From assembly GCA_963666285.1 (NCBI GenBank), contig OY762711.1: DNA of 64,000 bases; one strand, written 5' to 3'. The translations under genes were made by a program, and so were the position numbers. Source of the DNA: Sedimentisphaerales bacterium (lineage in GTDB: Bacteria > Planctomycetota > Phycisphaerae > Sedimentisphaerales > SM23-30). Below, piece by piece: positions 1 to 64,000 of this stretch (within the stretch, counting starts at the first letter, position 1; each line of letters begins with the position of its first letter). A model generated the notes under the pieces. It did not search any database and was not told the DNA's origin. It worked only from the letters and a program-made list of their open reading frames with translations.

Positions 1-183
1 GGTCAACGGCTATTTAGCGAAATATACCATATTTTTCTGCAGGTTGATAACCTTACCGCCGGGGATATACCAGAAACTCAGCCAGCCGAGCCGAAGATTA
101 TAGACGCGGCGAGTCACCAGCAGCCCGCGGCGGAAGAAGCGTGGTTTTTTTTCGTATTGAATTGTGTCCAGTTCAAAGATTAA
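1..183 (+). CDS. Possible 3' end of a CDS entering from the left edge
   Basis: Frame 1 is open from base 1 to TAA at 181-183 (GQRLFSEIYHIF...QFKD*). No recognisable motif. Confidence 0.25.
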   Translation, partial: GQRLFSEIYHIFLQVDNLTAGDIPETQPAEPKIIDAASHQQPAAEEAWFFFVLNCVQFKD

Positions 184-185
184 CA

Positions 186-764
186 TTAGATATTCTTATC
201 CTCCTTCTCTGTTATGGGTGCCATGATAATAGATGCCTTCCGTTCGGTCGGATAATAATACAGGATAAATCTCTCGTTTCGACCGTTGACCACGCAAAAG
301 GTAAAAGGTTTATCTTTTGCCCGGGCCAGGGCCGCTGCGTCAATAGTGTTATGGCAAACCGTTTCGGCAACTCTTAATATGTCAACTTCCTTACCTATTA
401 TAGTGAACTCAAACGCATTATCGGTTTTGTCCATCTTGACAGTTGCCGTACCGGGCCCTTTCAGCCAGGTGATATCTTCTTTACTGCCCGGTGCCGGTTC
501 AAAACCCAATTTATATAGTTCCTCTCTGGCTTTTTCTGTTGTTACATGCACTAAGGCGATAAACTCATTTACCGACCAGCTGCCTCTAAATGTCGTATTA
601 TTCGATAGCGTTTTTGAGTTGCTGCAGGCGATATCTGAGATATATTTGACTTTCTGCTGTAAATCGCGGATATCCCTGTTCTGCAGGTATAGAAGCGAGC
701 CCATAACCGTAAAAACCAAAATAATGATGACAGTCGATATTTTATTCATATGTTTCCCTTTCAT
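186..764 (-). CDS. Hypothetical protein with N-terminal membrane anchor
   Basis: 192-aa ORF with hydrophobic stretch VIIILVFTVMGSLLYL followed by a short coiled-coil-like segment. Confidence 0.6.
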   Translation of the reverse strand: MKGKHMNKISTVIIILVFTVMGSLLYLQNRDIRDLQQKVKYISDIACSNSKTLSNNTTFRGSWSVNEFIALVHVTTEKAREELYKLGFEPAPGSKEDITWLKGPGTATVKMDKTDNAFEFTIIGKEVDILRVAETVCHNTIDAAALARAKDKPFTFCVVNGRNERFILYYYPTERKASIIMAPITEKEDKNI

Positions 765-944
765 ACTAAATGTATATACCGCAAAGAGTTAATCTTGATA
801 TTCCATAAACACAAGCATGCCTCTGTTAATTATTCAAAGTGACCAATTTTACACTTTTTATTGCTGTAACACAATTTAATGCAAATTGTTATATTAATGA
901 TTTAATTAGCTTGCCGATTTGCCATACTTATTACTTATATCTTA

Positions 945-2371
945 GTAAACTTTCGCACTTTTTGAGGGTTAAAATTTGAAAATATAAACAAAAAAATATC
1001 GGCGATCCGATGTCTTTAATGATTGATAACAATAGGACACGGAGGCCGATATGTACTATCAATATTATTCGACATGGACGCAATTTATTCAACAATTTTT
1101 TCCAATTTTTACAGAGCCGGGGGCACAAATCTTCTGCCGGGTGGTAATTGGTTGGATATTGTGCACTACTCGCCGCACGATAACAGGCATAATACCCTAC
1201 GCAGACCCGCTGGGCGAACGAGCTCACGATGCATATCATCGTTTCTTTCCAGATTGCCGCTGGTCTCTGAGCCGGATGTGGAAGATGCTCACCCTGATTA
1301 TGGTTCAAAGATTCTGTCCCAAAGGAACAATCACTCTGTCCATGGACGACACCCTGTTTCATCGAAGCGGTCCAAAAGTCCATGGAGCCGGATTCTGGAG
1401 AGATGCCGTTCGTTCTACCAAGAAAAGAATAGTATATGCCTGGGGTTTGAATTTGGTAGTAACGTGTCTGCAAATTCAACCATCTTGGGGTGGCGAACCT
1501 CTGGCACTGCCGGTCAATATGCGGTTGCATCGCAAAGGAGAAGAATCCTTGATTGAACTGGCGGTACAAATCATTAATGAAATATGCCAATGGCTTCCAA
1601 ACAGGCGTATAAGGCTTGTAGCAGACGGGTTTTATGCTACTCTGGCTGGAAAGAATCTTGAGAATGTTACCATTATCTCTCGAATCAGGCGTAATGCCGA
1701 TCTGTTTGAGCTGCCGCCTAAAGTTAAAGAGAAAACCCGTGGCAGACCTCGCTGTAGAGGGCAAAAACTGGCTAAGTTGGAAAAAATGGCTGCCCATATC
1801 AGAAATTGGAGAACAGTTGAGTTTAGTCAGAGAGGTACGATTATTGAAAGGCTGGTTTATACTCGTATTGCTCTCTGGTATAAGGTAACTCGCAAACCAA
1901 TCCTTGTTGTTATATGTAGAGACCCTGAAGGTAAGGAAAAAGATGACTTTTTCTTTACGACAGATATTACTATGGCGCCTGAGGAAGTTTTGACCTGTTA
2001 TGCCGATCGCTGGGCTATTGAAGATACGTTCAAGAACACTAAACAGCTGCTCGGTGTTCAACAGCTGCAGACATATAAGGGCAAAGGACCAGAAAGAGCC
2101 GCTGGTCTTGGACTCTGGCTGTACTCGATGGTCTGGTTGAGGTATCTGACCAAGAAACCCAATGAACAATACTTCTTTGTTCAGCCATGGTATCAACACA
2201 AAGAGACTCCGAGCTTCGCCGATGCTATCGCTGACCTCCGAAGGGAACTTTGGAGTGAAAGAATTAAATATATGTTCGGTAATTCGGCCGTTCATGATAA
2301 AAAATATACGTTTCTGCTGGATGCTCTGGCTCCAGCGGCTTAAATACACTATAAAAAATGCGAAAGTTTAC
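945..2371 (+). mobile_element. Insertion sequence (IS701/IS4-like DDE), 1427 bp, apparently intact
   Basis: Terminal inverted repeats GTAAACTTTCGCACTTTTT (945-963) and AAAAAATGCGAAAGTTTAC (2353-2371) match 18/19. Flanking direct repeat TCTTA at 940-944 and 2372-2376. Encloses a single transposase ORF. Confidence 0.9.
1051..2343 (+). CDS. DDE transposase (DDE_5/IS701-like)
   Basis: 430 aa with motifs MDDT, VADGFY and YADRWAIEDTFKNTK (Y-x2-R-x3-E-x6-K signature). RBS GGAGG upstream. Confidence 0.9.
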   Translation: MYYQYYSTWTQFIQQFFPIFTEPGAQIFCRVVIGWILCTTRRTITGIIPYADPLGERAHDAYHRFFPDCRWSLSRMWKMLTLIMVQRFCPKGTITLSMDDTLFHRSGPKVHGAGFWRDAVRSTKKRIVYAWGLNLVVTCLQIQPSWGGEPLALPVNMRLHRKGEESLIELAVQIINEICQWLPNRRIRLVADGFYATLAGKNLENVTIISRIRRNADLFELPPKVKEKTRGRPRCRGQKLAKLEKMAAHIRNWRTVEFSQRGTIIERLVYTRIALWYKVTRKPILVVICRDPEGKEKDDFFFTTDITMAPEEVLTCYADRWAIEDTFKNTKQLLGVQQLQTYKGKGPERAAGLGLWLYSMVWLRYLTKKPNEQYFFVQPWYQHKETPSFADAIADLRRELWSERIKYMFGNSAVHDKKYTFLLDALAPAA

Positions 2372-2862
2372 TCTTATTACTTGTTACTTATTATTCGCCT
2401 GTCCACACGTAGCGGAGCTGAAAGCTATTATATCGCTCGAACACCTTCCAGTCGGCAGCTCCGAAGTGTATATGATTGGACGAGCCGCGGCACGAAAGAC
2501 CGCGTGAATGCAGAGATGTACCCTTAACAATTGATAATGCCGGATCGAGCGTGGTAAAAATAAATGCAAATTCATTTCAGCTTACATGCGATCAGACATA
2601 ATCATACACGAGGTGTATATAGACCCTGACGACCTCAATTGATCAATGTCTCCGCGCCTATACTGCGCCCATACCGCACGCTCTCTTTGACAAGTAAATA
2701 GAATTATGCAGGCGTATAGTAATGAGTTCTGAGGATGGCACCTATAGAGTTTGATTTTGTACGATCACTTGGAAGGCTAGTAATGATAATAATTATTCAT
2801 GCCAGGCTCGTACGGACATTTTCAACAGTTATGGATATAGCATGTATATCCATTTCGATGAT

Positions 2863-2946
2863 AAAAAAAGCCGGCACGATCTTATCCTTATGGTGTTATG
2901 GTCGGGATTAAGAAGGGAAAGATTTCAGGACAAAACCGCACCAGCC
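2863..2946 (-). terminator. Long G:U-rich stem-loop plus U-tract downstream of GH31 (terminator or structured 3' UTR)
   Basis: On the minus strand, arms 2927-2946 and 2869-2888 form 20 contiguous pairs (13 Watson-Crick, 7 G:U) around a 38-nt loop, followed by U6. Confidence 0.65.
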
Positions 2947-2964
2947 AAAATTGAGTGTCTTACA

Positions 2965-5900
2965 TTATTCGCTTCCATTCCTGATAAGTTTTGCATCGAT
3001 CCAGTCACCATGGTCAAATTCATTACCATCATCCAGATCCATCAATACCAGGCGTAGCTCTTTAACGCCCTTGATCTTAAGCTCAATCAGCTGTTTGATA
3101 TTTTCACCAGACATCTCCGGGCTTTCGAACACAAGCTTACCGTCGGCAAACACACGGAACATTACGCTGCCTTTATCGCCAACTTCATCATCCATCCCCA
3201 CATGCCCTGCCAGCCGGTCAAAACTGCCATCTATCGTATAGGTAATCTCAGAATTGGCCTTCACGCCAATACCCTTTTGATATTGATGATCATTTACACT
3301 GATAGCGTGGCCACCGATACTCTTATCATATTTATATTCTCCCTTAACAGAAGCAGGCTCAATATCACTCAGGTAAACAGCCTCCTCAGGCAGCGATGGA
3401 GCATTAACATCCTGGAGAACATTAAATTCAGCGGCAGAAGCAAAACTATTTCCGTTAGTTTCACTGAGTATCTTAATCCTCACATACTCGCCCCACACAG
3501 CAGTGAAATTAACAGTCTGCATCTCTTTGATCTTTTCAAAGCTGCCTTTATAAACCGGTTCGCCAAAATTATCCTTCGTACGGCTGACATATATCTCAAA
3601 GTCTTTGATTGTACCGTTACCCAAATTCTCGCGAGCCATATACTGGAAGCCATTGACTGCATATAAACCATTCAGCCCGATATCAACAATAAACGGATGC
3701 TCGGTTACATCTTTACCGGGCTTTTTGCTGTAATTAGAATGCCATATAGTTTCCAGTGTGCCATCAAACGCATTATTTATGCTTCTATTTTGTTGTGAAT
3801 TAGTTGTTACTGTAAATTCTGACCGGTCGAGCTCATCGGTAACCTCCGGAACGGGGTAATCGTCAGAGGCGGGAATCAGCAGACTCTCATCAATATCCAG
3901 ATGCAGCTTAACAACAGTATCAGTTGAAACCCGGTTAAGTTTGACATGAACAATCCCCCGCCTGTCAGCAGCGTCATAGTACCATCCTGAGACAGCGTTA
4001 GGGTATGCCTGGGGCTCAGTAAGCTCTAACAGAGTCTTATTATCCATTGTAATTGACAGCGGCTTAAGCTCAGAATGAATCTCGAACTCATATACCCTGC
4101 TGGTCAGCTTTCCATCAAAATCACCGATACTCCTGCCAACTACAATATCAATATCGCCAGCCTTGCCTTCAGGTGCATTTACAGTAATAAGCTGCCTGGC
4201 AAACTGCCCCTGCTGATATTTACGAGTCAGGCCATCATCTTCATACATCTCAAACTCAGATTTGCCATACGGGTAAATATCAAATGTCAGAGGATCTTTA
4301 GGTTTCTGGTTATTATAAAGCATCTCCGGGTACATTGGAATGATAGCTCCCGCTTTTACTATCAAAGGCAGTTTTTCGAGCGTGACAGGATAAGCGTCGA
4401 TAGTCCTGGGGCCTTCGACCACCCTGCCATCCCAGTAATCAACCCAGCGACCTTCCGGCAAATAAATATCTTCCTTTCGCCAGCCTTTGTTTATATTCAT
4501 ACTCGTATAAACCGGAGCTACGAGTATCCATTCACCCAGCATATACTGATACTGTGTTGATCTATCCCAGGTTTTCTTATCCTGAGGATAATCCCATATC
4601 ATGCCGCGTACAACCGGAGAACCGGTATCATATGCCTCTCTTGTGTATTTATACATATAAGGCATAAGCCGCATTTTCATTTTGAGGTATTTTCTATTAA
4701 TTGAACGATAAGGCTCATCATAAGACCACGGACTCTTACTGATATGGCTCCATCCGTTCATCGCATATAAGACAGGCGTAAAACACTTCCACTGCAAATC
4801 ACGAGTATATGTTTCACTGCTGCCGCCGAAAATACCATCAACATCAGTTGTTGCATACGCCTGACCAGACATACCGGACCCGATAAGAGTTGGGATATGA
4901 TACCTAATCAAGTCCCATGAACCATATTGGTCTCCCGTCCAGCAGACGGAATATCGTTGCGTGCCGGCCCACCCCTGAACAGTCCAGACAAAACCTCGAC
5001 TGTCAGAATTAGACACCAGCGATTCCCAGGCCTGCTTATTGGCATCCAGCGAAAACTGATATGCCGGCCCGGTCCAGGCAACATCCAGCTTCTGCAGCCT
5101 TGTACCTGCGGTACCGACCTCCCATTTAGTCTTTTCCAGGCCCTTTTCAGTCCAAAGCCCGGTATGAAACCCAAGATCGGCTAAAGAACTGACCACTCGC
5201 GGCAGCTCAACATACCCGCAGCCATAACCGTCGTTTACCAACAGCCAGCCGCCGGGCATATCATATTTACGATATTGCTCCGCAACCCGGTCAATACAAT
5301 CCGGTGTTATCTCGACAAAATTACCATTTTCATCTTTTAACGGCTCCTTGGTCTTTTTGTCACGAGTCATATAGGCGTCAGCCTCACCAAGCTCAAGTGC
5401 CCAGATAGGCACAAAGTTAGGCCTGCCGGTAAACTGGGTGTAAAGATCAATTATCCGGTTGAATGTATCGCCAACAAAATAATAAGCATCAAATCGTTTT
5501 TCCTTATGCTCCAATTTGATTGACATATTGCTAGTAAAGTCATACACACCCGGTGAAAAAGTGTTTCGCAACACACCATAACCCTTATTGCTCATATAAA
5601 ACGGTGCAGGATTAGGATGGCCACCTTCATTCCAGTTTCCATCAGCCCTTATATCTATCCTGGTACCTTTATGAGAAAAATACCCGTTTTGCTGGCCACC
5701 GCCATAATAATATTCATCCAGCCCCGTACTCAAGGTTTGAGCGGTGCTATCACCAAATGTAATCGGCTCAAGTTCCTTAAAAATAAGATTTTTATCGCAA
5801 TCGAAAAGTTCAAAGCTGCAATCGCCCTTTTCCATACGCAAAATCAGCTTGTCTGTGACAAATTCAATATACTTATCTCCATCAGTAATTTTTATATTTT

Positions 5901-6243
5901 TAATGGTATCAATATCATTTATCACAATAGATGCTTTATCAGGATTATTTAACGGATCCCTGGTGTTTCCACCCGGTGCGGCCAGAATACGGAACACGTC
6001 AGGCCTGTAGAATATTACCTGGATCACAATATCATTATCAGTGAATATATCGTATCTGCCAGAAGTGACATTCTGAACAAATTTAATTACATTTCCACAT
6101 TGTAATGTTTGCGTTTTGGGATCATTTCCATCTGCGGCACAAACCGGCAAAATAAAAACACCAAAGCAACACAAAAATGCTATAGATAACCTATGGAAAA
6201 CCATTCTGAGAGAATATTTATTTTTTTGCTGAGTACTTGTCAC
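2965..6243 (-). CDS. Secreted GH31 glycosidase, alpha-N-acetylgalactosaminidase (Nag31)-like, with F5/8-type (CBM32-like) and NPCBM (CBM51-like) modules
   Basis: Signal peptide; nucleophile region MPGGWLLVNDGYGCGY; WTGDQ; DVDGIFGG; C-terminal FDGTLETIWHS and YLSD...GIGVKANS...DHGDWIDA modules. RBS GGAGAGG before the GTG start. Confidence 0.8.
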   Translation of the reverse strand: MTSTQQKNKYSLRMVFHRLSIAFLCCFGVFILPVCAADGNDPKTQTLQCGNVIKFVQNVTSGRYDIFTDNDIVIQVIFYRPDVFRILAAPGGNTRDPLNNPDKASIVINDIDTIKNIKITDGDKYIEFVTDKLILRMEKGDCSFELFDCDKNLIFKELEPITFGDSTAQTLSTGLDEYYYGGGQQNGYFSHKGTRIDIRADGNWNEGGHPNPAPFYMSNKGYGVLRNTFSPGVYDFTSNMSIKLEHKEKRFDAYYFVGDTFNRIIDLYTQFTGRPNFVPIWALELGEADAYMTRDKKTKEPLKDENGNFVEITPDCIDRVAEQYRKYDMPGGWLLVNDGYGCGYVELPRVVSSLADLGFHTGLWTEKGLEKTKWEVGTAGTRLQKLDVAWTGPAYQFSLDANKQAWESLVSNSDSRGFVWTVQGWAGTQRYSVCWTGDQYGSWDLIRYHIPTLIGSGMSGQAYATTDVDGIFGGSSETYTRDLQWKCFTPVLYAMNGWSHISKSPWSYDEPYRSINRKYLKMKMRLMPYMYKYTREAYDTGSPVVRGMIWDYPQDKKTWDRSTQYQYMLGEWILVAPVYTSMNINKGWRKEDIYLPEGRWVDYWDGRVVEGPRTIDAYPVTLEKLPLIVKAGAIIPMYPEMLYNNQKPKDPLTFDIYPYGKSEFEMYEDDGLTRKYQQGQFARQLITVNAPEGKAGDIDIVVGRSIGDFDGKLTSRVYEFEIHSELKPLSITMDNKTLLELTEPQAYPNAVSGWYYDAADRRGIVHVKLNRVSTDTVVKLHLDIDESLLIPASDDYPVPEVTDELDRSEFTVTTNSQQNRSINNAFDGTLETIWHSNYSKKPGKDVTEHPFIVDIGLNGLYAVNGFQYMARENLGNGTIKDFEIYVSRTKDNFGEPVYKGSFEKIKEMQTVNFTAVWGEYVRIKILSETNGNSFASAAEFNVLQDVNAPSLPEEAVYLSDIEPASVKGEYKYDKSIGGHAISVNDHQYQKGIGVKANSEITYTIDGSFDRLAGHVGMDDEVGDKGSVMFRVFADGKLVFESPEMSGENIKQLIELKIKGVKELRLVLMDLDDGNEFDHGDWIDAKLIRNGSE

Positions 6244-6338
6244 GGCCTCTCCATTCTTAAAAAATGTTCATATGCAACATTACAGGCTTAACTAGCTTGA
6301 TAATAGCAGTAACGATATCACAATTAACAATTCCATTC

Positions 6339-6373
6339 AATAGACAGTTGTAATGCCATAATGGATATTTGTA
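6339..6373 (-). promoter_or_regulatory. AraC-type tandem direct-repeat site adjoining the -35 of the GH31 promoter
   Basis: AATAGACAGTTGTA (6339) and AATGGATATTTGTA (6360), 21-bp period. On the minus strand it runs into TTGAAT. Confidence 0.65.
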
Positions 6374-6569
6374 AGTGGTTATGCTGCACCGGTATAAGAG
6401 CAAATTGGCCCCAACTGCCCAACAAAAACGAGTGCCCGACTTAAGTAATTACTGCATATACACTTAGGTATGCAACCAGCGTCTATAAACCACGCACTAT
6501 GGTCCTATAACAAATGAGTGTTTGTAAAACTCAGGATTTCATAAAAAACAGCCAAAATATAAGACTGTT

Positions 6570-6604
6570 TACAATCATCCATTATCTAGTTACTCATATC
6601 TATT
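6570..6604 (+). promoter_or_regulatory. AraC-type tandem site upstream of the GH20 operon
   Basis: TACAATCATCCATT (6570) and TACTCATATCTATT (6591), 21-bp period, overlapping a -35-like TTGCCG. Confidence 0.6.
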
Positions 6605-6764
6605 GCCGAAAACTCGAAAATGAATTAATCTTTTATATATAAGAATTTAACCAATTTGCAATGTGTGCTAATCAATAAATATTAACACAAAGCATGATTT
6701 CTCAACCTTTAGAAGATTATAGATATATCAATGCCAGATGATAACTACTTTAAAGATATTAAGC

Positions 6765-6999
6765 GTGCGGTATCGCCCTTTTGACAATTAATATTACACG
6801 CAAAGGTCAGAACAGGGCCAATGAAGTGAAAAATGAATAATTAAGTGAAAAATTAAGGTGTCCCGATGTACGTTGACATCAGGAATAATTCACTATCGTC
6901 TCACACTTTATTTAAAACATAAGAGATGCAGGAAGGTCATTTTATGCGATTTACCAAAAGGCACTTCGTTACTGCAACTTAAAAATTACGAAAGTTAAC
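6765..6999 (+). mobile_element. MITE-like element, copy 1 (235 bp, diverged)
   Basis: Starts GTGCGGTATCGCCCTTTTGAC and ends TACGAAAGTTAAC. Shares ATTACACGCAAAGG and TGCAGGAAGG blocks with copy 2. Flanks TAAGC/TGAGC (4/5 match). Confidence 0.65.
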
Positions 7000-7065
7000 T
7001 GAGCTAAAAATTATTAAATAGCCAGAAAGAACAAGAACATTATAAATTAGGTGGAAGCAATATAA

Positions 7066-9036
7066 ATGAAAAATTATAAAATATTCAGTTTCGTTGTTTA
7101 CCTGCTATCTATTCTGAACGTACAGTTTTTATCTGATTGTGAAGCACAAATATCCATCATACCAGAACCCACCAAAATGGAGATAAAAACCGGATATTTT
7201 GAAATTAATTCGGCAACATCAATACTTACTACCAGGGAAACTCAATCTCTTGGCGATAAGCTGGTAAAAATACTGGCACCTGCCACCGGGCTAACATTAA
7301 AAACAAAAACCGATACAAATCAGCAAACAAACACAATACAGTTAAAACTGGACAAAAGTCTGGCAACAACAGGCGATGAAGGTTATAGATTAACTGTCAG
7401 CTCCAATACAGTTTTAATAGAAGCGGCGGAAGAGGCCGGTGTGTTTTACGGCATCCAAACGCTTCGCCAGCTGCTACCGGTTGAAATATTTGATAAAAAG
7501 CGAGCGTCAGGTGTAAAATGGCAGATTCCATGTGTTGTGATCGAAGATACCCCCCGCTTTAAATGGCGCGGCATGCATATGGATGTTGGCCGGTATTTCA
7601 TGCCAAAAGACTTTGTAAAAAAATATATAGACCTTCTGGCTATACATAAGATGAATACTTTTCACTGGCACCTCACCGAAGACCAGGGCTGGCGAATAGA
7701 AATTAAAAAATATCCAAAGCTTACCGAAATTGGCGCATGGCGTAAAGAAACCGTTCTGGGCAGAAACACAAACAAGTATGATGGTAAGAAACATGGAGGA
7801 TTTTACACCCAGGCTGAGATTCGAGAGATAGTGGCTTATGCCAAAGAAAGGTATATCACAATTGTACCTGAAATTGAAATGCCCGGGCACAGTGTTGCAG
7901 CTCTTGCCGCATATCCGGAATATTCGTGTACAGGCGGACCGTTTGAGGTAGAGACACGTTGGGGCGTAAAATCAAATGTTTATTGTGCGGGCAACGACAA
8001 GACAATTGAATTTTTGCAGGATATACTGCTTGAAGTACTCGAATTATTCCCAGGCGAATATATTCATATTGGTGGTGATGAATGTCCGAAAAGCCGCTGG
8101 GAAAAATGTCCTAAATGCCAGGCACGCATTAAGGCTGAAGGTCTGAAAAATGAGCATGAACTGCAAAGCTGGTTCATCAAGCAGATGGACACATTTCTGA
8201 CAGAAAGAGGCAGAAGATTGCTCGGCTGGGATGAGATACTAGAAGGCGGCCTGGCACCGGGAGCAACAATCATGTCCTGGCGAGGAGAAAAAGGCGGAAT
8301 CAGTGCCGCCAAAGCCGGTCATGATGTTGTCATGGCCCCGAACAGCTACACATATTTTGACTACTATCAGGCCCAGCCGAATAATGAGCCATTAGCAATC
8401 GGAGGATTTTTGCCAATAGATAAAGTGTATTCTTATAATCCAACTCCATCAGTTTTGTCTGACAAAGAGAAGGAAAGAATACTTGGCGTGCAGGCTCAAC
8501 TCTGGACGGAATATATTCCAACAAGCAGCCATTTAGAGTACATGGCATTTCCAAGGGCATGTGCATTATCTGAGGTAGCCTGGACCAGTAAAGAGAAAAA
8601 AGAATTTTCTGAATTTTACGAGCGATTAAAAACACACTTGAAACGACTCGACTACATTGAAGTAAATTACAGAAAACCTGACCCAATAAAGATTATGCTA
8701 GGCAATTGGAAATCCGGCCAGACCACCGAAGAATTCAAGCCTACTGAATGGGATATCACGTCGCAAATAAATGAACCAGGATTGTACACAATAACGTTTC
8801 AATACACCGGAGGGGCACATCGGTTAGACATTCAAAAAGTCGAACTTCTAAGAGACGGTAAAGTTATAGCTAATGACGAACATACCGGCATTACAGGCAG
8901 CAAAACTGTGGACAACACCTATAAAATAAAATTTGATAAATACAGCAGCTCCAGCAAATACACTCTTCGTGCTGGAATTCGAAGTGATGGGGGAAGCGAT
9001 TCAAACGGGAATATTTATATTTCAAAGCAGGAATGA
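7066..9036 (+). CDS. GH20 beta-N-acetylhexosaminidase
   Basis: Motifs PRFKWRGMHMDVGR, HWHLTEDQGWR, PEIEMPGH, catalytic HIGGDE and LWTEYI. Signal peptide present. Confidence 0.93.
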   Translation: MKNYKIFSFVVYLLSILNVQFLSDCEAQISIIPEPTKMEIKTGYFEINSATSILTTRETQSLGDKLVKILAPATGLTLKTKTDTNQQTNTIQLKLDKSLATTGDEGYRLTVSSNTVLIEAAEEAGVFYGIQTLRQLLPVEIFDKKRASGVKWQIPCVVIEDTPRFKWRGMHMDVGRYFMPKDFVKKYIDLLAIHKMNTFHWHLTEDQGWRIEIKKYPKLTEIGAWRKETVLGRNTNKYDGKKHGGFYTQAEIREIVAYAKERYITIVPEIEMPGHSVAALAAYPEYSCTGGPFEVETRWGVKSNVYCAGNDKTIEFLQDILLEVLELFPGEYIHIGGDECPKSRWEKCPKCQARIKAEGLKNEHELQSWFIKQMDTFLTERGRRLLGWDEILEGGLAPGATIMSWRGEKGGISAAKAGHDVVMAPNSYTYFDYYQAQPNNEPLAIGGFLPIDKVYSYNPTPSVLSDKEKERILGVQAQLWTEYIPTSSHLEYMAFPRACALSEVAWTSKEKKEFSEFYERLKTHLKRLDYIEVNYRKPDPIKIMLGNWKSGQTTEEFKPTEWDITSQINEPGLYTITFQYTGGAHRLDIQKVELLRDGKVIANDEHTGITGSKTVDNTYKIKFDKYSSSSKYTLRAGIRSDGGSDSNGNIYISKQE

Positions 9037-9052
9037 TGGAGGAGAGAAACAA

Positions 9053-10222
9053 GTGAATTATGATTTAAGTCAAATATGCGGTAATTTCCAAATATACGGA
9101 GACTTTGTTTCCGGCATACCTTACGGATCCGGTCATATCAACGATACATTTCTGGTAACATATAACCAGGCCGGCGAGCCGGTTCGATACATTTTGCAAA
9201 GAATTAATCATTATGTATTTAAAAATACAAAAGGATTAATGGAGAACATAGCAAGAGTAACCAAGCATATAACTAAAAAGCTAATTGCAGAGGGTTTAGA
9301 AGATGTTACTCGAAGAGTATTGACCCTGGTCGAAACTACTGATGATTTGCCATATTTTATAGATAACGATGGTAATACGTGGCGTGTATACCTTTTTATA
9401 GAAAATGCACAAACATATGATATATTGACATCAAACAGTCATGCCAAAATGGCAGCAAAAGCGTTTGGCCAATTCCAGGAACAGCTGGCAGACCTGGACC
9501 AGACAGAAAACCCACTTATTGAGACAATTCCCAACTTCCATAATGGTCCCTGGAGATACCAGATGTTTTTGGAAGCCCTGGAAAATGATTCATGCAACCG
9601 GGCAGTATCAGCAAAACCAGAAATCGATTTCCTAAATGAAAATGCTGGTTTATTTGATATATTCCCCCAGTTAATCGAAGCCGGTAAGATACCTATCCGT
9701 ATCACCCATAACGATACCAAAATCAATAATATCATGATTGACGATGTAACGGGTGAGGCAGTTTGCGTAATTGACCTCGATACCGTTATGCCGGGACTGG
9801 CTCTTTATGACTTTGGCGATATTGTCCGAACGACCTCCTCAGCGAGTGCAGAAGACGAGCCGGATCTAAGTAAGGTATATGCGCAACTTCCTCGATTCAA
9901 TGCAGTAGTAGACGGATATTTGGCCAGTGCCGGGAAATTTCTGAACCAGGTAGAGAAAGATCATTTAGTCCACTCCGGAAAGCTAATTACACTGATGATA
10001 GGTACCCGATTTTTGACTGATTACCTCTGTGGGGACCAGTATTTCAAGGTTCATCGTGAAGGTCATAATCTTGATCGTTGCCGAACACAGTTCAAACTGG
10101 TCCAATCTATCATCGATCAGCAGGAAGAAATGGAAAAATGTGTTGAATCTTTCGGTCAAAGTTCTATACTTGAAACAAATAGAAATAAGCAGAAAATAAA
10201 TAATAGTTCAATTATTAAGTAA
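9053..10222 (+). CDS. APH-fold phosphotransferase, N-acetylhexosamine 1-kinase (NahK/LnpB)-like
   Basis: Motifs GSGHINDTF, YILQRIN, THNDTKINN, IDLDTVMPG and YDFGD. Start moved to GTG 9053 (RBS GGAGGA); the ORF track starts at 8933, inside GH20. Confidence 0.75.
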   Translation: MNYDLSQICGNFQIYGDFVSGIPYGSGHINDTFLVTYNQAGEPVRYILQRINHYVFKNTKGLMENIARVTKHITKKLIAEGLEDVTRRVLTLVETTDDLPYFIDNDGNTWRVYLFIENAQTYDILTSNSHAKMAAKAFGQFQEQLADLDQTENPLIETIPNFHNGPWRYQMFLEALENDSCNRAVSAKPEIDFLNENAGLFDIFPQLIEAGKIPIRITHNDTKINNIMIDDVTGEAVCVIDLDTVMPGLALYDFGDIVRTTSSASAEDEPDLSKVYAQLPRFNAVVDGYLASAGKFLNQVEKDHLVHSGKLITLMIGTRFLTDYLCGDQYFKVHREGHNLDRCRTQFKLVQSIIDQQEEMEKCVESFGQSSILETNRNKQKINNSSIIK

Positions 10223-10285
10223 ATATTTTGATATCCTTGTAAGATATTTTGACATTCTTGTAAGGAATAAGGCAGGAAAAGTATT

Positions 10286-12802
10286 ATGCAATTAGCTGGT
10301 ATTGACTGGATTATCATTGGAGTTTTCTTTGCAGCGATCATTTTGATAGGTCTAATAGTATCGCGTGCCGCGGGCAAAAGCTCGGCAGATTTCTTTTTGG
10401 GCGGCCGTAGTATGCCATGGTGGCTACTTGGCGTGTCAATGGTAGCATGTACATTCTCCTGCGATACTCCCAATCTAGTAACCGGAATGGTTCGAAACGG
10501 CGGAGTAGTCGCTAACTGGGGCTGGTGGGCCTTCCTGATAACCGGTATGGTAACAGTGTTTATCTATGCCCAGCTATGGCGAAGGTCAAAGGTCATGACA
10601 GACCTGGAATTCTATGAACTACGCTACAGCGGTAAAAGTGCAGCGTTTATCCGCGGTTTCCGTTCACTCTATCTCGGTATATTCTTTAACTGCCTGATAA
10701 TGGGAACGGTAACTCTGGCAGCCATAAAAATCGGCCAGGTTATCTTTGACGTCGAGCCCTGGGTAGCAGTTCTAGCCGGTTCGATCGGAGTAGTAATTTA
10801 CGCAACTGCTGGTGGTATAAAGAGTTGTATCTGGGCAGACTTTTTCCAATATTCCATAGCGATGTTTGGTGCCGTTTATGCAGCAATCGTAGCATGCCAA
10901 CAGCCAGAAGTCGGAGGCTTGAGCCAATTAATAACACATCAGGATGTTGCAGGCAAATTAAGCTGGATGCCGGATTTCTCCACCTGGTTAGCCTGGGTGC
11001 CACTGCTGCTTATCCCTGTCGCGGTGCAATGGTGGTCGGTATGGTATCCCGGAGCAGAGCCAGGCGGCGGCGGCTACATCGCCCAGCGTATGCTTTCTGC
11101 TAAAGACGAGAAGAATGCTATTGGAGCAACTTTGTTCTTCAATTTCATGCATTACGGCATGCGTCCATGGCCATGGATTATAGTAGCCCTGGCATCAATT
11201 GTCTGCTATCCGACACTGGAAAGTATCAAATCAGAGTTTCCAGGTATTGACCCTACCTACCTGAAATCTGATATAGCATACCCGGTTATGATCTCCAAAC
11301 TAGGTCCGGGCCTACTGGGCCTGGTGGTAGCGTCACTCATAGCGGCATATATGTCTACCATCGGTACACATCTGAACTGGGGTTCATCCTATGTTGTAAA
11401 TGACTGGTACAAACGTTTTATGAAACCAGACGCCAGCGAAAAGGAACTGGTAACGGTAGGACGACTATGCACAGTAATACTTATGGCAATAGCCGCCATG
11501 TTTGCCCTAACCTTTTTGGAAGATGCCAACCAGGCGTTTGAGATACTGCTGCTGTCCGGAGCCGGAACAGGTGCTATCTACATAATGAGATGGTTCTGGT
11601 GGCGAATAAATGCGTGGACAGAAATTGTTGCAATGATTGCAGCGACAATAATTGCTTTCTGGATCGTGCTGGGTGTTGGCAATACCGGAACATTAAAGTG
11701 GTATGTAAACAATTCATCAGTATCCGAATATGTTCTCAAAATTGACGATGCCGCACTGGCAGATTCAATATCAGAAAAAATGGACAACTCATCAAAGAAG
11801 GCCGGAGAGTTTGCTCAGGCAGTCCAAGAAAAAGTTAGTGTCTGGCGACTCTCAAAAGAAGACAAGCTTGAGCGAGACAGATCAAGACTTGTTTACGACA
11901 AAGCCCTGGCGGAACAGGAAAGTTTTGCAAAAGCTAATACCGCAATTTCTTTATTGAAGGATTCGGCAAATATCAGCTATGAAGAACAAATCAAACCAGA
12001 GGAACAAGTAGCGGAACTTCTGAAAGAAACTGATATTTCTTATGATAATGTCGTGGTACAATTTGCACTTCTAACAAAAAATAAAGAAAGAGCAACTGAT
12101 GAACTGATTCGTCTTGAGAAGTCTTATGAAGCCGCATTGGAAAATGCTAAAAGCTATGAAGATGCCGAACTGACAGCTGCTCGTGAAAGCCGGAAAGAAG
12201 CACAAAAAGCGGCAGACGAAGCCGCTGCTGAATACAAACGTTACTTTGACAAATATGGTACATCAATTGCAGTCAGCACTAATGCGGACAGTGTTTTATG
12301 GTTTGCAGATTTTAATAAGTTTGTAGAAAAATTCGGCACAGGAATAAAGGCAATTATCAAAGGCCATACTTTATATGTTTACGATTCAAGGATTGAAGAC
12401 TTGAAGTTCTCCGTACAACTGCTGGTATGTGTAATAATTGTGTCAATAGTCTGGGTAGTGACAACCCTAGTGACAAAACCGGCAGATAAAGAGACCCTGC
12501 GTAATTTTTATAAATTGTGTCATCCCGGCGGGCCAGGCTGGAAGAAAGTTGTTTTAGAGGCCAAAGCCGAAGGTTTAGACATCGACCAGAAAAATGCAAT
12601 CGGCGACTGGAAACTTCCAATTCAGATATTGTGTGTATTCATGGGATGCATAGCGATATATTCATCATTGTTTTCTATTGGAAATTTCGTTTACGGCAAT
12701 ATGTCGTGGGGTATCATCCTGGCAATTGTTTCTTTTGGAGCAACCCTCGTACTATTTAGAATGTTTGATAAGATCGGTGTAGAAACTGAATCTTCTGATT
12801 GA
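10286..12802 (+). CDS. Sodium:solute symporter (SSS family) with a large soluble insertion
   Basis: Motifs FFLGGRSMPWW, TFSCDTP, EFYELRY, GGGGYIAQR and AAYMST, with many TM segments. A polar insert of about 240 aa lies at 11678-12405. Confidence 0.88.
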   Translation: MQLAGIDWIIIGVFFAAIILIGLIVSRAAGKSSADFFLGGRSMPWWLLGVSMVACTFSCDTPNLVTGMVRNGGVVANWGWWAFLITGMVTVFIYAQLWRRSKVMTDLEFYELRYSGKSAAFIRGFRSLYLGIFFNCLIMGTVTLAAIKIGQVIFDVEPWVAVLAGSIGVVIYATAGGIKSCIWADFFQYSIAMFGAVYAAIVACQQPEVGGLSQLITHQDVAGKLSWMPDFSTWLAWVPLLLIPVAVQWWSVWYPGAEPGGGGYIAQRMLSAKDEKNAIGATLFFNFMHYGMRPWPWIIVALASIVCYPTLESIKSEFPGIDPTYLKSDIAYPVMISKLGPGLLGLVVASLIAAYMSTIGTHLNWGSSYVVNDWYKRFMKPDASEKELVTVGRLCTVILMAIAAMFALTFLEDANQAFEILLLSGAGTGAIYIMRWFWWRINAWTEIVAMIAATIIAFWIVLGVGNTGTLKWYVNNSSVSEYVLKIDDAALADSISEKMDNSSKKAGEFAQAVQEKVSVWRLSKEDKLERDRSRLVYDKALAEQESFAKANTAISLLKDSANISYEEQIKPEEQVAELLKETDISYDNVVVQFALLTKNKERATDELIRLEKSYEAALENAKSYEDAELTAARESRKEAQKAADEAAAEYKRYFDKYGTSIAVSTNADSVLWFADFNKFVEKFGTGIKAIIKGHTLYVYDSRIEDLKFSVQLLVCVIIVSIVWVVTTLVTKPADKETLRNFYKLCHPGGPGWKKVVLEAKAEGLDIDQKNAIGDWKLPIQILCVFMGCIAIYSSLFSIGNFVYGNMSWGIILAIVSFGATLVLFRMFDKIGVETESSD

Positions 12803-12808
12803 TCGTAT

Positions 12809-13477
12809 ATGAAAAAAAACTATAAAGTGGTCAAATGCACTCAAAGCAATACTATTGATGCTGACTGGAGCAAACCTTTCTGGCAGGACATTGACTCTGC
12901 GGAAATCTGTCTATCTCACTGGCCGGTGCAAACCGAACACCAGCCTGAGACAAAAGTAAAAATTCAATACGACAATGACTATATATATGTTATCTTTCAT
13001 GTGAAAGATTGTTATATCAGATCAGTAGCCTCAGAGGTTAATGATGATGTCTGGAAGGACAGCTGTGTGGAATTTTTCTTCTCGCCCAGCCCAGGCAATC
13101 CTGACATTTATATCAACCTGGAAGCAAACTGCTGCGGGGTAATACTAGCTCAGCGGCATACCGGCCCGCGTCAAAACAGCCGTTTTTTTGATATCGAAGA
13201 TTGCACGAATATTCAAATTGCCACTACTTTTACCGAACCGATATATAAGGAAATAACCACCCCTACCGAATGGACCCTGGAATACGCGGTTCCATTTGAC
13301 CTGATAGCAAAATATACAGATATTTCCCGCCCAGAATCCGGCGTTAAATGGAATGCCAATTTCTATAAATGCGCTGATGACTGTTCTTATCCTCACTGGA
13401 TTACATGGTCTCCTATTGCCACAAAACAGCCAGATTTCCATCAGCCGGGATATTTTGGTATTTTAGAATTTTCTTGA
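12809..13477 (+). CDS. Carbohydrate-binding family 9-like protein
   Basis: Motifs [23 protein letters not shown] and [10 protein letters not shown]. No signal peptide. Confidence 0.7.
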
Positions 13478-13511
13478 ATCAAAAACTTTTTTGTTAATAA
13501 TGGAACAACTT

Positions 13512-14537
13512 ATGAAAGCACTAGTAAAAAAAGAAGCAAAAGAAGGTCTATGGCTGGATGATGTCGAAGTTCCACAAATTGGGATTAACGACGTATTAAT
13601 AAAAGTAGAAAAGACGTCTATCTGTGGAACAGATGTCCATATTTATAACTGGGACAGCTGGGCACAGAAAACAATCAAGCCACCAATGACAATAGGTCAT
13701 GAATTCGTCGGCCATATCGTTGAAATCGGCGATAATGTCCAGGATTTCAAGATCGGCGACAGAGTAAGTGCTGAAGGTCATGTAGTCTGCGGACATTGCA
13801 GAAACTGCCTGGCAGGCAGAAGGCACCTGTGCAACTCGCCTCGCGGTATCGGCGTAAACCGTAACGGAGCCTTTGCTGAATATATCTCCGTACCGGTTAC
13901 CAATACCTGGTATTGCGACCCGACAATATCATCAGATGTTTTCAGCTGCTTCGACCCACTGGGAAATGCAGTTCATACCGCCCTGTCCTTCAATCTTGTA
14001 GGTGAAGACGCGTTAATAACCGGGGCCGGCCCTATCGGCTGTATGGCGGCGGCAGTAGCAAAACAAGTTGGTGCCAGGCATGTAGTCGTAACCGATATCA
14101 ACCCTGCCCGGCTGGAACTGGCTAAACGGATGGGAGCTACCCTGACAGTTGATGTCAGTAAGGAAACCCTGGCTGACGCCCAGAAGAAACTCGATATGAA
14201 AGAAGGTTTCGACGTTGGCATGGAAATGTCCGGCAGCCCGCAGGCATTGAAAGAAATGATCGCAAATATGGCTCACGGCGGCAATATAGCTCTGCTGGGA
14301 ATCCTGCCTCCTACCGAGATAGACTGGGACTTTATCGTATTCAACGGTCTTACAATAAAAGGAATTTACGGCCGCCTGATGTACGAAACCTGGTACAAGG
14401 TAACCATGCTTATCCAGGGCGGACTTGACATTACCCCGCTTATTACTCACAGGTTCCATTACAGCGATTTCCAGAAAGGATTTGATGTAATGCGTTCCGG
14501 CAAAGCGTGTAAAGTTGTCCTGGACTGGACTGAATAA
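13512..14537 (+). CDS. tdh: L-threonine 3-dehydrogenase
   Basis: MKALVK start; [15 protein letters not shown], Zn cluster [30 protein letters not shown]. Confidence 0.95.
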
Positions 14538-14661
14538 TATACACAGTGAATGATCTGCCCGATCGCCCGGAAGGTATCTAATGAAAATGTAATCATTTAT
14601 ACCACGCTCGAACGGGCATTTTCAGCTGTTATTGATATTAATACGAAAAAGGGAAAAGCTT

Positions 14662-15849
14662 ATGTTTTCAAATATGAAATCCTACCTTTCTGATCAATTG
14701 TCACAAATTGAAAAAGACGGACTATATAAAAATGAACGGGTAATAACCAGCCCGCAAAACAACCGTATAAACGTCAAGACCGGTGATTCGGTTCTGAACT
14801 TCTGTGCGAATAACTACCTGGGACTAGCTGACCATCCTGACATTATCCGGGCAGCTAAAGAGAGTTATGACAAATGGGGTTTCGGCTTGTCTTCGGTTCG
14901 TTTTATCTGCGGCACTCAACTTATCCACAAAGAGCTTGAAGAAAAAGTATCTGAATTCCTGCAAACTGAAGATACCATCCTATACGGCAGCTGTTTCGAC
15001 GCAAACGGCGGACTATTCGAGACCATTCTCGGACCGGAAGACGCAATAATCAGCGACCAGCTCAACCATGCCAGTATAATTGACGGTGTCAGGCTATGCA
15101 AAGCTCAACGATACAGGTATAACAACAGCGATATGGCAAACCTGGAAGCTAAATTGAAAGAAGCCGAATCTGCACGTTTCAAACTTATCGCAACTGATGG
15201 CGTATTTTCGATGGACGGGTATGTAGCCAAGCTAGACGAAATATGCTCACTTGCCGAAAAATATGATGCATTAGTAATGATTGATGAGTGCCACGCAGCC
15301 GGTGTGATAGGTAAAACAGGCCGCGGTACAATCGAATACCGGGATGTAATCGGAAAAGTAGATATTATCACCGGTACCTTCGGCAAGGCTCTCGGCGGTG
15401 CCAGCGGCGGATTCACAACCGGTCGCAAAGAGATTATCGATATGTTGCGTCAGCGAAGCAGGCCATACCTGTTTTCCAACACTGTTGCCCCGGCAATTGC
15501 CTCAGCATCCATCAAGGCACTGGAAATACTCATGTCTTCAACCGAGCTAATAGATAAGCTTGCCGATAATACGGCATATTTTCGCAAATCAATTGCTCAG
15601 ACCGGCCTGAATGTATTGCCAGGCGACCACCCGATCACCCCGATTATGCTGGGAGATGCCGTTATAGCACAAAAGATGGCCGAAAAGCTGCTGGAAAATG
15701 GGATTTACGTTATTGGTTTCTCTTTCCCGGTAGTGCCAAAAGATCAAGCCAGAATCAGGGTACAGATATCAGCAGCACACACCAAAGAAGACCTTGATTT
15801 TGCTGTTGATAAATTCCAGAAGATAGGAAAAGACCTGGGAATCTGCTAA
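14662..15849 (+). CDS. kbl: 2-amino-3-ketobutyrate CoA ligase (glycine C-acetyltransferase)
   Basis: Motifs [31 protein letters not shown]-lysine motif TFGKALGG and [10 protein letters not shown]. Adjacent to tdh. Confidence 0.95.
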
Positions 15850-15859
15850 TAGAAAAATT

Positions 15860-15888
15860 AATCAAACTGGCTAATGGCCAGTTTGATT
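15860..15888. terminator. Hairpin between convergent kbl and sulfatase genes (likely bidirectional terminator)
   Basis: AATCAAACTGGC-taatg-GCCAGTTTGATT, perfect 12-bp stem. Confidence 0.7.
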
Positions 15889-15892
15889 TGTA

Positions 15893-17386
15893 TCATGTGT
15901 TTGGCGAAAAGTTCAGGATGGCAAGATTGCTGGGATGTAAAACTCGAGAGTCGTTGTATTTTTTGCCATAATCCAGCAATTGTGCGGAAAGCTTTTTAAC
16001 GACGTCTGAGTACCCAGGCATATTATAGAAATTCTTCAGTTCGTCCGGGTCTTTTTCGAGGTCATAAAGCCATGGTTTTTCGTCAGGCTGAATAACAAGC
16101 TTATAACGTTTAGTTATCGCCGCTACCCAGTTATTTTCCGTATTGCCGGTCCCGCGAATAAACACTATATCATTCCAGTCAGACGGTGCCTTACCATTGA
16201 GGAATAGTTCTGAACAATCTCTACCCTCTTCTTCTCCATTGAGTTTTGCGTTCATTAAGGGCAGTATAGTCGGCATAAAATCAACGCAGCTAATAGCTTC
16301 ATGTATAACCGTTCCCGGCTTGATCCTGGCGGGATAGTAAATAACAAAAGGAATTTTTGCAGAAGCTTCCAAAGGTATGCTCTTGTTGTGCCTGCCGTGT
16401 TCAAAGCACATATCACCATGGTCTGAGGTGAATATGATAATGGTATTATCCATCAGCTTCTTCGAACGCAGGGTATCGAGAATGCGTCCAACATTATCGT
16501 CGATACATTTAACCATCCCAAAATAAGAAGCCAACAGATTTTTGTTCATTTTAATGTTTTTTATTTCTTTTTTGGCCCAGCCCGGCAGCCCGCTATCATC
16601 TTTCAATGCCGTTTTAGGCAACTTAAAATCCAAATGCCTGTACATGGTATCATATGGCTTTCGCACAAGGTTAGGGCCATGCGGGTCCGGAATACTGACC
16701 ATATAACAGAAAGGCTTACCGGCATTGAGGATGATAAAATCAATTGCTTTTGAGCAAAGCCAGTCGGTAGTGAAACTTTTGCTATCAGCTCCATCTACGA
16801 AATAGCCTGGCTTGCCTTCCTTATTAAGTGCGGCTACTCTCGGCCCCTTATCAGTATCTTCAAGCTTTTTCCAATGGCCGCGATTGAACATATAGCGATT
16901 ATCGGCAAAGCCAAAATTTCGTTCCGGCTGCCATTGAGGTTTACCGGTGCCATCCAAATGCCATTTGCCGGCATACCCGGTAGCATACCCCTTTCGCCGC
17001 AGGACTTCCGCGAAAGTTACAATTCCATCTTTCATTGGAATATCATTATTATGCACCGGGGTATTCTGCGGATACTTTCCTGAAACAAAAGATGAGCGAG
17101 AAGGCGAACACACAGGGGTAGTTGCATAATAACTTGTACAAATAGCTCCTTTATCCGCAATCCAGTCAATATTTGGGGTCTCTACAGCAACGCCTTTGCC
17201 CCAAACATACCCCTGCTCTTCGCTCATAAGCTTGCGATAACAGCCGAGGGTACGGAAATTATGCTCATCAGTATGGATAATTACCAGATTGGGAGCAGTG
17301 ATACTATTTGCATTAGCCAATACAGGTAAAGAAATGCCGGCTAGAGTGCTAAAACCGGACAATTTAAGAAAATCTCTTCTTTTCAT
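15893..17386 (-). CDS. Cys-type S1 sulfatase, Tat-exported
   Basis: MKRRDFLK Tat motif; CSPSR; GKWHL; FTSDHG. Confidence 0.9.
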   Translation of the reverse strand: MKRRDFLKLSGFSTLAGISLPVLANANSITAPNLVIIHTDEHNFRTLGCYRKLMSEEQGYVWGKGVAVETPNIDWIADKGAICTSYYATTPVCSPSRSSFVSGKYPQNTPVHNNDIPMKDGIVTFAEVLRRKGYATGYAGKWHLDGTGKPQWQPERNFGFADNRYMFNRGHWKKLEDTDKGPRVAALNKEGKPGYFVDGADSKSFTTDWLCSKAIDFIILNAGKPFCYMVSIPDPHGPNLVRKPYDTMYRHLDFKLPKTALKDDSGLPGWAKKEIKNIKMNKNLLASYFGMVKCIDDNVGRILDTLRSKKLMDNTIIIFTSDHGDMCFEHGRHNKSIPLEASAKIPFVIYYPARIKPGTVIHEAISCVDFMPTILPLMNAKLNGEEEGRDCSELFLNGKAPSDWNDIVFIRGTGNTENNWVAAITKRYKLVIQPDEKPWLYDLEKDPDELKNFYNMPGYSDVVKKLSAQLLDYGKKYNDSRVLHPSNLAILNFSPNT

Positions 17387-17501
17387 GCTGGCCTGTTCTC
17401 CGTAAGTATCATCAATATTTATAAAACAACTAGAGTACGTTTTGCACTTCGCTTCTTATCGTATGTAATCTTAGAAGTGCAAAAATAATCCAGATAATAT
17501 C

Positions 17502-19061
17502 CTATCTCATTCTATTAGAAGAAATCACTTTTTTGAGCAGTTTATCCAGCTCTTTAGCTTTGTCCGGGTGTTTTTCGATAATATTATTCTTTTCACTCGG
17601 ATCCTCTGAAAGATTATACAATTCAGCGTTATTACCGGATTTGTTTGCATTTTTGCTTAAAAGATTACTTGGACCGACGTATTTCCATTCGCCTACCCGG
17701 ATAGCAATCCTTCTGAATGCTTCTTCTACCATATATGGCAGTCCGGCAGAATCGATACCGAGGAAAGCATCCATCGTATCTCGACTGTCGGGAGCATCCT
17801 CATCGTTAAGCTTAACATTCAAAAAACTGGCAAAAGATGCGATAAAATCGGTCTGGTTTACAAGTGCCGTTGATACTCCCGGCTTAACATGATTAGGCCA
17901 TCGAACAATAAACGGGACACGTGTGCCGCCTTCGTATATCTGATACTTACCACCACGATAAATACCAGAAGCGTCATGGCCGCGATCTACTTCCTTAGAA
18001 GAAGTGAAAACAGTAGTGCCGTCTTCATAGCCATCATCATAAACCGGACCATTGTCACTTGAGAAAATAACAATAGTATTCTCAGTTAAACCATTTTCCT
18101 CCAGTGACTTCATAATCTCCCCGGTAGCCCAGTCTAACTGAACCATGGCATCACCGCGATATGTAAGTTCACTTTTGCCCTTAAATCGCTTGTTTGGAGC
18201 CCTCGGTACATGAATATCCTGAGAGGCAAAATATAAGAAGAAAGGTTTTTCTTTATTGGATTCAATATAATTTTTCGCCTGTTCGACAAATACGTCGGCC
18301 ATCGTTTCATCGTTCCATAAAGCAGATTTGCCACCAGCCATGTAACCTATCCGTCCAATGCCATTTATGACGCTGCCATTATGCCCTTGTGTACTTTTAT
18401 AATATGTCATAGCTTCCGGGTTTTTCTTACCGTCCGGATATTCAGTACTGCCAGGCTTATCCACATTTGCTTTGCTCCTGCCGACAAACAAAGGGTCACC
18501 AGGATCAAGATTCACCACCTTGTGCCCTTCGAGATATACACAAGGCACGCGATCATTAGTAGAAGGCAGCAAATAAGAGAAATCAAAACCTAATTCCAGC
18601 GGGCCGGGCTTAACCTCGCCATTCCAATCGGTACTAACCCCTTTGGTACCAAGGCCAATATGCCATTTGCCGATAACGCCGGTAACATAACCTGCCTTTT
18701 TAAATACGCGTGGTAATGTCATAACCTCAGTTTCAATGGTAAGAGGAGCGTTAGGCGGTAAGACATTTACCCCTTTACGAAAACCATACTCACCTGACAA
18801 AAGTGAAAACCGAGAAGGCGTACACGTTGCAGCAGAACAATGACCGTCTGTAAACCGTAAACCTTCACGAGCCAGCCGGTCAATATTTGGAGTCGGGATA
18901 AGCTTCGAGCCATATATGCCAACATCACCATAGCCGACATCGTCACCATATATGAGAACCACGTTTGGCTGAGAACCTGCTAAAACAAATGATGCAGCCA
19001 GCAGGATCACAAAAACAGATAAGAATTGCATAATTTTCATTTCATTAAGCCTTTCATTCAA
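17502..19061 (-). CDS. Cys-type S1 sulfatase (arylsulfatase-like)
   Basis: PNVVLIYGDDVG, CTPSR, GKWH, SSDNG, EGGTRVP. Signal peptide; true start may be slightly downstream. Confidence 0.9.
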   Translation of the reverse strand: MNERLNEMKIMQFLSVFVILLAASFVLAGSQPNVVLIYGDDVGYGDVGIYGSKLIPTPNIDRLAREGLRFTDGHCSAATCTPSRFSLLSGEYGFRKGVNVLPPNAPLTIETEVMTLPRVFKKAGYVTGVIGKWHIGLGTKGVSTDWNGEVKPGPLELGFDFSYLLPSTNDRVPCVYLEGHKVVNLDPGDPLFVGRSKANVDKPGSTEYPDGKKNPEAMTYYKSTQGHNGSVINGIGRIGYMAGGKSALWNDETMADVFVEQAKNYIESNKEKPFFLYFASQDIHVPRAPNKRFKGKSELTYRGDAMVQLDWATGEIMKSLEENGLTENTIVIFSSDNGPVYDDGYEDGTTVFTSSKEVDRGHDASGIYRGGKYQIYEGGTRVPFIVRWPNHVKPGVSTALVNQTDFIASFASFLNVKLNDEDAPDSRDTMDAFLGIDSAGLPYMVEEAFRRIAIRVGEWKYVGPSNLLSKNANKSGNNAELYNLSEDPSEKNNIIEKHPDKAKELDKLLKKVISSNRMR

Positions 19062-19223
19062 TATCGATAAATCTTAGCTTTTTATAATTATAATCGCCGG
19101 AGTGAAATATAGATAGCATTTTATGAAATCTATTCATCCAGCAGCAATTGTTGTCAACCTGACAATATTTCATTATTTTTAATAAAATTATTAGGGTATT
19201 GGACAAAATATACGTAGCTCTAA

Positions 19224-19404
19224 GTGCGGTTTCGCACATTTGACTGTTCAACATTACACGCAAAGGCCAGAATAGGGCCTTGTGAATGAAAAACTTTATA
19301 TTTAAATGTATTACCGAGCTATTTCTCGAAAGTATATTTAATTAAAAGCGTTGCAGGAAGGCCCTTTTAGGCGATTTTTACAACTTAAAGATTGTGAAAG
19401 TAGT
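19224..19404 (+). mobile_element. MITE-like element, copy 2 (181 bp)
   Basis: Starts GTGCGGTTTCGCACATTTGAC and ends TGTGAAAGTAGT. 5-bp direct repeat TCTAA at 19219-19223 and 19405-19409. Confidence 0.8.
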
Positions 19405-19433
19405 TCTAATAAGCTGCTCATAATTGTATGGTC

Positions 19434-20258
19434 TTACAGGATAACTGTTTTTCCTTTTAGCTTAGTCACTACCTGTTCTATATCTTCACGATGTGACAAG
19501 TCAAGAACACCGTCACATATTTTTACTGTTTTATAGACTTCATTCATATTATTTCGGGTATATTCTACCGCATCAGGCAATTCAAACTCTCCACGAGGAG
19601 ACTTTGAAATACTTTTACATGCTTTAATAATATTGGGACTGAATCTCCAGCAGTTCAAACTCAGGTAATGCGGCTCGGCTATAGATTCCATCTGATCTTC
19701 AGAAGGTTTTTCAATTATCTGTGTCAGGATATCATCTTGACCTGTTTCAACAATAGCAAAAGCCAAAACCCTTTCAGCCGGTATATTGCTCTGCCGAACT
19801 AATGCATCTCGCTCGAACCCAACAAGACCGGGACAGTCTAATTCGCTAAGCTTCTTTAAGGCCTCAACAGGATAATAATTATCCGAGTTAATCACTATGA
19901 AATGATCATCTTTAACGAAATCCTTTGCGGCAGCCACCGCATCAGCAGTTCCGAGAGGTTCTTCCTGGATGGCAAAACTGATACTAACCCTGTCGGCACT
20001 AACCTGCTCCTGGTAGTAATTTATAATTTCCTTATGCTCCGGCCCAACAACAAGACACACTTCTGTATAACCGGCTTCTGCCAGGTTGTGAATAACATAA
20101 TCTAAAAACGGCCTGTCAATTGGAATCATAGCTTTTATGCCGGAAGAGGCTGCTTCAGCCTGCTTTTCGCTCAGCTGCACAGATTCGTTAGATTTTCTCA
20201 TCCGGGTGCCAAGCCCTCTTGCCATTATAACAGCCTTATTAACTTTCGAATCGTTCAT
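19434..20258 (-). CDS. Sugar-1-phosphate nucleotidyltransferase (RmlA/GlmU-N-like)
   Basis: Motifs MARGLGTRM, KAMIPI, QEEPLGTADA, NSDN, IEKP and SPRGEFEL. Start placed at ATG 20258 (RBS GGAG). Confidence 0.8.
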   Translation of the reverse strand: MNDSKVNKAVIMARGLGTRMRKSNESVQLSEKQAEAASSGIKAMIPIDRPFLDYVIHNLAEAGYTEVCLVVGPEHKEIINYYQEQVSADRVSISFAIQEEPLGTADAVAAAKDFVKDDHFIVINSDNYYPVEALKKLSELDCPGLVGFERDALVRQSNIPAERVLAFAIVETGQDDILTQIIEKPSEDQMESIAEPHYLSLNCWRFSPNIIKACKSISKSPRGEFELPDAVEYTRNNMNEVYKTVKICDGVLDLSHREDIEQVVTKLKGKTVIL

Positions 20259-20274
20259 TATAATCTCCAAAATA

Positions 20275-21189
20275 TCATGCATTTTTAATGTATGAAATCG
20301 TTTGACTTAACCCTTCATCAAAACAATCTTTTAATTCAAGTCCGGTAGAAGTCAATCTCTCTATTGATGCAACTGAATCTTTAATATCACCCGGACGATT
20401 ATCCATATGGACTATTTCTGAATCTGAACATGTTAATTTAATAATTTTAGCAGCCAGCTCATTTATGCTCTGACTTTTGCCGTAAGCAGCATTATACACA
20501 CCGGTAATATCAACATGTTCGGCAAGCCATACATTAGCACGCACAATATCTTTTACAAATATGAAATCACGAGTTTGCCGTCCGTCACCATAGATATGAA
20601 TGTCATCATTGCTCATTGCCTTATTAATAAAAATCGGCACTGCAGCGGCATACGCACTGTTAGGGTCCTGCCGAGGCCCGAAAACATTAAAATATCGCAA
20701 GCATCCGGTGCTAAGCCAATTCTCTTTATTAAATAAATTACAATAATATTCACCATCCAGTTTTGTAATCGCATATGGACTTTTCGGCTCCGGAATCATG
20801 GTTTCAATTTTGGGCATAATGGGATTGTCACCATAAACAGCTGCCGAACTGCTTAAAATCAATTTTCTTGCACCTGCATCTGCTGATGCCTGCAATAAAT
20901 TCAATGTTCCATTAACATTGATATCCACACATTCAAGCGGTTTACTCATCGACTCAGGAACACTCACCATAGCCGCCAGATGAAAAATATAATCTACTCC
21001 ACTAACCGCAGCTTTGACTTTTGATTTATCAGTAACAGATCCTTCAATTAATTCAACATCAAAGCCGTCAAGATTGCGAATATAACCAGATCTGAAATTA
21101 TCCAGGACACGCACATCTGCTTTTCCTTGAAAATGTTCGACTATATGGGACCCGATAAAGCCGGCACCGCCGGTAACTAATACTTTCAT
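20275..21189 (-). CDS. NAD-dependent UDP-(HexNAc/hexose) 4-epimerase (GalE/WbpP-like)
   Basis: TGGAGFIGSH, SSSAAVYG, YAITK catalytic motif, RYFNVFGPRQDP. Confidence 0.85.
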   Translation of the reverse strand: MKVLVTGGAGFIGSHIVEHFQGKADVRVLDNFRSGYIRNLDGFDVELIEGSVTDKSKVKAAVSGVDYIFHLAAMVSVPESMSKPLECVDINVNGTLNLLQASADAGARKLILSSSAAVYGDNPIMPKIETMIPEPKSPYAITKLDGEYYCNLFNKENWLSTGCLRYFNVFGPRQDPNSAYAAAVPIFINKAMSNDDIHIYGDGRQTRDFIFVKDIVRANVWLAEHVDITGVYNAAYGKSQSINELAAKIIKLTCSDSEIVHMDNRPGDIKDSVASIERLTSTGLELKDCFDEGLSQTISYIKNA

Positions 21190-21473
21190 TATAATGCAAC
21201 TCCTTCAAATATACATGCATTATTGTCAATTACAATTGATAAAAGAAAAATACGCAAAATCCGAATTATCTTATCAACTAATATCATATTACAATATAAC
21301 AAGCCTCTCTCTTGCAGGCGAAGCTGTAATCAAACAGCTATAGAAACATATCTATCAACTATGGCAAGTCCCAGATTATCCAGATATCAGGACAAAATAA
21401 CACCTGCTCCTTAAATGAGTTATAATTATTTTGATAGTATTGCAATAATCTGATTAATTTGCTATCATTAATA

Positions 21474-21654
21474 GTGCGTTATCGCACTTTTGACGGTTTT
21501 ACATTACGCGTAAAGGCCGGAACAAGGCCTTGTGAATGAAAAACATTACATTTAATTGTATTTCCGAGCTATTTCTCGAAAGTATATTTAATCCAAAGTG
21601 TTACAGGAAGGCCTTTTAGGTGATTCCTGCAACTTATAAACTGCCAAAGTTTAC
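21474..21654 (+). mobile_element. MITE-like element, copy 3 (181 bp)
   Basis: Starts GTGCGTTATCGCACTTTTGACGG and ends TGCCAAAGTTTAC. 5-bp direct repeat TAATA at 21469-21473 and 21655-21659. A 29-bp block CCGAGCTATTTCTCGAAAGTATATTTAAT is identical to copy 2. Confidence 0.85.
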
Positions 21655-21687
21655 TAATATATAATAATTAGTACCGGATTAAAAGAA

Positions 21688-21722
21688 AATGGACTATTGT
21701 ATCAGAACAATGGATATATGTA
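21688..21722. promoter_or_regulatory. AraC-type tandem site immediately upstream of the araC-family gene
   Basis: AATGGACTATTGTA (21688) and AATGGATATATGTA (21709), 21-bp period. Confidence 0.65.
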
Positions 21723-21741
21723 ATGCTCAGTGAGGTATATT

Positions 21742-22629
21742 ATGAATAATATAAAGAAACAATATACAACGGAAAAACCCGGCATAGTATCAGATGCACA
21801 ATATTTTTATTACGATACAGCTCCAAACTTTAATAAACAATTAGCCATTGTCTGCGGTGGTTACGAACAGTGTGCTCCCGAATACGATATCAACAGAATT
21901 AATTATCCTTACTACTTCATCAAATATACAATCCAGGGTAAAGGGATATTAAATATAAATTCTCAGACAATTAATATAAAGCCAGGAATATTAACCGGAT
22001 TTGAATCAGGTACCGCACATCACTATACAGCAGACCCTGATGATCCTATGAAGCACTACTTTATTACATTTGTCGGCAGTGAAAGTAAATCACTTTTTTT
22101 GAAGAGCTATCTTAATAAGAAACATTATGTGGAAGTTGAAAATACAGAAGAGACATTGTTTCTCTTTCAAAAGATTATGGAACTGGGCAACTCAAGACCA
22201 GATAACTCCCAGGAGATATGCTGCAGCTACCTGCGAATTATCCTTCTAGAGCATGCACTAAAAAGTGTAAAGGCTAAAGCATGTTTTTCCATGTCCATGG
22301 TAACCTACCAGGAATGTAAACATTATATAGATTCAAATTTTTCTACTATTAGCTCTATTATTGAAGTTGCTCATAAATGCAAAGTTGATGCTAGATATAT
22401 GTCTTCCCTTTTTAAACGGTATTGTCATATTTCTCCCAGCCAATATCTAATGAGACTCAAACTAAACAAAGCGGCAAACCTGCTTTTAAATTCTGATATG
22501 ACTATCAAAGAAATTTCTCATGAAATAGGCTTTACCGACCAATACCATTTTTCAAGAAATTTCAAAAAATATCATGGCGTAAGTCCAAAGCACTATCGAA
22601 ACAAACACTTAGGTGATTATAACAGTTAA
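21742..22629 (+). CDS. AraC-family transcriptional regulator
   Basis: N-terminal cupin-like domain; C-terminal HTH signature IKEISHEIGFTDQYHFSRNFKKYHGVSPKHYR. RBS GAGG before ATG 21742. Confidence 0.92.
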   Translation: MNNIKKQYTTEKPGIVSDAQYFYYDTAPNFNKQLAIVCGGYEQCAPEYDINRINYPYYFIKYTIQGKGILNINSQTINIKPGILTGFESGTAHHYTADPDDPMKHYFITFVGSESKSLFLKSYLNKKHYVEVENTEETLFLFQKIMELGNSRPDNSQEICCSYLRIILLEHALKSVKAKACFSMSMVTYQECKHYIDSNFSTISSIIEVAHKCKVDARYMSSLFKRYCHISPSQYLMRLKLNKAANLLLNSDMTIKEISHEIGFTDQYHFSRNFKKYHGVSPKHYRNKHLGDYNS

Positions 22630-22841
22630 GGGCACTTCCAAAAAGTCACCTCAAATAGAAGTAATTTTCAGAAGTACCCTTTAGGCAACCACTGAAAATT
22701 CATTTTGAGCGACTAGTTTTTCTTTTGCCTGCTGACATGCGTCACATAAAACAGTGAATATTGCCCAATATGCACGATTTTATGTTCCTTGTCAGTAAAT
22801 CTTAAACTATCGCATCAGAAGCAATTTCCAGAGGTCACCTT
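22628..22841. repeat. Two adjacent inverted-repeat elements (REP/MITE-like) between convergent genes
   Basis: AAGGGCACTTCCAAAAA...TTTTCAGAAGTACCCTT (22628-22681) and TAGGCAACCACTGAAAATT...AATTTCCAGAGGTCACCTT (22682-22841), the second with a long internal hairpin. Confidence 0.55.
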
Positions 22842-22864
22842 TAGTATTATCAGCATGTGTCTTA

Positions 22865-24334
22865 TTATTCAAGGTTAAGCGAGATAACAAATGGTCTATC
22901 CGCTTGCTTATCCTTTAGTATAATAAAGAACTCATCGCTGTCATATTTTTCTATCTCAAGAGTTGTGCCATCTTTCAGCAGATTGGCAGAAGCAATCTTT
23001 TTACCTTTAGGCAGCTGCACTTTGAGCCATCCGGAAACCGGGACATTACATACTACCATAAATAACTTTCCGGTATCCATATTTCTGGTATAGTAGCCCC
23101 AGTCCATCTTCTTAAGTCCGGCATAGCCGCAACCGTAGATAGCCGGGCTGTTAACCTTCATCCATTGGCCGATTTCCCTGGCGAATTTAACTTCCTCATC
23201 ACGGAAGCTGCCATCACCTTTAGGCCCAAAGTTCAGCAGAAAATTACCATTCAGAGACACGCTGTAAACCAGCATTTCTATCAGTTCATTTGATGTTTTA
23301 ACATGGCTGACACTCCAGTCTTTGTGATATCCCCACTGGTTCTCCGGAACAGTCATACAACATTCCCAGTCACGTTTTACCACCTTTGCAACCAGGTCAT
23401 TATCACGAATATCAGGCAGACGCCGTTCGTACCCGGATTCATAGTCACCCATTAAATCACCATTGGAATCAAAGTGACGTTTGCCGAAATCATCTGCACG
23501 CATACGACTATTAACGATCAGGCCGGGGCGTTTTTCTTTTAGCAGCTTTTCTAACTCATACGAAAACTTACCATTCATCTTCCAGCATTTATCCCATGTG
23601 CCGTCAAACCACAACCCCTTTACAGACGGATATCGTTCTACTAGCTCAACCAACTGGTTCTTAGTAAACTCCTTAAACCGGTCAAACGCCTCTTCATCTT
23701 TTTCGGTCTTGATATTATAACGCCAGTCAGGATTGTACCAGTCCAGCACTGAATAATAAAAATAGACATCAATTCCGGCAGCCGTATAAGCATCGGTAAA
23801 TTCCTTCAGAAGGTCTTTTTTATATGGAGTGCTTTCAATATCAAAATCTGTATACTTACTCGGCCACATGCAAAATCCTTCGTGATGTTTGGTAGTCAGG
23901 CAAACATATTTAACACCCAGATCTTTTGCCATTGCAGCCCATTCTTCAGCATTGAATTTTTCTATGCTAAACTGATGGCGTAAATCAGCCCATTCTTCTT
24001 TAGATACCTTAGCCGAAGCTTTGAGAAACTCCGCGGCGTAATTATATGTTTTCCCTTCCCAGATTCCTCCAGGAATTGCGTATAGTCCCCAATGGATAAA
24101 CTGGCCAAACCGGTTATCCCGCCATTTTTCCATCGCCGGGTCAGTACGTTTTTCATAATTAAGCGGACCATACTGCAGTAACACCTTTTTGGATTGCCGT
24201 ATATCTTCATGTTTAGCCTGATTCTCCTCAGGTTCACCCATGCCGGCTTTGTTGGCATCTGCCTGAAGAGAGCATGTATTGATAAATACAAAAGTTACAA
24301 CTAAAAAGCATAATATTTTTTTACATATTTCCAT
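22865..24334 (-). CDS. GH29 alpha-L-fucosidase
   Basis: FGQFIHWGLY, TTKHHEGF, nucleophile LWFDG, NFLLNFGP. Signal peptide. Confidence 0.9.
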   Translation of the reverse strand: MEICKKILCFLVVTFVFINTCSLQADANKAGMGEPEENQAKHEDIRQSKKVLLQYGPLNYEKRTDPAMEKWRDNRFGQFIHWGLYAIPGGIWEGKTYNYAAEFLKASAKVSKEEWADLRHQFSIEKFNAEEWAAMAKDLGVKYVCLTTKHHEGFCMWPSKYTDFDIESTPYKKDLLKEFTDAYTAAGIDVYFYYSVLDWYNPDWRYNIKTEKDEEAFDRFKEFTKNQLVELVERYPSVKGLWFDGTWDKCWKMNGKFSYELEKLLKEKRPGLIVNSRMRADDFGKRHFDSNGDLMGDYESGYERRLPDIRDNDLVAKVVKRDWECCMTVPENQWGYHKDWSVSHVKTSNELIEMLVYSVSLNGNFLLNFGPKGDGSFRDEEVKFAREIGQWMKVNSPAIYGCGYAGLKKMDWGYYTRNMDTGKLFMVVCNVPVSGWLKVQLPKGKKIASANLLKDGTTLEIEKYDSDEFFIILKDKQADRPFVISLNLE

Positions 24335-24466
24335 ATTATCTACCTTTCATCTTAAAAAATATATACATTTGTTTTTATTAAAATTATTTGCTGCCACCCC
24401 CACATGACACTGATTACCACACAAAAATGACTACCAGGTTTTATTACTGCGGCAACTACCGGCTTC

Positions 24467-27325
24467 TTATCTGAATATATACCATATTGAATCTTTTGCC
24501 GGAACCGTAACCTTGAGTTCTATCGAGTAATCTCTTGACATATTCATTTCGGTTACTTTACCATCCTGAAACTCTATTTTCACATTGTCCTTCAGTCCGG
24601 TATAATACAGCGGCACTTTAATAACCTTTTCAACCTCACAGTTCAGCGGATTATGTATAACAAGAAGCCCCTTCTCATCTGAAGACGGATTAACATGCAT
24701 AATATAATCTATATCCCCGCCATCCGGCCTTCGCAAATGGATAATATCCGAGTCCAGTATCTGACGATGTTTTTTATAGAAATCAACCCACTTACTGACA
24801 ACAGCCATGGTCTCCGGCGCATCATATAATCTCGGTCCGCGATAGGCTGCCTGTACGCCAGATGTAAAAAGAGTTCTCAGTCTTGTTTCATAATGATCAA
24901 GATGTTCTTTGAGCGGCTCAATCGTAGCAGCAGCACCACCGCCATGATATTGCGTTAACGGGACAAACATCCATCCCATTGAAGCAGTTTTATCAAAGGT
25001 GCCGTCAAAGATATTCTGTCTTTCGATTATCTCCTGATATTCACGCGGTAAAGACCAGTTGGTCTCTACATAGCCCATAGCTGTTTTGCTGGAGCCATTC
25101 AAAAAATACCAATCCGGAACGTTCAGATAAATACCCTGGCTCCTGCACCATCGATAGAAATCCCTGATCTGCTCCCATTGTTTCCATTGAGAGTCTTCAT
25201 ATGATCTATGCCCGAGATGGTCAGTAGAGGCACACTTGTCTCCCGGATAAGAACCATCATGTTCAAACACATTTAAGCCGGTTTCATTAAACAGATTACG
25301 CAGAGTATCGAAATAATTTAGTCCCCAATCGCTGCACAAACACGGGGATGCACCAAATTTAGCACCTCCGGGTTTACCGGACTTAACATCGATTACAAGG
25401 TTTTCCGGCTTACCACCGCGACTTGCCAGCAGAGAATATCCCCCCAGGGCAATCCCCCTGCTCTTGGCATAATCTGCAAGTTCTTTTATCTGGGCCAGAT
25501 ACTCCGGCGAACTGTTTTCAGCCTGAAAACCGCTCCAGAATGTCATGATAACCATTTCAAAACCAACCTCAGCGCACTGATCGATTGCCAATTTAACCGC
25601 TTCAGGCCTGGCACTGCGAACATGCATAAAGATCGGATTCTCCTGCGACCATGGTGCTATAGTACGCCACATTTTCCTGCGCTGCAAGCCTCTGCGTTCC
25701 AGGTCGGTAGAATCCTGCAGTAACTCGAACACCCGGAAAGATTGCCAGTTCCCACCAGATGCAATGTCAAGCTCCGGACCAAGCGGTGCCCTGCAGATAA
25801 GCCGGCACGGGTGGTACAAACCATAATACCTTATACCCGTTTTTTCATATTCAGGATGGTCATGTTCCCAGAAAACAGCATCATTGTCCTTCATTGCTTC
25901 CATGTCACCGCCAAACGCATAGTCTGTCACAACATGCAGCGGTGTAAACCTGTCTATCAACTCAACAGGATTCTCCGCATAAAGCTTTGGAGTAGATTCG
26001 ACCATGGCCAGAATCTCGGCAGTAAAACTGTTTAATCTGACAGTTTTTTTACTGTTATTTTTCAACTCAACCCACTTAGACATCAATGGGATGCCGTCAT
26101 ATAACTCATAATGAACCGATATATCCAGATTTGCTATAGGAAGATCCGGATCAAAAACCTTTTCATCTTCCGGCATATCTCCCATCGCGATAAAATCACT
26201 TACTTTACAATTATGAATCTCGCCGATCGAATTATGATCGTTATTACCCCCGCAATGAGACATTTTACCGATCCTGACAGACTTCGGATCAGTCCAGAGC
26301 CAGCTAACATCTTTGGATAAGACAGTTTCCCACTGTTGGGCATCTATTGATGCGGAACAAACAAGTTTTCCCGGCTCAAGCTCAATCCTAAGATAATAAG
26401 GCCGATTTCCGGCATAATAATTAACCAAAGTTTCAAAGCTGTCTGGCGAAGAGCTGTTTATACTGAAACAATTCTGGCCCGGTCTCAAGCCGAATTTTAT
26501 ACCATGTTTATCCCATAACAATGCCAGCCCCGGCCCCCAGGCACAACTGCTGTCAGTTCCCGGCTCAACCAGGCATTGTACAACACGCGTGCCGGCCGGC
26601 AATTTTCTTTCGGCAAAAACACAGCTATGATCATGTGCCCTTATCGAACCAAAGACACCATGAAGTGTAAAGGTAGAATCCTTATCAGCTGAAGTAACAA
26701 ATTGTTCCCATGACTTATCCACCTGAACCATTTTATCAGAAATCAAAACAGGTCTTTTTATGGAAGAATCTGCCTTTAAGCATAGTATTTTACCCGCCTT
26801 GTAATTGAATGTTAATGACACTCCCTTTGGCGGCCAGGAAAGATCCTGCGACATCCATTCCGGATGTTTCTTCCAGGGGAAACGTTCGGTTGTCTTGCCG
26901 ATTTTATAATCAACTAACTCAAAAGCCAGCGGATTAGCTTTTAATTTATCAATCCAGTCTTCAAGTAAGAAATTCTGGATAGGCTGACCAATAAGCCCTC
27001 CTACCTCATACATCCTGCCGTCAATTGTCAAAAGTGCCTCTGGTCGAACGGAACGCAGTTCATTCGCACCGGTCATAAGGTTTTCCAGCGCTACCGTAGC
27101 AGCATTGGGACTAATGCGAAATACCCGCCTGACCAATCCATTGGTTAATTCCACGGTATTGTTATTTGCATTCTCAATAACTTTGGCATCAAAACCTGAA
27201 GGATCTAATATCCAGTCTTTTTTCAATATTGTCGGGTTATTCGCCAGAACCGGCACCGAACAAAGTAACAGTAATAATACCAGATTTTTGATACAATTTA
27301 TTTTCACGCTATACAGCTCCTGCAT
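24467..27325 (-). CDS. Putative secreted glycoside hydrolase (alpha-galactosidase/clan GH-D-like, family uncertain)
   Basis: 952 aa with signal peptide. C-terminal barrel-like region (AIDQCAEVGFEMVIM, EHDGSYPG, MGYVETNWSLPR). Lies between GH2 and GH29. Confidence 0.5.
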   Translation of the reverse strand: MQELYSVKINCIKNLVLLLLLCSVPVLANNPTILKKDWILDPSGFDAKVIENANNNTVELTNGLVRRVFRISPNAATVALENLMTGANELRSVRPEALLTIDGRMYEVGGLIGQPIQNFLLEDWIDKLKANPLAFELVDYKIGKTTERFPWKKHPEWMSQDLSWPPKGVSLTFNYKAGKILCLKADSSIKRPVLISDKMVQVDKSWEQFVTSADKDSTFTLHGVFGSIRAHDHSCVFAERKLPAGTRVVQCLVEPGTDSSCAWGPGLALLWDKHGIKFGLRPGQNCFSINSSSPDSFETLVNYYAGNRPYYLRIELEPGKLVCSASIDAQQWETVLSKDVSWLWTDPKSVRIGKMSHCGGNNDHNSIGEIHNCKVSDFIAMGDMPEDEKVFDPDLPIANLDISVHYELYDGIPLMSKWVELKNNSKKTVRLNSFTAEILAMVESTPKLYAENPVELIDRFTPLHVVTDYAFGGDMEAMKDNDAVFWEHDHPEYEKTGIRYYGLYHPCRLICRAPLGPELDIASGGNWQSFRVFELLQDSTDLERRGLQRRKMWRTIAPWSQENPIFMHVRSARPEAVKLAIDQCAEVGFEMVIMTFWSGFQAENSSPEYLAQIKELADYAKSRGIALGGYSLLASRGGKPENLVIDVKSGKPGGAKFGASPCLCSDWGLNYFDTLRNLFNETGLNVFEHDGSYPGDKCASTDHLGHRSYEDSQWKQWEQIRDFYRWCRSQGIYLNVPDWYFLNGSSKTAMGYVETNWSLPREYQEIIERQNIFDGTFDKTASMGWMFVPLTQYHGGGAAATIEPLKEHLDHYETRLRTLFTSGVQAAYRGPRLYDAPETMAVVSKWVDFYKKHRQILDSDIIHLRRPDGGDIDYIMHVNPSSDEKGLLVIHNPLNCEVEKVIKVPLYYTGLKDNVKIEFQDGKVTEMNMSRDYSIELKVTVPAKDSIWYIFR

Positions 27326-27346
27326 TATTCATTCATATAAAATAGA

Positions 27347-29827
27347 CTACTTTTTAAGTCCTTGAATATCTACTTCACATATCGCACTAAAGCCGGTCTT
27401 GTTATTGCCATGACAGCGTAACCGGATATAATTTGCTTCCATCGGCTGAAATTCATAATATTCCATACCGTTTTCCTGACGATTAGTTCCTTTAAAGACC
27501 TGCTGCCATACCTGGCCGTCAAAAGAAAATTCCACTTCAAAAGGATATATCCGCTCACGGCCTTTATACCATGCGATGCCAAGCTTGCCGATTTTCACCT
27601 CTTTTTCCATGACATACCTGATCCAGGGATTATCTTCATCCGTACTCCAGTATGTATTCATGCTGCCATCAATTGTATTTTCCGGGAGAGACTTCTTCGA
27701 TTCCTCAAAGCTGCTTGCCAGGGCTATCTTTCTTGCATCTTCCTCTGCCCTGGCTTTGGCTAAAGCTTTGGCAGCCACTGAATCAACATACCAAGTACAG
27801 TTATCTGTATATGTTTTATCATCTCGAACAGCAGAAGCCTCAATGACATTTTTACCTTCTGACAATACTGCATCGCAAGTATAAATTGCATACCCTGCCG
27901 ATTTAATATCAACATTCGTACCGTTTATTTTCAACCGAACCTCAGCACAATTAGAATACACCTTAATCTCAGCCATGTCCGATGAACGATCAATCAGTCT
28001 GCGGTCGCGTATATACAAAACCGGCTCATCAGACCAGTTTGCCTTATAGAAATAAAATGAATCCTTCTTAACTGAACGATCATAGGTAACAAGCCCTTTA
28101 TGGTTAAGCCCTTTTGTGCCGCCTCTATTCCAGCCGGGCACACAGAAATCGAACATATTCCAGAGATAGCTTCCCCATATAAATGGATGCTGCTCAATTG
28201 CAGCCCATTGAACTTCATGCATATCAGTCTGATACTGCTCGGCAAAAAACTTACCGGAAATCGGATTCGCCTTAGTCGGATTTTCTGACTGATGAGCTAT
28301 GTTAGCACCACAGCCGTATTCGGCAATACAAACAAAATTATCAGGTCTTTTTTCTTTTGTTCCCTTGATCCAGTTTGCCATATCATCACTTCTGCCATAA
28401 TACCAACCAAAATAGCGGTTACAACCCTGTAGATCAGCATGAAGATCCATTGAACGTTCCAGGCTGCCAAACCCACTAACAGAAACGGTCCAACGATCAG
28501 GATCCTCAGTTTTCGCGATATCATGCAGCTCGCGGGTCAAAAGAACAGGATAGTCGGTCGATCTCTTTGCATAGACTTCATTATGCAGGCCCCAGATAAA
28601 AATTGATGGATGGTTATAGTTCTGTCGAACAAGTTCCAGCATCTGCTGCTTAGCATTGTCACGTTCCTGTCCGGTATAAGTATTAACAAAAGGTATCTCT
28701 GCCCAGACAACCAGCCCCAGTTGATCACAATACGAATATACATACTCTGCCTGCTGGTAATGAGCCAGTCTGACTGACGTAGTACCCATTTCATATATCA
28801 TATCGAAATCTGTTTTGTGCTGAGAATCAGATAAAGCACTGCCGCAATCTTTCCATTCCTGATGGCGGCAAACGCCATAAAGCCGATACGGCTTGCCGTT
28901 AAGTATAAAGCCCATATCCGGGTCCATTCTGTAATAGCGAATGCCCAGCGGCTGAACAACAGCATCTACCAGTTTATTACCATCAAAAACTTCAACTTTA
29001 AGCTGATAAAGATAAGGATCCGGACGGCCGTTCCAAAGATGTGGGTTATCGATATGTAAGGTTTGACGTGCGGTTGTTACTACAGTAGGTATTACTGAAT
29101 AGTTATCTTTCGCAGTAACAACAACTTTTCCACCGGCATCAATAATCGATGTTTTGAGGGTCAGGTCTTTTTTTAGAATGGTACCGTTTTCGAGCTTTGA
29201 CCTGACATTTATTGTTGCCGAATTATGGCTTACATCCTGCTGCTGAATATATACCCCGGGCGAAGCATAGTCAATCGGGGTAATACATACCTCATCAGTT
29301 ACAATCAGTGAAACAGGTCTGTAAATACCGCCAAACACCATAAACAGGTTTCGATTAACAGGAATTATGTCGGGGCGAGCTTTATTGTCGACCTTTACCA
29401 GGATTATGTTTTGCTCGCCAAACTTCAGTGCCGGGGTAATCTCAAAACAAAAAGCTGCATAGGATCCTTTGTGTTCGCCGACAAGTATGCCATTAACATA
29501 AACACCGGCAACCTGTCCAACACCTTCAAAACGAAGAAAGAAACGTTTATCCTTTTGAGATTTATCAACTAAAATAGTCTTCGTATAACAGCCTGTTCCG
29601 GAATAATATTTACCTCCTGATTGAGCATCTGTATCATTCCAGGTATGAGGCAGGTCAACCTTTTGCCACTCTAATACCGTGTCAGACGGAGCTGTCACAT
29701 CAACGTCAGATTTAACAAACTGCCATTCGGCATTAAGGTCTTTAACCTCACGCGCATCCAGTTCCAGACAAATCACATTACTAAATACCAACGCTGATAA
29801 CAGCATTATTTTTTGCAGGTATAACAT
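27347..29827 (-). CDS. GH2 beta-galactosidase-like enzyme with C-terminal F5/8-type CBM
   Basis: VDLPHTWN, FGGIYRPV, RLAHYQ, NHPSIFIWGLHNE (acid/base), IAEYG (nucleophile), NHKGLVTYDR. Confidence 0.9.
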   Translation of the reverse strand: MLYLQKIMLLSALVFSNVICLELDAREVKDLNAEWQFVKSDVDVTAPSDTVLEWQKVDLPHTWNDTDAQSGGKYYSGTGCYTKTILVDKSQKDKRFFLRFEGVGQVAGVYVNGILVGEHKGSYAAFCFEITPALKFGEQNIILVKVDNKARPDIIPVNRNLFMVFGGIYRPVSLIVTDEVCITPIDYASPGVYIQQQDVSHNSATINVRSKLENGTILKKDLTLKTSIIDAGGKVVVTAKDNYSVIPTVVTTARQTLHIDNPHLWNGRPDPYLYQLKVEVFDGNKLVDAVVQPLGIRYYRMDPDMGFILNGKPYRLYGVCRHQEWKDCGSALSDSQHKTDFDMIYEMGTTSVRLAHYQQAEYVYSYCDQLGLVVWAEIPFVNTYTGQERDNAKQQMLELVRQNYNHPSIFIWGLHNEVYAKRSTDYPVLLTRELHDIAKTEDPDRWTVSVSGFGSLERSMDLHADLQGCNRYFGWYYGRSDDMANWIKGTKEKRPDNFVCIAEYGCGANIAHQSENPTKANPISGKFFAEQYQTDMHEVQWAAIEQHPFIWGSYLWNMFDFCVPGWNRGGTKGLNHKGLVTYDRSVKKDSFYFYKANWSDEPVLYIRDRRLIDRSSDMAEIKVYSNCAEVRLKINGTNVDIKSAGYAIYTCDAVLSEGKNVIEASAVRDDKTYTDNCTWYVDSVAAKALAKARAEEDARKIALASSFEESKKSLPENTIDGSMNTYWSTDEDNPWIRYVMEKEVKIGKLGIAWYKGRERIYPFEVEFSFDGQVWQQVFKGTNRQENGMEYYEFQPMEANYIRLRCHGNNKTGFSAICEVDIQGLKK

Positions 29828-29969
29828 TCTATAAGGCTCCTGATATCAGCATTTAGGAATGTTCTCCTAAATGCTAATAATATATATACGTGTGTAGCAG
29901 GCTTAAATTTTTATTGGTGTGATTTTAATCGTAAACAGCATATACAGGCCATACAGCAATTGGGCATCA

Positions 29970-32522
29970 TTAGTTATATTGCAGCCAGTTACCTGTCATA
30001 ATATTTAAGTCGATTAAATTTACAACATTGTCGCTGTTCAGGTCAGCACCAAAACAGGATAGATTAAATTGACAATCTTCTTCCAGCCATTCACTGGCAA
30101 TTATTTCAAAATCCTTGAAATCAACGATGTCATCCAGGTTAAGATTACCGGCAACAAACATATTATCAGTTTCTACTCTTAGCTTAGGCTGATACTCAGC
30201 TACCTCATTCTCTTTTGAAGCAAATGACGTATAACTTCTCTGGACCTGAATTGGTGAATCAATGATAAAGGAAGCAATACCATTGGAATTTCCGGTCTGA
30301 TTTAATAAATCTGTTACATTTATCTCATATGGCCGGCCAATAACAAGATCTGATCCGGAAAATATTACTTCTCCGGTTAATGGTACAGGCTCGGTATTCC
30401 ATGTCATCGAATTCTCACCCCAAAGATCATCAGCATCGTCCAATAGTCTGACACGCAAAGTCGCTGTTGGTTGCGATGTAAGAGGTACCAGGGTAAGCAG
30501 CCCACTATTTACCGTTCCTGTTCCCTTGCTGTTATAATCAAAACGCATCAGCGCATGACGGCTATAAGAACCAATATCATTCTTAACGATCATTCCGCTG
30601 TCCAAACCATAATTGACATCGGCATAATCACCACTGCGAACATAGGTATCTGCTGATGGAACCAGCATCATGCTCAGTTCAGCCGCACCACCGGCAGGAT
30701 TTTCTCTTGACCTGATAGAGAAATTTCCATCATTTGGGTTCCTGGTGAGAATAAAAGTTACTTCTCCATTGCTGTCCTGTTTCAAAAACGATACCAGCTT
30801 TGCGTTTGATAAGATAAATGTATCTTGAGTTGAACTACAGGCAAATGTACCAATCAATGAAATATTCTCATCCTCAGAGAAATCCGGCCTATACGGAGCA
30901 TTATAGCCGGTAATAGTTGATTCTGACCAGTCGACTCCTAAAACATCTCCCTTTTTACCATCATTTACCCCCCACACTGTTATCGTACCGGAATTAACAT
31001 CTGCACTATCAAGAGTAAATTCCAACTGTGCAGAACCGGTTACAGCCCTATCAGGCAAAGTGAAATGCATCCATGCTGTACGTGTATAGCTCGAAGTCTC
31101 TCCGGCAGAACTTCTTTTTATGATAATCGAAGCACTGCTGCCGTAATTATTTCTGGTCGTACCATTAACATAAGTATCAGCATCTGTTTGAACTGCCCAC
31201 AAAGGAGGGATTGTTACATGAATCTTTATCAATACCAAACCTGTAGCGATCTTTCCGGAAGAATCTTTAACAGTATAATGGACATAGTCCAGGCGGTCTG
31301 ATGCAACATTATCTCTATAGGTATATAGTATTTCATCTCTACCTTCAAGGCCGGTACCTTCGGATCTTGAAATACTGAAACCTAAATTAGAGGTTTCTTC
31401 AAAAGAAAGCAATTCAAGACCATCGGCATTAGCATCAAAATCGTTCGCTAATACATCTATTCTAATCTGATTTTCACGACCGAGATCACATGAAATTGCC
31501 TGCAAATCCAATGCAGCGTAAGGTGGAAACTCAACTGTCTGGTAAGCACCACCAATACTGTACAGCTTGTTGCCTATATATTTATTGCGATGTAATAAAT
31601 GATCTCTTACTGATGGTCCACAAAAACGTGTAATGCCGTTACCGCAATTAATGGTAGGCCCTTCTGGACTACCGCCTTCGTAATCAGCACAACCAAAATT
31701 ATGTCCAAGCTCATGTCTGCCGGCACCCATAAACCATCCGGTACTCTTGCACTGAGAAATATTATATGAGCCCGGACAATACGCCACCCCGCCGCCAATA
31801 TTGGTTGTAGCCAGCATCGCTTTGAAACAATATTGCATTGCGTCAGATTGATTATTAGCCCATTCTGAAGCAAAGGGACTAAGCAAAGCTGTGCCGGAGA
31901 TACCCTGGAAAGGACAATTCTGCTGTGAAGCTCTAAGAACAACTCTACCAATAGAGGGTTTCATCATATTGTCCCTGAGCTGGATAACTTTCCATTCGCA
32001 CATATTTTTTTCAATATTCTCAAAGGCTTTGGCGGCATCGGAGCTATATATTTTGCTGTAGCAATCATAATCAACATCTAAACCCATTTCATATTCATAA
32101 ACAATCTCACCGCCCATACCGGCTTCTACAGTCGGGGTAGTAGAATAAGAATAGGTTGGTTCGCGAAACACTTTACCTGTAATACTACTACCGGAGACAG
32201 TCCAAAGCCAGCCTCTGTCAAGGTAGATTCTCGCCCATAGTGTACCATCAGATTCAAGATATCCTGCAGCCACCGCATCATCAAGTTCATCAACTGTACC
32301 GATATATGTCCGCACTTCACCAGGGGTATAACTATCATACTCACCACTGTTATTCTGAATTTTTATATTAAAATTCGGACCGCGCAGGGTTTCTTTTACC
32401 ATATGAAGAGTATATGTATTATCACCGTCAACAATTTCCTGAGTAAGCAGCTCAGGAACCTGAGCATACGCCTGAACAGACATAATAAGAACCAGATAAA
32501 ATAATATATATCTTAATCTCAT
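29970..32522 (-). CDS. Secreted zinc metallopeptidase (metzincin-like) with Ig-like, two DNRLRE-type CBM-like and dockerin-like domains
   Basis: HELGHNFGCAD motif (31683-31715); DVLAND Ig repeat; two ADTYV...NYG modules; C-terminal GNLNLDDIVDFKDF..EWL / ADLNSDNVVNLIDL..NWL. Confidence 0.7.
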   Translation of the reverse strand: MRLRYILFYLVLIMSVQAYAQVPELLTQEIVDGDNTYTLHMVKETLRGPNFNIKIQNNSGEYDSYTPGEVRTYIGTVDELDDAVAAGYLESDGTLWARIYLDRGWLWTVSGSSITGKVFREPTYSYSTTPTVEAGMGGEIVYEYEMGLDVDYDCYSKIYSSDAAKAFENIEKNMCEWKVIQLRDNMMKPSIGRVVLRASQQNCPFQGISGTALLSPFASEWANNQSDAMQYCFKAMLATTNIGGGVAYCPGSYNISQCKSTGWFMGAGRHELGHNFGCADYEGGSPEGPTINCGNGITRFCGPSVRDHLLHRNKYIGNKLYSIGGAYQTVEFPPYAALDLQAISCDLGRENQIRIDVLANDFDANADGLELLSFEETSNLGFSISRSEGTGLEGRDEILYTYRDNVASDRLDYVHYTVKDSSGKIATGLVLIKIHVTIPPLWAVQTDADTYVNGTTRNNYGSSASIIIKRSSAGETSSYTRTAWMHFTLPDRAVTGSAQLEFTLDSADVNSGTITVWGVNDGKKGDVLGVDWSESTITGYNAPYRPDFSEDENISLIGTFACSSTQDTFILSNAKLVSFLKQDSNGEVTFILTRNPNDGNFSIRSRENPAGGAAELSMMLVPSADTYVRSGDYADVNYGLDSGMIVKNDIGSYSRHALMRFDYNSKGTGTVNSGLLTLVPLTSQPTATLRVRLLDDADDLWGENSMTWNTEPVPLTGEVIFSGSDLVIGRPYEINVTDLLNQTGNSNGIASFIIDSPIQVQRSYTSFASKENEVAEYQPKLRVETDNMFVAGNLNLDDIVDFKDFEIIASEWLEEDCQFNLSCFGADLNSDNVVNLIDLNIMTGNWLQYN

Positions 32523-32566
32523 AATTTACTACTTCTCTATATAATCTACTTTTTGCAATAAATAAA

Positions 32567-32595
32567 TAGAGAAAGGACTTACAGTCCTTTCTCTA
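32567..32595 (-). terminator. Intrinsic terminator-like hairpin
   Basis: TAGAGAAAGGACT-tac-AGTCCTTTCTCTA, 13-bp stem, followed by TTTATTT on the minus strand. Confidence 0.7.
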
Positions 32596-32628
32596 ACAGT
32601 AATATTAAAACTTCTAAAAGGTATAACA

Positions 32629-34869
32629 TTATCTAGGTATCAAGCCGCTTTCCAGCCAGCTTTCTACAATTACTTCTAAGTCATACAAGTCAACCTGACA
32701 ATCCTGAGTGCCGTCCGGACCGGAAAGATCCCATGCAGGGCGATACAAACAGGTTTTCACACCGGTATAATCAAAATACATACCAGCCACTTCGTCCATA
32801 TCCAAGGCATAATTGTAAATTTGGAAGTCATCGATAGCTCCCTGCCAGTATTCACCACTATATCCTTTGCCAATGTATAAAGAAACAGCATCTTTCATAG
32901 GAGTGGTTTTACCAGTACCACTGGTAAATTCAGCTCCATTCAGGTATATTTTCATCTGACCGGTAGCAATATTCTTTGTTGCTACAACATAAGTCCAAAC
33001 ATCCTGAAGTTCCGAAGGTGACTTATCTTTAGAAATACGATCGTACCCGAAACTATTACCAGCATCCAAATAGATCGCATCTGACCATGGGAAGTTCATG
33101 GATATCATACGACTTCCAGATTCGTTATATGCACCAAATACAGTAGTTTTTTCGAACGAACCTACATTCGCCCAAAAAGCTATCGATATTTGCTGCTCAG
33201 TAACATTGTCAAATACACTTGCCGGGAATTCGACATGACCGGCACCAGTTAAGCTCAACGCCTCGCCGGTAACTTCCGGATCAAAACCATCAACAAATTC
33301 TAAAGTAGCATTAGGATCATTACTCGCCACCCATGCTCCACTGTTGCTTCCAATATTATCTTCCAGCGTTTCATTGAAAGTAAGATTTACCACCTGGCGT
33401 TTTACAACAATTATAGCGGTTTCTGATTCTGTTGTTTTGTCATTTGTATCACAGGTTACAATACACTTATAAGTGCCTTCATTTTCAACCTGTGTGCCGG
33501 CAATTATATACTCAGCGTCTGTAGCACCGGCAACCGGGCTGTCACCCAGATACCACTGATAAGACAAACCTTCTGTATCAGGCTCGAAAGGGTCGGTTGC
33601 TTCAACAGCCAAAACTGCCTGCTCACCGGCAAAGACAAACTGATCCGCCGGCTGAACATCAATTACAGGAACAGCAGGAATGGTCTCAAATGTCCAGTTC
33701 AAACCTCTCAGTATTGTACCATCTGAAAGTTTCTCATCAACACGCCAGGTATAAACTGCACTTCTCTTTAATTCAGGGCTATAAGAACCAGTACCGCTAT
33801 TATCATCTGAAATAATAATTGGAGTCACATCCATCATATTAGGATCGTTTGCTGCACTCAAATATAATTGATGTTCTGTTACATCAAGATCGAGAGCTGT
33901 ATTCCAAGTCAGATCAGAATCAATAGAAACTCCTTCTTCGCCATTTTCCGGCACAGGATTCCATGCCAATGAGTTAATGGTAAGAGTTCCATCTCCGGAA
34001 AAAGCACTTGATCCTGTCAGAGTATTAAGCTCAGCAGAAGTATAAGTACCAGGATCAACAGCAATGCCATCAAATTCAAGACCGCCAATTACAGAATCCT
34101 TATCGTAAATGTTCAACATGGCAGTACTGTCCATTACAAGCATACCACTGCCGGCATCAACATTTACTCTAAAATGAATCATACTATAGTAGCCCAGATT
34201 CATTGTACCAGTACCCCAACCGGCTGTTCCATAAAAGTGAACATTGAGAGTTTCAGCGGCTGTGCTATAAACATTCCAGTTTCCAGCATAACCACTATTA
34301 TCACCATTTAGATAAACAGTTCTGCCAGAACCCTGGCTGGTACGATACATTTCAATATTACCATAACCTGAAATAGCTTCAGTAAACACTAACTGATAAG
34401 TCCAGCTGCAACGAACAGTGTCAACGAGAATAGTGTTGTCACCAAAGAATTTAACCGGACTGTCAATCAGCAGCTTTCCGGATGCATATCCGCAGCGTGT
34501 ATCCAGGGTAGAATCTGTCAATGAGAAATCAGGAATAATGTTATGCTGCTCGCGACCGGAAAAACTTTCGATATTGCGATACAGAATAATCGTACCATTA
34601 TTAACTGCCAGACTTTTTCCGCCAAAGGTCTCGGTTGAACTGGTTGAAGAACCACCATTATCCGGATTCTGTACAGTAAAACCGTCGACAATATAGTCAT
34701 TCCCTGCCGATGGAGCAAGATCGTTATCCCAGTTTTCTACGGTGGACCAGATAGTATCAGCACCGCCGTCATCCCAGGTTACTGTACCGGCCATAGCACC
34801 AGCAGAAATTACCTGGCTGCCGAAAACGGCAGCAAATATAGAAATCATTATTTTTTTACAGTTTGTCAT
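32629..34869 (-). CDS. Secreted multidomain protein: beta-strand repeat region, Ig, LamG-like and dockerin-like domains
   Basis: Signal peptide; TWDDGGADTIWSTVENW; YTWRVDE; YQWY...GTYKC Ig; GAIDDFQIYNYAL LamG; DCQVDLYDL...SWL terminus. Confidence 0.75.
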   Translation of the reverse strand: MTNCKKIMISIFAAVFGSQVISAGAMAGTVTWDDGGADTIWSTVENWDNDLAPSAGNDYIVDGFTVQNPDNGGSSTSSTETFGGKSLAVNNGTIILYRNIESFSGREQHNIIPDFSLTDSTLDTRCGYASGKLLIDSPVKFFGDNTILVDTVRCSWTYQLVFTEAISGYGNIEMYRTSQGSGRTVYLNGDNSGYAGNWNVYSTAAETLNVHFYGTAGWGTGTMNLGYYSMIHFRVNVDAGSGMLVMDSTAMLNIYDKDSVIGGLEFDGIAVDPGTYTSAELNTLTGSSAFSGDGTLTINSLAWNPVPENGEEGVSIDSDLTWNTALDLDVTEHQLYLSAANDPNMMDVTPIIISDDNSGTGSYSPELKRSAVYTWRVDEKLSDGTILRGLNWTFETIPAVPVIDVQPADQFVFAGEQAVLAVEATDPFEPDTEGLSYQWYLGDSPVAGATDAEYIIAGTQVENEGTYKCIVTCDTNDKTTESETAIIVVKRQVVNLTFNETLEDNIGSNSGAWVASNDPNATLEFVDGFDPEVTGEALSLTGAGHVEFPASVFDNVTEQQISIAFWANVGSFEKTTVFGAYNESGSRMISMNFPWSDAIYLDAGNSFGYDRISKDKSPSELQDVWTYVVATKNIATGQMKIYLNGAEFTSGTGKTTPMKDAVSLYIGKGYSGEYWQGAIDDFQIYNYALDMDEVAGMYFDYTGVKTCLYRPAWDLSGPDGTQDCQVDLYDLEVIVESWLESGLIPR

Positions 34870-34905
34870 TATATAATCCTCCAGGAATTTATTATTAAGG
34901 TTAAA

Positions 34906-36963
34906 TTATTCCGGCCTGTTGCCGTCTTCCAGCCATTCAGCTGCAAATGATGAAAAGTCAAATAAATCTACTACACAATCAGGAGTACCTTCCGGACCGG
35001 TTTTATCAAGTACCGGTGGATACAGACATATTTTACTTCCAGTGTAGTCAAAGTATAATCCGGCTACACCTTCATCATCGAAAGAGTAATTATAAACCTT
35101 GAGTTCATCGAGAGAGCCGTTCAAGAATCCACTTGGCACTCCGCGACCATTTGACGCACCTACCAGCACATCAAAATTCCATTCGCCAAACTCCTGAAAT
35201 GCGGCGTTTGATGTAGCTGAGCCCTGATTTTGACCATCAACATAAATAGCCATACGAGCACCTTCAGCAGAAGCTTCCCAGGTGAGGACAACAAAATGCC
35301 ACTGATCATCATTAACAGTACCAATATTTCTTTCAATTGAGGTCTGATCAATATCACGAAGATAACCGCGTACCTTACCGTCTTTGATATGACATTGGAA
35401 ACCGGTCGTATAATGCTGCGGCTGGTTATTGTATATACCTAAAATATTACTGTCGGTATCAGCAGAAGTCTTAAGCCAACATGAAATTGTGCCATGCTCA
35501 AGTGAAGAATTATTCTTCGGATAAGCTTCTGTTCCAATATTGATATAATATGAACCGTCAAGACTCAAAGCACCGTCAGAATCGCCATTCCAGCCTTCTG
35601 AGTAAGCATCTGTAGCTGTATAGATGTTCGGGTCTACATATTGGTATGCCGCCCCGTGGTTACTGCCTACACCATCCTGCAGGTCGTTATCAAAGGCATA
35701 ATACTGAACAACTCTTTCAACAGAAACAGCGGCAGAGTCAGAGTCAACAGTAGCTCCATTAGAAGCAATCTTAACCTGGCAATAGTAAATACCTTCATCT
35801 GACACCTGTGCAGAGGATATTGACAAAGCTGCACTGGTCTGACCGGAAAGTGCTTCACCATTTTTATACCACTGATATTCCAGGCCTGCACTTGATGTAG
35901 TAAATGGATTGAAACCTTCCACTTCAAGTTCTATTGCAGTATCCGGTTTTACCAGTAGATCGGTAACAGGTTGTACAGAAACTTCAGGAACAGAAAGTAA
36001 TGTATAGAAATTCCAGACATCACCGGTAACAACCGAGCCATCATTTAGTTTCTCATCAACTCGCCATGCATATTGTGCATCACGTACAAGGGTGCCGCCA
36101 GGAATAACATGAGAGCCACTACCAGAACCATCAACTGCATATTCAACTGCAGTAATATCAGCTAAATTAGGGTCTTCACCATTTAATGCTGCTGTTGACA
36201 CATATACCATATGATGAGTAATATCAGAATTTGGAAGTGATATATTATCAGGATCGATACCAGTATTCCAGGTCAATGTCAAAGCTTCAGTTACGGTAAC
36301 ATCTTCCTGACCTGATACAGGTAACGGCTGCCAGGCTTTAGGCTCAAATACTATATCTAATTGCGGTGCACCGGAAGAAGCTTCACGAGAATATAATGTA
36401 AAATTCTGATCGTTACTATTTCGGCTCAACAATATTGTGATCTCATCATTTGTATCCGCATTTATGAAATCAACCAGAGAATCTGTACTAACAGTAAAGA
36501 TATCTCCATCAGCAGGAGCTGAGCTCCAGGAGAAACTACCTAAATTGGTAAGATTCTCGCCTTCAGCAAAGTCGGGCAGATATAGAGCGTTCCCGGCATT
36601 AATCTCAGTCTCGGTCCAGTCTGTACCAAGTAAATCACCGGGCTGACCGTCAATAACACCCCAAACAGTTACAGTGCCACTTCCAGCTGTATTACTGCCA
36701 GTACAGAATGCAAAGCTTAAAACAGCCTCATTGGCAGGAGGCTGGCCGGTCAGATCAAAATGAAACCAGCCATCTCGATTATACGATGAAGTAGCTCCGG
36801 TAGTCGACCTCTTCAGAACAATAGAACTTTCGGCTCCATGATTACTACTGTCACCCACTTTAACAAAAGTGTCAGCATCGGAAACAATTACTCCAGCCTG
36901 CACTACACATGAAAGCAATTGGACCATCAGGAAAGCCAGAAAGACCTTAACATAATTTGACAT
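34906..36963 (-). CDS. Secreted multidomain protein: DNRLRE-type module, Ig, LamG-like and dockerin-like domains
   Basis: Signal peptide; SDADTFV; YAWRVDE; YQWYKNG...GIYYC; GSLDELKVYNY; DCVVDLFDF...EWL. Confidence 0.75.
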   Translation of the reverse strand: MSNYVKVFLAFLMVQLLSCVVQAGVIVSDADTFVKVGDSSNHGAESSIVLKRSTTGATSSYNRDGWFHFDLTGQPPANEAVLSFAFCTGSNTAGSGTVTVWGVIDGQPGDLLGTDWTETEINAGNALYLPDFAEGENLTNLGSFSWSSAPADGDIFTVSTDSLVDFINADTNDEITILLSRNSNDQNFTLYSREASSGAPQLDIVFEPKAWQPLPVSGQEDVTVTEALTLTWNTGIDPDNISLPNSDITHHMVYVSTAALNGEDPNLADITAVEYAVDGSGSGSHVIPGGTLVRDAQYAWRVDEKLNDGSVVTGDVWNFYTLLSVPEVSVQPVTDLLVKPDTAIELEVEGFNPFTTSSAGLEYQWYKNGEALSGQTSAALSISSAQVSDEGIYYCQVKIASNGATVDSDSAAVSVERVVQYYAFDNDLQDGVGSNHGAAYQYVDPNIYTATDAYSEGWNGDSDGALSLDGSYYINIGTEAYPKNNSSLEHGTISCWLKTSADTDSNILGIYNNQPQHYTTGFQCHIKDGKVRGYLRDIDQTSIERNIGTVNDDQWHFVVLTWEASAEGARMAIYVDGQNQGSATSNAAFQEFGEWNFDVLVGASNGRGVPSGFLNGSLDELKVYNYSFDDEGVAGLYFDYTGSKICLYPPVLDKTGPEGTPDCVVDLFDFSSFAAEWLEDGNRPE

Positions 36964-37031
36964 AGTCTTATTCCTCCAAAAAAAAATATTATTAAAAGCA
37001 ACTAAACAATTAAATTCAAAATATACGTATA

Positions 37032-38804
37032 CTATTGTCCGGGATTACCACTAAGGTATATTTCCTGGATTTCTTTATCTGAAAGTACCCTATCAAACAG
37101 TGCCAGTTCATCTATTTTACCATTAAAGAAATATCCATCTTTATCTGAACCGTCTGCCCCCAGAAGCAAATATGAATTAACCCTTTTCGGAGTAAAATCA
37201 TATTCTTTACTGCCAATCAACTCGCCATTATAATAAAACCTTACTGTTTTATTATCGTGTGTTACAGTTATATATTTCCAATCAGTGCCATAACCGTCAG
37301 GCATCGTTTGCGATACTTCCTTACTAATACTCCCGCTAATATTTATCCTGAAAAACCTTATCAGGTTCTTTTCAACAATCAGTCTGTAATTACAATGCCC
37401 GCCCGGTATTCTATTGGAAATAACTGTTCCTCTGCTGCCAGAGCCAATCCAGGCAGATATTGTTATAGGCCCGGTAATTTGTATTTCCGGACAATTCAGA
37501 TTTGCCAAAGACATATTTCTCAGGCTGAACGACTCGTTACCCGGCACTACAGCATATTGTCTTTTATCACTATTAAACTGCATGGAAAACTTGTTGGCCC
37601 ATCTTCCTTTTGACCAAACAGGATTATTTTCCGACGAACTCTCACTTCCCAGTAAAGCATTTAATCTTGAACCAGTTGCCATTGAAAAGTTTTTCAAGTG
37701 CATCGTATCGTCTTGCGGCTTTTCAAATGTATAATATGCTACCAGATTGGGATCCCTTTTTATTTCATAACTATTGGCAAGCCAGCGGTGGTATGATGAC
37801 CCTGCTTTGCTTAATGCCCGTGCTTCAAATTCACCCGTTCTAACAAATGCCAAATCATTATATTCAAGTTTTGACACTTCTCTATTATTATCAACGCGCC
37901 ATGCATGGCCCTCGGTAATTAAAAGAGAATCATTAAAAGTATTTTGATCGACATTATCTGAGGCATAAGTTGCCATACTAACCTTACCGTCAAATACATA
38001 AGTATCTAATTGATCATTTTGAACCGACACACCAAACTCTGTGCCCAGATCTACTATTTTTACTCCCTTGGCATAAACAGAAAAACCAATTGCCTTAGGT
38101 GGAACTGAAGCAGATATCTTTCCTTGCTCAAGGTAAACTTCCCTTTCAGAACGAAATTCCAGTGCGGCAGGTGCTTCCAATACCAATTCGGCACCATCGT
38201 CCATTAAGATCGAAGCGAAACCTTCCTCTAGAGATAACTTACCTGTATATATATCACCACCAGGCGAAATCGAATTGTCATCCCAGCGGGCATCTAACTG
38301 CTGTACCAAAGTCGCCACTGAAACTTTATATTTGGGCGGGAAAACATTCGCATAAATGATAAAAACTATCATTAAAACCGCTGCGATGGAAACAATCACA
38401 CTATAAAGACGATAAAATTTATTCGACTTGATTGTATTTACTTCATTTTTAGCTGACACATCTTCTTTATACGCGACATTCTCTGTACTTGGATAGCTTA
38501 TTGCCACCTCGGGAGCCCGCATCTCATTTTCCAGGAGAGAATGCATTATTTCCATATCGAACATTGAAGAATCTGAATTGCTCTTTTTAACATCGTGTGA
38601 ATTAAATAATATTTTATTTATTGAATTATCCGAGCTCAAAAGCAAATCATGTATTTCTCTTCGGAACAACATGGAATCAATGAACTTCCTGGCATTTTGC
38701 TGATCCTGCTTTATCCATTCAGATAATTCCTGAAACTGCTGCTCATTCATAGAATCAGGATCAAGCATATACCTGCTTAATAATTGTTCGATTCTATCTG
38801 TCAT
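37032..38804 (-). CDS. FecR-like anti-sigma factor with C-terminal LamG domain
   Basis: Single TM (VIVSIAAVLMIVFIIY); FecR motif VDLGTEFGV...VFDGKV; GKIDELALFDRVLS. Overlaps the sigma gene stop by 4 bp. Confidence 0.85.
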   Translation of the reverse strand: MTDRIEQLLSRYMLDPDSMNEQQFQELSEWIKQDQQNARKFIDSMLFRREIHDLLLSSDNSINKILFNSHDVKKSNSDSSMFDMEIMHSLLENEMRAPEVAISYPSTENVAYKEDVSAKNEVNTIKSNKFYRLYSVIVSIAAVLMIVFIIYANVFPPKYKVSVATLVQQLDARWDDNSISPGGDIYTGKLSLEEGFASILMDDGAELVLEAPAALEFRSEREVYLEQGKISASVPPKAIGFSVYAKGVKIVDLGTEFGVSVQNDQLDTYVFDGKVSMATYASDNVDQNTFNDSLLITEGHAWRVDNNREVSKLEYNDLAFVRTGEFEARALSKAGSSYHRWLANSYEIKRDPNLVAYYTFEKPQDDTMHLKNFSMATGSRLNALLGSESSSENNPVWSKGRWANKFSMQFNSDKRQYAVVPGNESFSLRNMSLANLNCPEIQITGPITISAWIGSGSRGTVISNRIPGGHCNYRLIVEKNLIRFFRINISGSISKEVSQTMPDGYGTDWKYITVTHDNKTVRFYYNGELIGSKEYDFTPKRVNSYLLLGADGSDKDGYFFNGKIDELALFDRVLSDKEIQEIYLSGNPGQ

Positions 38805-39334
38805 TGTTGAGCCTCGCTTAGTTTCTTTTCAACACAATTTTTTAACGCTAATCTAATGCGATGAAGTGAAACGAACACATTATTTCTGGTCATGCTTAAT
38901 TGCTGGGCAATCCGATTAGGACTAAACTCATAGTAATAATGCATTTCAACAATTTTTTTCCATTTTGTCTTGAGTACCTTCAAGCAGCTTTTCAAGTGAT
39001 TGCTCACTTTCTTTTTATGCTCCATAATACTCTGCAAATCATCCTCATATACTTCGGAGATAATACTTATAGCATCACTATCCAGCATCAGCCTGTTTTT
39101 ACGCTTTTCGGCATAGTACATTAGTATTAAATTTCGTGCAATTCCTATAGCCCAGGCTGTAAAAGACCCACTCCTGTCGAATGTATCAAATTTATCCACT
39201 GTAATTACGGCGACATTCTGCATAATATCATCCGCATCCTGAAAATTTGAGACCTGTGCATTAATATAATTTGCAATCTGCGGCTGAGATTGTGCCCAGA
39301 ATATTGCTAACTCTTTGTTTTCATCTTTATTCAT
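38801..39334 (-). CDS. ECF sigma-70 factor (Planctomycete/Verrucomicrobia type)
   Basis: DADDIMQNV, FTAWAIGIARN, region 4 IAQQLSMTRNNVFVSLHRIRLALKNCVE. Confidence 0.9.
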   Translation of the reverse strand: MNKDENKELAIFWAQSQPQIANYINAQVSNFQDADDIMQNVAVITVDKFDTFDRSGSFTAWAIGIARNLILMYYAEKRKNRLMLDSDAISIISEVYEDDLQSIMEHKKKVSNHLKSCLKVLKTKWKKIVEMHYYYEFSPNRIAQQLSMTRNNVFVSLHRIRLALKNCVEKKLSEAQQ

Positions 39335-39790
39335 TGGTTTATCAGAAGAAATTTAGCTGTTAAAAGGTATAGAATCTTATCTTCTACTATCTATTTGTGT
39401 TTTTCTGAATATCTTACAGAAAAAATATATAAAAACAAAAAAATGAGAAAATATGTTACAAAAGCATCGCCCTTTAGTTACATATGTACTTATACTAAAA
39501 GCAGTTACAAAAAAACACGCAATTATTTACATATTTTCTATGCCTTAAAAGCAAAAAAACAAGTGTTTTATAACTTAAACGCGAAGTAATATGCTTTCCT
39601 TATAACTGTATTGGTTATCGATACCATAATCCCCCTTGCAGGCAAGTCAAAACTTCCAGCATTGTATCATTCAACTATATAATCGGCCATATAGCAAAAT
39701 AACTCTTGTATTAGTTACATGCTTATAGTCCTATAATCTGGCAAATTGCGTAATAATATATAAAACATCAAGCTATAATGCCGAGTTAAT

Positions 39791-39847
39791 TACATATATC
39801 CATTATCTAATTACACCTGTCTATTGCCCAAAATACAAAGATGAGAT
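39791..39847 (+). promoter_or_regulatory. AraC-type tandem site with sigma70-like promoter for the deacetylase operon
   Basis: TACATATATCCATT (39791) and TACACCTGTCTATT (39812), 21-bp period, overlapping TTGCCC. A GATAAT -10-like box follows. Confidence 0.65.
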
Positions 39848-39912
39848 AATCTACTAAAAGAGACATAATTAACTATTTTAGAATAAGTAATAACAAAAAG
39901 TAAAACCGGAAT

Positions 39913-40782
39913 ATGATTGACAAATACATAGAAGAATACTACAGATATGTACACTTTTCAGGCACTGAATGCCTTAAAGGTAACACCCTTGAAGAAGTTT
40001 CGTTTAACAGCCAGGATAAAGAAGAGTGTTTTGCCGTTATAAGCCCACATGATGATGATGGAGCTTTAGGAGCCGGCCTGCTTATGCAGCTTGCACTAGA
40101 AGAAGGCGTAAAAGTCCATGTAGTTATAGTAACCGACGGAGGCATGGGATATTGCTCTAATGAAGAAAAGGGAGTTATATCCGGCATCCGAAAGGAAGAA
40201 ACACATAAATGCTATAAAACCCTGGGGATACCTGAAGAAAATATACACTGGCTGGGTTTCCCTGACTGCAATTTATTCCAACACCAGGGACGAAGAAAAT
40301 GCCAGACAGGTGAGATGGGAGAATATGCGGGTTATACCGGACTGCAAAATTCATTTACCCAGATACTGAGAAAAGTACGGCCGACACAATGTTTTATTCC
40401 AACGCGAAATGACTTACACCCAGACCATAAATTGATCTACGATGAACTGCTGATCAGTATTTTTCATGCAACTGGTTCTATCTGGCCGGAACTGGGTTTG
40501 TCACTGGAACAGACTCCATCTGTACATGAAATTGCTGTCTATTGCGATTTCCCAGAACCGCCAACCTTTCAAATCAATGCCGATGAAAGCCTTCTTGAAA
40601 GAAAGCTTTATGCGATTAACGCCTTTCAGTCACAAAAGCAGATTGCCAGCTTGATCGAAGGAGTTAGAAACGGCGGGCCGCAAGAATACCTACGCACTAT
40701 TGATTTTCGCTTTTATAATCCCAAAGTATACTCAAAAATGTTTCAGAAGATTTTGAAAGAATATGAAGCTTTAGCGAAATAG
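39913..40782 (+). CDS. PIG-L/LmbE family de-N-acetylase
   Basis: SPHDDD, VTDG, R..E, HPDH and AFQSQ motifs. Confidence 0.85.
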   Translation: MIDKYIEEYYRYVHFSGTECLKGNTLEEVSFNSQDKEECFAVISPHDDDGALGAGLLMQLALEEGVKVHVVIVTDGGMGYCSNEEKGVISGIRKEETHKCYKTLGIPEENIHWLGFPDCNLFQHQGRRKCQTGEMGEYAGYTGLQNSFTQILRKVRPTQCFIPTRNDLHPDHKLIYDELLISIFHATGSIWPELGLSLEQTPSVHEIAVYCDFPEPPTFQINADESLLERKLYAINAFQSQKQIASLIEGVRNGGPQEYLRTIDFRFYNPKVYSKMFQKILKEYEALAK

Positions 40783-40791
40783 GCGAGATTA

Positions 40792-41544
40792 ATGGCTTAC
40801 AACATTTTATATCTTGGTGATACAGCATTGGATAATGCCGGATCTTACCTGGCTGGAATACTCTCATATACTGAAGTACAATTTGAATACATTCCATCTG
40901 ATGTGCCGTTTAGAGATGCCCAGCTGGGAAATAATATTCATGCAGTGGTTATTAGTGATTATCCTGCAGTAAATTTTTCCAAAAGTCAGCTTGATCTGTT
41001 AACTGATAAAATCAGTGACGGTATGGGAATACTTATGATCGGCGGATGGGATTCATTTACCGGAATTAACGGAGGCTATCAGAATACTGTTTTACAGGAA
41101 ATTTTACCGGTAAAAATGCAGGATTCAGATGACAGGGTAAACAGCGCCCAACCATGTGTAATAAGAAAAAGAGAGCGTCATGATATTGTTAATTCTCTTC
41201 CATTTATAGCGTGTCCGCCCTGCGTTGCCGGCTATAACCGTCTGGAAGCAAAATCTGGCTCTCAAACAATTTTGTCTATTGATAAATATAAAATAAATGA
41301 CAATGGATCAGATTTGTCATTTATGCGGCAAGAGTCAGATCCAATGCTGGTTATTGGCAAATATGGCAAAGGACGAATGGCATGTTATGCCGGTGACGTA
41401 GCTCCACACTGGGCAGGCGGATTAGTAGACTGGGGTGAAAGAAGAATAAAATTAAAAGCACCCGGAGCAGAATTAGTAGAAGTCGGCAACTGGTATGTAA
41501 ATTTTTTCAGCAATATGATTCGCTGGACTTGTCAAGAAAGTTAG
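40792..41544 (+). CDS. Class I glutamine amidotransferase-like protein (DUF1355-like)
   Basis: VVISDYP, GILMIGGWDSF, ILPV, GKGR..Y..DVAPHW. Confidence 0.7.
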   Translation: MAYNILYLGDTALDNAGSYLAGILSYTEVQFEYIPSDVPFRDAQLGNNIHAVVISDYPAVNFSKSQLDLLTDKISDGMGILMIGGWDSFTGINGGYQNTVLQEILPVKMQDSDDRVNSAQPCVIRKRERHDIVNSLPFIACPPCVAGYNRLEAKSGSQTILSIDKYKINDNGSDLSFMRQESDPMLVIGKYGKGRMACYAGDVAPHWAGGLVDWGERRIKLKAPGAELVEVGNWYVNFFSNMIRWTCQES

Positions 41545-41548
41545 GAAT

Positions 41549-42748
41549 ATGAGCATAATAAAAGGAAATGCTATAATCGGTCAATCTGGAGGCCCAACAT
41601 CAGTAATAAATGCCTCCCTGGCAGGAGTTGTTGAGGCTGCAAATAAGTATGCCGGTATAGTCAAGATGTACGGCATGCGATATGGTATTGAAGGATTTAT
41701 GTCTGAAAAGATAATAGATTTTGCAACTGTAAGTCCTGAGACAATAGATGGACTCAAAACAACCCCTTCAAGTGCCCTAGGTTCATGCCGTCATAAACTT
41801 AAAGACGATGATCTGCCGGTAATATTGGAACTTCTCAAGAAATATAATATTCGATATATATTTCTTATCGGCGGCAATGATACGATGGACACCATTCACC
41901 GCCTGGAAGAATATGCCAGAAAAGAGCAATACGACATGATCGGCGTGGGAATTCCTAAAACAGTAGATAACGATCTTTTTGGGACCGACCATACCCCTGG
42001 ATTTGCCAGTGCTGCACGCTATATGGCTCTGTCAGTAATGCAAACCGGAATACTTGCACGTGACATGCAAAAAGTTGATCAATTCGTGGTTTATCAGTGT
42101 ATTGGTCGTGAGGCCGGATGGCTGGTAGGAGCAACTGCTGCCGGTAAAAAAAGGCCGGAAGATGCACCTCATATTATGTGTCTGCCTGAAAGGCATTTTG
42201 AAAAAGATAAGTTCCTGGCTGATGTGCAAAGATGCTATAAAGACTATAGATATGTATCTGTCGTTTGCGGTGAAGGCATTGTTTACGCAGACGGAACACC
42301 TGTCTCAGCATCAAAAACTGCAGACAGATTTGGAAATGTAGAATTTGGTGCAATGGGTGGTACAAGTGCGGCTATGGCATTGCATCAGATGATATCAGAA
42401 GAGTTTGGTTTTCGCGGTGAGTTTCAGATTACTGAATCCCTGCCTATGTGTGCTGCTGACAGAGCTGTTCGGCTTGATATTGATGAAGCATACATGTGTG
42501 GAAAAAAGGCAGTTCAGCTTGCTGCAGACGGCATAAGCGGTGTAATGGTAACATTGGAAAGAAGCAGCGGCAGTGTTTACAGCTGCTCAACAGGTACAGC
42601 AGCTCTCAGGGATGTTGCCGTGCGGGCTAAACCCCTGCCGGATGAATATATCAATCATGAAGGCAACTTTGTGACTGATGCCTTTTTTGATTATCTAAAT
42701 CCTTTAGTTGGTGAAATGCCGGATTACGTATCATTGCCAAAAGTTTGA
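41549..42748 (+). CDS. pfp: Phosphofructokinase family A, probably PPi-dependent
   Basis: GQSGGPT, GSCR, GGNDT (Asp at the PPi-determining position), PKTVDNDL, TPGFASAA. The usual MGR motif is replaced by CIGR. Confidence 0.8.
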   Translation: MSIIKGNAIIGQSGGPTSVINASLAGVVEAANKYAGIVKMYGMRYGIEGFMSEKIIDFATVSPETIDGLKTTPSSALGSCRHKLKDDDLPVILELLKKYNIRYIFLIGGNDTMDTIHRLEEYARKEQYDMIGVGIPKTVDNDLFGTDHTPGFASAARYMALSVMQTGILARDMQKVDQFVVYQCIGREAGWLVGATAAGKKRPEDAPHIMCLPERHFEKDKFLADVQRCYKDYRYVSVVCGEGIVYADGTPVSASKTADRFGNVEFGAMGGTSAAMALHQMISEEFGFRGEFQITESLPMCAADRAVRLDIDEAYMCGKKAVQLAADGISGVMVTLERSSGSVYSCSTGTAALRDVAVRAKPLPDEYINHEGNFVTDAFFDYLNPLVGEMPDYVSLPKV

Positions 42749-42850
42749 TATAAATAAACATTTTGTATTTAGAACTCAATAACGGTTAGTATTAATTATA
42801 ATTGCAAAATACAGCTCAAATACACAACACAAATTGAAAAGGACCTTAAC

Positions 42851-43864
42851 ATGAATAAAAGTGATAAATACATGAATTATTCCCTGGTTCAGGAAATGAT
42901 GGACACTCCCGACGTATTAAGAAATTTCAGTTTGGGAAACTGCCAGGAATTAATCGAAGAAATCAAGGCTGCGGGTAAACTTTTTTTAACAGGTGAAGGT
43001 TCCAGTAGAATATTCCCGGCAAAAAATATTATCTATTCTGCTTTATGCGAAGGGATAGGGTTAGATATTAAAACAGATGGCGGTCGGCAGGCAGCAGAAT
43101 ACAATCTTTCAGATTATGTGATATTTGGCGCATCTAACAGCGGTTCTACCAAAGAAGTAATTGCATTGCTCAATAACTTAAAAGGCAGTCATCAGAACCT
43201 TTACGGACTTACAGCTCGTAAAAACACAAAACTTGCTGAAATGACAAATAAAACATACACATTAAGTTGTGGCTGGGAACAAGCGGTAGCGGCAACCAAA
43301 AGTGTTGCCGAGCAAGCTCTGTTTTACCAGGAACTGCTGGCCCAAGTAACGGGAAAAACTCTTAAGGACCAATTTGGCGTGTTGGCTGATGCCGTTGCTG
43401 ATGCTCTAACCGTAGAGATTTCACCTGAAATAACAAAAACCATATCCGAGGCCGGTACAATTTACTTCGCAGGCCGTAACGATGGTGTCGCGGAAGAGTT
43501 AACCCTCAAAACAAATGAAATTACACGAAAGAAAAGTGACTTCCTGGAAGGAACCTATGCCGTACACGGAATTGAAGAAGTAATGGACTCCAAGGATGTA
43601 GTTATACTGATCAACCCATTTGAAGCAGAACTGGAAAAAATCAAGGAAACTCTCGTAGATGGTGTAGGTTTGACAGTAATTGCAGTAAGCAGCAAAGAGA
43701 CAATATTCCCAACTATTATTGTTAAAGACCCGGGAATGCTGAAAAATTATGTTTACCTAGCGGCAGGATGGAATATTCTGGTGGAAGTAGGAATCTATCT
43801 AAATATAAATCTTGACAAAGCAGAACGAGCTCGCAAAGTAGGTAATGAATTTGTAGAACTATAA
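42851..43864 (+). CDS. Double-SIS-domain sugar-phosphate isomerase/deaminase (GlmS-C/GlmD/AgaS-like)
   Basis: TGEGSS, SNSGSTKE, EQAVAATKS, LTLKTNE and HG motifs. No glutaminase domain. Confidence 0.8.
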   Translation: MNKSDKYMNYSLVQEMMDTPDVLRNFSLGNCQELIEEIKAAGKLFLTGEGSSRIFPAKNIIYSALCEGIGLDIKTDGGRQAAEYNLSDYVIFGASNSGSTKEVIALLNNLKGSHQNLYGLTARKNTKLAEMTNKTYTLSCGWEQAVAATKSVAEQALFYQELLAQVTGKTLKDQFGVLADAVADALTVEISPEITKTISEAGTIYFAGRNDGVAEELTLKTNEITRKKSDFLEGTYAVHGIEEVMDSKDVVILINPFEAELEKIKETLVDGVGLTVIAVSSKETIFPTIIVKDPGMLKNYVYLAAGWNILVEVGIYLNINLDKAERARKVGNEFVEL

Positions 43865-43926
43865 AGCCATTCTATAAAACAACAACCATATATCCTTTTT
43901 TCTTTAATTGCACTAAAACCTTTTTT

Positions 43927-43972
43927 AAAAGAACTCATTGTGAATATATTACTTCAGAATGAGTTCTTTTTT
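43927..43972 (+). terminator. Intrinsic terminator-like hairpin after the SIS gene
   Basis: AAAAGAACTCATT...AATGAGTTCTTTT followed by further Ts. Confidence 0.65.
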
Positions 43973-44069
43973 TAGACTTTTTCGTCGGCTAATCCCCTTA
44001 TTCCCTGAATACATGATTTATAGTTTCAACAAATATTATAGGCTAAATTGCAAACATTATGGTATTTTG

Positions 44070-45869
44070 TCATAGAGAAAGAATGTATTCGGCCAGGTCT
44101 TTGATTTCCTGGTCAGTTAGATTTTTCGTATTTCCGTGCTTGTTATTTTTATTGTCATTAGTAATTACATCTTCTATTGACTCTGCACGACCATCATACA
44201 TGTAAGGAGCGGTTCGCCAGCACTCGATAAGAATCGGAGTTGCAAATTCACGATCTCGATCATTATCTGAACCAAGGCCTAAAACGTGTTTTGAACGGTC
44301 ACCATAATACGGCGGTACATGACATTTTGCGCAATTTGCCTTACCGAAAAATATTTCTTTACCTCGTAAAGCCGAACCTGTTAAATTACCGTTTATATCC
44401 AGATAAGGGCTTGGTATCGGTTCAAGTGATTTCAGATACTCATTTACTGCTGCTTCATGCTGAGGTGTTGCCTGGTGAAACTGTATATGTGAGAAGCCTT
44501 TAGAGACGGCAATTTCCGCCGAAGCTCTGGCACCGGTAATCATTACCGGTGAGGTTCTATGGGTATAGAGCAGACTCCTTGACTGTTTGGGATTGCCGAT
44601 ACCATCATTTAACAGGTCCCAGTTTGTGCCGTCAGATCTGCTGTCAGGGTGACAGCTGGCACAACTCTGCCAATCCTGATAACAGAATGTTGCATCATTA
44701 AATGCCATCTCTCCTTGCCTGACAAGACCTGGTGCGATGTTTTCCTGCATAGGCAATGCAACTGCGGCCCCTGGTCCATCATCCCAGATTTCGAGCATGT
44801 TAACACAATCGGAAAAATACATCGGAATGTAAATATAATCATTTTTTACTGCAATAGAACGTGCTCCCTGCCCTTCAAGCTTAATCCTGGTTTTTGCTCC
44901 ATAGAGAAACGACAGGTCATTAACAATTTCTTTAGGATCGTCTGCATTACTAATCCGTTTAAACATCTCTTTGATATCAATACAGATAATCTCATGGGTA
45001 CCGGAAGCATTAACACATAACCATTTGTCATCATTTGTTACAGCAATTCCCCAGGGATTGGCAGCCCCCCGCATTATATCATCAAGGAGTACTGAGTTAA
45101 TATACTTCTGCTCAGCCATATCAAAAATAGATACCGCACTGGTATTAATCCAACCGCGGTCCAGATGAGTGGTCGGTACTGTAAAACGCCCAATGGTATG
45201 GGTAACAAACAAATATTTACCATTGTTACTTATGGCAGAACCTCGTATAGCAAATGAGCCTGAAGGCATATCGAGCGTGGCTACAGGTTCAAGGTCGCTA
45301 CTCCTGTAAATATTCAAAGAGGTAAAGACTTTTTCGAGATTAGCAGGCATTAGAGGAAGATGGTTTACTACCCAAAGATAATTGCCATCTTTTGAAAGAT
45401 TCATGGTTACAGGTTCTCGAATAGCCTTGGTTGAAGCTGCAATTTTCCATGATTCGATATCCAGGGAATACACATCCGGCTGATCTTTTCTGGAAAATCG
45501 ATTACAGAAAAAAACGGTTTTACCATCAGGACTTAATATGGGGTTCATCGGTGTGTGGCCGACAGACAAGCTTCGGAGTAATTCACCCGTTTTAGCGTCA
45601 ACCTCATGAATCTTACCGTCAAATCCGCCACATGCGGCATAAATCCTGTCATTATCAGCAGAAAGTACTATTTGCCTGACACCTTTAACATTAAAACGAG
45701 CGGCTATTGTTTCTTTGGCAACATCAAGAACCTGCACACTGTCATCGGTTTCACAGGCAAGGTATAATAATGTCCCATCTCTGGATATTGCAATATCAGA
45801 AGGTGAAAGATATCTTTGCTCTCCAATTAACGCAGAACAAAGACACAATAAAATAATAACAAATCGCAT
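44070..45869 (-). CDS. YVTN-type beta-propeller fused to a di-heme cytochrome c (CcP/MauG-like) domain
   Basis: Signal peptide; SPDG-type repeats; CASCH and CAKCH heme motifs; APYMYDGRA; LTDQEIKDLAEYILSL. Confidence 0.82.
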   Translation of the reverse strand: MRFVIILLCLCSALIGEQRYLSPSDIAISRDGTLLYLACETDDSVQVLDVAKETIAARFNVKGVRQIVLSADNDRIYAACGGFDGKIHEVDAKTGELLRSLSVGHTPMNPILSPDGKTVFFCNRFSRKDQPDVYSLDIESWKIAASTKAIREPVTMNLSKDGNYLWVVNHLPLMPANLEKVFTSLNIYRSSDLEPVATLDMPSGSFAIRGSAISNNGKYLFVTHTIGRFTVPTTHLDRGWINTSAVSIFDMAEQKYINSVLLDDIMRGAANPWGIAVTNDDKWLCVNASGTHEIICIDIKEMFKRISNADDPKEIVNDLSFLYGAKTRIKLEGQGARSIAVKNDYIYIPMYFSDCVNMLEIWDDGPGAAVALPMQENIAPGLVRQGEMAFNDATFCYQDWQSCASCHPDSRSDGTNWDLLNDGIGNPKQSRSLLYTHRTSPVMITGARASAEIAVSKGFSHIQFHQATPQHEAAVNEYLKSLEPIPSPYLDINGNLTGSALRGKEIFFGKANCAKCHVPPYYGDRSKHVLGLGSDNDRDREFATPILIECWRTAPYMYDGRAESIEDVITNDNKNNKHGNTKNLTDQEIKDLAEYILSL

Positions 45870-48800
45870 TACAAGTCCTCAACAACTATACGGAAACCAA
45901 CATTGAAAACCGGCTGCCATGGCGAATAATTCAAACGATAACTTGATGTTGCCCGGTACGGCCTATCTAAAAATGACCCGCCCCTGACAACCTTTTCTGT
46001 TTTACTGTCCATAGAGTTACTGCGATCATTATTATAAGGATAGCTTACATAATCACTGCGAGTCCATTCGGCAACATTCCCATGCATGTCATATACACCC
46101 CAGGTATTAGGCTGATACTGCCTGGTTCCTGAGACAAGAAACTGTTTATCATCATATTTAGAAACCCTTGGTAAGAAATCAAAGATCGGATTTCCAACCA
46201 GACTGTTATTAAAAGTTGGGTTTACACCAATAACAGCAAATTTTTCTATTGATTTATCTGCCAGATTAGCATAGTTGCTGAAATCAGACTCTATCGATCC
46301 ATAAGCCATCGCTTTTTCACTTCCAGCCCTGCAAGCCCATTCCCATTGAGCTTCTGTAGGCAAAGCGACCCTGGCTCCGGCCTTTTGCGATATCCATTTA
46401 CAGAAGTCATTTGCCTGGATCCAACTCACTCGTACTACCGGCTGCTCATCATAGCCGGCATAGTAGCCAAGACGAACATGGTCTTTCCATTGCTGGTCAA
46501 ATACACTGGCATCGTGTTTAGGATTAAAAGTGAAAAATAATTTATTTGTTATCTCGCATTCAGATATCCAGAAGCCTTTTTCAATCTTAACCTGATGGCG
46601 AGGCTGTTCCCGGGGTGTTTCCCGGTCACTTCCCATAATAAATTCACCGGCAGGTATGCGTACCATCACAATCTTAAGTCCGTCGCCAATATCCATTTCC
46701 TTTTTCATCTGCGACCCTGCATCCTGCTGCATTTGTCTGGCCATTTCCGCATCAAAAGGCCAGTTTTGAGCGGACACCCGGACTGGTTCGCTCTTTTCCA
46801 AACCTTTGGTTTCATTTACCGAAACCGGATATGGTGATGACGGGGTATATTCCCAGTCAGAATCAACAAGTGCATATTTTAATCGTAAATCTGAAGCTAT
46901 CTCAGAAATACTTTCAGTATAATCTTTTCGCCCTTTGTTACTACTATATGCATCTATCCAGCTTCCATAATAAGGCACATTCAGATCTACCCAGGTGTAA
47001 AGTCTTTGCCATGATTCTTCATCCAGGTTTACACCATAATGTCCTTTTTTAAGTAACTGAATTCCTTCAGAAGTAGAAACGTGATACTCATAAGGGACCG
47101 CCATTAAACCATTACTTTCCGGCCCCGGACGACGGAAATATTTATGGAAAGCAAAATATGAGTTGCTGAAATTCCTGCTGAAAGAACCTGGATTTTCAAC
47201 TTTTGTATCTTTAAAGTCAGGTTTCCCGGCATCTGTGCCATCATGACAACGAATACAATATGCATTCAGGACTGGCTGAATTTCTGCATTAAATGAGAAA
47301 CCTTCGACACGTTCACGATATGGTATAATCTGTTGCGGTTCTTTTAGGGAAGCAATAGTTTTGCTGGTAACAGGAGGTTCACTCGGTGATTCATGACAGC
47401 CTATACAAGAAAGCTTTTCACCCGGCATTCCTACCAGCCAGCTTCGGAAAAGCTGTATGGCACGGCCTTCTTTATCCAATGGCTGTAAAGAAATAGTAGT
47501 GTTTGCAGGTACATTAAACATAACCGAACCGTCTTGTTCTACTTTTACCGTACCCAGCATACGTTTAACATCCCATCCGCTTTCAACGCCAATATGATGG
47601 TGATTCCCCAAACGGAAATACCCGTACGCATATGTAAAGACACGAATACGATCAACTGTTCCTTCAGGAACACCTTTTAAGCCAGGACCTCTGTAAATAT
47701 TCTGGATATAGCAGGTCGCTTCTTTGTTATGCAGGTTTACGCGATCAGGAATAATTGGTGGACGCTGACGTTTCCTTACCGGATATGGCTCAACCATATA
47801 TTTATAACCGGAAGCTTCATTTGTTCGGATCGGTACAAAATTATCAAATTTATCTACCAGGTATAGTCCCCAATCGCTATCTGCTGTCAATTGGGCAACC
47901 GTCAAATAATACTCGGCACTAACAGGATAAGGCTGGAAGAATTGTGGATAAATACCATCAACCAGCCTGTCAAGATCAAGAGCCATCTCATCAGGATAAT
48001 AATCACGAAGTCTTGGGTAGCATTTATTAAAGAAATCATTGTTTAATTCGTGATAATCTTTTCCGGCATTAGCTGAATCCGGCATATATTTATCTATCAG
48101 ATCAGTCACAACGTTTTGAAGGTCGGGAAATTTTTCTAATAGCTCTTTCTTTACTGTCGGATATAGCTGATCAACCGTTACATGGGTAACGTCCTTACCA
48201 TAACCTGGAATATACTGAACTACACCATCTGCATGGGCATAACCTTTATTGGTATCAAAAATAGTAAGCTTTCCGGTTCCGGCAACTCCATGATGACCGG
48301 AAACAACTGCCGAGAACTTACCCGGCTCACCAGGCAACGGGCGGGCATTAAACATTGAGTTTGGCCATAAACTCTGTGACCCGTAAATTGAACGCTGGTT
48401 GGTGCCATCCGGATTCATTGTCATCATTATTCTTGAGTAATAATGCATAATGTCGGTATACTCCCAACGAAGATACATTATCTTTCCGTCTCCGGTAACG
48501 GTAGGATACCAGTCTGCATCCTGCTCAAAAGTAAGCTGTCGAGTATTTTGGCCGTCAGGATCCATTAAATATAGATTTGGAACTAATTTGTCACCACCAA
48601 TACAAGGCACTCCTATCATCGGTGCAGTAGAACTGAAAACAATTTTTTCACTCGGCAGATAAACTCCGCCATAGTTATGGACATTATCTCCTTCTATGGT
48701 GGAAACCCGGCGTAAATTAGAACCGTCAATGCCAACCTCCATAACCTGATACTTATTACTTGAATCAGGTTGAGAGAACAGAAGTTTTTCAGTATCGTAA

Positions 48801-49834
48801 TGCAGGTCAAGTTCACAAACCAGAGCTTTGTCAGCAGGCGTGTAAACGTCTGTAACCTGGCCTGTATTCAGATTTAACCTGGCTATCTTATTATTATACC
48901 CTTTGTGGTTAATTACATAGGTGCCTAACCAATTTGCTTTTCTGACGACAGTATCTGTCTGCACCATCAATATCTCGTCGAAATCCAGATAAGGATTTTC
49001 CTTCACCAGAGCAGTGTACTTCAGCTTATCATATTCTTCAATAGCTTTAGCGGCTTCAGGATCATTGTTTTTCAGTTTTGTTATTATTTCAGGCATATCA
49101 GCTTTAATTTTTTCAGCTTGTTTAAGAAAAAGACGCCCGTTTTTATATTCCCTGGGTTTATTTTTAAGGATATGCTTAATAGAGTGTATCAGTGAATCAG
49201 GATTAGATAGTTCAAGTAATGCTTTCAATTCACTATTACTTGCCATTTTAGCTATTTGAATTCTTTGTTCCGATATGGGCAGCTTCTTATCACCTGGAGA
49301 ACATACGGTACCAAGCTCCGAAATCTCACCCTGAGGATTTTTCACCGCCGCCCTGAGATAATTATCACCGATAAAATTGAAATACAGCAAATTTATCTGA
49401 TGTTTTCCCGGCTTTAATGAAACTGTTTTTGATTTTGCCGTTTTAGCACGCTTACCATCATTATTAATGATTTCCTGGTTATCCAGAAAAAGAACACTCC
49501 CATCATCTGAAGTTATTGAAAATTCGTAATTCCCTTCATGTGAAACATCCATAATGCCAGAAAACTCAATATTCCAGAAACTGCCATATTTTTTATCTCC
49601 CATTGAAGTAATTTCTGACACATTGCCATGTTCAACCATTTTACCTTTGCCAATAAATACAAAGGTATCGATTTGACCATCATATGCAAAGTAGGAGATT
49701 TCGGCATTAACAGCTGAACTGAGAATACAAATACATAAGAACCAAAAATACATTTTTTTCAACATACTAATTTCCATTATGTAAACATAAATACATGTAA
49801 TTTCAGACAAATTATCGTTAAGAACCATATTCAT
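45869..49834 (-). CDS. PA14 + TolB-like propeller + hydrazine synthase alpha-like middle domain + c-type hemes + FGE/SUMF1-fold domain
   Basis: SDDGS PA14; VEQDGSVMFNVPA...RSW..PGE.LSCIGCHE; second heme CIRCH; LPTEAQWEWACRAG, DMHGNVAEW, RGGSF. Likely start MLKKMYF at 49765. Confidence 0.8.
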   Translation of the reverse strand: MNMVLNDNLSEITCIYVYIMEISMLKKMYFWFLCICILSSAVNAEISYFAYDGQIDTFVFIGKGKMVEHGNVSEITSMGDKKYGSFWNIEFSGIMDVSHEGNYEFSITSDDGSVLFLDNQEIINNDGKRAKTAKSKTVSLKPGKHQINLLYFNFIGDNYLRAAVKNPQGEISELGTVCSPGDKKLPISEQRIQIAKMASNSELKALLELSNPDSLIHSIKHILKNKPREYKNGRLFLKQAEKIKADMPEIITKLKNNDPEAAKAIEEYDKLKYTALVKENPYLDFDEILMVQTDTVVRKANWLGTYVINHKGYNNKIARLNLNTGQVTDVYTPADKALVCELDLHYDTEKLLFSQPDSSNKYQVMEVGIDGSNLRRVSTIEGDNVHNYGGVYLPSEKIVFSSTAPMIGVPCIGGDKLVPNLYLMDPDGQNTRQLTFEQDADWYPTVTGDGKIMYLRWEYTDIMHYYSRIMMTMNPDGTNQRSIYGSQSLWPNSMFNARPLPGEPGKFSAVVSGHHGVAGTGKLTIFDTNKGYAHADGVVQYIPGYGKDVTHVTVDQLYPTVKKELLEKFPDLQNVVTDLIDKYMPDSANAGKDYHELNNDFFNKCYPRLRDYYPDEMALDLDRLVDGIYPQFFQPYPVSAEYYLTVAQLTADSDWGLYLVDKFDNFVPIRTNEASGYKYMVEPYPVRKRQRPPIIPDRVNLHNKEATCYIQNIYRGPGLKGVPEGTVDRIRVFTYAYGYFRLGNHHHIGVESGWDVKRMLGTVKVEQDGSVMFNVPANTTISLQPLDKEGRAIQLFRSWLVGMPGEKLSCIGCHESPSEPPVTSKTIASLKEPQQIIPYRERVEGFSFNAEIQPVLNAYCIRCHDGTDAGKPDFKDTKVENPGSFSRNFSNSYFAFHKYFRRPGPESNGLMAVPYEYHVSTSEGIQLLKKGHYGVNLDEESWQRLYTWVDLNVPYYGSWIDAYSSNKGRKDYTESISEIASDLRLKYALVDSDWEYTPSSPYPVSVNETKGLEKSEPVRVSAQNWPFDAEMARQMQQDAGSQMKKEMDIGDGLKIVMVRIPAGEFIMGSDRETPREQPRHQVKIEKGFWISECEITNKLFFTFNPKHDASVFDQQWKDHVRLGYYAGYDEQPVVRVSWIQANDFCKWISQKAGARVALPTEAQWEWACRAGSEKAMAYGSIESDFSNYANLADKSIEKFAVIGVNPTFNNSLVGNPIFDFLPRVSKYDDKQFLVSGTRQYQPNTWGVYDMHGNVAEWTRSDYVSYPYNNDRSNSMDSKTEKVVRGGSFLDRPYRATSSYRLNYSPWQPVFNVGFRIVVEDL

Positions 49835-49865
49835 GTATTATATGACAGGCTCTTAATATTATTAT

Positions 49866-50450
49866 TTAGAATACAATACCCGGAGTTGAGAAAACCAACC
49901 CGTCATTATCGTGGAAAGTGCCATATTCCGTAACGATAGCCCCTTTTGGTCCACCCATCATCCAGTGCATTGAACCTGCCTCTTTAAGCTGACCAACTTC
50001 ACCAGGTTTCAGATCCGTTTTAGTTTTAGCAATCCAATATTGTTTTTCCACCTGGGGAATATCATCTTCAGCACCCGGAGTTGGAATACCCTCACTATAA
50101 AGAGACACAGAACCGTATCGACACTGCCAGGCTTCCATCTTGGCACATACACTATCTGTCTGATTATGCCCGTGCTCAGGAATACGCTGTCCCGGCAAAA
50201 GATATATTTCATGCCCGAGATAGCCATCTGCACTGTTAACCCAGAAAATACCAGCCATACCAACTTCTGTGAATCGACCAAGACCGAAATCAATTGCCCA
50301 GAACTCTTCGCCCTTAAGACGATCAACTATGGGATACCCATGGTATTTCATTAGTTCGTGATAAGCTTGTATTGCTTTTTCCTGGTTGAAAACACCATCG
50401 GCATTATAGTATTCTTTATTTTCGTAGTGAAACAATTTGCTATTTGACAT
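49866..50450 (-). CDS. D-lyxose/D-mannose isomerase-family cupin
   Basis: DFGLG, LLPGQRIPEHGH, KMEAW, LKPGE, H-W, IVTEY motifs. Confidence 0.75.
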   Translation of the reverse strand: MSNSKLFHYENKEYYNADGVFNQEKAIQAYHELMKYHGYPIVDRLKGEEFWAIDFGLGRFTEVGMAGIFWVNSADGYLGHEIYLLPGQRIPEHGHNQTDSVCAKMEAWQCRYGSVSLYSEGIPTPGAEDDIPQVEKQYWIAKTKTDLKPGEVGQLKEAGSMHWMMGGPKGAIVTEYGTFHDNDGLVFSTPGIVF

Positions 50451-50492
50451 AAGATATCCTTCTTAAACTTACTTACTTTCCTGCAAAAAATA

Positions 50493-51299
50493 TTATATTA
50501 AACGTTGGGAAATCATATCTGCATACTCTTTAATCCGCTTCCCAAAAGATTCAAATTCACTCTCAGAAAGTCTTTCTCCCGGACCTGTTGTCCATATCGC
50601 TGCAATTGGATATTTTCGCCGGTCAAAAACAGGAGCGGCAATACAATGAACACCATCAAGCTGTTCGCCCCGATCTATTGCATAACCCGTAATACGAATC
50701 TCTTCGATTGCTTTTCGATATTCTTCATTATTTCTTATTGTACGACTGCTGTAGACCTTATATTCGATCCTGTCCAACAAACCGTCACGTTCTATTTCAG
50801 GAAGGTATGCAATTATCGCTTTGGCCGGAGCTGAAGCATGAAGTGGCAACCGAGCACCTATATCAAGCATGAACTTAAAAGGATAAACACCGGCAGCCTG
50901 CTCCATAACGACAAATTCATTTTGGGCAATTGTACCTATAAGAACGGTTTCTTTGATTGAATCCCGCAATTGACACATCAAATCAAATGACTTTTCGATA
51001 AGGCTATGCTCAGTAACAGCCAAAATACCAATCAACAGCAATTTCCTTGATATAAAGAAATTCTTTGAAACTTCATCTCGAAACAAATAGCCGGCATCTA
51101 ATAAAGTTTCTGTAATGCGAAAAATACTGTTTTTGGGATATTTCAACTCTGCAACAATCTCTGAAAGAGTCATCCCATCATGATTTTCCGCTAATAGTTC
51201 AATTACCTGCAGCCCCCTCTTTAAGCCGGGAACAAGATAATCGCTATCTCCTGCTTTTTTCCTGTTATCAGTATTCATAATAATGAACCATTTGTTCAA
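50493..51299 (-). CDS. IclR-family transcriptional regulator
   Basis: VPGLKRGLQVIELL HTH; LPLHASAPAK; GYAIDRGE...CIAAPVFD. Likely start ATG 51278. Confidence 0.92.
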   Translation of the reverse strand: MNKWFIIMNTDNRKKAGDSDYLVPGLKRGLQVIELLAENHDGMTLSEIVAELKYPKNSIFRITETLLDAGYLFRDEVSKNFFISRKLLLIGILAVTEHSLIEKSFDLMCQLRDSIKETVLIGTIAQNEFVVMEQAAGVYPFKFMLDIGARLPLHASAPAKAIIAYLPEIERDGLLDRIEYKVYSSRTIRNNEEYRKAIEEIRITGYAIDRGEQLDGVHCIAAPVFDRRKYPIAAIWTTGPGERLSESEFESFGKRIKEYADMISQRLI

Positions 51300-51381
51300 C
51301 AGACTAATGGTAAGCTCATGCCGAAACCAGTTATATATGTACTTCGAGAAAATTTAACAAAATACCGTTAAAACTCCTCTG

Positions 51382-51442
51382 GTTTTATATATAAAACACT
51401 GTTTTATTTTTAGATTTTAACAGATTTCAACTTACTCATCAA
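51382..51442 (-). promoter_or_regulatory. Sigma70 promoter plus palindromic operator of the iclR operon
   Basis: Minus-strand TTGATG-17bp-TAAAAT (51442-51414). Overlapping palindromes GTTTTATATATAAAAC (51382-51397) and ATAAAACAcTGTTTTAT (51391-51407). Confidence 0.65.
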
Positions 51443-51783
51443 GTCTAAATAAACAAACTGGCTCATAAGCCAACATCAAAACTGCTCAAAAGGCGAATTT
51501 CGGAGAAACAGGCCTCTGCCGCATAATTGAAACACTTTGTCCAAAACCGGTCTTTAATGACAAATCTCATCATTAAATATACCACTAAATTCTTACCTAT
51601 CAGACATTTACACCAAATACTTAAGCTGACCAGACTACCAGCCTTGAGTATTGGGATCTTATATATCTTAAAACTCTATTAATAAGTAATCTAAATGAAT
51701 TTACGCGTTAAGGGCGGGTTTTCACATTGTTTTCTGGTAAAAAAAATGATTTCATAATTGATATATTTTATTGGCTCACACTA

Positions 51784-53217
51784 TTACTTATCGTCATATT
51801 TACCGAATCTAAACCGCTGAATAGACGGCTGGGTCCGCCCTTGTAACATTATTTTTTCCAGTTCCCTGGCTATACCCGGATTGTCTTTGGCAATATTATT
51901 ACTTTCTGAGATATCTTCTTCCAGGTTGTATAGTTCAAGCGGTGCATCCGGTTTCTTTTTCACGTTCTGCATTATACCTTTCCATTTCCCTTTACGTACC
52001 GCTACCTGCCCGCCATAACCGGCAAAGTCCCAAAATAGATATTCATGCTGTTTCTGCGTTTTTGTCTCTCCCATAAGAGTTGGCAAGAAACTTATGCCGT
52101 CAGAGCTGACATCAGAATCTGCATCGATCAAATCTGCCAAAGTTGCCATAATATCATAATGAGCGGAAAGATGATCGGTCACAGTACCTGGCTTTATCTT
52201 ACCCGGCCATCGCACGATCATCGGCATGCGAATACCACCTTCAAATAATGAGCCTTTAAGTCCTCGCAACTCACCAACACTTTCAAAAAATTCATAATCC
52301 ACCTGACCCTTGAGGTAAGTAGTTCCATTATCGGAGGTAAAAAATATGATAGTATCGTCTGCCAGGTCAAGCTCGTCAAGCAGAGCCATTATACGGCCAA
52401 CCTGCTTGTCAATATAAGAAATCATCGCAGCATAACAACTTCTCGGTGTTGGATGCGGAAGATATGATTTACCGGTATATGGTGTCTCCTGCCATTGGCC
52501 AATATATTCATCTATATCTTCCTGAGGAGCCTGCAATGCCAGGTGCGGCAAAACAGTTGGATAATAAATAAAGAACGGCTTATCTTTATTGTCACGTATA
52601 AACTTAAGCATTTCGTCAGCAATAACCTTCGGCGCATAATTCTTGCCGGTTAGCCCGCGGGTATTACCTTCCAGTATTCTCTGGCCTTTGTTATCATTTA
52701 GAAATTCCGGATACAGGTTATGTGCGTGCCACTGGCAATTATAGCCGAAGAAGCGATCAAATCCCATATCCATTGGATCACCGGTGGAATTTGTTATGCC
52801 AAGCCCCCACTTCCCGAATGCACCGGTAGCAAAGCCATTCTGCTTCATTACGGTTGCAATTGTAACCGTGCCAGCCGGTAAAGGAAGCTGGCCGGGGAAT
52901 TTTTCAGGACCGGTACCGCGAAAATTATCTCTCACATATGCATGACCGCCATGCAGGCCGGTCAACAAATTACAGCGAGACGGGGCACATACCGCAGAGC
53001 CGCAATAGTAGTCGGTAAATTTCATACCCTGCGATGCAAGCTTGTCAATATTCGGTGTCCTAATTTTCTTTTGGCCATAGCAGCCAAGCTCTCGATAACC
53101 CAGATCGTCAGCCATAATAAAGATGACATTAGGCTTTTCACCGGCAAATATGGTAGAGTTGAAGATAAACATCAACATATAACATGCGATAACTAATCTA
53201 GAAACTATACATTTCAT
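51784..53217 (-). CDS. Cys-type S1 sulfatase (arylsulfatase-like)
   Basis: PNVIFIMADDLGY, CAPSR, GKWGLG, TSDNG, EGGIRMP. Signal peptide. Confidence 0.9.
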   Translation of the reverse strand: MKCIVSRLVIACYMLMFIFNSTIFAGEKPNVIFIMADDLGYRELGCYGQKKIRTPNIDKLASQGMKFTDYYCGSAVCAPSRCNLLTGLHGGHAYVRDNFRGTGPEKFPGQLPLPAGTVTIATVMKQNGFATGAFGKWGLGITNSTGDPMDMGFDRFFGYNCQWHAHNLYPEFLNDNKGQRILEGNTRGLTGKNYAPKVIADEMLKFIRDNKDKPFFIYYPTVLPHLALQAPQEDIDEYIGQWQETPYTGKSYLPHPTPRSCYAAMISYIDKQVGRIMALLDELDLADDTIIFFTSDNGTTYLKGQVDYEFFESVGELRGLKGSLFEGGIRMPMIVRWPGKIKPGTVTDHLSAHYDIMATLADLIDADSDVSSDGISFLPTLMGETKTQKQHEYLFWDFAGYGGQVAVRKGKWKGIMQNVKKKPDAPLELYNLEEDISESNNIAKDNPGIARELEKIMLQGRTQPSIQRFRFGKYDDK

Positions 53218-53456
53218 ACTTTAAGTTCCTTCTTTCACAATAAATAAAAAACTAAACAAATCTAAAACATTAATGCAAAGCGGCATTAAACACATTTAAG
53301 CAATTTTAATAGACAAACAATTAGCACAAAACCAAGTAACAATAAAATAGTTCTCCTTTGGAAATCTTACTTATATTTCTAGTCAATTTCATAAGCATTT
53401 TTATTCTTACATTACTCTTCAATTGTACTTAATTACTAATCGTTGTATAACAAAAA

Positions 53457-56400
53457 TTATTTTTTAACCAGCGCAAACGCTGACACCATTAAATTTGGTC
53501 CTGACTTACATGAAGCCTTCAGTACCAACCGATTATCAAGCAAATCCTCTCGCAGCACATTCAGTTTTACCCACATACCATCTCCGTTATGCTTACCAAG
53601 TTCAAACTCTCGACCTTCAAAGTTGATAAAACCTGTTCGTCCGTTATTATTCCAGTCATGAAAATGCACATACAGGTCATACATATCAGGTTTACTACTT
53701 TCAATCTCTAAAGCTAGAGATGGAGAACCCCACCAGGCTGAAGATATACTATCCTTCCAAACTGCACCACAATCAACCTTATAGTTGAAACCATCATCGG
53801 CCTGAACCAAATCGACTTTGCGGTTCCAGTCAACATTGCCTTTACCCAGAGGATAAGCTCCCGCACGAACATACATCACTGCATTCTCAAATTCTTTCGG
53901 CACCTTCACCTTGGTTAATTCTTCGACAACCGGAAAATATTCCCTGAACTTATCATGGCTGATTTCAAATCCAGGTATAAAACTACCGCCTCCGACATAA
54001 CTAAACAGACTTTTCCTGAGCTGCCGTGCTGCCGGACGCTTATCCAGGCCATCCACAATATTATACCCGCAAACCAGCAGTTTGCCGCCCTTTGCGGTCT
54101 TAAATTCAAATATTGAACCCAGCTTATGATTAAAATGAAAATCGCTTACAGGCTGTACAATAGGCAGATACTCTCCTGGCTGATCATCAAGCACAAAACC
54201 ACGGGCGTCAGTACATATCTGCTTCCATTGCCAGTCGAGATGATCATCAGTAGGAAATTCAGCCATCGCGGCGTGCTTTGACTGTACCAATGCTCCCAGG
54301 GTATCACGGTTCTGACCTGGGAAAAATCTGGACGACCAGAACAACGGCATCCAGGCAGCATGCTTACTACTGCCAAATTTATGCCCCAGCAGTATCACTC
54401 GCTTACCTTTATCTAATTCCGCCCAGGCCTGTTCAGGATCATCTGTCACTATCAAATCACCTGCCGCTTCTGCAACCACTTCATCTGGGAATACCCATAT
54501 GTCCCAGCAATTTCTGAATGCTGTTTGCTCCAGTTCAACCTCAAGCTTCAACTTAGCCGGCTTATCGATAGCGTCCAATAAATATGTTATCTTTTCTACA
54601 TCCGTTACCTTACCAACACCAAAACTCATCATATCAGATTTACCATCTTTCAGTATGTTACGAGAATCATCTATCAGCTTCCAGCTCACCGTAGAATCTA
54701 AAGCCTTTGCACCCCAATGCGAAACCTGTACCAGCACATTAAACTCTTCACTGCTTGTCCAGACAAACTTATCAAATCTCGCCAGCGGAACTGTTGTATT
54801 GCTGTACTGACGAAAGAATTCCGGTGTTACAATACCTTTGCTCTCATAAAACGTATCCAGCCAGCCGACCAGTGCCTCACCCTGACCCGGAAAATCCTGC
54901 ATACTCAGCCAGCTGACGCCTGCACACCCTTCCGAACGCAGCAAAGCCTCCATTTCATTCTTATATATTATCCGGTTCATCGCACCGGAAGCCATCTGTA
55001 AATCGGTACTCTGATGTTCAATCCCGTTTTTTCTGGCCATTTCACGAAATATCGAAAAATTAGTCGCCGCTAACGGTCCGGCGTACTTATCGATCTCATT
55101 CCAGTCCGGATACACCGGCATCTGCCCCGCTTCATGGGCAATTATCGGCACCGGGGCCCGCCCGTAATTCTTCTGATAATCCCAGTTGGTATGATCAACT
55201 CCCAGCCGATTCACCACCGAACCAATTCCAGGAATATTATGAGTATCTGAAAAGTCATCATACGGCGTTATTGTCCGTGCTGTTGAGGCGGCATATAAAC
55301 GACGTGGATCACGCTCCTTCTCTTCCCTTATCCATTCACCAATAACCTCGAAATCACTAGAACCAAGCTCATTACCAATAGCAAAGAAACAGAACGAAGG
55401 ATGGTTACCATATCTATCCAGCATACGTTTCATCTCAGCCCGAGTGTATTCATCGATTGTCCGGTCCGCTTTCCCAACACCTTTCGGATACCCCGGAGTA
55501 TCCATATCCTTACGCTTGTTCGGCCCTCCCATCCACCTGTCGACCCAAAGTACTTCCGGCTCCAGGTACATACCCATCTCATCTGCCGCGATAAACGCCG
55601 CCTCAGGCGGACACCAGGAATGGAAACGGATCTGATTCAAGCCATACTCCCGGCAAACTTTATATACTCTGGACCAACCTTCAACCGTCATCGGCGGATG
55701 ACCCGTCAGCGGATACTGGCCGCAATCCAGGTTGCCGCGCATAAATGACGGCCGTCCATTTATTATCAGCTTATTCCCATCATCGGCGATCGTACGAAAT
55801 CCAAACCTTATCTGCCTGGTATCATTATGCCCATTACTTATAAATGTCAGATTTGCCGTATAAAGATTTGGAGAAAACTCATCCCATTGATCCGGCTCAT
55901 CTTTTAACCGAACTACAATTCTTGCGATCTTTTCCTTAGAACAAAACTCCTGGAGCAAAACAACACAATCTGCAATTATTTTGCCAGACTTCTCTACTAT
56001 ATCAACCGACAGCTTTCCACCTGTTGTAATTCCTGTATCATTTATTATCTCCGCCTCAAATTCTACCTTTCTTCCTTCTGCATCTGGAAATAAACGCACC
56101 ACTCCCAGCCTTGTCGGAGCCAATGCCCGCATCTCCAATCGCCCCACAATACCATTCCATTTACTCTGGGTAAACTCAGTATAGCAGTGACCCCGGTCGC
56201 CAATCGGATGAATCATCCTGTTGTCTACTCTGACCGTCAGCAAATGCCTGCCGGGTTTCAATGCATCAGAATAATGAACATGTGGGGTCCCAAGTGAATC
56301 CTTAGCTCCGCAGAAATTATCATCTATCCATACCCTGCTCTCCCACAATACACGTTCCAGTGTCAGTTCAATACTCTTATCGTTCCAACTTTCCGGTATG

Positions 56401-56702
56401 TCAATATAACGTTGATACCATGCAGCACCAATATACTTATGTTTACGGGTAAGATAGCCGGGATTAGGATTCTCTTCTCTAATGCCAATTCCGGCAAGAT
56501 CAGTCGTACCAGGCAAGGAAATAATACCATCATTATCAAACTCACCATGATACCAATTCTGTTTTATTCCTTCATCCTCAGAATCCAGCTTGTACTTCCA
56601 ATTTCCGGAAATATCTATAACATCCCCACCTTTGACAAATGAAAAGCACAAACATAATAAAAGTAAGATTAAATATTTTATATAATTACACATAATCGAC
56701 AT
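53457..56702 (-). CDS. GH2-family glycoside hydrolase (large, secreted)
   Basis: GAAWYQR, WNGIVG, WDEFSPNLY, IRFHSWCPPEAAF, GNHPSF..GNE, IAHE. Confidence 0.8.
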   Translation of the reverse strand: MSIMCNYIKYLILLLLCLCFSFVKGGDVIDISGNWKYKLDSEDEGIKQNWYHGEFDNDGIISLPGTTDLAGIGIREENPNPGYLTRKHKYIGAAWYQRYIDIPESWNDKSIELTLERVLWESRVWIDDNFCGAKDSLGTPHVHYSDALKPGRHLLTVRVDNRMIHPIGDRGHCYTEFTQSKWNGIVGRLEMRALAPTRLGVVRLFPDAEGRKVEFEAEIINDTGITTGGKLSVDIVEKSGKIIADCVVLLQEFCSKEKIARIVVRLKDEPDQWDEFSPNLYTANLTFISNGHNDTRQIRFGFRTIADDGNKLIINGRPSFMRGNLDCGQYPLTGHPPMTVEGWSRVYKVCREYGLNQIRFHSWCPPEAAFIAADEMGMYLEPEVLWVDRWMGGPNKRKDMDTPGYPKGVGKADRTIDEYTRAEMKRMLDRYGNHPSFCFFAIGNELGSSDFEVIGEWIREEKERDPRRLYAASTARTITPYDDFSDTHNIPGIGSVVNRLGVDHTNWDYQKNYGRAPVPIIAHEAGQMPVYPDWNEIDKYAGPLAATNFSIFREMARKNGIEHQSTDLQMASGAMNRIIYKNEMEALLRSEGCAGVSWLSMQDFPGQGEALVGWLDTFYESKGIVTPEFFRQYSNTTVPLARFDKFVWTSSEEFNVLVQVSHWGAKALDSTVSWKLIDDSRNILKDGKSDMMSFGVGKVTDVEKITYLLDAIDKPAKLKLEVELEQTAFRNCWDIWVFPDEVVAEAAGDLIVTDDPEQAWAELDKGKRVILLGHKFGSSKHAAWMPLFWSSRFFPGQNRDTLGALVQSKHAAMAEFPTDDHLDWQWKQICTDARGFVLDDQPGEYLPIVQPVSDFHFNHKLGSIFEFKTAKGGKLLVCGYNIVDGLDKRPAARQLRKSLFSYVGGGSFIPGFEISHDKFREYFPVVEELTKVKVPKEFENAVMYVRAGAYPLGKGNVDWNRKVDLVQADDGFNYKVDCGAVWKDSISSAWWGSPSLALEIESSKPDMYDLYVHFHDWNNNGRTGFINFEGREFELGKHNGDGMWVKLNVLREDLLDNRLVLKASCKSGPNLMVSAFALVKK

Positions 56703-56713
56703 TATTCATAAAT

Positions 56714-58189
56714 TCAACATACAGAATTCACCCAGGGATCGTTGTATTGGACCAGCTTCTTATCGAGGATTTTTCGCAACTTTAGAACCAGTTGCTGCTC
56801 ATTATTTGCGACGTTCTCCAGTTGGTATGGATCTTTAACATTATTATGCAGGAAAACCTCCTCAGATTTGCCCTTTGTTTTGCTAACAACAAAAGTGTAC
56901 ATGGAGTTTCGTATGCCGCGTCGGCCCCACTCCGATTTACCATCATCTGCCCACATATACCATTGCCATTCCGGGCGGGTACCTGATCCTGTGAGGAATT
57001 GGTGAGCATAGCTTTTACCGTCCACTGCGTCTGGAATATCAGATTTAAACCCGGCCAAATCCAACATTGTTGGACAAATATCCATACCAGAAAACAACAG
57101 GCTGTCTTTACGAGGTTCGATCCTGCCCGGCCATCGAATTAAAAACGGTATTCTCATAGATTCTTCATAGTGATTATTCTTGGAAATCTCGTCGTGAATT
57201 CCAAGGCAGTTACCGTGATCTGAGGTAAAGATTACGATAGTATCCTGCTCGAGGTTTTGTTCCTTTAATGCAGCAAGAATCCGGCCAAACTGTTCGTCTA
57301 CCCCTGTAATCATAGCATAATAATGCTTTATATTATTGCGATAATATTTGCCAAACCTGGTATCAGCATCCGGTATATTAAGCCGAGAACAAAGCTCTTC
57401 CAGAGGCTTGTCCTTATAAGAATTAACGTATTTTTGAGGAACCAGCTTATAGGGCATATGCGGCGGATTCATAGAGACCACAAGAGCAAACGGTTTACCG
57501 GCAGCTCGATAATTTCCACCATCATTATTAATGTATTTTATCGCCAAATCGGCTTCATGTTCCGGTGACCATTGATCGACATAACTAAATTCATCTCGGG
57601 AAACATCGGTGCTCCAATACATAGGTCGGTTGTGCTGGTCATATGTACCATAAGCATACCAGAAATCGAAACCGTGACGGCGGTTTGGCGGACACCACTC
57701 GTTCCAGGCAAATTTTTCACTGTTATTACTACACTTGATATAAGGTTTGTGCGGTGAATCCAGATGCCATTTGCCGATATAGCCAAGACTATAACCTTTA
57801 CTTTTAAATACATCAGACCAGCATCGGTCGGTTTCCTGCAGCTCACAATCATATGGGGCACTGCCGGTATTGCAGTTACCGGTAACCTTATTGGCATGCG
57901 GGTAGCGGCCGGTCATAAGCATGGCACGAAACGGACTGCATACCGGATAATTGCTGACCGCCTGTGGAAGCACCAGCGATTCTGCGGCGAAACTATCCAA
58001 ATTCGGCGTAAGTACCGGTTCCTCACCCAAAAAGCCCATCGCCTGACCTCGCATCTGGTCAGGAAATACAAATACAATATTCGGGGCATTTTTCCTGCCA
58101 TTACTATAAAAGTCAACATTATCCTGGCAACCGTTCATGGTAGCTGCTGCAGTTAAGCCTACTGCCTTAAGAAAGTCTCGACGATCCAT
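56714..58189 (-). CDS. Cys-type S1 sulfatase, Tat-exported
   Basis: MDRRDFLK Tat motif; CSPFR; GKWHL; FTSDHG. Confidence 0.9.
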   Translation of the reverse strand: MDRRDFLKAVGLTAAATMNGCQDNVDFYSNGRKNAPNIVFVFPDQMRGQAMGFLGEEPVLTPNLDSFAAESLVLPQAVSNYPVCSPFRAMLMTGRYPHANKVTGNCNTGSAPYDCELQETDRCWSDVFKSKGYSLGYIGKWHLDSPHKPYIKCSNNSEKFAWNEWCPPNRRHGFDFWYAYGTYDQHNRPMYWSTDVSRDEFSYVDQWSPEHEADLAIKYINNDGGNYRAAGKPFALVVSMNPPHMPYKLVPQKYVNSYKDKPLEELCSRLNIPDADTRFGKYYRNNIKHYYAMITGVDEQFGRILAALKEQNLEQDTIVIFTSDHGNCLGIHDEISKNNHYEESMRIPFLIRWPGRIEPRKDSLLFSGMDICPTMLDLAGFKSDIPDAVDGKSYAHQFLTGSGTRPEWQWYMWADDGKSEWGRRGIRNSMYTFVVSKTKGKSEEVFLHNNVKDPYQLENVANNEQQLVLKLRKILDKKLVQYNDPWVNSVC

Positions 58190-58278
58190 AATGGTTCCTT
58201 TACTGCTATCAACATCCTGACTTTTATATAGAAAACATATACCTTTCCAGGAAAACGCAATTTAGATTAAATAGAATT

Positions 58279-59061
58279 TTATTTATAAATTGGAGAACCA
58301 TCATCTCTGGTTCGTTCGCCAGTACATTTAAAGGTTTTATGCCACTTAAGTGCCCAAAGATTCTTAAGTTCTACAGGACGCTGAGAACCATCAACAAAAC
58401 CAACATTAATTTTACCGTCATGCCGATCTATTAGATATCTGCTCATTCCGCCGGCTGATGTTGTATCACTACCCAAAAGGTTAAATCCTGCCGGACAGGA
58501 ATCAGTATCTTCCACTTTTGAGTCAAGCCATTTTGAGTCAGCAAAAACCGGAGTTAAACTGGTCATCTTTACCTGGCTATAATCTTTATATTTCTTTAAT
58601 GGATCAAGGCTGTTTAAATTAGAATAGAACCAACCATTGATGGAATAACAACCTTCTTCTGCTATATCCATGCCGTCCCAATACCAAACCCAGCTTTTCT
58701 TTGCAGTTCCATATTGGTAACTCTTAATATCTTCCATTTTTTCCAACCTGGCCTTGGTCCTGTGGCACATACGGGCTTCATCAATTTCATCCATATATTT
58801 TGTGAGTTTATTCACCCATAATCCAGATCCATAACTATACTCCGGCATTTTTCCTTCATTAGCTTCCGTATACATAATGGAAGCAAGCTGCATAGTTTTA
58901 AGATTAGTAAGACACATTACATCTTTAGCACTGTTTCTGGCTTTGCTCAATGCCGGCATAAGTATAGAAACAAGTAATGCAATAATAGATATAACGACCA
59001 GCAGCTCTATTAGAGTAAAAGCTTTAGCGATTTGATTACGTTTGGAATTCATTTTCGGCAC
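58279..59061 (-). CDS. Prepilin-type N-terminal cleavage/methylation protein with H-X9-DG motif (DUF1559-like)
   Basis: [36 protein letters not shown]-terminal [13 protein letters not shown]. Confidence 0.88.
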
Positions 59062-59207
59062 CTCGTGAAAATTGCATATATATTTATGTAGATATACTTA
59101 CTCATAATGACAAGTTATCATAATGAGTTTTAACAAAAAATAATGCACACCATTTCCAGTTAAACAAATATTCAATAATATCAAAAAACAGGTTAACTGC
59201 GTTTGCA

Positions 59208-62200
59208 TTATTTGCCGTCAATCCAATTATAGGCAAATATCTGCAAATCAGAAAAGTCAACATTTCTATCGTTATTTAGATCACATCCACCACATAATGG
59301 ATAGTCTCCACATTCTTTTATCTGCCACATTGACGCAAAGTTCGCAAAATCTTCTAAACCCATATCCCCCCAATAAAGATTATGTACTGTAACATCAACA
59401 TCAACAAGACTAACACCTTCCAGTGCATCAACAATTTGTATCGTTAACTGTTCAGTACCAATATCTGATGAGCCAGGAATACCTGAAATAATACCACCAG
59501 ATGTGATATCCATCCAGGCAGGTCCGGAAACTTTGCTGAACAAAAGTGGGTCACCTTCCGGATCGGATACAAGAGAAGTAATAACTGCATGATAATCTAT
59601 CCCTTCAAGACCATCATCTATATCAAATGGATCAGCAATCTTTGGCAGAGAATTTATCTTTTGGCGACCTAAATCATATATATCAGCTATCTCATTTGAT
59701 TCAAGTGAGCGTTTCCAAACAGTAACTTCATCTGCATAACCTTTGAAAGATCTATATGAATAGTCACGCCCAAGATATGTTATACCATCAAACTCTTCTA
59801 TATCGTGTGAAACATTATTAACCACACTTTTATCATTTACATAAAGAGTTGCTTTGGAAGGTTCGATTACCAATGCTATAAATGTCCACTCATTGTCTGG
59901 TATATCAAGGTTTGAAACAAAATTATAAGAACCGGCACTTCCATTCCAATGATAACCTAACTGGTTGGTAGTACCTTTGAAATTCATTCCGGCGGTCGTC
60001 GATCCTGCCCTGGAAAATAAGATGCCAGCATAACTTTGTTGACTTCCACTTCGTTTTATCCAGGCTGTCATTGTTACTGTATTGGAATCAAGATTGAGCG
60101 GAGGAATCTCGACATAGTTACCAGCGCCCCCGCAATATACAGACTGACCGACATAACCTGCCAGACCAAGTTTAGCATTGATATTAGAAGAATCATATTT
60201 ATCCGGACCAGACATGTCTTTAATCGCATTTCCGGTACGATGATCATCATCAAATGTATAAAAGGCGACCAACTCTTTGCCAGTTACAGAAACTTTGATA
60301 TTACCTGAAAAAGTATTATTATACCCATTTTTTACGGTATATGGAATCGTAGCCTCTCCTTCAAAACCGGCTTCAGAAGTAAATGTCCAGGTTCCATTTC
60401 CATTACTTACAACAGCACCATTAGTCGGAGTACCTATTGAAACCAAAAACTTGCTCCCCTGGAAACTGTAATCATTTACAGAAGGATCGGTGATTACAAC
60501 AGAACCGCCAGAGGGCACACTATATGAATCTGCAATTACCTCAAGCATGTTCCATTCAGGTAAATCGTTAAGACTGCTGATCGCTGAGCTGCTGACACCA
60601 AAGTCCCAATCAACAAAGAACGGGCTAAGGTCGTAACCAACCTGCCTGGAGAACCTAGTCATAAACTGATCCCATTCCTGCTGATCAGTAGCAGGAAGAG
60701 CCGATGGATTGGAAACTTCATCATCCAGATATGTCTGAAAAGTAGCTTTGAACGCCTCCCAGCCAAAGATCTCCTTTAGCTGAACATACATATCAAGCCG
60801 TTCGCCAAGACCTGTTTCATCGAATCCACCTGCTGAAACTGCTGCTTCAAACATTTCGACTCGTCTGGAAGGGTTCCACATACGACTCCAGCCGTCAGAA
60901 GCCTTACCGGAATCACAAACAGATTCGATAGCTGCCATAGTAAATATATTAACGGTAACCTCGCCGGTTCGACCGTCAGTCCAGTATCCGCTCTGATGCA
61001 GATGTCCAGTCTCATGATACGCCCCCCAGCATCCGCCGGCTTCCATAGCGTCATAATCGCCAAAGTCCCACCCCCAACCGCCAATGGGGTATCCGGCATA
61101 TCCGCTTCCCCAGGCTGTCTGTACCATACTGTACATTCTCATCGGGCGGGTTCTCTTGCCGGTCAGATTAGCAAGATCATCCTGGGCGGCAATGCCATCG
61201 TGCCAGAATGTCATAAGCTCTTCCGGCTTTGCGAGATCGATTATGTCAGTTTTAGGCACAGAAATAATCATATTTCCGCTTATCAGTTCTCCATAAGGTG
61301 CCGGTTTATCTCGTAAGGTATTAATCCAGTCTGCATTTGTATGATATCCCAGGACAAAAATCGGAGCCTCTATTGCATTTGAAATTGTAACACTGAAATC
61401 TCCGGGCACAGTATTCCTTGGCACAATGATATAAATAAGACCACCATAAGGATTACCAACAGAAACACTTGCCTGATCCAGAGAAAATTCCGTACTCGTG
61501 CCAAATGGCATACGGAGATACGAACCGCGACTGCTGACATCGTTCCAGTCACCATTTATCTTTGCTTTCAGACCATCGACGGTTAAAGATGAAGGAACAC
61601 TAATTGTCACAATCTCACCGGGAACTGCATACAAACCGGTACTCAGCCATATTACACTATCATTGCCACGAGTATCCCTGCCTTTCTGGCTAACATTATA
61701 ACTTCTTGTGATCGAAACTCTTGGGGCATCAGAAGGAATAACACCGTAGACAGGTACAGCTGACCTGTGAGCAGTCATTTGTTCAACCGGGGTATTTTGC
61801 AGTATCGAACATTCTCGTCTCAATAAAGCCTTGTCAAATGAATCTGAAACCGGATTGGAAGGAGAAGGTATTATACTGTTTATACGTTCATAAAACTTTT
61901 CGTCAAGTCTTGCCAGGAGATTATCACCTTCTTTAAGAACATCGAACATTCTACCCATCACAGTTCCACCGATATCTAAATTAGTTGAGCTGTAGCCGGA
62001 TGAATCATCTAGCATCTTTATCACATCTTCAGCTGTTGTCTGGCCTGACGAACGACTTATACTCAGACTGCCGCCGCCTTCATTAGCAAAGCCAATACCC
62101 GCCTGACGTAATATCCTGTTCCCAGGTGCATTTTTTATACCGGTACCGGTCCACCACATAATATAACCCGGACCATAATCAGCCAGAAATAATGCACCGC

Positions 62201-63020
62201 CATTCCTGGCAAATTCAACAATAGCATCAACATCGCTCTGTGAAATACTCGAACCAAGCCAGCCAACAAGAACATCAGCATCAGCAAGAACAGAAGAATA
62301 ATTTGTACTTTTTACAACATTGCTGTATCCCTGGTCAGCCAGCCAGACGTCAGCGTTATTGTATGCATTATTTGGCACAACTATCTTTATTGATTTACTT
62401 GAGGTGCCGGTAAGCCATTCAAGCGCATTCATATAAAATACACCATTATCTGCTGAGTCACCATAACTGTTCATATTTAACCATTGATGGTCAGGCATAG
62501 CCAGCACACGCCCGGCACCTAATGTTGATGCCGCAACTATCGGATCAGACCGGTTTTCACCTCCATAATTTCCAATACTGAAAGCTGTAGGACCGTATGC
62601 TACACAGCCGCTTGCCCCACTTGGATCTGCCAGGATACTCACACCACTTAATATAACTGTCCGGGCTGTTTCAACATCAAAATTTGCATTTACACTGATA
62701 CTGACAATTCCAGTATCAGTTGCAGTACCATCAGTAACAGTATATGTAAAATAGTCAAGACCAACAAAACCAGACTTAGGATTATATACCAGAGTTCCGT
62801 CGCCATTAGCAGAGACTGTACCTCCTTGCTCAGAAGAATGATCAAAAGATTGCAATTGCAGCTGATCACCATCGACATCAACATCATTAACTAATGGGTA
62901 ACATATTCTCCACGAATCCTGTGCAGTTATGTGCAAATCATCAACAGCCTCAGGGGCCGCAGCTGAAAGCCCTCCGCAAAAGAATATTTGCAAAACTAGT
63001 ATTATATAAAACTTATTCAT
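59208..63020 (-). CDS. Secreted M60-family (enhancin/mucinase-like) metallopeptidase with Ig-like, LamG and dockerin-like domains
   Basis: WLSTGLYAVPGE; YGGLIYI; APYGEL; WGAYHETGHLHQ...GEVTVNIF (HEXXH...E); C-terminal DLNNDRNVDFSDLQIFAYNW. Confidence 0.88.
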   Translation of the reverse strand: MNKFYIILVLQIFFCGGLSAAAPEAVDDLHITAQDSWRICYPLVNDVDVDGDQLQLQSFDHSSEQGGTVSANGDGTLVYNPKSGFVGLDYFTYTVTDGTATDTGIVSISVNANFDVETARTVILSGVSILADPSGASGCVAYGPTAFSIGNYGGENRSDPIVAASTLGAGRVLAMPDHQWLNMNSYGDSADNGVFYMNALEWLTGTSSKSIKIVVPNNAYNNADVWLADQGYSNVVKSTNYSSVLADADVLVGWLGSSISQSDVDAIVEFARNGGALFLADYGPGYIMWWTGTGIKNAPGNRILRQAGIGFANEGGGSLSISRSSGQTTAEDVIKMLDDSSGYSSTNLDIGGTVMGRMFDVLKEGDNLLARLDEKFYERINSIIPSPSNPVSDSFDKALLRRECSILQNTPVEQMTAHRSAVPVYGVIPSDAPRVSITRSYNVSQKGRDTRGNDSVIWLSTGLYAVPGEIVTISVPSSLTVDGLKAKINGDWNDVSSRGSYLRMPFGTSTEFSLDQASVSVGNPYGGLIYIIVPRNTVPGDFSVTISNAIEAPIFVLGYHTNADWINTLRDKPAPYGELISGNMIISVPKTDIIDLAKPEELMTFWHDGIAAQDDLANLTGKRTRPMRMYSMVQTAWGSGYAGYPIGGWGWDFGDYDAMEAGGCWGAYHETGHLHQSGYWTDGRTGEVTVNIFTMAAIESVCDSGKASDGWSRMWNPSRRVEMFEAAVSAGGFDETGLGERLDMYVQLKEIFGWEAFKATFQTYLDDEVSNPSALPATDQQEWDQFMTRFSRQVGYDLSPFFVDWDFGVSSSAISSLNDLPEWNMLEVIADSYSVPSGGSVVITDPSVNDYSFQGSKFLVSIGTPTNGAVVSNGNGTWTFTSEAGFEGEATIPYTVKNGYNNTFSGNIKVSVTGKELVAFYTFDDDHRTGNAIKDMSGPDKYDSSNINAKLGLAGYVGQSVYCGGAGNYVEIPPLNLDSNTVTMTAWIKRSGSQQSYAGILFSRAGSTTAGMNFKGTTNQLGYHWNGSAGSYNFVSNLDIPDNEWTFIALVIEPSKATLYVNDKSVVNNVSHDIEEFDGITYLGRDYSYRSFKGYADEVTVWKRSLESNEIADIYDLGRQKINSLPKIADPFDIDDGLEGIDYHAVITSLVSDPEGDPLLFSKVSGPAWMDITSGGIISGIPGSSDIGTEQLTIQIVDALEGVSLVDVDVTVHNLYWGDMGLEDFANFASMWQIKECGDYPLCGGCDLNNDRNVDFSDLQIFAYNWIDGK

Positions 63021-63260
63021 TTTGAACCTTTATTACTCTTTTCGCTCTCTCTTGAACATCTAAAAAGATTTTAATACTTAAGAAATACTTAAAATATTTC
63101 CACTCTCTAAAAACATATAAATTTCACTAATAATTATATACTTCATGTCTCTTGACATTCTTCAAGCATCATTATTTTAATCAAATAGATTCATTTAAAT
63201 ATAATAAGACAAGATATTTACTTTCATAATTTATTATACTAAACAAGTTGAATATTAAAC

Positions 63261-63295
63261 AATAGACATATGTAATTAAACAATGTACATATGTA
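63261..63295 (-). promoter_or_regulatory. AraC-type tandem site upstream of the M60 gene
   Basis: AATAGACATATGTA (63261) and AATGTACATATGTA (63282), 21-bp period. On the minus strand it continues into TTGTTT-18bp-TATAAT. Confidence 0.7.
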
Positions 63296-63465
63296 ACTAA
63301 TAAACAGAGATCAATACAGCTAATAAAAGAATCATAAAACATTCGTTTTATATTTGAAAAGTTGGTCCTGAATCACCGATCTCTTATCACAAATAACCTG
63401 TTAAATATAAATTGAATTTCGAATACTCCAAAGATAAATATTATGCTTATCGGCAATATAAAATA

Positions 63466-63501
63466 AACAGAACTCCTGGCGAATATGCCGGGAGTTCTGT
63501 T
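63466..63501. terminator. Terminator-like hairpin downstream of the last CDS
   Basis: AACAGAACTCCTGGC-gaatat-GCCGGGAGTTCTGTT with A/T tracts on both sides. Confidence 0.65.
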
Positions 63502-63578
63502 ATTTTCAAATACTACCGGAATGTTATAAACTCAGGTTTTACAAATTCCGTGATTTTATTACATTTATTACAACTTCA

Positions 63579-63998
63579 TCATGGACATTCAGTCTGAGGA
63601 ACCCAGTTACATTCCATCCAGGATGATGCCATAACAGAGAAGTCCTGAAGGTCTACCTTACCATCACCGGTAATATCGTATTCCAGACTTACTACCGTTT
63701 CACCATCAAACTTGGCCTGAACCCAGTATTCACTCATAGCCTGATCCCAGACAGTATAGTCATCAACCCAGCCTTTGAGTGGTGTTTGAGTGGACTGATC
63801 CGCCCATACAATCCAACCTTCAGAGTTGATCTTGAATGCAGTTTCTTCAGTATCAACCAAAGTTAATCCGGTCTTTGTAGCAACAACTTCACCATCAACA
63901 AAGACTTTACCAACCTTCTTATCTGCATCATAAGTTGCAGTCAGCATTCTCCATTGACCATCTCCATACAGATTAGTTCCAGGCCAGAAGCCATCACC
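63579..63998 (-). CDS. C-terminal part of a LamG + dockerin-like secreted protein (runs off the window)
   Basis: Frame stays open to the window edge (GDGFWPGTNLYGDGQWRMLTATYD...). Contains GWVDDYTVWD and DITGDGKVDLQDFSVMASSWMEC. Confidence 0.75.
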   Translation of the reverse strand, partial: GDGFWPGTNLYGDGQWRMLTATYDADKKVGKVFVDGEVVATKTGLTLVDTEETAFKINSEGWIVWADQSTQTPLKGWVDDYTVWDQAMSEYWVQAKFDGETVVSLEYDITGDGKVDLQDFSVMASSWMECNWVPQTECP

Positions 63999-64000
63999 AC

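What the first reader, a model, noticed from the sequence alone, without database searches (positions are those of the whole stretch)
2965..63295. Candidate ~60-kb O-glycoprotein (mucin-like) foraging system without SusC/D, covering glycan and peptide backbone
Seen: Nag31-like GH31, GH20, GH29, two GH2, four sulfatases, an M60 peptidase, a metzincin, an SSS transporter, HexNAc kinase/nucleotidyltransferase/epimerase, a deacetylase-PFK-SIS operon and tdh-kbl, with no TonB-dependent SusC/D pair in the window. Known: this enzyme set matches mucin O-glycan breakdown (remove sulfate, Fuc, Gal, GlcNAc, then GalNAc-alpha-Ser/Thr; M60 enzymes cleave O-glycopeptides), and mucin backbones are Thr-rich. 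Inference: a planctomycete-type system that captures substrate with LamG/Ig/dockerin-like surface proteins and a pilin-like protein, and consumes both sugars and threonine.
Basis: partly seen in the sequence, partly recalled or inferred. Interest (0 to 1): 0.85.

Follow-up and report, generated by a model that had tools for sequence, protein, structure and literature searches.

The report
Planctomycete mucin-foraging regulon with pilins
Five copies of one 35-letter DNA motif in this window, likely the binding site of an AraC regulator encoded beside one of them, stand in front of genes predicted to strip, import and break down the sugars and threonine of mucin-type glycoproteins; the same motif leads pilin-like genes that would be specific candidates for how planctomycetes catch such large molecules.

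Summary
The gene inventory is real, but the window is a mosaic, not one 60-kb system. A direct-repeat motif learned only from 12 relatives' AraC-flanking promoters occurs five times in the window (0.01 expected by chance): before the Nag31-type GH31, the GH20-kinase-SSS-CBM9-tdh-kbl operon, epimerase/nucleotidyltransferase, the deacetylase-PFK-SIS operon and the M60-prepilin-sulfatase run. Those units hold 19 of 33 genes. Elsewhere in the genome it leads GH109, GH29, sulfatases, a protease, three more prepilin-type genes and LamG genes. Relatives build similar operons from other parts (GH109 for GH31; a NagB/PIG-L-like fusion for the deacetylase operon), some ending tdh-kbl-metzincin-M60. Best reading: a HexNAc-responsive AraC regulon for O-GalNAc glycoproteins that also uses the threonine backbone. 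Against: 14 genes lack the motif, including a glucuronidase-type GH2 and an S1_30 sulfatase (known members act on carrageenan); S1_27 points to chondroitin; tdh is unlinked in 18 of 25 relatives examined; nothing is shown experimentally. Lack of SusD is genome-wide, not special. New variant of known O-glycan loci (B. thetaiotaomicron BT4240-50, Akkermansia MUL); the scan's notes showed no earlier report of it.

The parts
2965..6243 (-). GH31 alpha-N-acetylgalactosaminidase, Nag31 type, with F5/8 and NPCBM domains; signal peptide
   Evidence: Best PDB hit E. faecalis GH31 6M76/7F7Q, 389 bits against 204 for the next family member; catalytic motifs KLDVAW and WTGDQ kept. Only such copy in the genome.
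6340..6374 (-). Operator-like direct repeat facing GH31
   Evidence: 0 mismatches; 26.7 bits with relatives-only matrix
6569..6603 (+). Operator-like direct repeat facing the GH20 operon (about 460 bp upstream)
   Evidence: 0 mismatches; 19.7 bits
7066..9036 (+). GH20 beta-hexosaminidase
   Evidence: Pfam PF00728 E 1.5e-126; 58-65% identical copies in relatives' operons
9056..10222 (+). APH-family kinase, likely N-acetylhexosamine 1-kinase
   Evidence: PF01636, same family as BT4240 (PMC11992087); function inferred from family and context
10286..12802 (+). Sodium:solute symporter, likely HexNAc uptake
   Evidence: PF00474; N-terminal part 83-92% identical in 17 of 160 relatives
12809..13477 (+). 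CBM9-like cytoplasmic protein of unknown role
   Evidence: PF16011; recurs after the SSS gene in relatives
13491..14537 (+). tdh, L-threonine 3-dehydrogenase
   Evidence: NF003808 561 bits over cut-off 380; single copy
14632..15849 (+). kbl, glycine C-acetyltransferase
   Evidence: TIGR01822 665 bits over cut-off 493
15893..17386 (-). S1_30-like sulfatase; no motif of its own
   Evidence: Best PDB hit 9IHK S1_30A, 436 bits against 150
17502..19061 (-). S1_15-like sulfatase (6S-Gal/GalNAc type); no motif of its own
   Evidence: Best PDB hit 6S20 GalNAc-6-O-sulfatase
19434..20282 (-). Sugar-1-phosphate nucleotidyltransferase
   Evidence: PF00483; only 22-24% like the relatives' operon enzyme
20275..21189 (-). 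UDP-hexose/HexNAc 4-epimerase
   Evidence: PF01370; 62-67% copies next to the kinase in relatives
21689..21723 (-). Operator-like direct repeat just before the AraC start, facing the epimerase
   Evidence: 2 mismatches; same placement as in relatives
21730..22629 (+). AraC-family regulator, proposed master regulator
   Evidence: PF12833/PF02311; orthologs in 34 of 160 relatives, motif beside 15 of 16 further AraC genes
22865..24334 (-). GH29 alpha-fucosidase (ECF block, no motif)
   Evidence: Best PDB hits 6HZY/2WVT, 559 bits; BT2970 label recalled
24467..27325 (-). Unclassified 952-aa glycosidase-like protein with GH36/clan GH-D fold (ECF block)
   Evidence: No Pfam; AlphaFold pLDDT 87, Foldseek to GH36 alpha-galactosidases E 8e-20 at about 10% identity
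27347..29827 (-). GH2 of the beta-glucuronidase type (ECF block)
   Evidence: PDB hits 3FN9, 8DHE, 6MVG; NHKG at 575 (NxKG as glucuronidase mark is recalled)
29970..32522 (-). Secreted metzincin with Ig and CBM96 domains (ECF block)
   Evidence: HELGHNFGCAD; family profile's best peptidase hit CpaA 6O38, E 8e-5
32629..36963 (-). Two LamG/Ig surface proteins with dockerin-like C-termini (ECF block)
   Evidence: PF13385; 34-35 paralogs each
37032..39334 (-). FecR-type anti-sigma and ECF sigma factor, likely the separate regulators of the block 22865-39334
   Evidence: PF04773, TIGR02989; short intergenic gaps
39790..39824 (+). Operator-like direct repeat facing the deacetylase operon
   Evidence: 0 mismatches; 26.4 bits
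39913..43864 (+). PIG-L deacetylase, GATase1-like protein, PPi-type PFK, SIS protein: likely replacement for nagA/nagB
   Evidence: no nagA or nagB over cut-off in the genome; takes the place of a NagB/PIG-L-like fusion in G145's operon
44070..51299 (-). IclR, cupin, hydrazine-synthase-alpha-like/FGE-like protein and beta-propeller cytochrome c; no motif; role unexplained
51784..53217 (-). S1_20 sulfatase, BT1622-like (3S-Gal/GalNAc)
   Evidence: Best PDB hit 7ANA 414 bits; Q162/H166 kept, L302 and G322 where BT1636 has the Gal-selecting E/R (read by eye); 66-68% copies inside the operons of G145 and G149
53457..56702 (-). GH2, BT4151-like beta-galactosidase
   Evidence: NF049890 742 bits, under cut-off 1500; 36% relative between tdh and kbl in G017
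56714..58189 (-). S1_27-like sulfatase (4S-GalNAc type)
   Evidence: Best PDB hits 2QZU, 6J66 chondroitin 4-O-endosulfatase
58279..59061 (-). Prepilin-type (N-methylation motif) protein
   Evidence: PF07963, TIGR02532
59208..63020 (-). M60-like gluzincin peptidase with Ig and LamG domains
   Evidence: PF13402 E 1.6e-49, PF17291; HETGH...E; single copy
63262..63296 (-). Operator-like direct repeat facing the M60 run
   Evidence: 1 mismatch; 23.8 bits
63579..64000 (-). End of a 970-aa LamG protein that starts beyond the window and has its own motif (window coordinate about 66830)
   Evidence: paired with the M60 ortholog in G161 and G149

Best explanation
Five copies of a conserved direct-repeat motif lead five transcription units in this window, and they likely form the core of an AraC-controlled regulon that is predicted to forage mucin-type (O-GalNAc) glycoproteins. 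Proposed working, all inferred from families and context: prepilin-type and LamG surface proteins would bind the glycoprotein; the M60 (and possibly a trypsin-like target elsewhere) would cut the backbone; S1_20/S1_27 sulfatases, GH29, GH2 and GH20 would trim the glycan; GH31 and GH109 would release the core GalNAc from Thr/Ser. The SSS symporter would import HexNAc. The kinase, nucleotidyltransferase and 4-epimerase would turn GalNAc into the GlcNAc series, and the PIG-L deacetylase, SIS deaminase and PFK would feed glycolysis in place of the missing nagA/nagB. Tdh-Kbl would burn the freed threonine to glycine and acetyl-CoA. The ECF-led block, the S1_15/S1_30 pair and the IclR block are neighbouring modules under other control.
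For: Shown: the motif was learned from 12 relatives' promoters only (log-likelihood 166 against 59-69 in 3 shuffles). It gives 16 genome hits over 19 bits, 6 in the 80-kb island, and a maximum of 13.4 bits in 2 Mb of shuffled DNA. The window holds 5 pattern matches against 0.01 expected. It sits beside 15 of 16 further AraC genes. It gives 17 matches in 5 genomes with this AraC and 1 in 5 without. Other targets in the genome are GH109, GH29, an S1_20-like sulfatase, a trypsin-like peptidase, 3 prepilin-type and 1 LamG gene; in G017, 4 of 9 sites lead prepilin-type genes and 3 lead LamG/PA14 surface proteins. Synteny: G145 joins kinase, epimerase, deacetylase operon, SSS and S1_20 in one run; G029 runs GH109-GH20-kinase-epimerase-SSS-CBM9-tdh-kbl-metzincin-M60-GH2 behind the motif. 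All 4 of 160 relatives with a Nag31 ortholog also carry the long M60 (5 of 160), tdh and the close SSS. From papers: GH31_18 enzymes remove alpha-GalNAc from peptide; BT4240 is an APH-family GalNAc 1-kinase in a locus with GH109 and M60.
Against: No binding, expression or enzyme data. 14 of 33 genes lack the motif. In relatives no motif was found at the long-M60 loci or the 4 Nag31 loci, so these two targets are not shown conserved. tdh is unlinked to such genes in 18 of 25 relatives examined, and the linked copies fall in one subclade, so they are not independent. The M60 matched only B. anthracis 4FCA/5EV7 in the PDB at E<0.001, none of the characterised O-glycopeptidases, and its closest eukaryotic homolog is a TCAF protein. 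S1_27 is a chondroitin-type family and lies inside the M60 run; the BT4240 kinase also serves chondroitin. The deacetylase occurs without the kinase in 8 of 14 relatives and beside mur genes in three, so part of the regulon is generic amino-sugar salvage. Two sites lie 460-500 bp from their first gene. No sialidase lies in the window (4 BNR-type genes elsewhere, none motif-led).
Confidence: 0.62

Rival explanations
1. The regulon is a general HexNAc-scavenging hub for chondroitin/dermatan-type glycans, invertebrate glycoconjugates and cell-wall amino sugars; mucin-type protein is one input at most and tdh-kbl is a passenger.
For: S1_27 and S1_15 best hits are chondroitin enzymes; a glucuronidase-type GH2 is in the island; BT4240 is needed on chondroitin; deacetylase beside mur genes in G030, G034, G036; GH123 is a motif target in G015; tdh unlinked in 18 of 25.
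Against: Two unrelated alpha-GalNAcases (GH31, GH109) and two peptidases are motif-led, while chondroitin GalNAc is beta-linked (established knowledge). No lyase or GH88 family was hit among the 36 window proteins. The glucuronidase has no motif. M60 follows tdh-kbl in G029 and G141.
Confidence: 0.2
2. The whole 60-80 kb is one co-regulated O-glycoprotein system; the ECF and IclR blocks are switched on by the same substrate through other signals or read-through.
For: Distant metzincin homologs (23-24%) end the relatives' operons; a GH36-like ortholog lies 8 kb from the deacetylase operon in G161; IclR and cytochrome c homologs lie near the SSS gene in G015; no clear terminator found between the nucleotidyltransferase and S1_15.
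Against: No motif for these 14 genes even above 4 bits with the genome's own matrix; they carry their own regulators; the full arrangement was seen in no relative examined.
Confidence: 0.12
3. The cluster serves algal sulfated polysaccharides (carrageenan, fucoidan, ulvan).
For: Characterised S1_30 enzymes remove 2-O-sulfate from carrageenan oligomers (10.64898/2026.05.19.726164); GH29 can act on fucoidan (PMC11929135); CBM96 domains.
Against: No GH16, GH82, GH107, GH127, GH167 or lyase family among the window proteins; alpha-GalNAcase, HexNAc pathway, peptidases and tdh-kbl are not explained. It could hold for the S1_30 gene alone.
Confidence: 0.04
4. An arbitrary slice of a CAZyme-rich genome with no shared function.
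For: LamG, ECF/FecR and prepilin genes have 28-39 paralogs; sulfatase clustering alone is borderline (P=0.049).
Against: The motif, its controls and recurring operons.
Confidence: 0.02

Closest known systems
Bacteroides thetaiotaomicron PUL BT4240-50 (PMC11992087)
   Same: APH-family GalNAc kinase, alpha-GalNAcase (GH109; GH31 BT3169 helps), GH2, M60 peptidase and an inner-membrane transporter acting on core 1/Tn O-glycoproteins; the kinase also serves chondroitin.
   Different: No SusC/D; AraC with a direct-repeat operator over scattered units; epimerase, nucleotidyltransferase, a nagA/nagB-free lower pathway and tdh-kbl are included; prepilin and LamG genes are members. [quoted passage not shown]
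Akkermansia mucin utilization loci MUL1/MUL2 (as summarised in PMC13174399)
   Same: PVC-superphylum bacterium using pilin-like proteins for mucin or glycan attachment, with GH31_18, GH20, GH29, GH2 and sulfatases.
   Different: MUL2 is a PilM plus archaeal-type pilin locus; here the genes are planctomycete prepilin-type N-methylation proteins and LamG/Ig proteins. Homology to MUL proteins was not tested. The regulator link to catabolic operons is new here.
Bifidobacterium GNB/LNB (NahK-GalT-GalE) pathway (PMC6668579, abstract start only)
   Same: HexNAc 1-kinase, uridylyltransferase and 4-epimerase route for GalNAc.
   Different: No GNB phosphorylase or ABC transporter seen; SSS uptake; different nucleotidyltransferase family.
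Thermococcus Dac (PIG-L) plus GlmD (SIS) chitin pathway (recalled)
   Same: PIG-L deacetylase with an SIS-type GlcN-6-P deaminase in place of NagA/NagB; weak NCBIfam hits to GlmD (E 1.4e-7) and NagB-II.
   Different: Far below cut-offs; paired with a GATase1-like protein and PPi-type PFK; substrate (GlcNAc-6-P, GlcNAc-1-P or free GlcNAc) unresolved.
Planctomycete pilin 'fishing rod' hypothesis (PMC12078418 passage, citing Boedeker 2017)
   Same: Pilin-like proteins proposed to bind polysaccharides for uptake into the periplasm.
   Different: That idea names no substrate-specific pilin genes in the passage read; here 4 of 51 prepilin-type genes are tied to one substrate class by a shared motif.

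Membership tests
Bacteroidota PUL (SusC/D system) | Adjacent SusC TonB-dependent transporter and SusD gene | tested here: not met
   No such family in window; no SusD match in the 97%-complete genome; 5 TonB receptors elsewhere
Bacteroidota PUL (SusC/D system) | Co-located CAZymes, sulfatases and peptidases with a dedicated regulator | tested here: met
   works like a PUL though not a member
GH31_18 (Nag31) alpha-N-acetylgalactosaminidase | Closest to E. faecalis GH31 with catalytic Asp motifs kept | tested here: met
   389 bits against 204; KLDVAW, WTGDQ. Formal dbCAN subfamily model not available.
GH31_18 (Nag31) alpha-N-acetylgalactosaminidase | Releases alpha-GalNAc from O-glycopeptides | not testable with these tools
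   Needs assay
M60-like peptidase (PF13402) | PF13402 domain with HEXXHX(8,28)E | tested here: met
   motif per PMC3267712
M60 O-glycopeptidase (BT4244/ZmpB/IMPa/AM0627 kind) | Sequence or structural closeness and a GalNAc-binding site | tested here: inconclusive
   PDB search found only 4FCA/5EV7; weak SslE and ImpA profile hits under cut-off; the structure job had not finished
S1_20 sulfatase, BT1622 type | C-Q-x-x-A-H motif with His for axial O4; lacks the Glu/Arg pair that excludes GalNAc | tested here: met
   Q162, H166, L302, G322 read by eye with residue roles; BT1622's own Asn/Cys are not kept
Mucin-only sulfatase set | All four sulfatases in subfamilies with known O-glycan activity | tested here: not met
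   S1_30 (carrageenan 2S) and S1_27 (chondroitin 4S) by best PDB hit
N-acetylhexosamine 1-kinase (BT4240/NahK) | APH family PF01636, cytoplasmic, in a HexNAc operon | tested here: met
   direct alignment with BT4240 not made
AraC-family regulon | Direct-repeat operator beside the regulator and before targets, tracking the regulator across genomes | tested here: met
   21-bp repeat period as typical of AraC sites is recalled
AraC-family regulon | Regulator binds the site and responds to an effector | not testable with these tools
   Needs EMSA or ChIP and RNA-seq
Canonical NagA/NagB pathway | nagA (TIGR00221) and nagB (TIGR00502) genes | tested here: not met
   Best 22 bits of 225.65 and 26 bits of 236.9
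Akkermansia MUL1/MUL2 | Homologs of amuc_1099-1102 or MUL1 proteins in synteny | not tested
   No MUL sequences were available from a tool
GH36 | Pfam/sequence membership and fold | tested here: inconclusive
   952-aa protein has the fold but no family hit and about 10% identity

The most novel reading that the evidence does not exclude
The motif-led prepilin-type and LamG proteins are the substrate-specific capture and import apparatus of these planctomycetes, the functional stand-in for SusC/D. One AraC switch then couples that apparatus to complete use of O-glycoproteins: glycan through a new NagA/NagB-independent route (PIG-L deacetylase, GATase1-like protein, SIS deaminase, PPi-PFK) and backbone through an uncharacterised M60 lineage and Tdh-Kbl. 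Operator mapping would then assign substrates to the dozens of orphan pilin-like genes in planctomycete genomes.
Probability: 0.3. Interest if true: 0.82.

Novelty: new variant of a known kind. Interest (0 to 1): 0.62.

Why it matters
How planctomycetes take up large glycans without SusC/D is open; pilin-like proteins have been proposed as 'fishing rods' (PMC12078418), but the genes come in dozens with no assigned substrate. A conserved operator picks 4 of 51 prepilin-type genes here, and 4 in G017, and ties them to O-glycoprotein enzymes, which makes the idea testable gene by gene. The regulon also suggests what happens to the peptide backbone, which the BT4240-50 paper leaves unknown. It offers untested enzymes: a TCAF-like M60, a CpaA-like metzincin family, a GH36-fold family with no Pfam model, and a likely nagA/nagB replacement. 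It would extend mucin-type foraging from gut bacteria to an environmental Phycisphaerae lineage.

Tried and rejected
tRNA and Rfam scans: nothing. Horizontal transfer of the core from family f6: the SSS tree puts G000 with its congener G001 (93/95) and is otherwise unresolved, and the one-clade test did not finish; the tdh tree (FastTree only) nests f1 among f6 rows but was not tested, so no donor is claimed. Motif hit at the LacZ-type GH2 (C1:1359393, 21.3 bits): rejected because it lies inside the signal-peptide coding sequence; hit at C1:3589420 (19.2 bits) rejected as intragenic; a 17.0-bit site before an S1_20-like sulfatase was added by eye to the 15-site set used. Two of G015's three pattern matches lead no glycan gene and are probably chance. 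Deacetylase acting on GlcNAc-1-P: not favoured, since 8 of 14 deacetylase genomes lack the kinase. Direct homology of the deacetylase to the relatives' 800-aa protein: only the PHxDD motif aligns, E 0.089, so the equivalence is functional and rests on an Atlas lead. Promoter/terminator scan of 5900-25000 was close to shuffle level for terminators and uninformative; 44000-64000 was not scanned. Sequencing runs: no RNA holder listed. The M60 structure was never returned, so no fold comparison with O-glycopeptidases was made. Davey et al. 2023 and the Nature version of Luis et al. were not held. The IS copy count failed; one search shows 8 paralogs, the top three 100% identical, of the opposite-strand frame.

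Full report
Setting. The window is G000:C1:3456001-3520000 of a 6.35-Mb, 41% GC, 97%-complete genome. Named homologs come from Phycisphaerae, including Anaerohalosphaera; placement in Sedimentisphaerales is my inference from those names. Genes were taken from ORF lists and annotated with Pfam and NCBIfam (36 proteins).

Observation. Every listed component is present (see parts). Between 2965 and 63020 there are 33 genes. The cluster holds 4 of 26 sulfatase loci, the densest 64 kb of the genome, though only borderline against uniform placement (P=0.049). To the left lie an IS transposase and mostly housekeeping or mobile genes; to the right the island continues about 18 kb with LamG proteins, a second SSS, GH92 and a LacI-type gene before pnp (58 flanking proteins scanned). 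SusD has no match in the genome and 5 TonB receptors lie elsewhere. LamG, ECF, FecR and prepilin genes each have 28-39 paralogs; 51 prepilin-type genes and 185 proteins with the dockerin-like tail were counted among 4477 ORFs with my own patterns, and 13 PilB/PilT/GspE-type ATPase matches exist. So these surface genes are not informative by presence alone.

Subfamilies by best PDB hit. GH31 is the E. faecalis alpha-GalNAcase type (389 bits against 204), a group that removes alpha-GalNAc from peptide (bioRxiv 10.1101/2024.03.27.586211, passages). Sulfatases: S1_30, S1_15, S1_20 closest to 7ANA, S1_27. S1_20 BT1622 prefers 3S-GalNAc and S1_15 BT1624 is a 6S-Gal/GalNAc enzyme; neither was active on colonic mucin O-glycans in that study (10.1101/2020.11.20.392076, passages). 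The window's S1_20 keeps the Q/H pair and lacks the Glu/Arg that exclude GalNAc (read by eye). Characterised S1_30 enzymes act on carrageenan 2-sulfate, and S1_15 and S1_27 appear in chondroitin loci (10.64898/2026.05.19.726164, passages). GH2 at 27347 groups with glucuronidases and has NHKG; GH2 at 53457 resembles BT4151. The M60 has an intact zinc motif but hits only 4FCA/5EV7 among peptidases and resembles TCAF-type proteins. The metzincin family's best peptidase hit is CpaA at E 8e-5, an O-glycoprotease (PMC7542363, abstract); this is weak. The 952-aa orphan folds like GH36 at about 10% identity. The enzyme list alone therefore centres on GalNAc but is mixed.

Synteny. In relatives an operon recurs opposite an AraC ortholog: GH109, an 800-aa protein, a nucleotidyltransferase, GH20, kinase, epimerase, SSS, CBM9 (G017, G029, G040, G093, G099, with variations). 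The 800-aa protein resembles NagB/PIG-L fusions in the ESM Atlas (lead only). G145 carries the window's deacetylase-GATase1-like-PFK-SIS genes inside that same operon instead, followed by SSS, CBM9 and a 66% S1_20. G000 has neither nagA nor nagB over cut-off. tdh occurs in 46 of 160 relatives; I examined 25 neighbourhoods: 6 have tdh-kbl in this operon (G017, G029, G040, G141, G149, G161), 1 beside GH29/GH2 (G099), 18 unlinked. In G029 and G141 kbl is followed by a metzincin and an M60 not alignable with the window's; G029 continues with a LacZ-type GH2, a sialidase-like gene, a prepilin and LamG genes. M60 occurs in 25 of 160 relatives, 16 with tdh, against 30 of the other 135 (Fisher 6.7e-5, kin not independent). 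Nag31 orthologs occur in 4 of 160, all with the long M60, tdh and the close SSS. The congeners G001 and G003 gave no tdh, M60 or Nag31 match with these queries.

The operator. From 12 AraC-flanking promoters of relatives, without G000 sequence, EM found a motif in all 12 (log-likelihood 166 against 59-69 for 3 shuffles at width 22): TTAC-N5-TCCAT-N7-TTAC-N5-TCTAT, a 21-bp direct repeat. The matrix gave 16 hits over 19 bits in G000 and at most 13.4 bits in 2 Mb of shuffled DNA. Two are intragenic and dropped; 6 lie in the island: before GH31, the GH20 operon, AraC/epimerase, the deacetylase operon, M60, and the LamG gene just outside the window. With one 17-bit site added, retraining left a clean gap (39.9 to 17.9 bits) and found no further full site; 6 of 15 in 80 kb has binomial P 1.8e-8. 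A fixed pattern finds 5 matches in the window against 0.01 in 100 shuffles. The other 9 targets: GH29, GH109 with a sulfatase, an S1_20-like sulfatase, a trypsin-like peptidase, three prepilin-type genes, a LamG protein and a Gfo/Idh/MocA gene 707 bp away. Controls: the motif lies beside 15 of 16 further AraC genes (some from congeners of training genomes); 17 pattern matches in 5 AraC-carrying genomes against 1 in 5 genomes without an ortholog. In G017, 9 sites lead GH109, DUF3472, 4 prepilin-type and 3 LamG/PA14 surface genes. Against: no site at relatives' long-M60 loci or Nag31 loci, so those two memberships are shown only in G000.

Anatomy. Using gene gaps, five units are motif-led: GH31; GH20-kinase-SSS-CBM9-tdh-kbl; epimerase-nucleotidyltransferase with AraC; deacetylase-GATase1-like-PFK-SIS; M60-prepilin-S1_27-GH2-S1_20 (last gap 239 bp, less sure). 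That is 19 of 33 genes. Not motif-led: S1_15 and S1_30 (372 bp past the nucleotidyltransferase; read-through possible), the 8-gene ECF block, and the 4-gene IclR block.

Mechanism. Shown: gene identities by family, the motif, its distribution and the synteny. Inferred: that AraC binds it and senses a HexNAc; that the kinase works like BT4240, a GalNAc 1-kinase of the same Pfam family in a locus with GH109 and M60 (PMC11992087, abstract and passages); that nucleotidyltransferase and epimerase convert GalNAc to the GlcNAc series; that the deacetylase and SIS protein replace NagA/NagB; that Tdh-Kbl use backbone threonine; and that prepilin/LamG proteins capture substrate. The step from GlcNAc-1-P to the deacetylase's substrate and the roles of the GATase1-like and CBM9-like proteins are unexplained. 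I put the O-glycoprotein regulon at 0.62, a general HexNAc hub at 0.2, one co-regulated 60-80-kb system at 0.12.

Known systems and novelty. It works like BT4240-50 but fails PUL membership (no SusC/D). It parallels Akkermansia MUL loci, which use a pilin-like system (PMC13174399, first 10,000 characters read); homology was not tested. Planctomycete pilins as uptake devices are a standing hypothesis (PMC12078418, one passage), and mucin enriches Pirellulales (PMC11929135, passages). M60 motif definition: PMC3267712, passages. Searches that did not turn up a description of this regulon: Sedimentisphaerales+mucin (4 papers listed, one read in passages), planctomycete CAZyme cluster/prepilin/ECF terms (0), threonine dehydrogenase+mucin (11 listed, none on this), Anaerohalosphaera/GlcNAc/regulon (15 of 1,816 listed), DUF1559/pilin/CAZyme (12 of 16 listed). 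The library lacks most subscription papers and I read no supplements, where Planctomycetota CAZyme-cluster tables could already list this locus. The scan's notes showed nothing on this place or topic. Interest 0.62.

Noticed in passing
window 44070-51299: IclR, a cupin without Pfam hit, a 1321-aa PA14/HZS-alpha/FGE-like protein and a beta-propeller cytochrome c resembling hydrazine synthase beta-gamma. The genome has further HZS-alpha-like genes near GH2, GH16 and sulfatase genes; IclR and cytochrome c homologs lie near the SSS gene in G015. Function unexplained.
   Followed up: partly
window 24467-27325: Widespread unnamed family (at least 577 homologs; 26 of 160 relatives) with GH36-like fold and invariant E688, D690, D738: candidate new clan GH-D glycosidase family.
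   Followed up: partly
window 29970-32522: Metzincin family with HExxHxxGxxD and a Met-turn that is Asn in the window copy and 4 of 19 homologs; ten homologs listed from one named Anaerohalosphaera genome.
   Followed up: partly
window 1051-2343: DDE transposase bounding the island on the left; its opposite-strand frame has 8 paralogs, the top three 100% identical.
   Followed up: partly
L106 (G000:C1:3519001-3539000): The island continues with LamG proteins, a second SSS, GH92 mannosidase and a LacI-type gene, possibly an N-glycan or mannoside module.
   Followed up: no
L162, L168, L143: DUF3472 (with DUF5077) genes stand first behind the motif in G161, G017 and G145: a candidate HexNAc-related enzyme of unknown function.
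   Followed up: no
L055, L059, L063: The same PIG-L deacetylase lies downstream of mur genes in G036, G030 and G034, suggesting a role in cell-wall amino-sugar recycling.
   Followed up: no
window 32629-36963, 59208-63020: A dockerin-like C-terminal tail on these surface proteins matched 185 proteins genome-wide with a self-built profile; it may be a lineage-wide anchoring or sorting signal.
   Followed up: partly
G000, about 1.33 Mb before the window: An earlier scan note reports prophage genes resembling mucin-initiating GalNAc transferases in this genome. Unchecked; if true the cell would both make and degrade O-GalNAc proteins.
   Followed up: no

Follow-up and report, generated by a model that had tools for sequence, protein, structure and literature searches.

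A predicted exported heme protein pair related to hydrazine synthase beside iclR and cupin genes in a Sedimentisphaerales bacterium

Introduction

What do relatives of the hydrazine synthase (HZS) of anammox bacteria do in a bacterium that does not appear to be one? The question is raised by two adjoining genes, here called A and B, in a 64,000-nucleotide stretch of contig OY762711.1 (assembly GCA_963666285.1; hereafter the window). Glycoside hydrolase and sulfatase genes are abundant throughout the window, and sulfatases flank the A-B locus. The original prediction, made from the sequence alone, saw in the pair an exported heme redox complex acting on carbohydrate in a non-anammox heterotroph, possibly informative on HZS origins.

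Co-localised homologues of HZS alpha and of a fused beta-gamma subunit are already described in the parts of Hägglund et al. (2025, PMC12758564) covered here, and 'hzs-like' genes of Phycisphaerae have also been described (Suarez et al., 2023, PMC10732223). The A-B pair itself is no discovery, but one more member of a large known family comprising at least 4990 A-like and at least 2752 B-like proteins. It is relevant to HZS origins, as predicted, but the implied novelty was overstated, since papers of 2023 and 2025 had already described such pairs and their link to those origins. No functional study of the family was found in the literature covered, which included few subscription journals, and the passages covered of Hägglund et al. 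(2025) propose no function. The chemistry of the pair, if found, would show out of which chemistry HZS arose. Its reaction would also reveal a role of heme enzymes in mostly fermentative glycan degraders, and would correct thousands of 'formylglycine-generating enzyme' annotations as well as false anammox calls.

Organisation of the locus

The locus comprises four genes:

50493-51299, minus strand: iclR (open reading frame list; likely start ATG at 51278; PF01614 and PF09339)
49866-50450, minus strand: cupin gene, D-lyxose/D-mannose-isomerase-like (phmmer to 2Y0O, E 9e-23)
45869-49834, minus strand: gene A, HzsA-like, predicted exported di-heme protein of 1321 aa (open reading frame list, Pfam, fold)
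44070-45869, minus strand: gene B, fused HzsB/HzsC-like, predicted exported protein of 599 aa (open reading frame list, NCBIfam, PDB matches)

The gap between iclR and the cupin gene is 42 bp. That between the cupin gene and A is 31 or 100 bp, depending on the start of A; the likely start, MLKK at 49765, opens a stretch that by eye resembles a signal peptide. A and B overlap by 1 bp, the single base common to the stop of A and the start of B (TAATG at 45869). From this spacing the four genes may be co-transcribed; promoter and terminator scans of the locus returned matches at chance level only.

Modular structure of proteins A and B

Protein A is composed of a PA14 domain, a 6-bladed propeller, an HZS middle domain, a second heme domain and a domain with the fold of formylglycine-generating enzyme (FGE):

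49319-49606, minus strand: PA14 domain (aa 77-172, Pfam E 1e-14)
47831-48976, minus strand: beta-propeller (about aa 287-668, from DSSP of the model and alignments)
47390-47662, minus strand: HZS_alpha middle domain (aa 725-815, PF18582 E 1.4e-29), its C-terminal end being the heme alphaI motif
47393-47407, minus strand: heme alphaI motif CIGCH (CxxCH at residue 810)
47243-47257, minus strand: second heme motif CIRCH, heme alphaII equivalent (CxxCH at residue 860)
45884-46666, minus strand: FGE-fold domain (aa 1057-1317, FGE-sulfatase E 3e-42)

The propeller contains a helical insert and a set of family-conserved residues (C411, R456, W457, Y459 and H515) none of which aligns with a residue conserved in true HzsA. 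Residue 796 is Phe, at a column where homologues mostly have Met.

In formylglycine-generating enzyme the catalytic cysteine pair is located after a GGS motif. Protein A has no cysteine beyond residue 1168, so that its RGGSFLDRPYR stretch lacks the FGE cysteines, and in an alignment of 92 homologues the RGGS-x-x-DRP motif is likewise found without the pair. These sequences support a non-catalytic role for the domain, whose closest solved folds are PvdO (Z 27.4), TvpA (Z 26.9) and FGE (about 23). It is present in 33 of 97 alpha rows, which form one clade (FastTree support 1.0) and thus point to a single ancient fusion. Databases label homologues of A as 'formylglycine-generating enzyme'.

Protein B is a fused beta-gamma homologue, with a 7-bladed propeller followed by a di-heme CcP-like domain:

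45141-45188, minus strand: highly conserved propeller loop (aa 228-243), lying at the predicted interface of B with A
44649-44663, minus strand: heme gammaI motif CASCH (CxxCH at residue 403)
44319-44333, minus strand: heme gammaII motif CAKCH (CxxCH at residue 513)

Among NCBIfam profiles it matches the hydrazine synthase beta-gamma fusion best (E 2e-33), and its best PDB sequence matches are HZS gamma (1e-21) and HZS beta (6e-17). The loop probably corresponds to the tunnel loop of HZS beta. The AlphaFold model has low confidence in the heme domain; the likeness to gamma therefore rests on sequence (E 1e-21), and gamma residues were judged by alignment.

Relationship to hydrazine synthase

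The fold of A matches chain 5C2V_A (Foldseek E 1.2e-24; Z 31.4, rmsd 3.0, 560 residues aligned, chain residues 55-808), and the propeller of B matches 5C2V_B with a TM of 0.84. PF18582 scores 102.9 bits on A against a cut-off of 26.6. The NCBIfam profiles for the enzyme itself fall far below their cut-offs, however, with 51.5 vs 800 bits for HzsA (NF052339) on A and 115.5 vs 1250 bits for HzsBC (NF052342) on B.

Key residues are also missing. HZS Tyr591, the proximal ligand of heme alphaI at His+4, is Ser in A and Tyr in 0 of 81 homologues, whereas the true HzsA loci shown carry Tyr there. At the columns of gamma Cys165, which forms the third thioether, and of the distal Asp168, 123/123 homologues have a gap, as judged from sequence alignment of a divergent stretch. 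The zinc ligand Cys303 aligns to Gln487 of A, a weak criterion because true HzsA L123 has Tyr at this position, and Cys303 is reported absent in Scalinduaceae in the sections covered of Hägglund et al. (2025). Given the lack of Tyr591 and gamma Cys165/Asp168, together with profile scores so far below cut-off, the pair is, on sequence grounds, not a hydrazine synthase. Gene order is reversed too, being alpha then beta-gamma here and beta, gamma, alpha in the anammox loci L122-L125. The HAO/HDH profile PF13447 had no match in the genome, but none in any control either.

Two heme ligands appear to be retained. H932 of A, present in 74/81 homologues and one column off HZS His772, is the probable distal ligand of a bis-His heme alphaII. 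H578 of B (113/123 homologues) aligns with an HZS His and is the probable distal ligand of heme gammaII, which would be bis-His as in HZS.

Much of the original prediction is thus borne out: the one-base overlap, the iclR and lyxose-isomerase-like cupin genes 5' of the pair, every domain proposed for A and B, and the lack of catalytic cysteines after RGGS. The PF18582 search that it put forward as a check gave a clear match, and homology to HZS alpha and fused beta-gamma is backed by sequence and fold. Its non-anammox assignment gains support from the missing HZS residues, and its proposal of export is likewise supported.

Family context and alpha paralogues

Over 1098 columns, A shares 44% identity with the published representative WP_146526410.1 and groups with it (FastTree support 0.997), this being the sole published representative in the tree under its own accession. 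By elimination, from the text covered and Table S5 of Hägglund et al. (2025), WP_146526410.1 and hence A most likely belong to clade IV. FG-GAP or ABC-transporter neighbours, a feature of clades I-III, were not seen among the flanking genes scanned, while FG-GAP genes lie beside the clade-I-like loci L126, L127 and L129. Clade-I-like rows stand next to HZS in the tree with a support of only 0.29. The representative table of the same study, as far as covered, includes SUMF1-annotated, FGE-fused alpha proteins; the main text covered makes no mention of FGE, formylglycine, sulfatase or carbohydrate, and the supplement has no chorismatase or RidA terms.

Alpha genes are often multicopy. At least five alpha matches occur in 18 of the 31 genomes with one B match (counted among the best 3 candidates scored), and at least 12 in 21/53 genomes. 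Carbohydrate-binding-type modules (PA14, F5/8, NPCBM, LamG) were matched in 12 of 36 alpha N-terminal extensions, with no such match in the other 24. The ESM Atlas yielded HZS_alpha clusters only, all of them unnamed. Relative to the literature found, the combination of one beta-gamma with many alpha paralogues per genome, often bearing carbohydrate-binding modules, appears to be new. The same applies to the IclR subfamily beside Hzs-like genes, the DhaK-DhaL-LsrF cupin module and the chorismatase-like companion described below.

Linkage of A and B

Scanning genome contigs with B alone yielded one locus, and the survey was therefore based on metagenome loci, namely the best 80 of 572 confirmed loci and 40 of 87 further places, picked by score and contig size. 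A lies directly 5' of B in 8/8 close-orthologue loci. In the 58 loci flanked by 3 kb or more on each side, an alpha gene adjoins or is fused to B in 40 and is found anywhere in 44. Natural alpha-beta-gamma fusions occur in 4/120 loci, and all but one of the 53 B-positive genomes contain a match to alpha. A convergent deacetylase-PFK-SIS operon, near B in one surveyed locus (L147), was not counted as part of the system.

The predicted A-B complex scored 0.67, against 0.00 for the best of three controls, and passed a threshold that 116/157 solved complexes and 2/215 mismatched pairs pass. Between runs at least 0% of contacts agree and one run scored 0.00; partner pLDDT was at least 86. The pass may be attributable to likeness to solved HZS. 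Taken with the linkage and the four fusions, the prediction makes it very probable that A and B form a complex, as originally proposed.

IclR, cupin and the carbohydrate link

The IclR protein belongs to a subfamily sitting by Hzs-like genes (8/10). Of its homologues at 10 loci, which represent only 4 genomes from 64 entries preselected for carrying Hzs-like genes, six directly adjoin an alpha or B gene, one is one gene away and one is a probable case; 1/10 lies beside DhaKL-LsrF-Pta.

The cupin matches solved D-lyxose isomerases (7NZO, E 3e-22, in addition to 2Y0O) and has no Pfam match at E 0.01. It lacks a signal peptide, while many homologues have a twin-arginine-like leader. Twenty-three of 30 cupin homologues lie beside DhaK, DhaL or LsrF, and the cupin-DhaK-DhaL-LsrF module is joined to an FGE-type pair in L061, L074, L086 and L239, in the last as B-cupin-A-chorismatase-like-DhaK-DhaL-LsrF-Pta. 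Nothing related was found in the literature on LsrF, DHA kinase and lyxose isomerase together.

The predicted carbohydrate link stands only in part. Real, if indirect, support comes from the alpha binding modules, the IclR subfamily and the cupin module. Against it, the closest orthologue loci have neither IclR nor cupin in the upstream DNA available (L043, 3.9 kb; L046, 6 kb; L048, 1.2 kb; L027, 0.3 kb), the cupin is near B in only 3/120 loci and IclR in 1/120, and larger regions around the top cupin matches held an alpha or B gene in 0/10. The window's genome has no DhaK and no LsrF match, so the downstream route was not found there. These genomes are rich in carbohydrate genes and binding modules throughout, so that proximity is weak evidence. 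A conserved sulfatase link was rejected, sulfatases occurring in 16/120 B loci (one query).

Proposed function and alternatives

Our leading reading, held tentatively and at slightly less than even confidence, is that A-B is a modular, exported four-heme oxidoreductase built on the HZS chassis but with other chemistry, acting on sugar-derived substrates. The proposal draws on homology and fold, the lost HZS catalytic residues, tight linkage, natural fusions and the many alpha paralogues per beta-gamma; for the sugar-derived nature of the substrate, the case is evenly balanced. B would be a shared module serving the alpha subunits. Electrons would enter via its bis-His gammaII heme; among possible sources of electron carriers, the futalosine-pathway profile PF02621 had no match in the window's genome. 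Heme gammaI would handle a small co-substrate, with O2 or peroxide as the likeliest candidates and NO as a possible one. What is formed there, be it a product or an oxidising equivalent, might then travel past the conserved loop of beta and reach heme alphaI on an alpha subunit that can be exchanged, like the proposed hydroxylamine route in HZS. A would be the specificity subunit, its PA14 and non-catalytic FGE fold binding the ligand, and would oxidise a sugar-derived substrate. In relatives, the product could pass via the isomerase (cupin) to the kinase (DhaKL), thiolase (LsrF) and Pta, giving DHAP and acetyl-CoA, a route that a dedicated IclR would regulate.

A bolder and doubtful extension holds that the family is a large modular periplasmic system of anaerobic glycan degraders, in which one beta-gamma makes a small reactive co-substrate and channels it to a dozen or more exchangeable alphas, each oxidising its own sugar-derived substrate. 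The FGE-type alpha would feed cupin-DhaKL-LsrF-Pta, and a chorismatase-like enzyme would supply an aromatic cofactor or mediator. HZS would be one specialised alpha, and the two-site tunnel would predate anammox.

Periplasmic detoxification of peroxide or NO for the protection of an anaerobe, in which B would be a CcP-like reductase and A its partner for electron transfer or anchoring, is the least unlikely of the alternatives. The gamma domain matches PF03150 (CcP/MauG fold), and reduced HZS heme gammaI binds NO according to the sections covered of PMC12607021. A heme-peroxidase gene lies 3' of B in L047, rubrerythrin is near B in L098 and L141, and one alpha paralogue of the window's genome adjoins Fur and catalase genes. 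Such stress-gene neighbours are sporadic, however, and detoxification has no need for alpha paralogues that number ten or more and vary in their binding modules. Moreover, the inter-heme Trp position of bCcP/MauG, which corresponds to HZS gamma His144 (Hägglund et al., 2025, text covered), is I444 in B and mostly I (54), S (27), V (20) or A (13) among 123 homologues; two clade-I-like rows have Trp in this column.

The most frequent other neighbour of B, an FkbO/Hyg5-like (chorismatase-like) gene, is not explained by the sugar model. It occurs in 28/120 B loci, directly 3' in 25, and in 50/53 B-positive vs 58/348 B-negative genomes, where kin are not independent. DAHP synthase is found in 6 B loci; L082, L089, L104 and L111 combine it with B, the chorismatase-like gene and ResB, the first two also with CcsA, and a chorismatase-like gene lies beside a distant clade-I-like alpha (L126). 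The complex might accordingly make, use or modify a chorismate-derived aromatic (cofactor, redox mediator or secondary metabolite), its FGE fold acting as in the tailoring proteins PvdO, ToxD and CalU17, the first of which is the closest fold. We consider this rather improbable. Two chorismatase-like proteins score far under the TIGR04444 cut-off (57.7 and 143.8 bits vs 325) and show no signal peptide by eye. Such genes also adjoin unrelated DUF1501/DUF1553 clusters, and the copy in the window's genome is distant, about 300 kb off. No relation was found between the FGE domain and the chorismatase-like protein, and nothing was found in the literature on chorismatase and cytochrome c in a Planctomycet.

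It is improbable to a greater degree that B is a MauG-like maturase building a protein-derived cofactor or crosslink in alphas (e.g. at C411 or an HH motif) within a transient complex. The many alpha genes per single B would suit this, as would the MauG fold (TIGR03791 E 2e-10) and the conserved C411 of A (79/81 in the alignment) and C396 (119/123) and W400 (121/123) upstream of CASCH in B. Yet the scores are far under the cut-offs for MauG (40.5 vs 443.85) and MbnH (36.9 vs 362.85), the inter-heme Trp is absent, heme 2 is apparently bis-His, and the four natural fusions and HZS-like fold favour a stable complex.

That A is a heme-fed, sulfatase-maturing FGE, as the Pfam match, the sulfatases at this and other B loci and the database names would have it, is largely refuted by the missing cysteines in A and its homologues and by the absence of the domain from most alpha paralogues. 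A true hydrazine synthase from an anammox lineage that has escaped recognition, a possibility brought up for Phycisphaerae MAGs (Suarez et al., 2023), would fit the similarity of fold to HZS alpha and beta along the whole chain, the four hemes and the predicted complex, but is virtually dismissed by the profile scores, missing residues, reversed gene order and a window rich in glycoside hydrolases and sulfatases.

For the favoured oxidoreductase, the leads are the dedicated IclR, the cupin-kinase-thiolase module, which would limit the product to a small keto-sugar, the chorismatase-like companion and the organisation of one beta-gamma with many alphas.

Comparison with known systems

HZS of Kuenenia stuttgartiensis (PDB 5C2V) shares with A and B the alpha fold (propeller, middle and second heme domains), the beta fold, four c-type hemes and a conserved beta loop at the predicted interface. 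A and B differ from it in the extra PA14 and FGE-fold domains, in their own conserved Cys/His/Arg/Tyr set and in an alpha that, unlike that of HZS, is often multicopy. The bCcP/MauG superfamily has the two-heme CcP-like domain in common with B, which in contrast is fused to a 7-bladed propeller, lacks the inter-heme Trp, probably uses a His on the distal side of heme 2 and falls well short of the MauG cut-off. FGE-fold proteins (FGE/SUMF1, PvdO, TvpA, ToxD and PorK) have the same fold as the C-terminal domain of A, but this domain is without catalytic cysteines and attached to a heme protein. Also close in organisation are the homologues in non-anammox Planctomycetota (Hägglund et al., 2025, Suarez et al., 2023), in which an alpha-like gene adjoins a two-heme fused beta-gamma gene, just as in A and B. 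Trp is reported in beta-gamma proteins of clades I-III in the passages covered of Hägglund et al. (2025), whereas B is without it, and to the published clade IV homologues A adds PA14, the helical propeller insert and Phe 796.

Locus layout and domain content

The locus is a genuine feature and a further member of a recently described family; the pairing of alpha-like and fused beta-gamma-like genes, named after the subunits of anammox hydrazine synthase (HZS), is itself not novel. Four genes, in the order iclR, cupin, A and B, lie along one strand:

50493-51299, minus strand: iclR, open reading frame
49866-50450, minus strand: cupin, matching D-lyxose isomerases
45869-49834, minus strand: gene A, with PA14, HZS_alpha and FGE-sulfatase domains
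44070-45869, minus strand: gene B, with two CxxCH motifs and homology to HZS beta-gamma fusions

The original prediction of coupled genes following iclR and a lyxose-isomerase-like cupin was borne out, a single base at 45869 being common to the stop of A and the start of B. Domain searches agree with the predicted PA14, HZS_alpha, two CxxCH (positions 810 and 860) and formylglycine-generating enzyme (FGE) fold of A, the HZS_alpha profile (PF18582) matching with an E-value of 1.4e-29. The two motifs of B lie at positions 403 and 513; its top NCBIfam match is the HZS beta-gamma fusion, and its top PDB sequence matches are HZS gamma and HZS beta. Hydrophobic N-termini, judged by eye, and c-type heme motifs suggest that both proteins are exported, and a CcsA-type gene is present in the same genome. 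The nearest named homologues, at 76-80% identity, are labelled Phycisphaerae.

Sulfatases and glycoside hydrolases are abundant in the window, and Sedimentisphaerales are described as strictly fermentative glycan degraders (PMC11266412; general context also from PMC9387917). A convergent plus-strand operon at 39913-43864, likely to serve amino-sugar catabolism, encodes a PIG-L deacetylase, a GATase1-like protein, a phosphofructokinase of the pyrophosphate type and a protein with an SIS domain; an SIS gene 56% identical to this one lies near B in a single surveyed locus (L147). The stretches 32629-39334 and 58279-63020 contain FecR genes and genes that look ECF-sigma-like by eye, accompanied by secreted LamG/Ig proteins, as well as a prepilin-like gene (by eye) with an M60 peptidase. 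An open reading frame at 1051-2343 resembles a transposase by eye.

Family, linkage and paralogues

Co-localised alpha and fused beta-gamma homologues fall into four clades, and HZS is proposed to descend from periplasmic heme proteins; FGE-annotated alpha proteins appear in Table S5 of the same study (PMC12758564). One entry in that table, WP_146526410.1, is 44% identical to A, clusters with its orthologues (support 0.997) and would by elimination belong to clade IV. In Phycisphaerae, hzsA lies 5′ of fused hzsBC, and a wider family with other substrates has been suggested (PMC10732223). There are at least 4990 homologues of A and at least 2752 of B. Of 401 genomes sampled from the class, 74 carry PF18582, as does a Bacteroides thetaiotaomicron control, and FGE-fused alphas form a single clade (33 rows, support 1.0).

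We surveyed 120 loci centred on B homologues (the best 80 of 572 metagenomic, plus 40 genomic). Where at least 3 kb was available on each side, alpha was adjacent or fused in 40/58 loci, present anywhere in 44/58 and absent from 14/58. Single-chain alpha-beta-gamma fusions occur in 4/120 loci (L051, L069, L071, L150; ∼1500 residues where complete), with ABC/efflux-type genes 3′ of them. Another homologue (P0095, 2231 residues) joins two alpha cores to an FGE domain. Four loci (L099, L103, L113, L116) carry URO-D-family, methyltransferase-like genes beside or near B. Clade-I-like alpha homologues with FG-GAP neighbours were seen in L126-L129 (genomes G132, G125, G234, G346); L128 and L129 have ten-heme beta-gamma partners retaining the inter-heme Trp, and L126 also carries a chorismatase-like gene.

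Within this 401-genome set, all but one of the 53 B-positive genomes have alpha (52/53), 21/53 with at least 12 matches; at least five occur in 18 of 31 genomes with one B match, B being counted from three scored candidates per genome. Long alpha N-terminal extensions match PA14, F5/8, NPCBM or LamG in 12/36 cases, the other 24 giving no such match. The window's genome (G000) has a second alpha and beta-gamma pair, which lacks FGE, and two alpha paralogues that stand alone (G000:C1:2446444-2450862, 5604714-5607614, 5759942-5762818). It also encodes a CydA-like protein with two CxxCH (C1:622509-624035), an NrfH/NrfA-looking pair (by eye; C1:5548848-5550840) and three 7-9-heme proteins (C1:480489, 1533204, 1560770), all possible redox partners.

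Regulatory and metabolic neighbours

The neighbourhood survey gave a divided answer on the predicted carbohydrate operon. Linkage of the pair stood (40/58), but near B an IclR gene was found in 1/120 loci and a cupin in 3/120, and both were missing from all four close-orthologue loci having upstream DNA, which counts against a fixed operon. Searches from the other genes were more favourable. Within a chosen set of 64 genomes, four contained close homologues of the IclR, at 10 loci in all: six directly beside alpha or B, one a gene away, one probably beside a divergent alpha, one divergent to DhaK-DhaL-LsrF-Pta and one with none of these. Cupins lay beside DhaK, DhaL or LsrF in 23/30 loci (hand tally); LsrF yields acetyl-CoA and DHAP (PMC7828210). 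No A-B-type pair was found in ten wider regions around the top cupin matches, and no DhaK or LsrF match in the window's genome (97% complete).

An FGE-type pair occurs together with this cupin-DhaK-DhaL-LsrF(-Pta) module in L061, L074, L086 and L239. The last (G561:C59:251-12671), chosen because its coordinates adjoined B, carries on one strand B, cupin, PA14-alpha-FGE, chorismatase-like, DhaK, DhaL, LsrF and Pta (phosphate acetyltransferase) genes, and is the best locus for pathway reconstitution. Twin-arginine-like leaders (by eye) on many module cupins (L061, L074, L239-L243), absent from the window's copy, L247 and L248, suggest an exported sugar isomerase.

The most frequent other neighbour of B is a ∼370-residue YjgF-fold, chorismatase-like protein, whose top PDB matches are of the Hyg5/FkbO type and whose score lies under the TIGR04444 cut-off. 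Its gene occurs in 28/120 B loci, directly after B in 25, and in 50/53 B-positive versus 58/348 B-negative genomes, related genomes not being independent. Such genes also flank DUF1501/DUF1553 clusters; because they directly adjoin DUF1501 (L175, L179, L183, L184, L189; DUF1549/DUF1553 confirmed in L175, L179 and L189), the family may contribute to several periplasmic systems of Planctomycetota that are still uncharacterised.

Fold and predicted complex

For A, residues 200-1321 were modelled with AlphaFold (pLDDT 90.5), and the top structural match of the model is HZS alpha (Z 31.4, rmsd 3.0, 560 residues, spanning chain positions 55-808). In the B model the propeller is good and the heme domain poor; its top match is HZS beta (TM 0.84). 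The expected structural kinship held for A and for the propeller of B. Complex prediction (A 286-822 with B 21-483) also favoured association, scoring 0.67 (runs 0.00, 0.67 and 0.76) against 0.00 for the best of three controls, with contact agreement between runs of at least 0% and partner pLDDT of at least 86. The score mark is reached by 116/157 solved complexes versus 2/215 mismatched pairs, and the pass may stem from resemblance to solved HZS. The predicted interface comprises highly conserved B loops 228-243 and 317-323 and the A tail after the first heme, which is also a cut chain end. We consider it very probable that A and B form a stable complex.

Proposed function and relation to hydrazine synthase

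Our best overall reading, held tentatively and at slightly less than even odds, is a modular exported oxidoreductase for sugar-derived substrates. B would be the shared module for electron entry and co-substrate handling, with a conserved tunnel loop, and alpha the exchangeable specificity subunit; that the substrate is sugar-derived is about an even call.

Several alternatives were weighed. One alpha paralogue in G000, with an F5/8 domain and three CxxCH, adjoins Fur and catalase genes; detoxification of peroxide or NO by the pair is nevertheless unlikely. Chorismate-derived chemistry is somewhat less probable still. In four loci (L082, L089, L104, L111) the genes for DAHP synthase, the beta-gamma protein, the chorismatase-like protein and ResB follow one another, with CcsA in L082 and L089, which ties two aromatic-pathway genes to cytochrome c maturation; the chorismatase-like copy of the window's genome is distant and unlinked to the pair. 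A MauG-like maturase role for B, with its di-heme CcP-like domain, is doubtful; Ile stands at its His144/Trp position. Sulfatase maturation is very improbable: A has no cysteine beyond residue 1168, as predicted for an FGE fold without catalytic cysteines. The C-terminal domain of A is structurally nearest PvdO (Z 27.4), then TvpA (Z 26.9).

The function is made testable by the links to a dedicated IclR, to the cupin-DhaKL-LsrF module and to the chorismatase-like gene, together with the excess of alpha over beta-gamma subunits (one to many). The alpha/beta-gamma pair is already known; for these further features our literature searches gave no published mention, although figures or supplement of PMC12758564 may show some of the neighbours.

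That the pair makes hydrazine can be practically dismissed. True HZS identity was rejected, bit scores (51.5 and 115.5) lying far under the HZS cut-offs (800 and 1250). In alignments including four true HZS loci (mechanism and residues from PMC12607021), the residue aligned with Tyr591 is Ser in A and none of 81 homologues has Tyr there, Cys303 aligns with Gln487 of A, and the gamma Cys165 and Asp168 columns are gaps in 123/123. Key HZS residues are likewise reported absent from these homologues in PMC12758564 (Hägglund 2025). Probable bis-His ligands are retained (H932 in 74/81, H578 in 113/123), and position 796 is Met in 72/81 but Phe in the subgroup of A. The family has conserved sets of its own: in alpha, C411 (79/81), R456, W457, Y459, H515 and E815; in B, C396 (119/123) with W400. 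Strand order in the A model places C411, Y459 and H514/H515 in loops that connect strands two and three of consecutive blades and therefore on one propeller face, a candidate binding or metal site. The pair thus resembles HZS in the folds of its alpha and beta parts, whereas the catalytic residues of HZS are missing from A and B.
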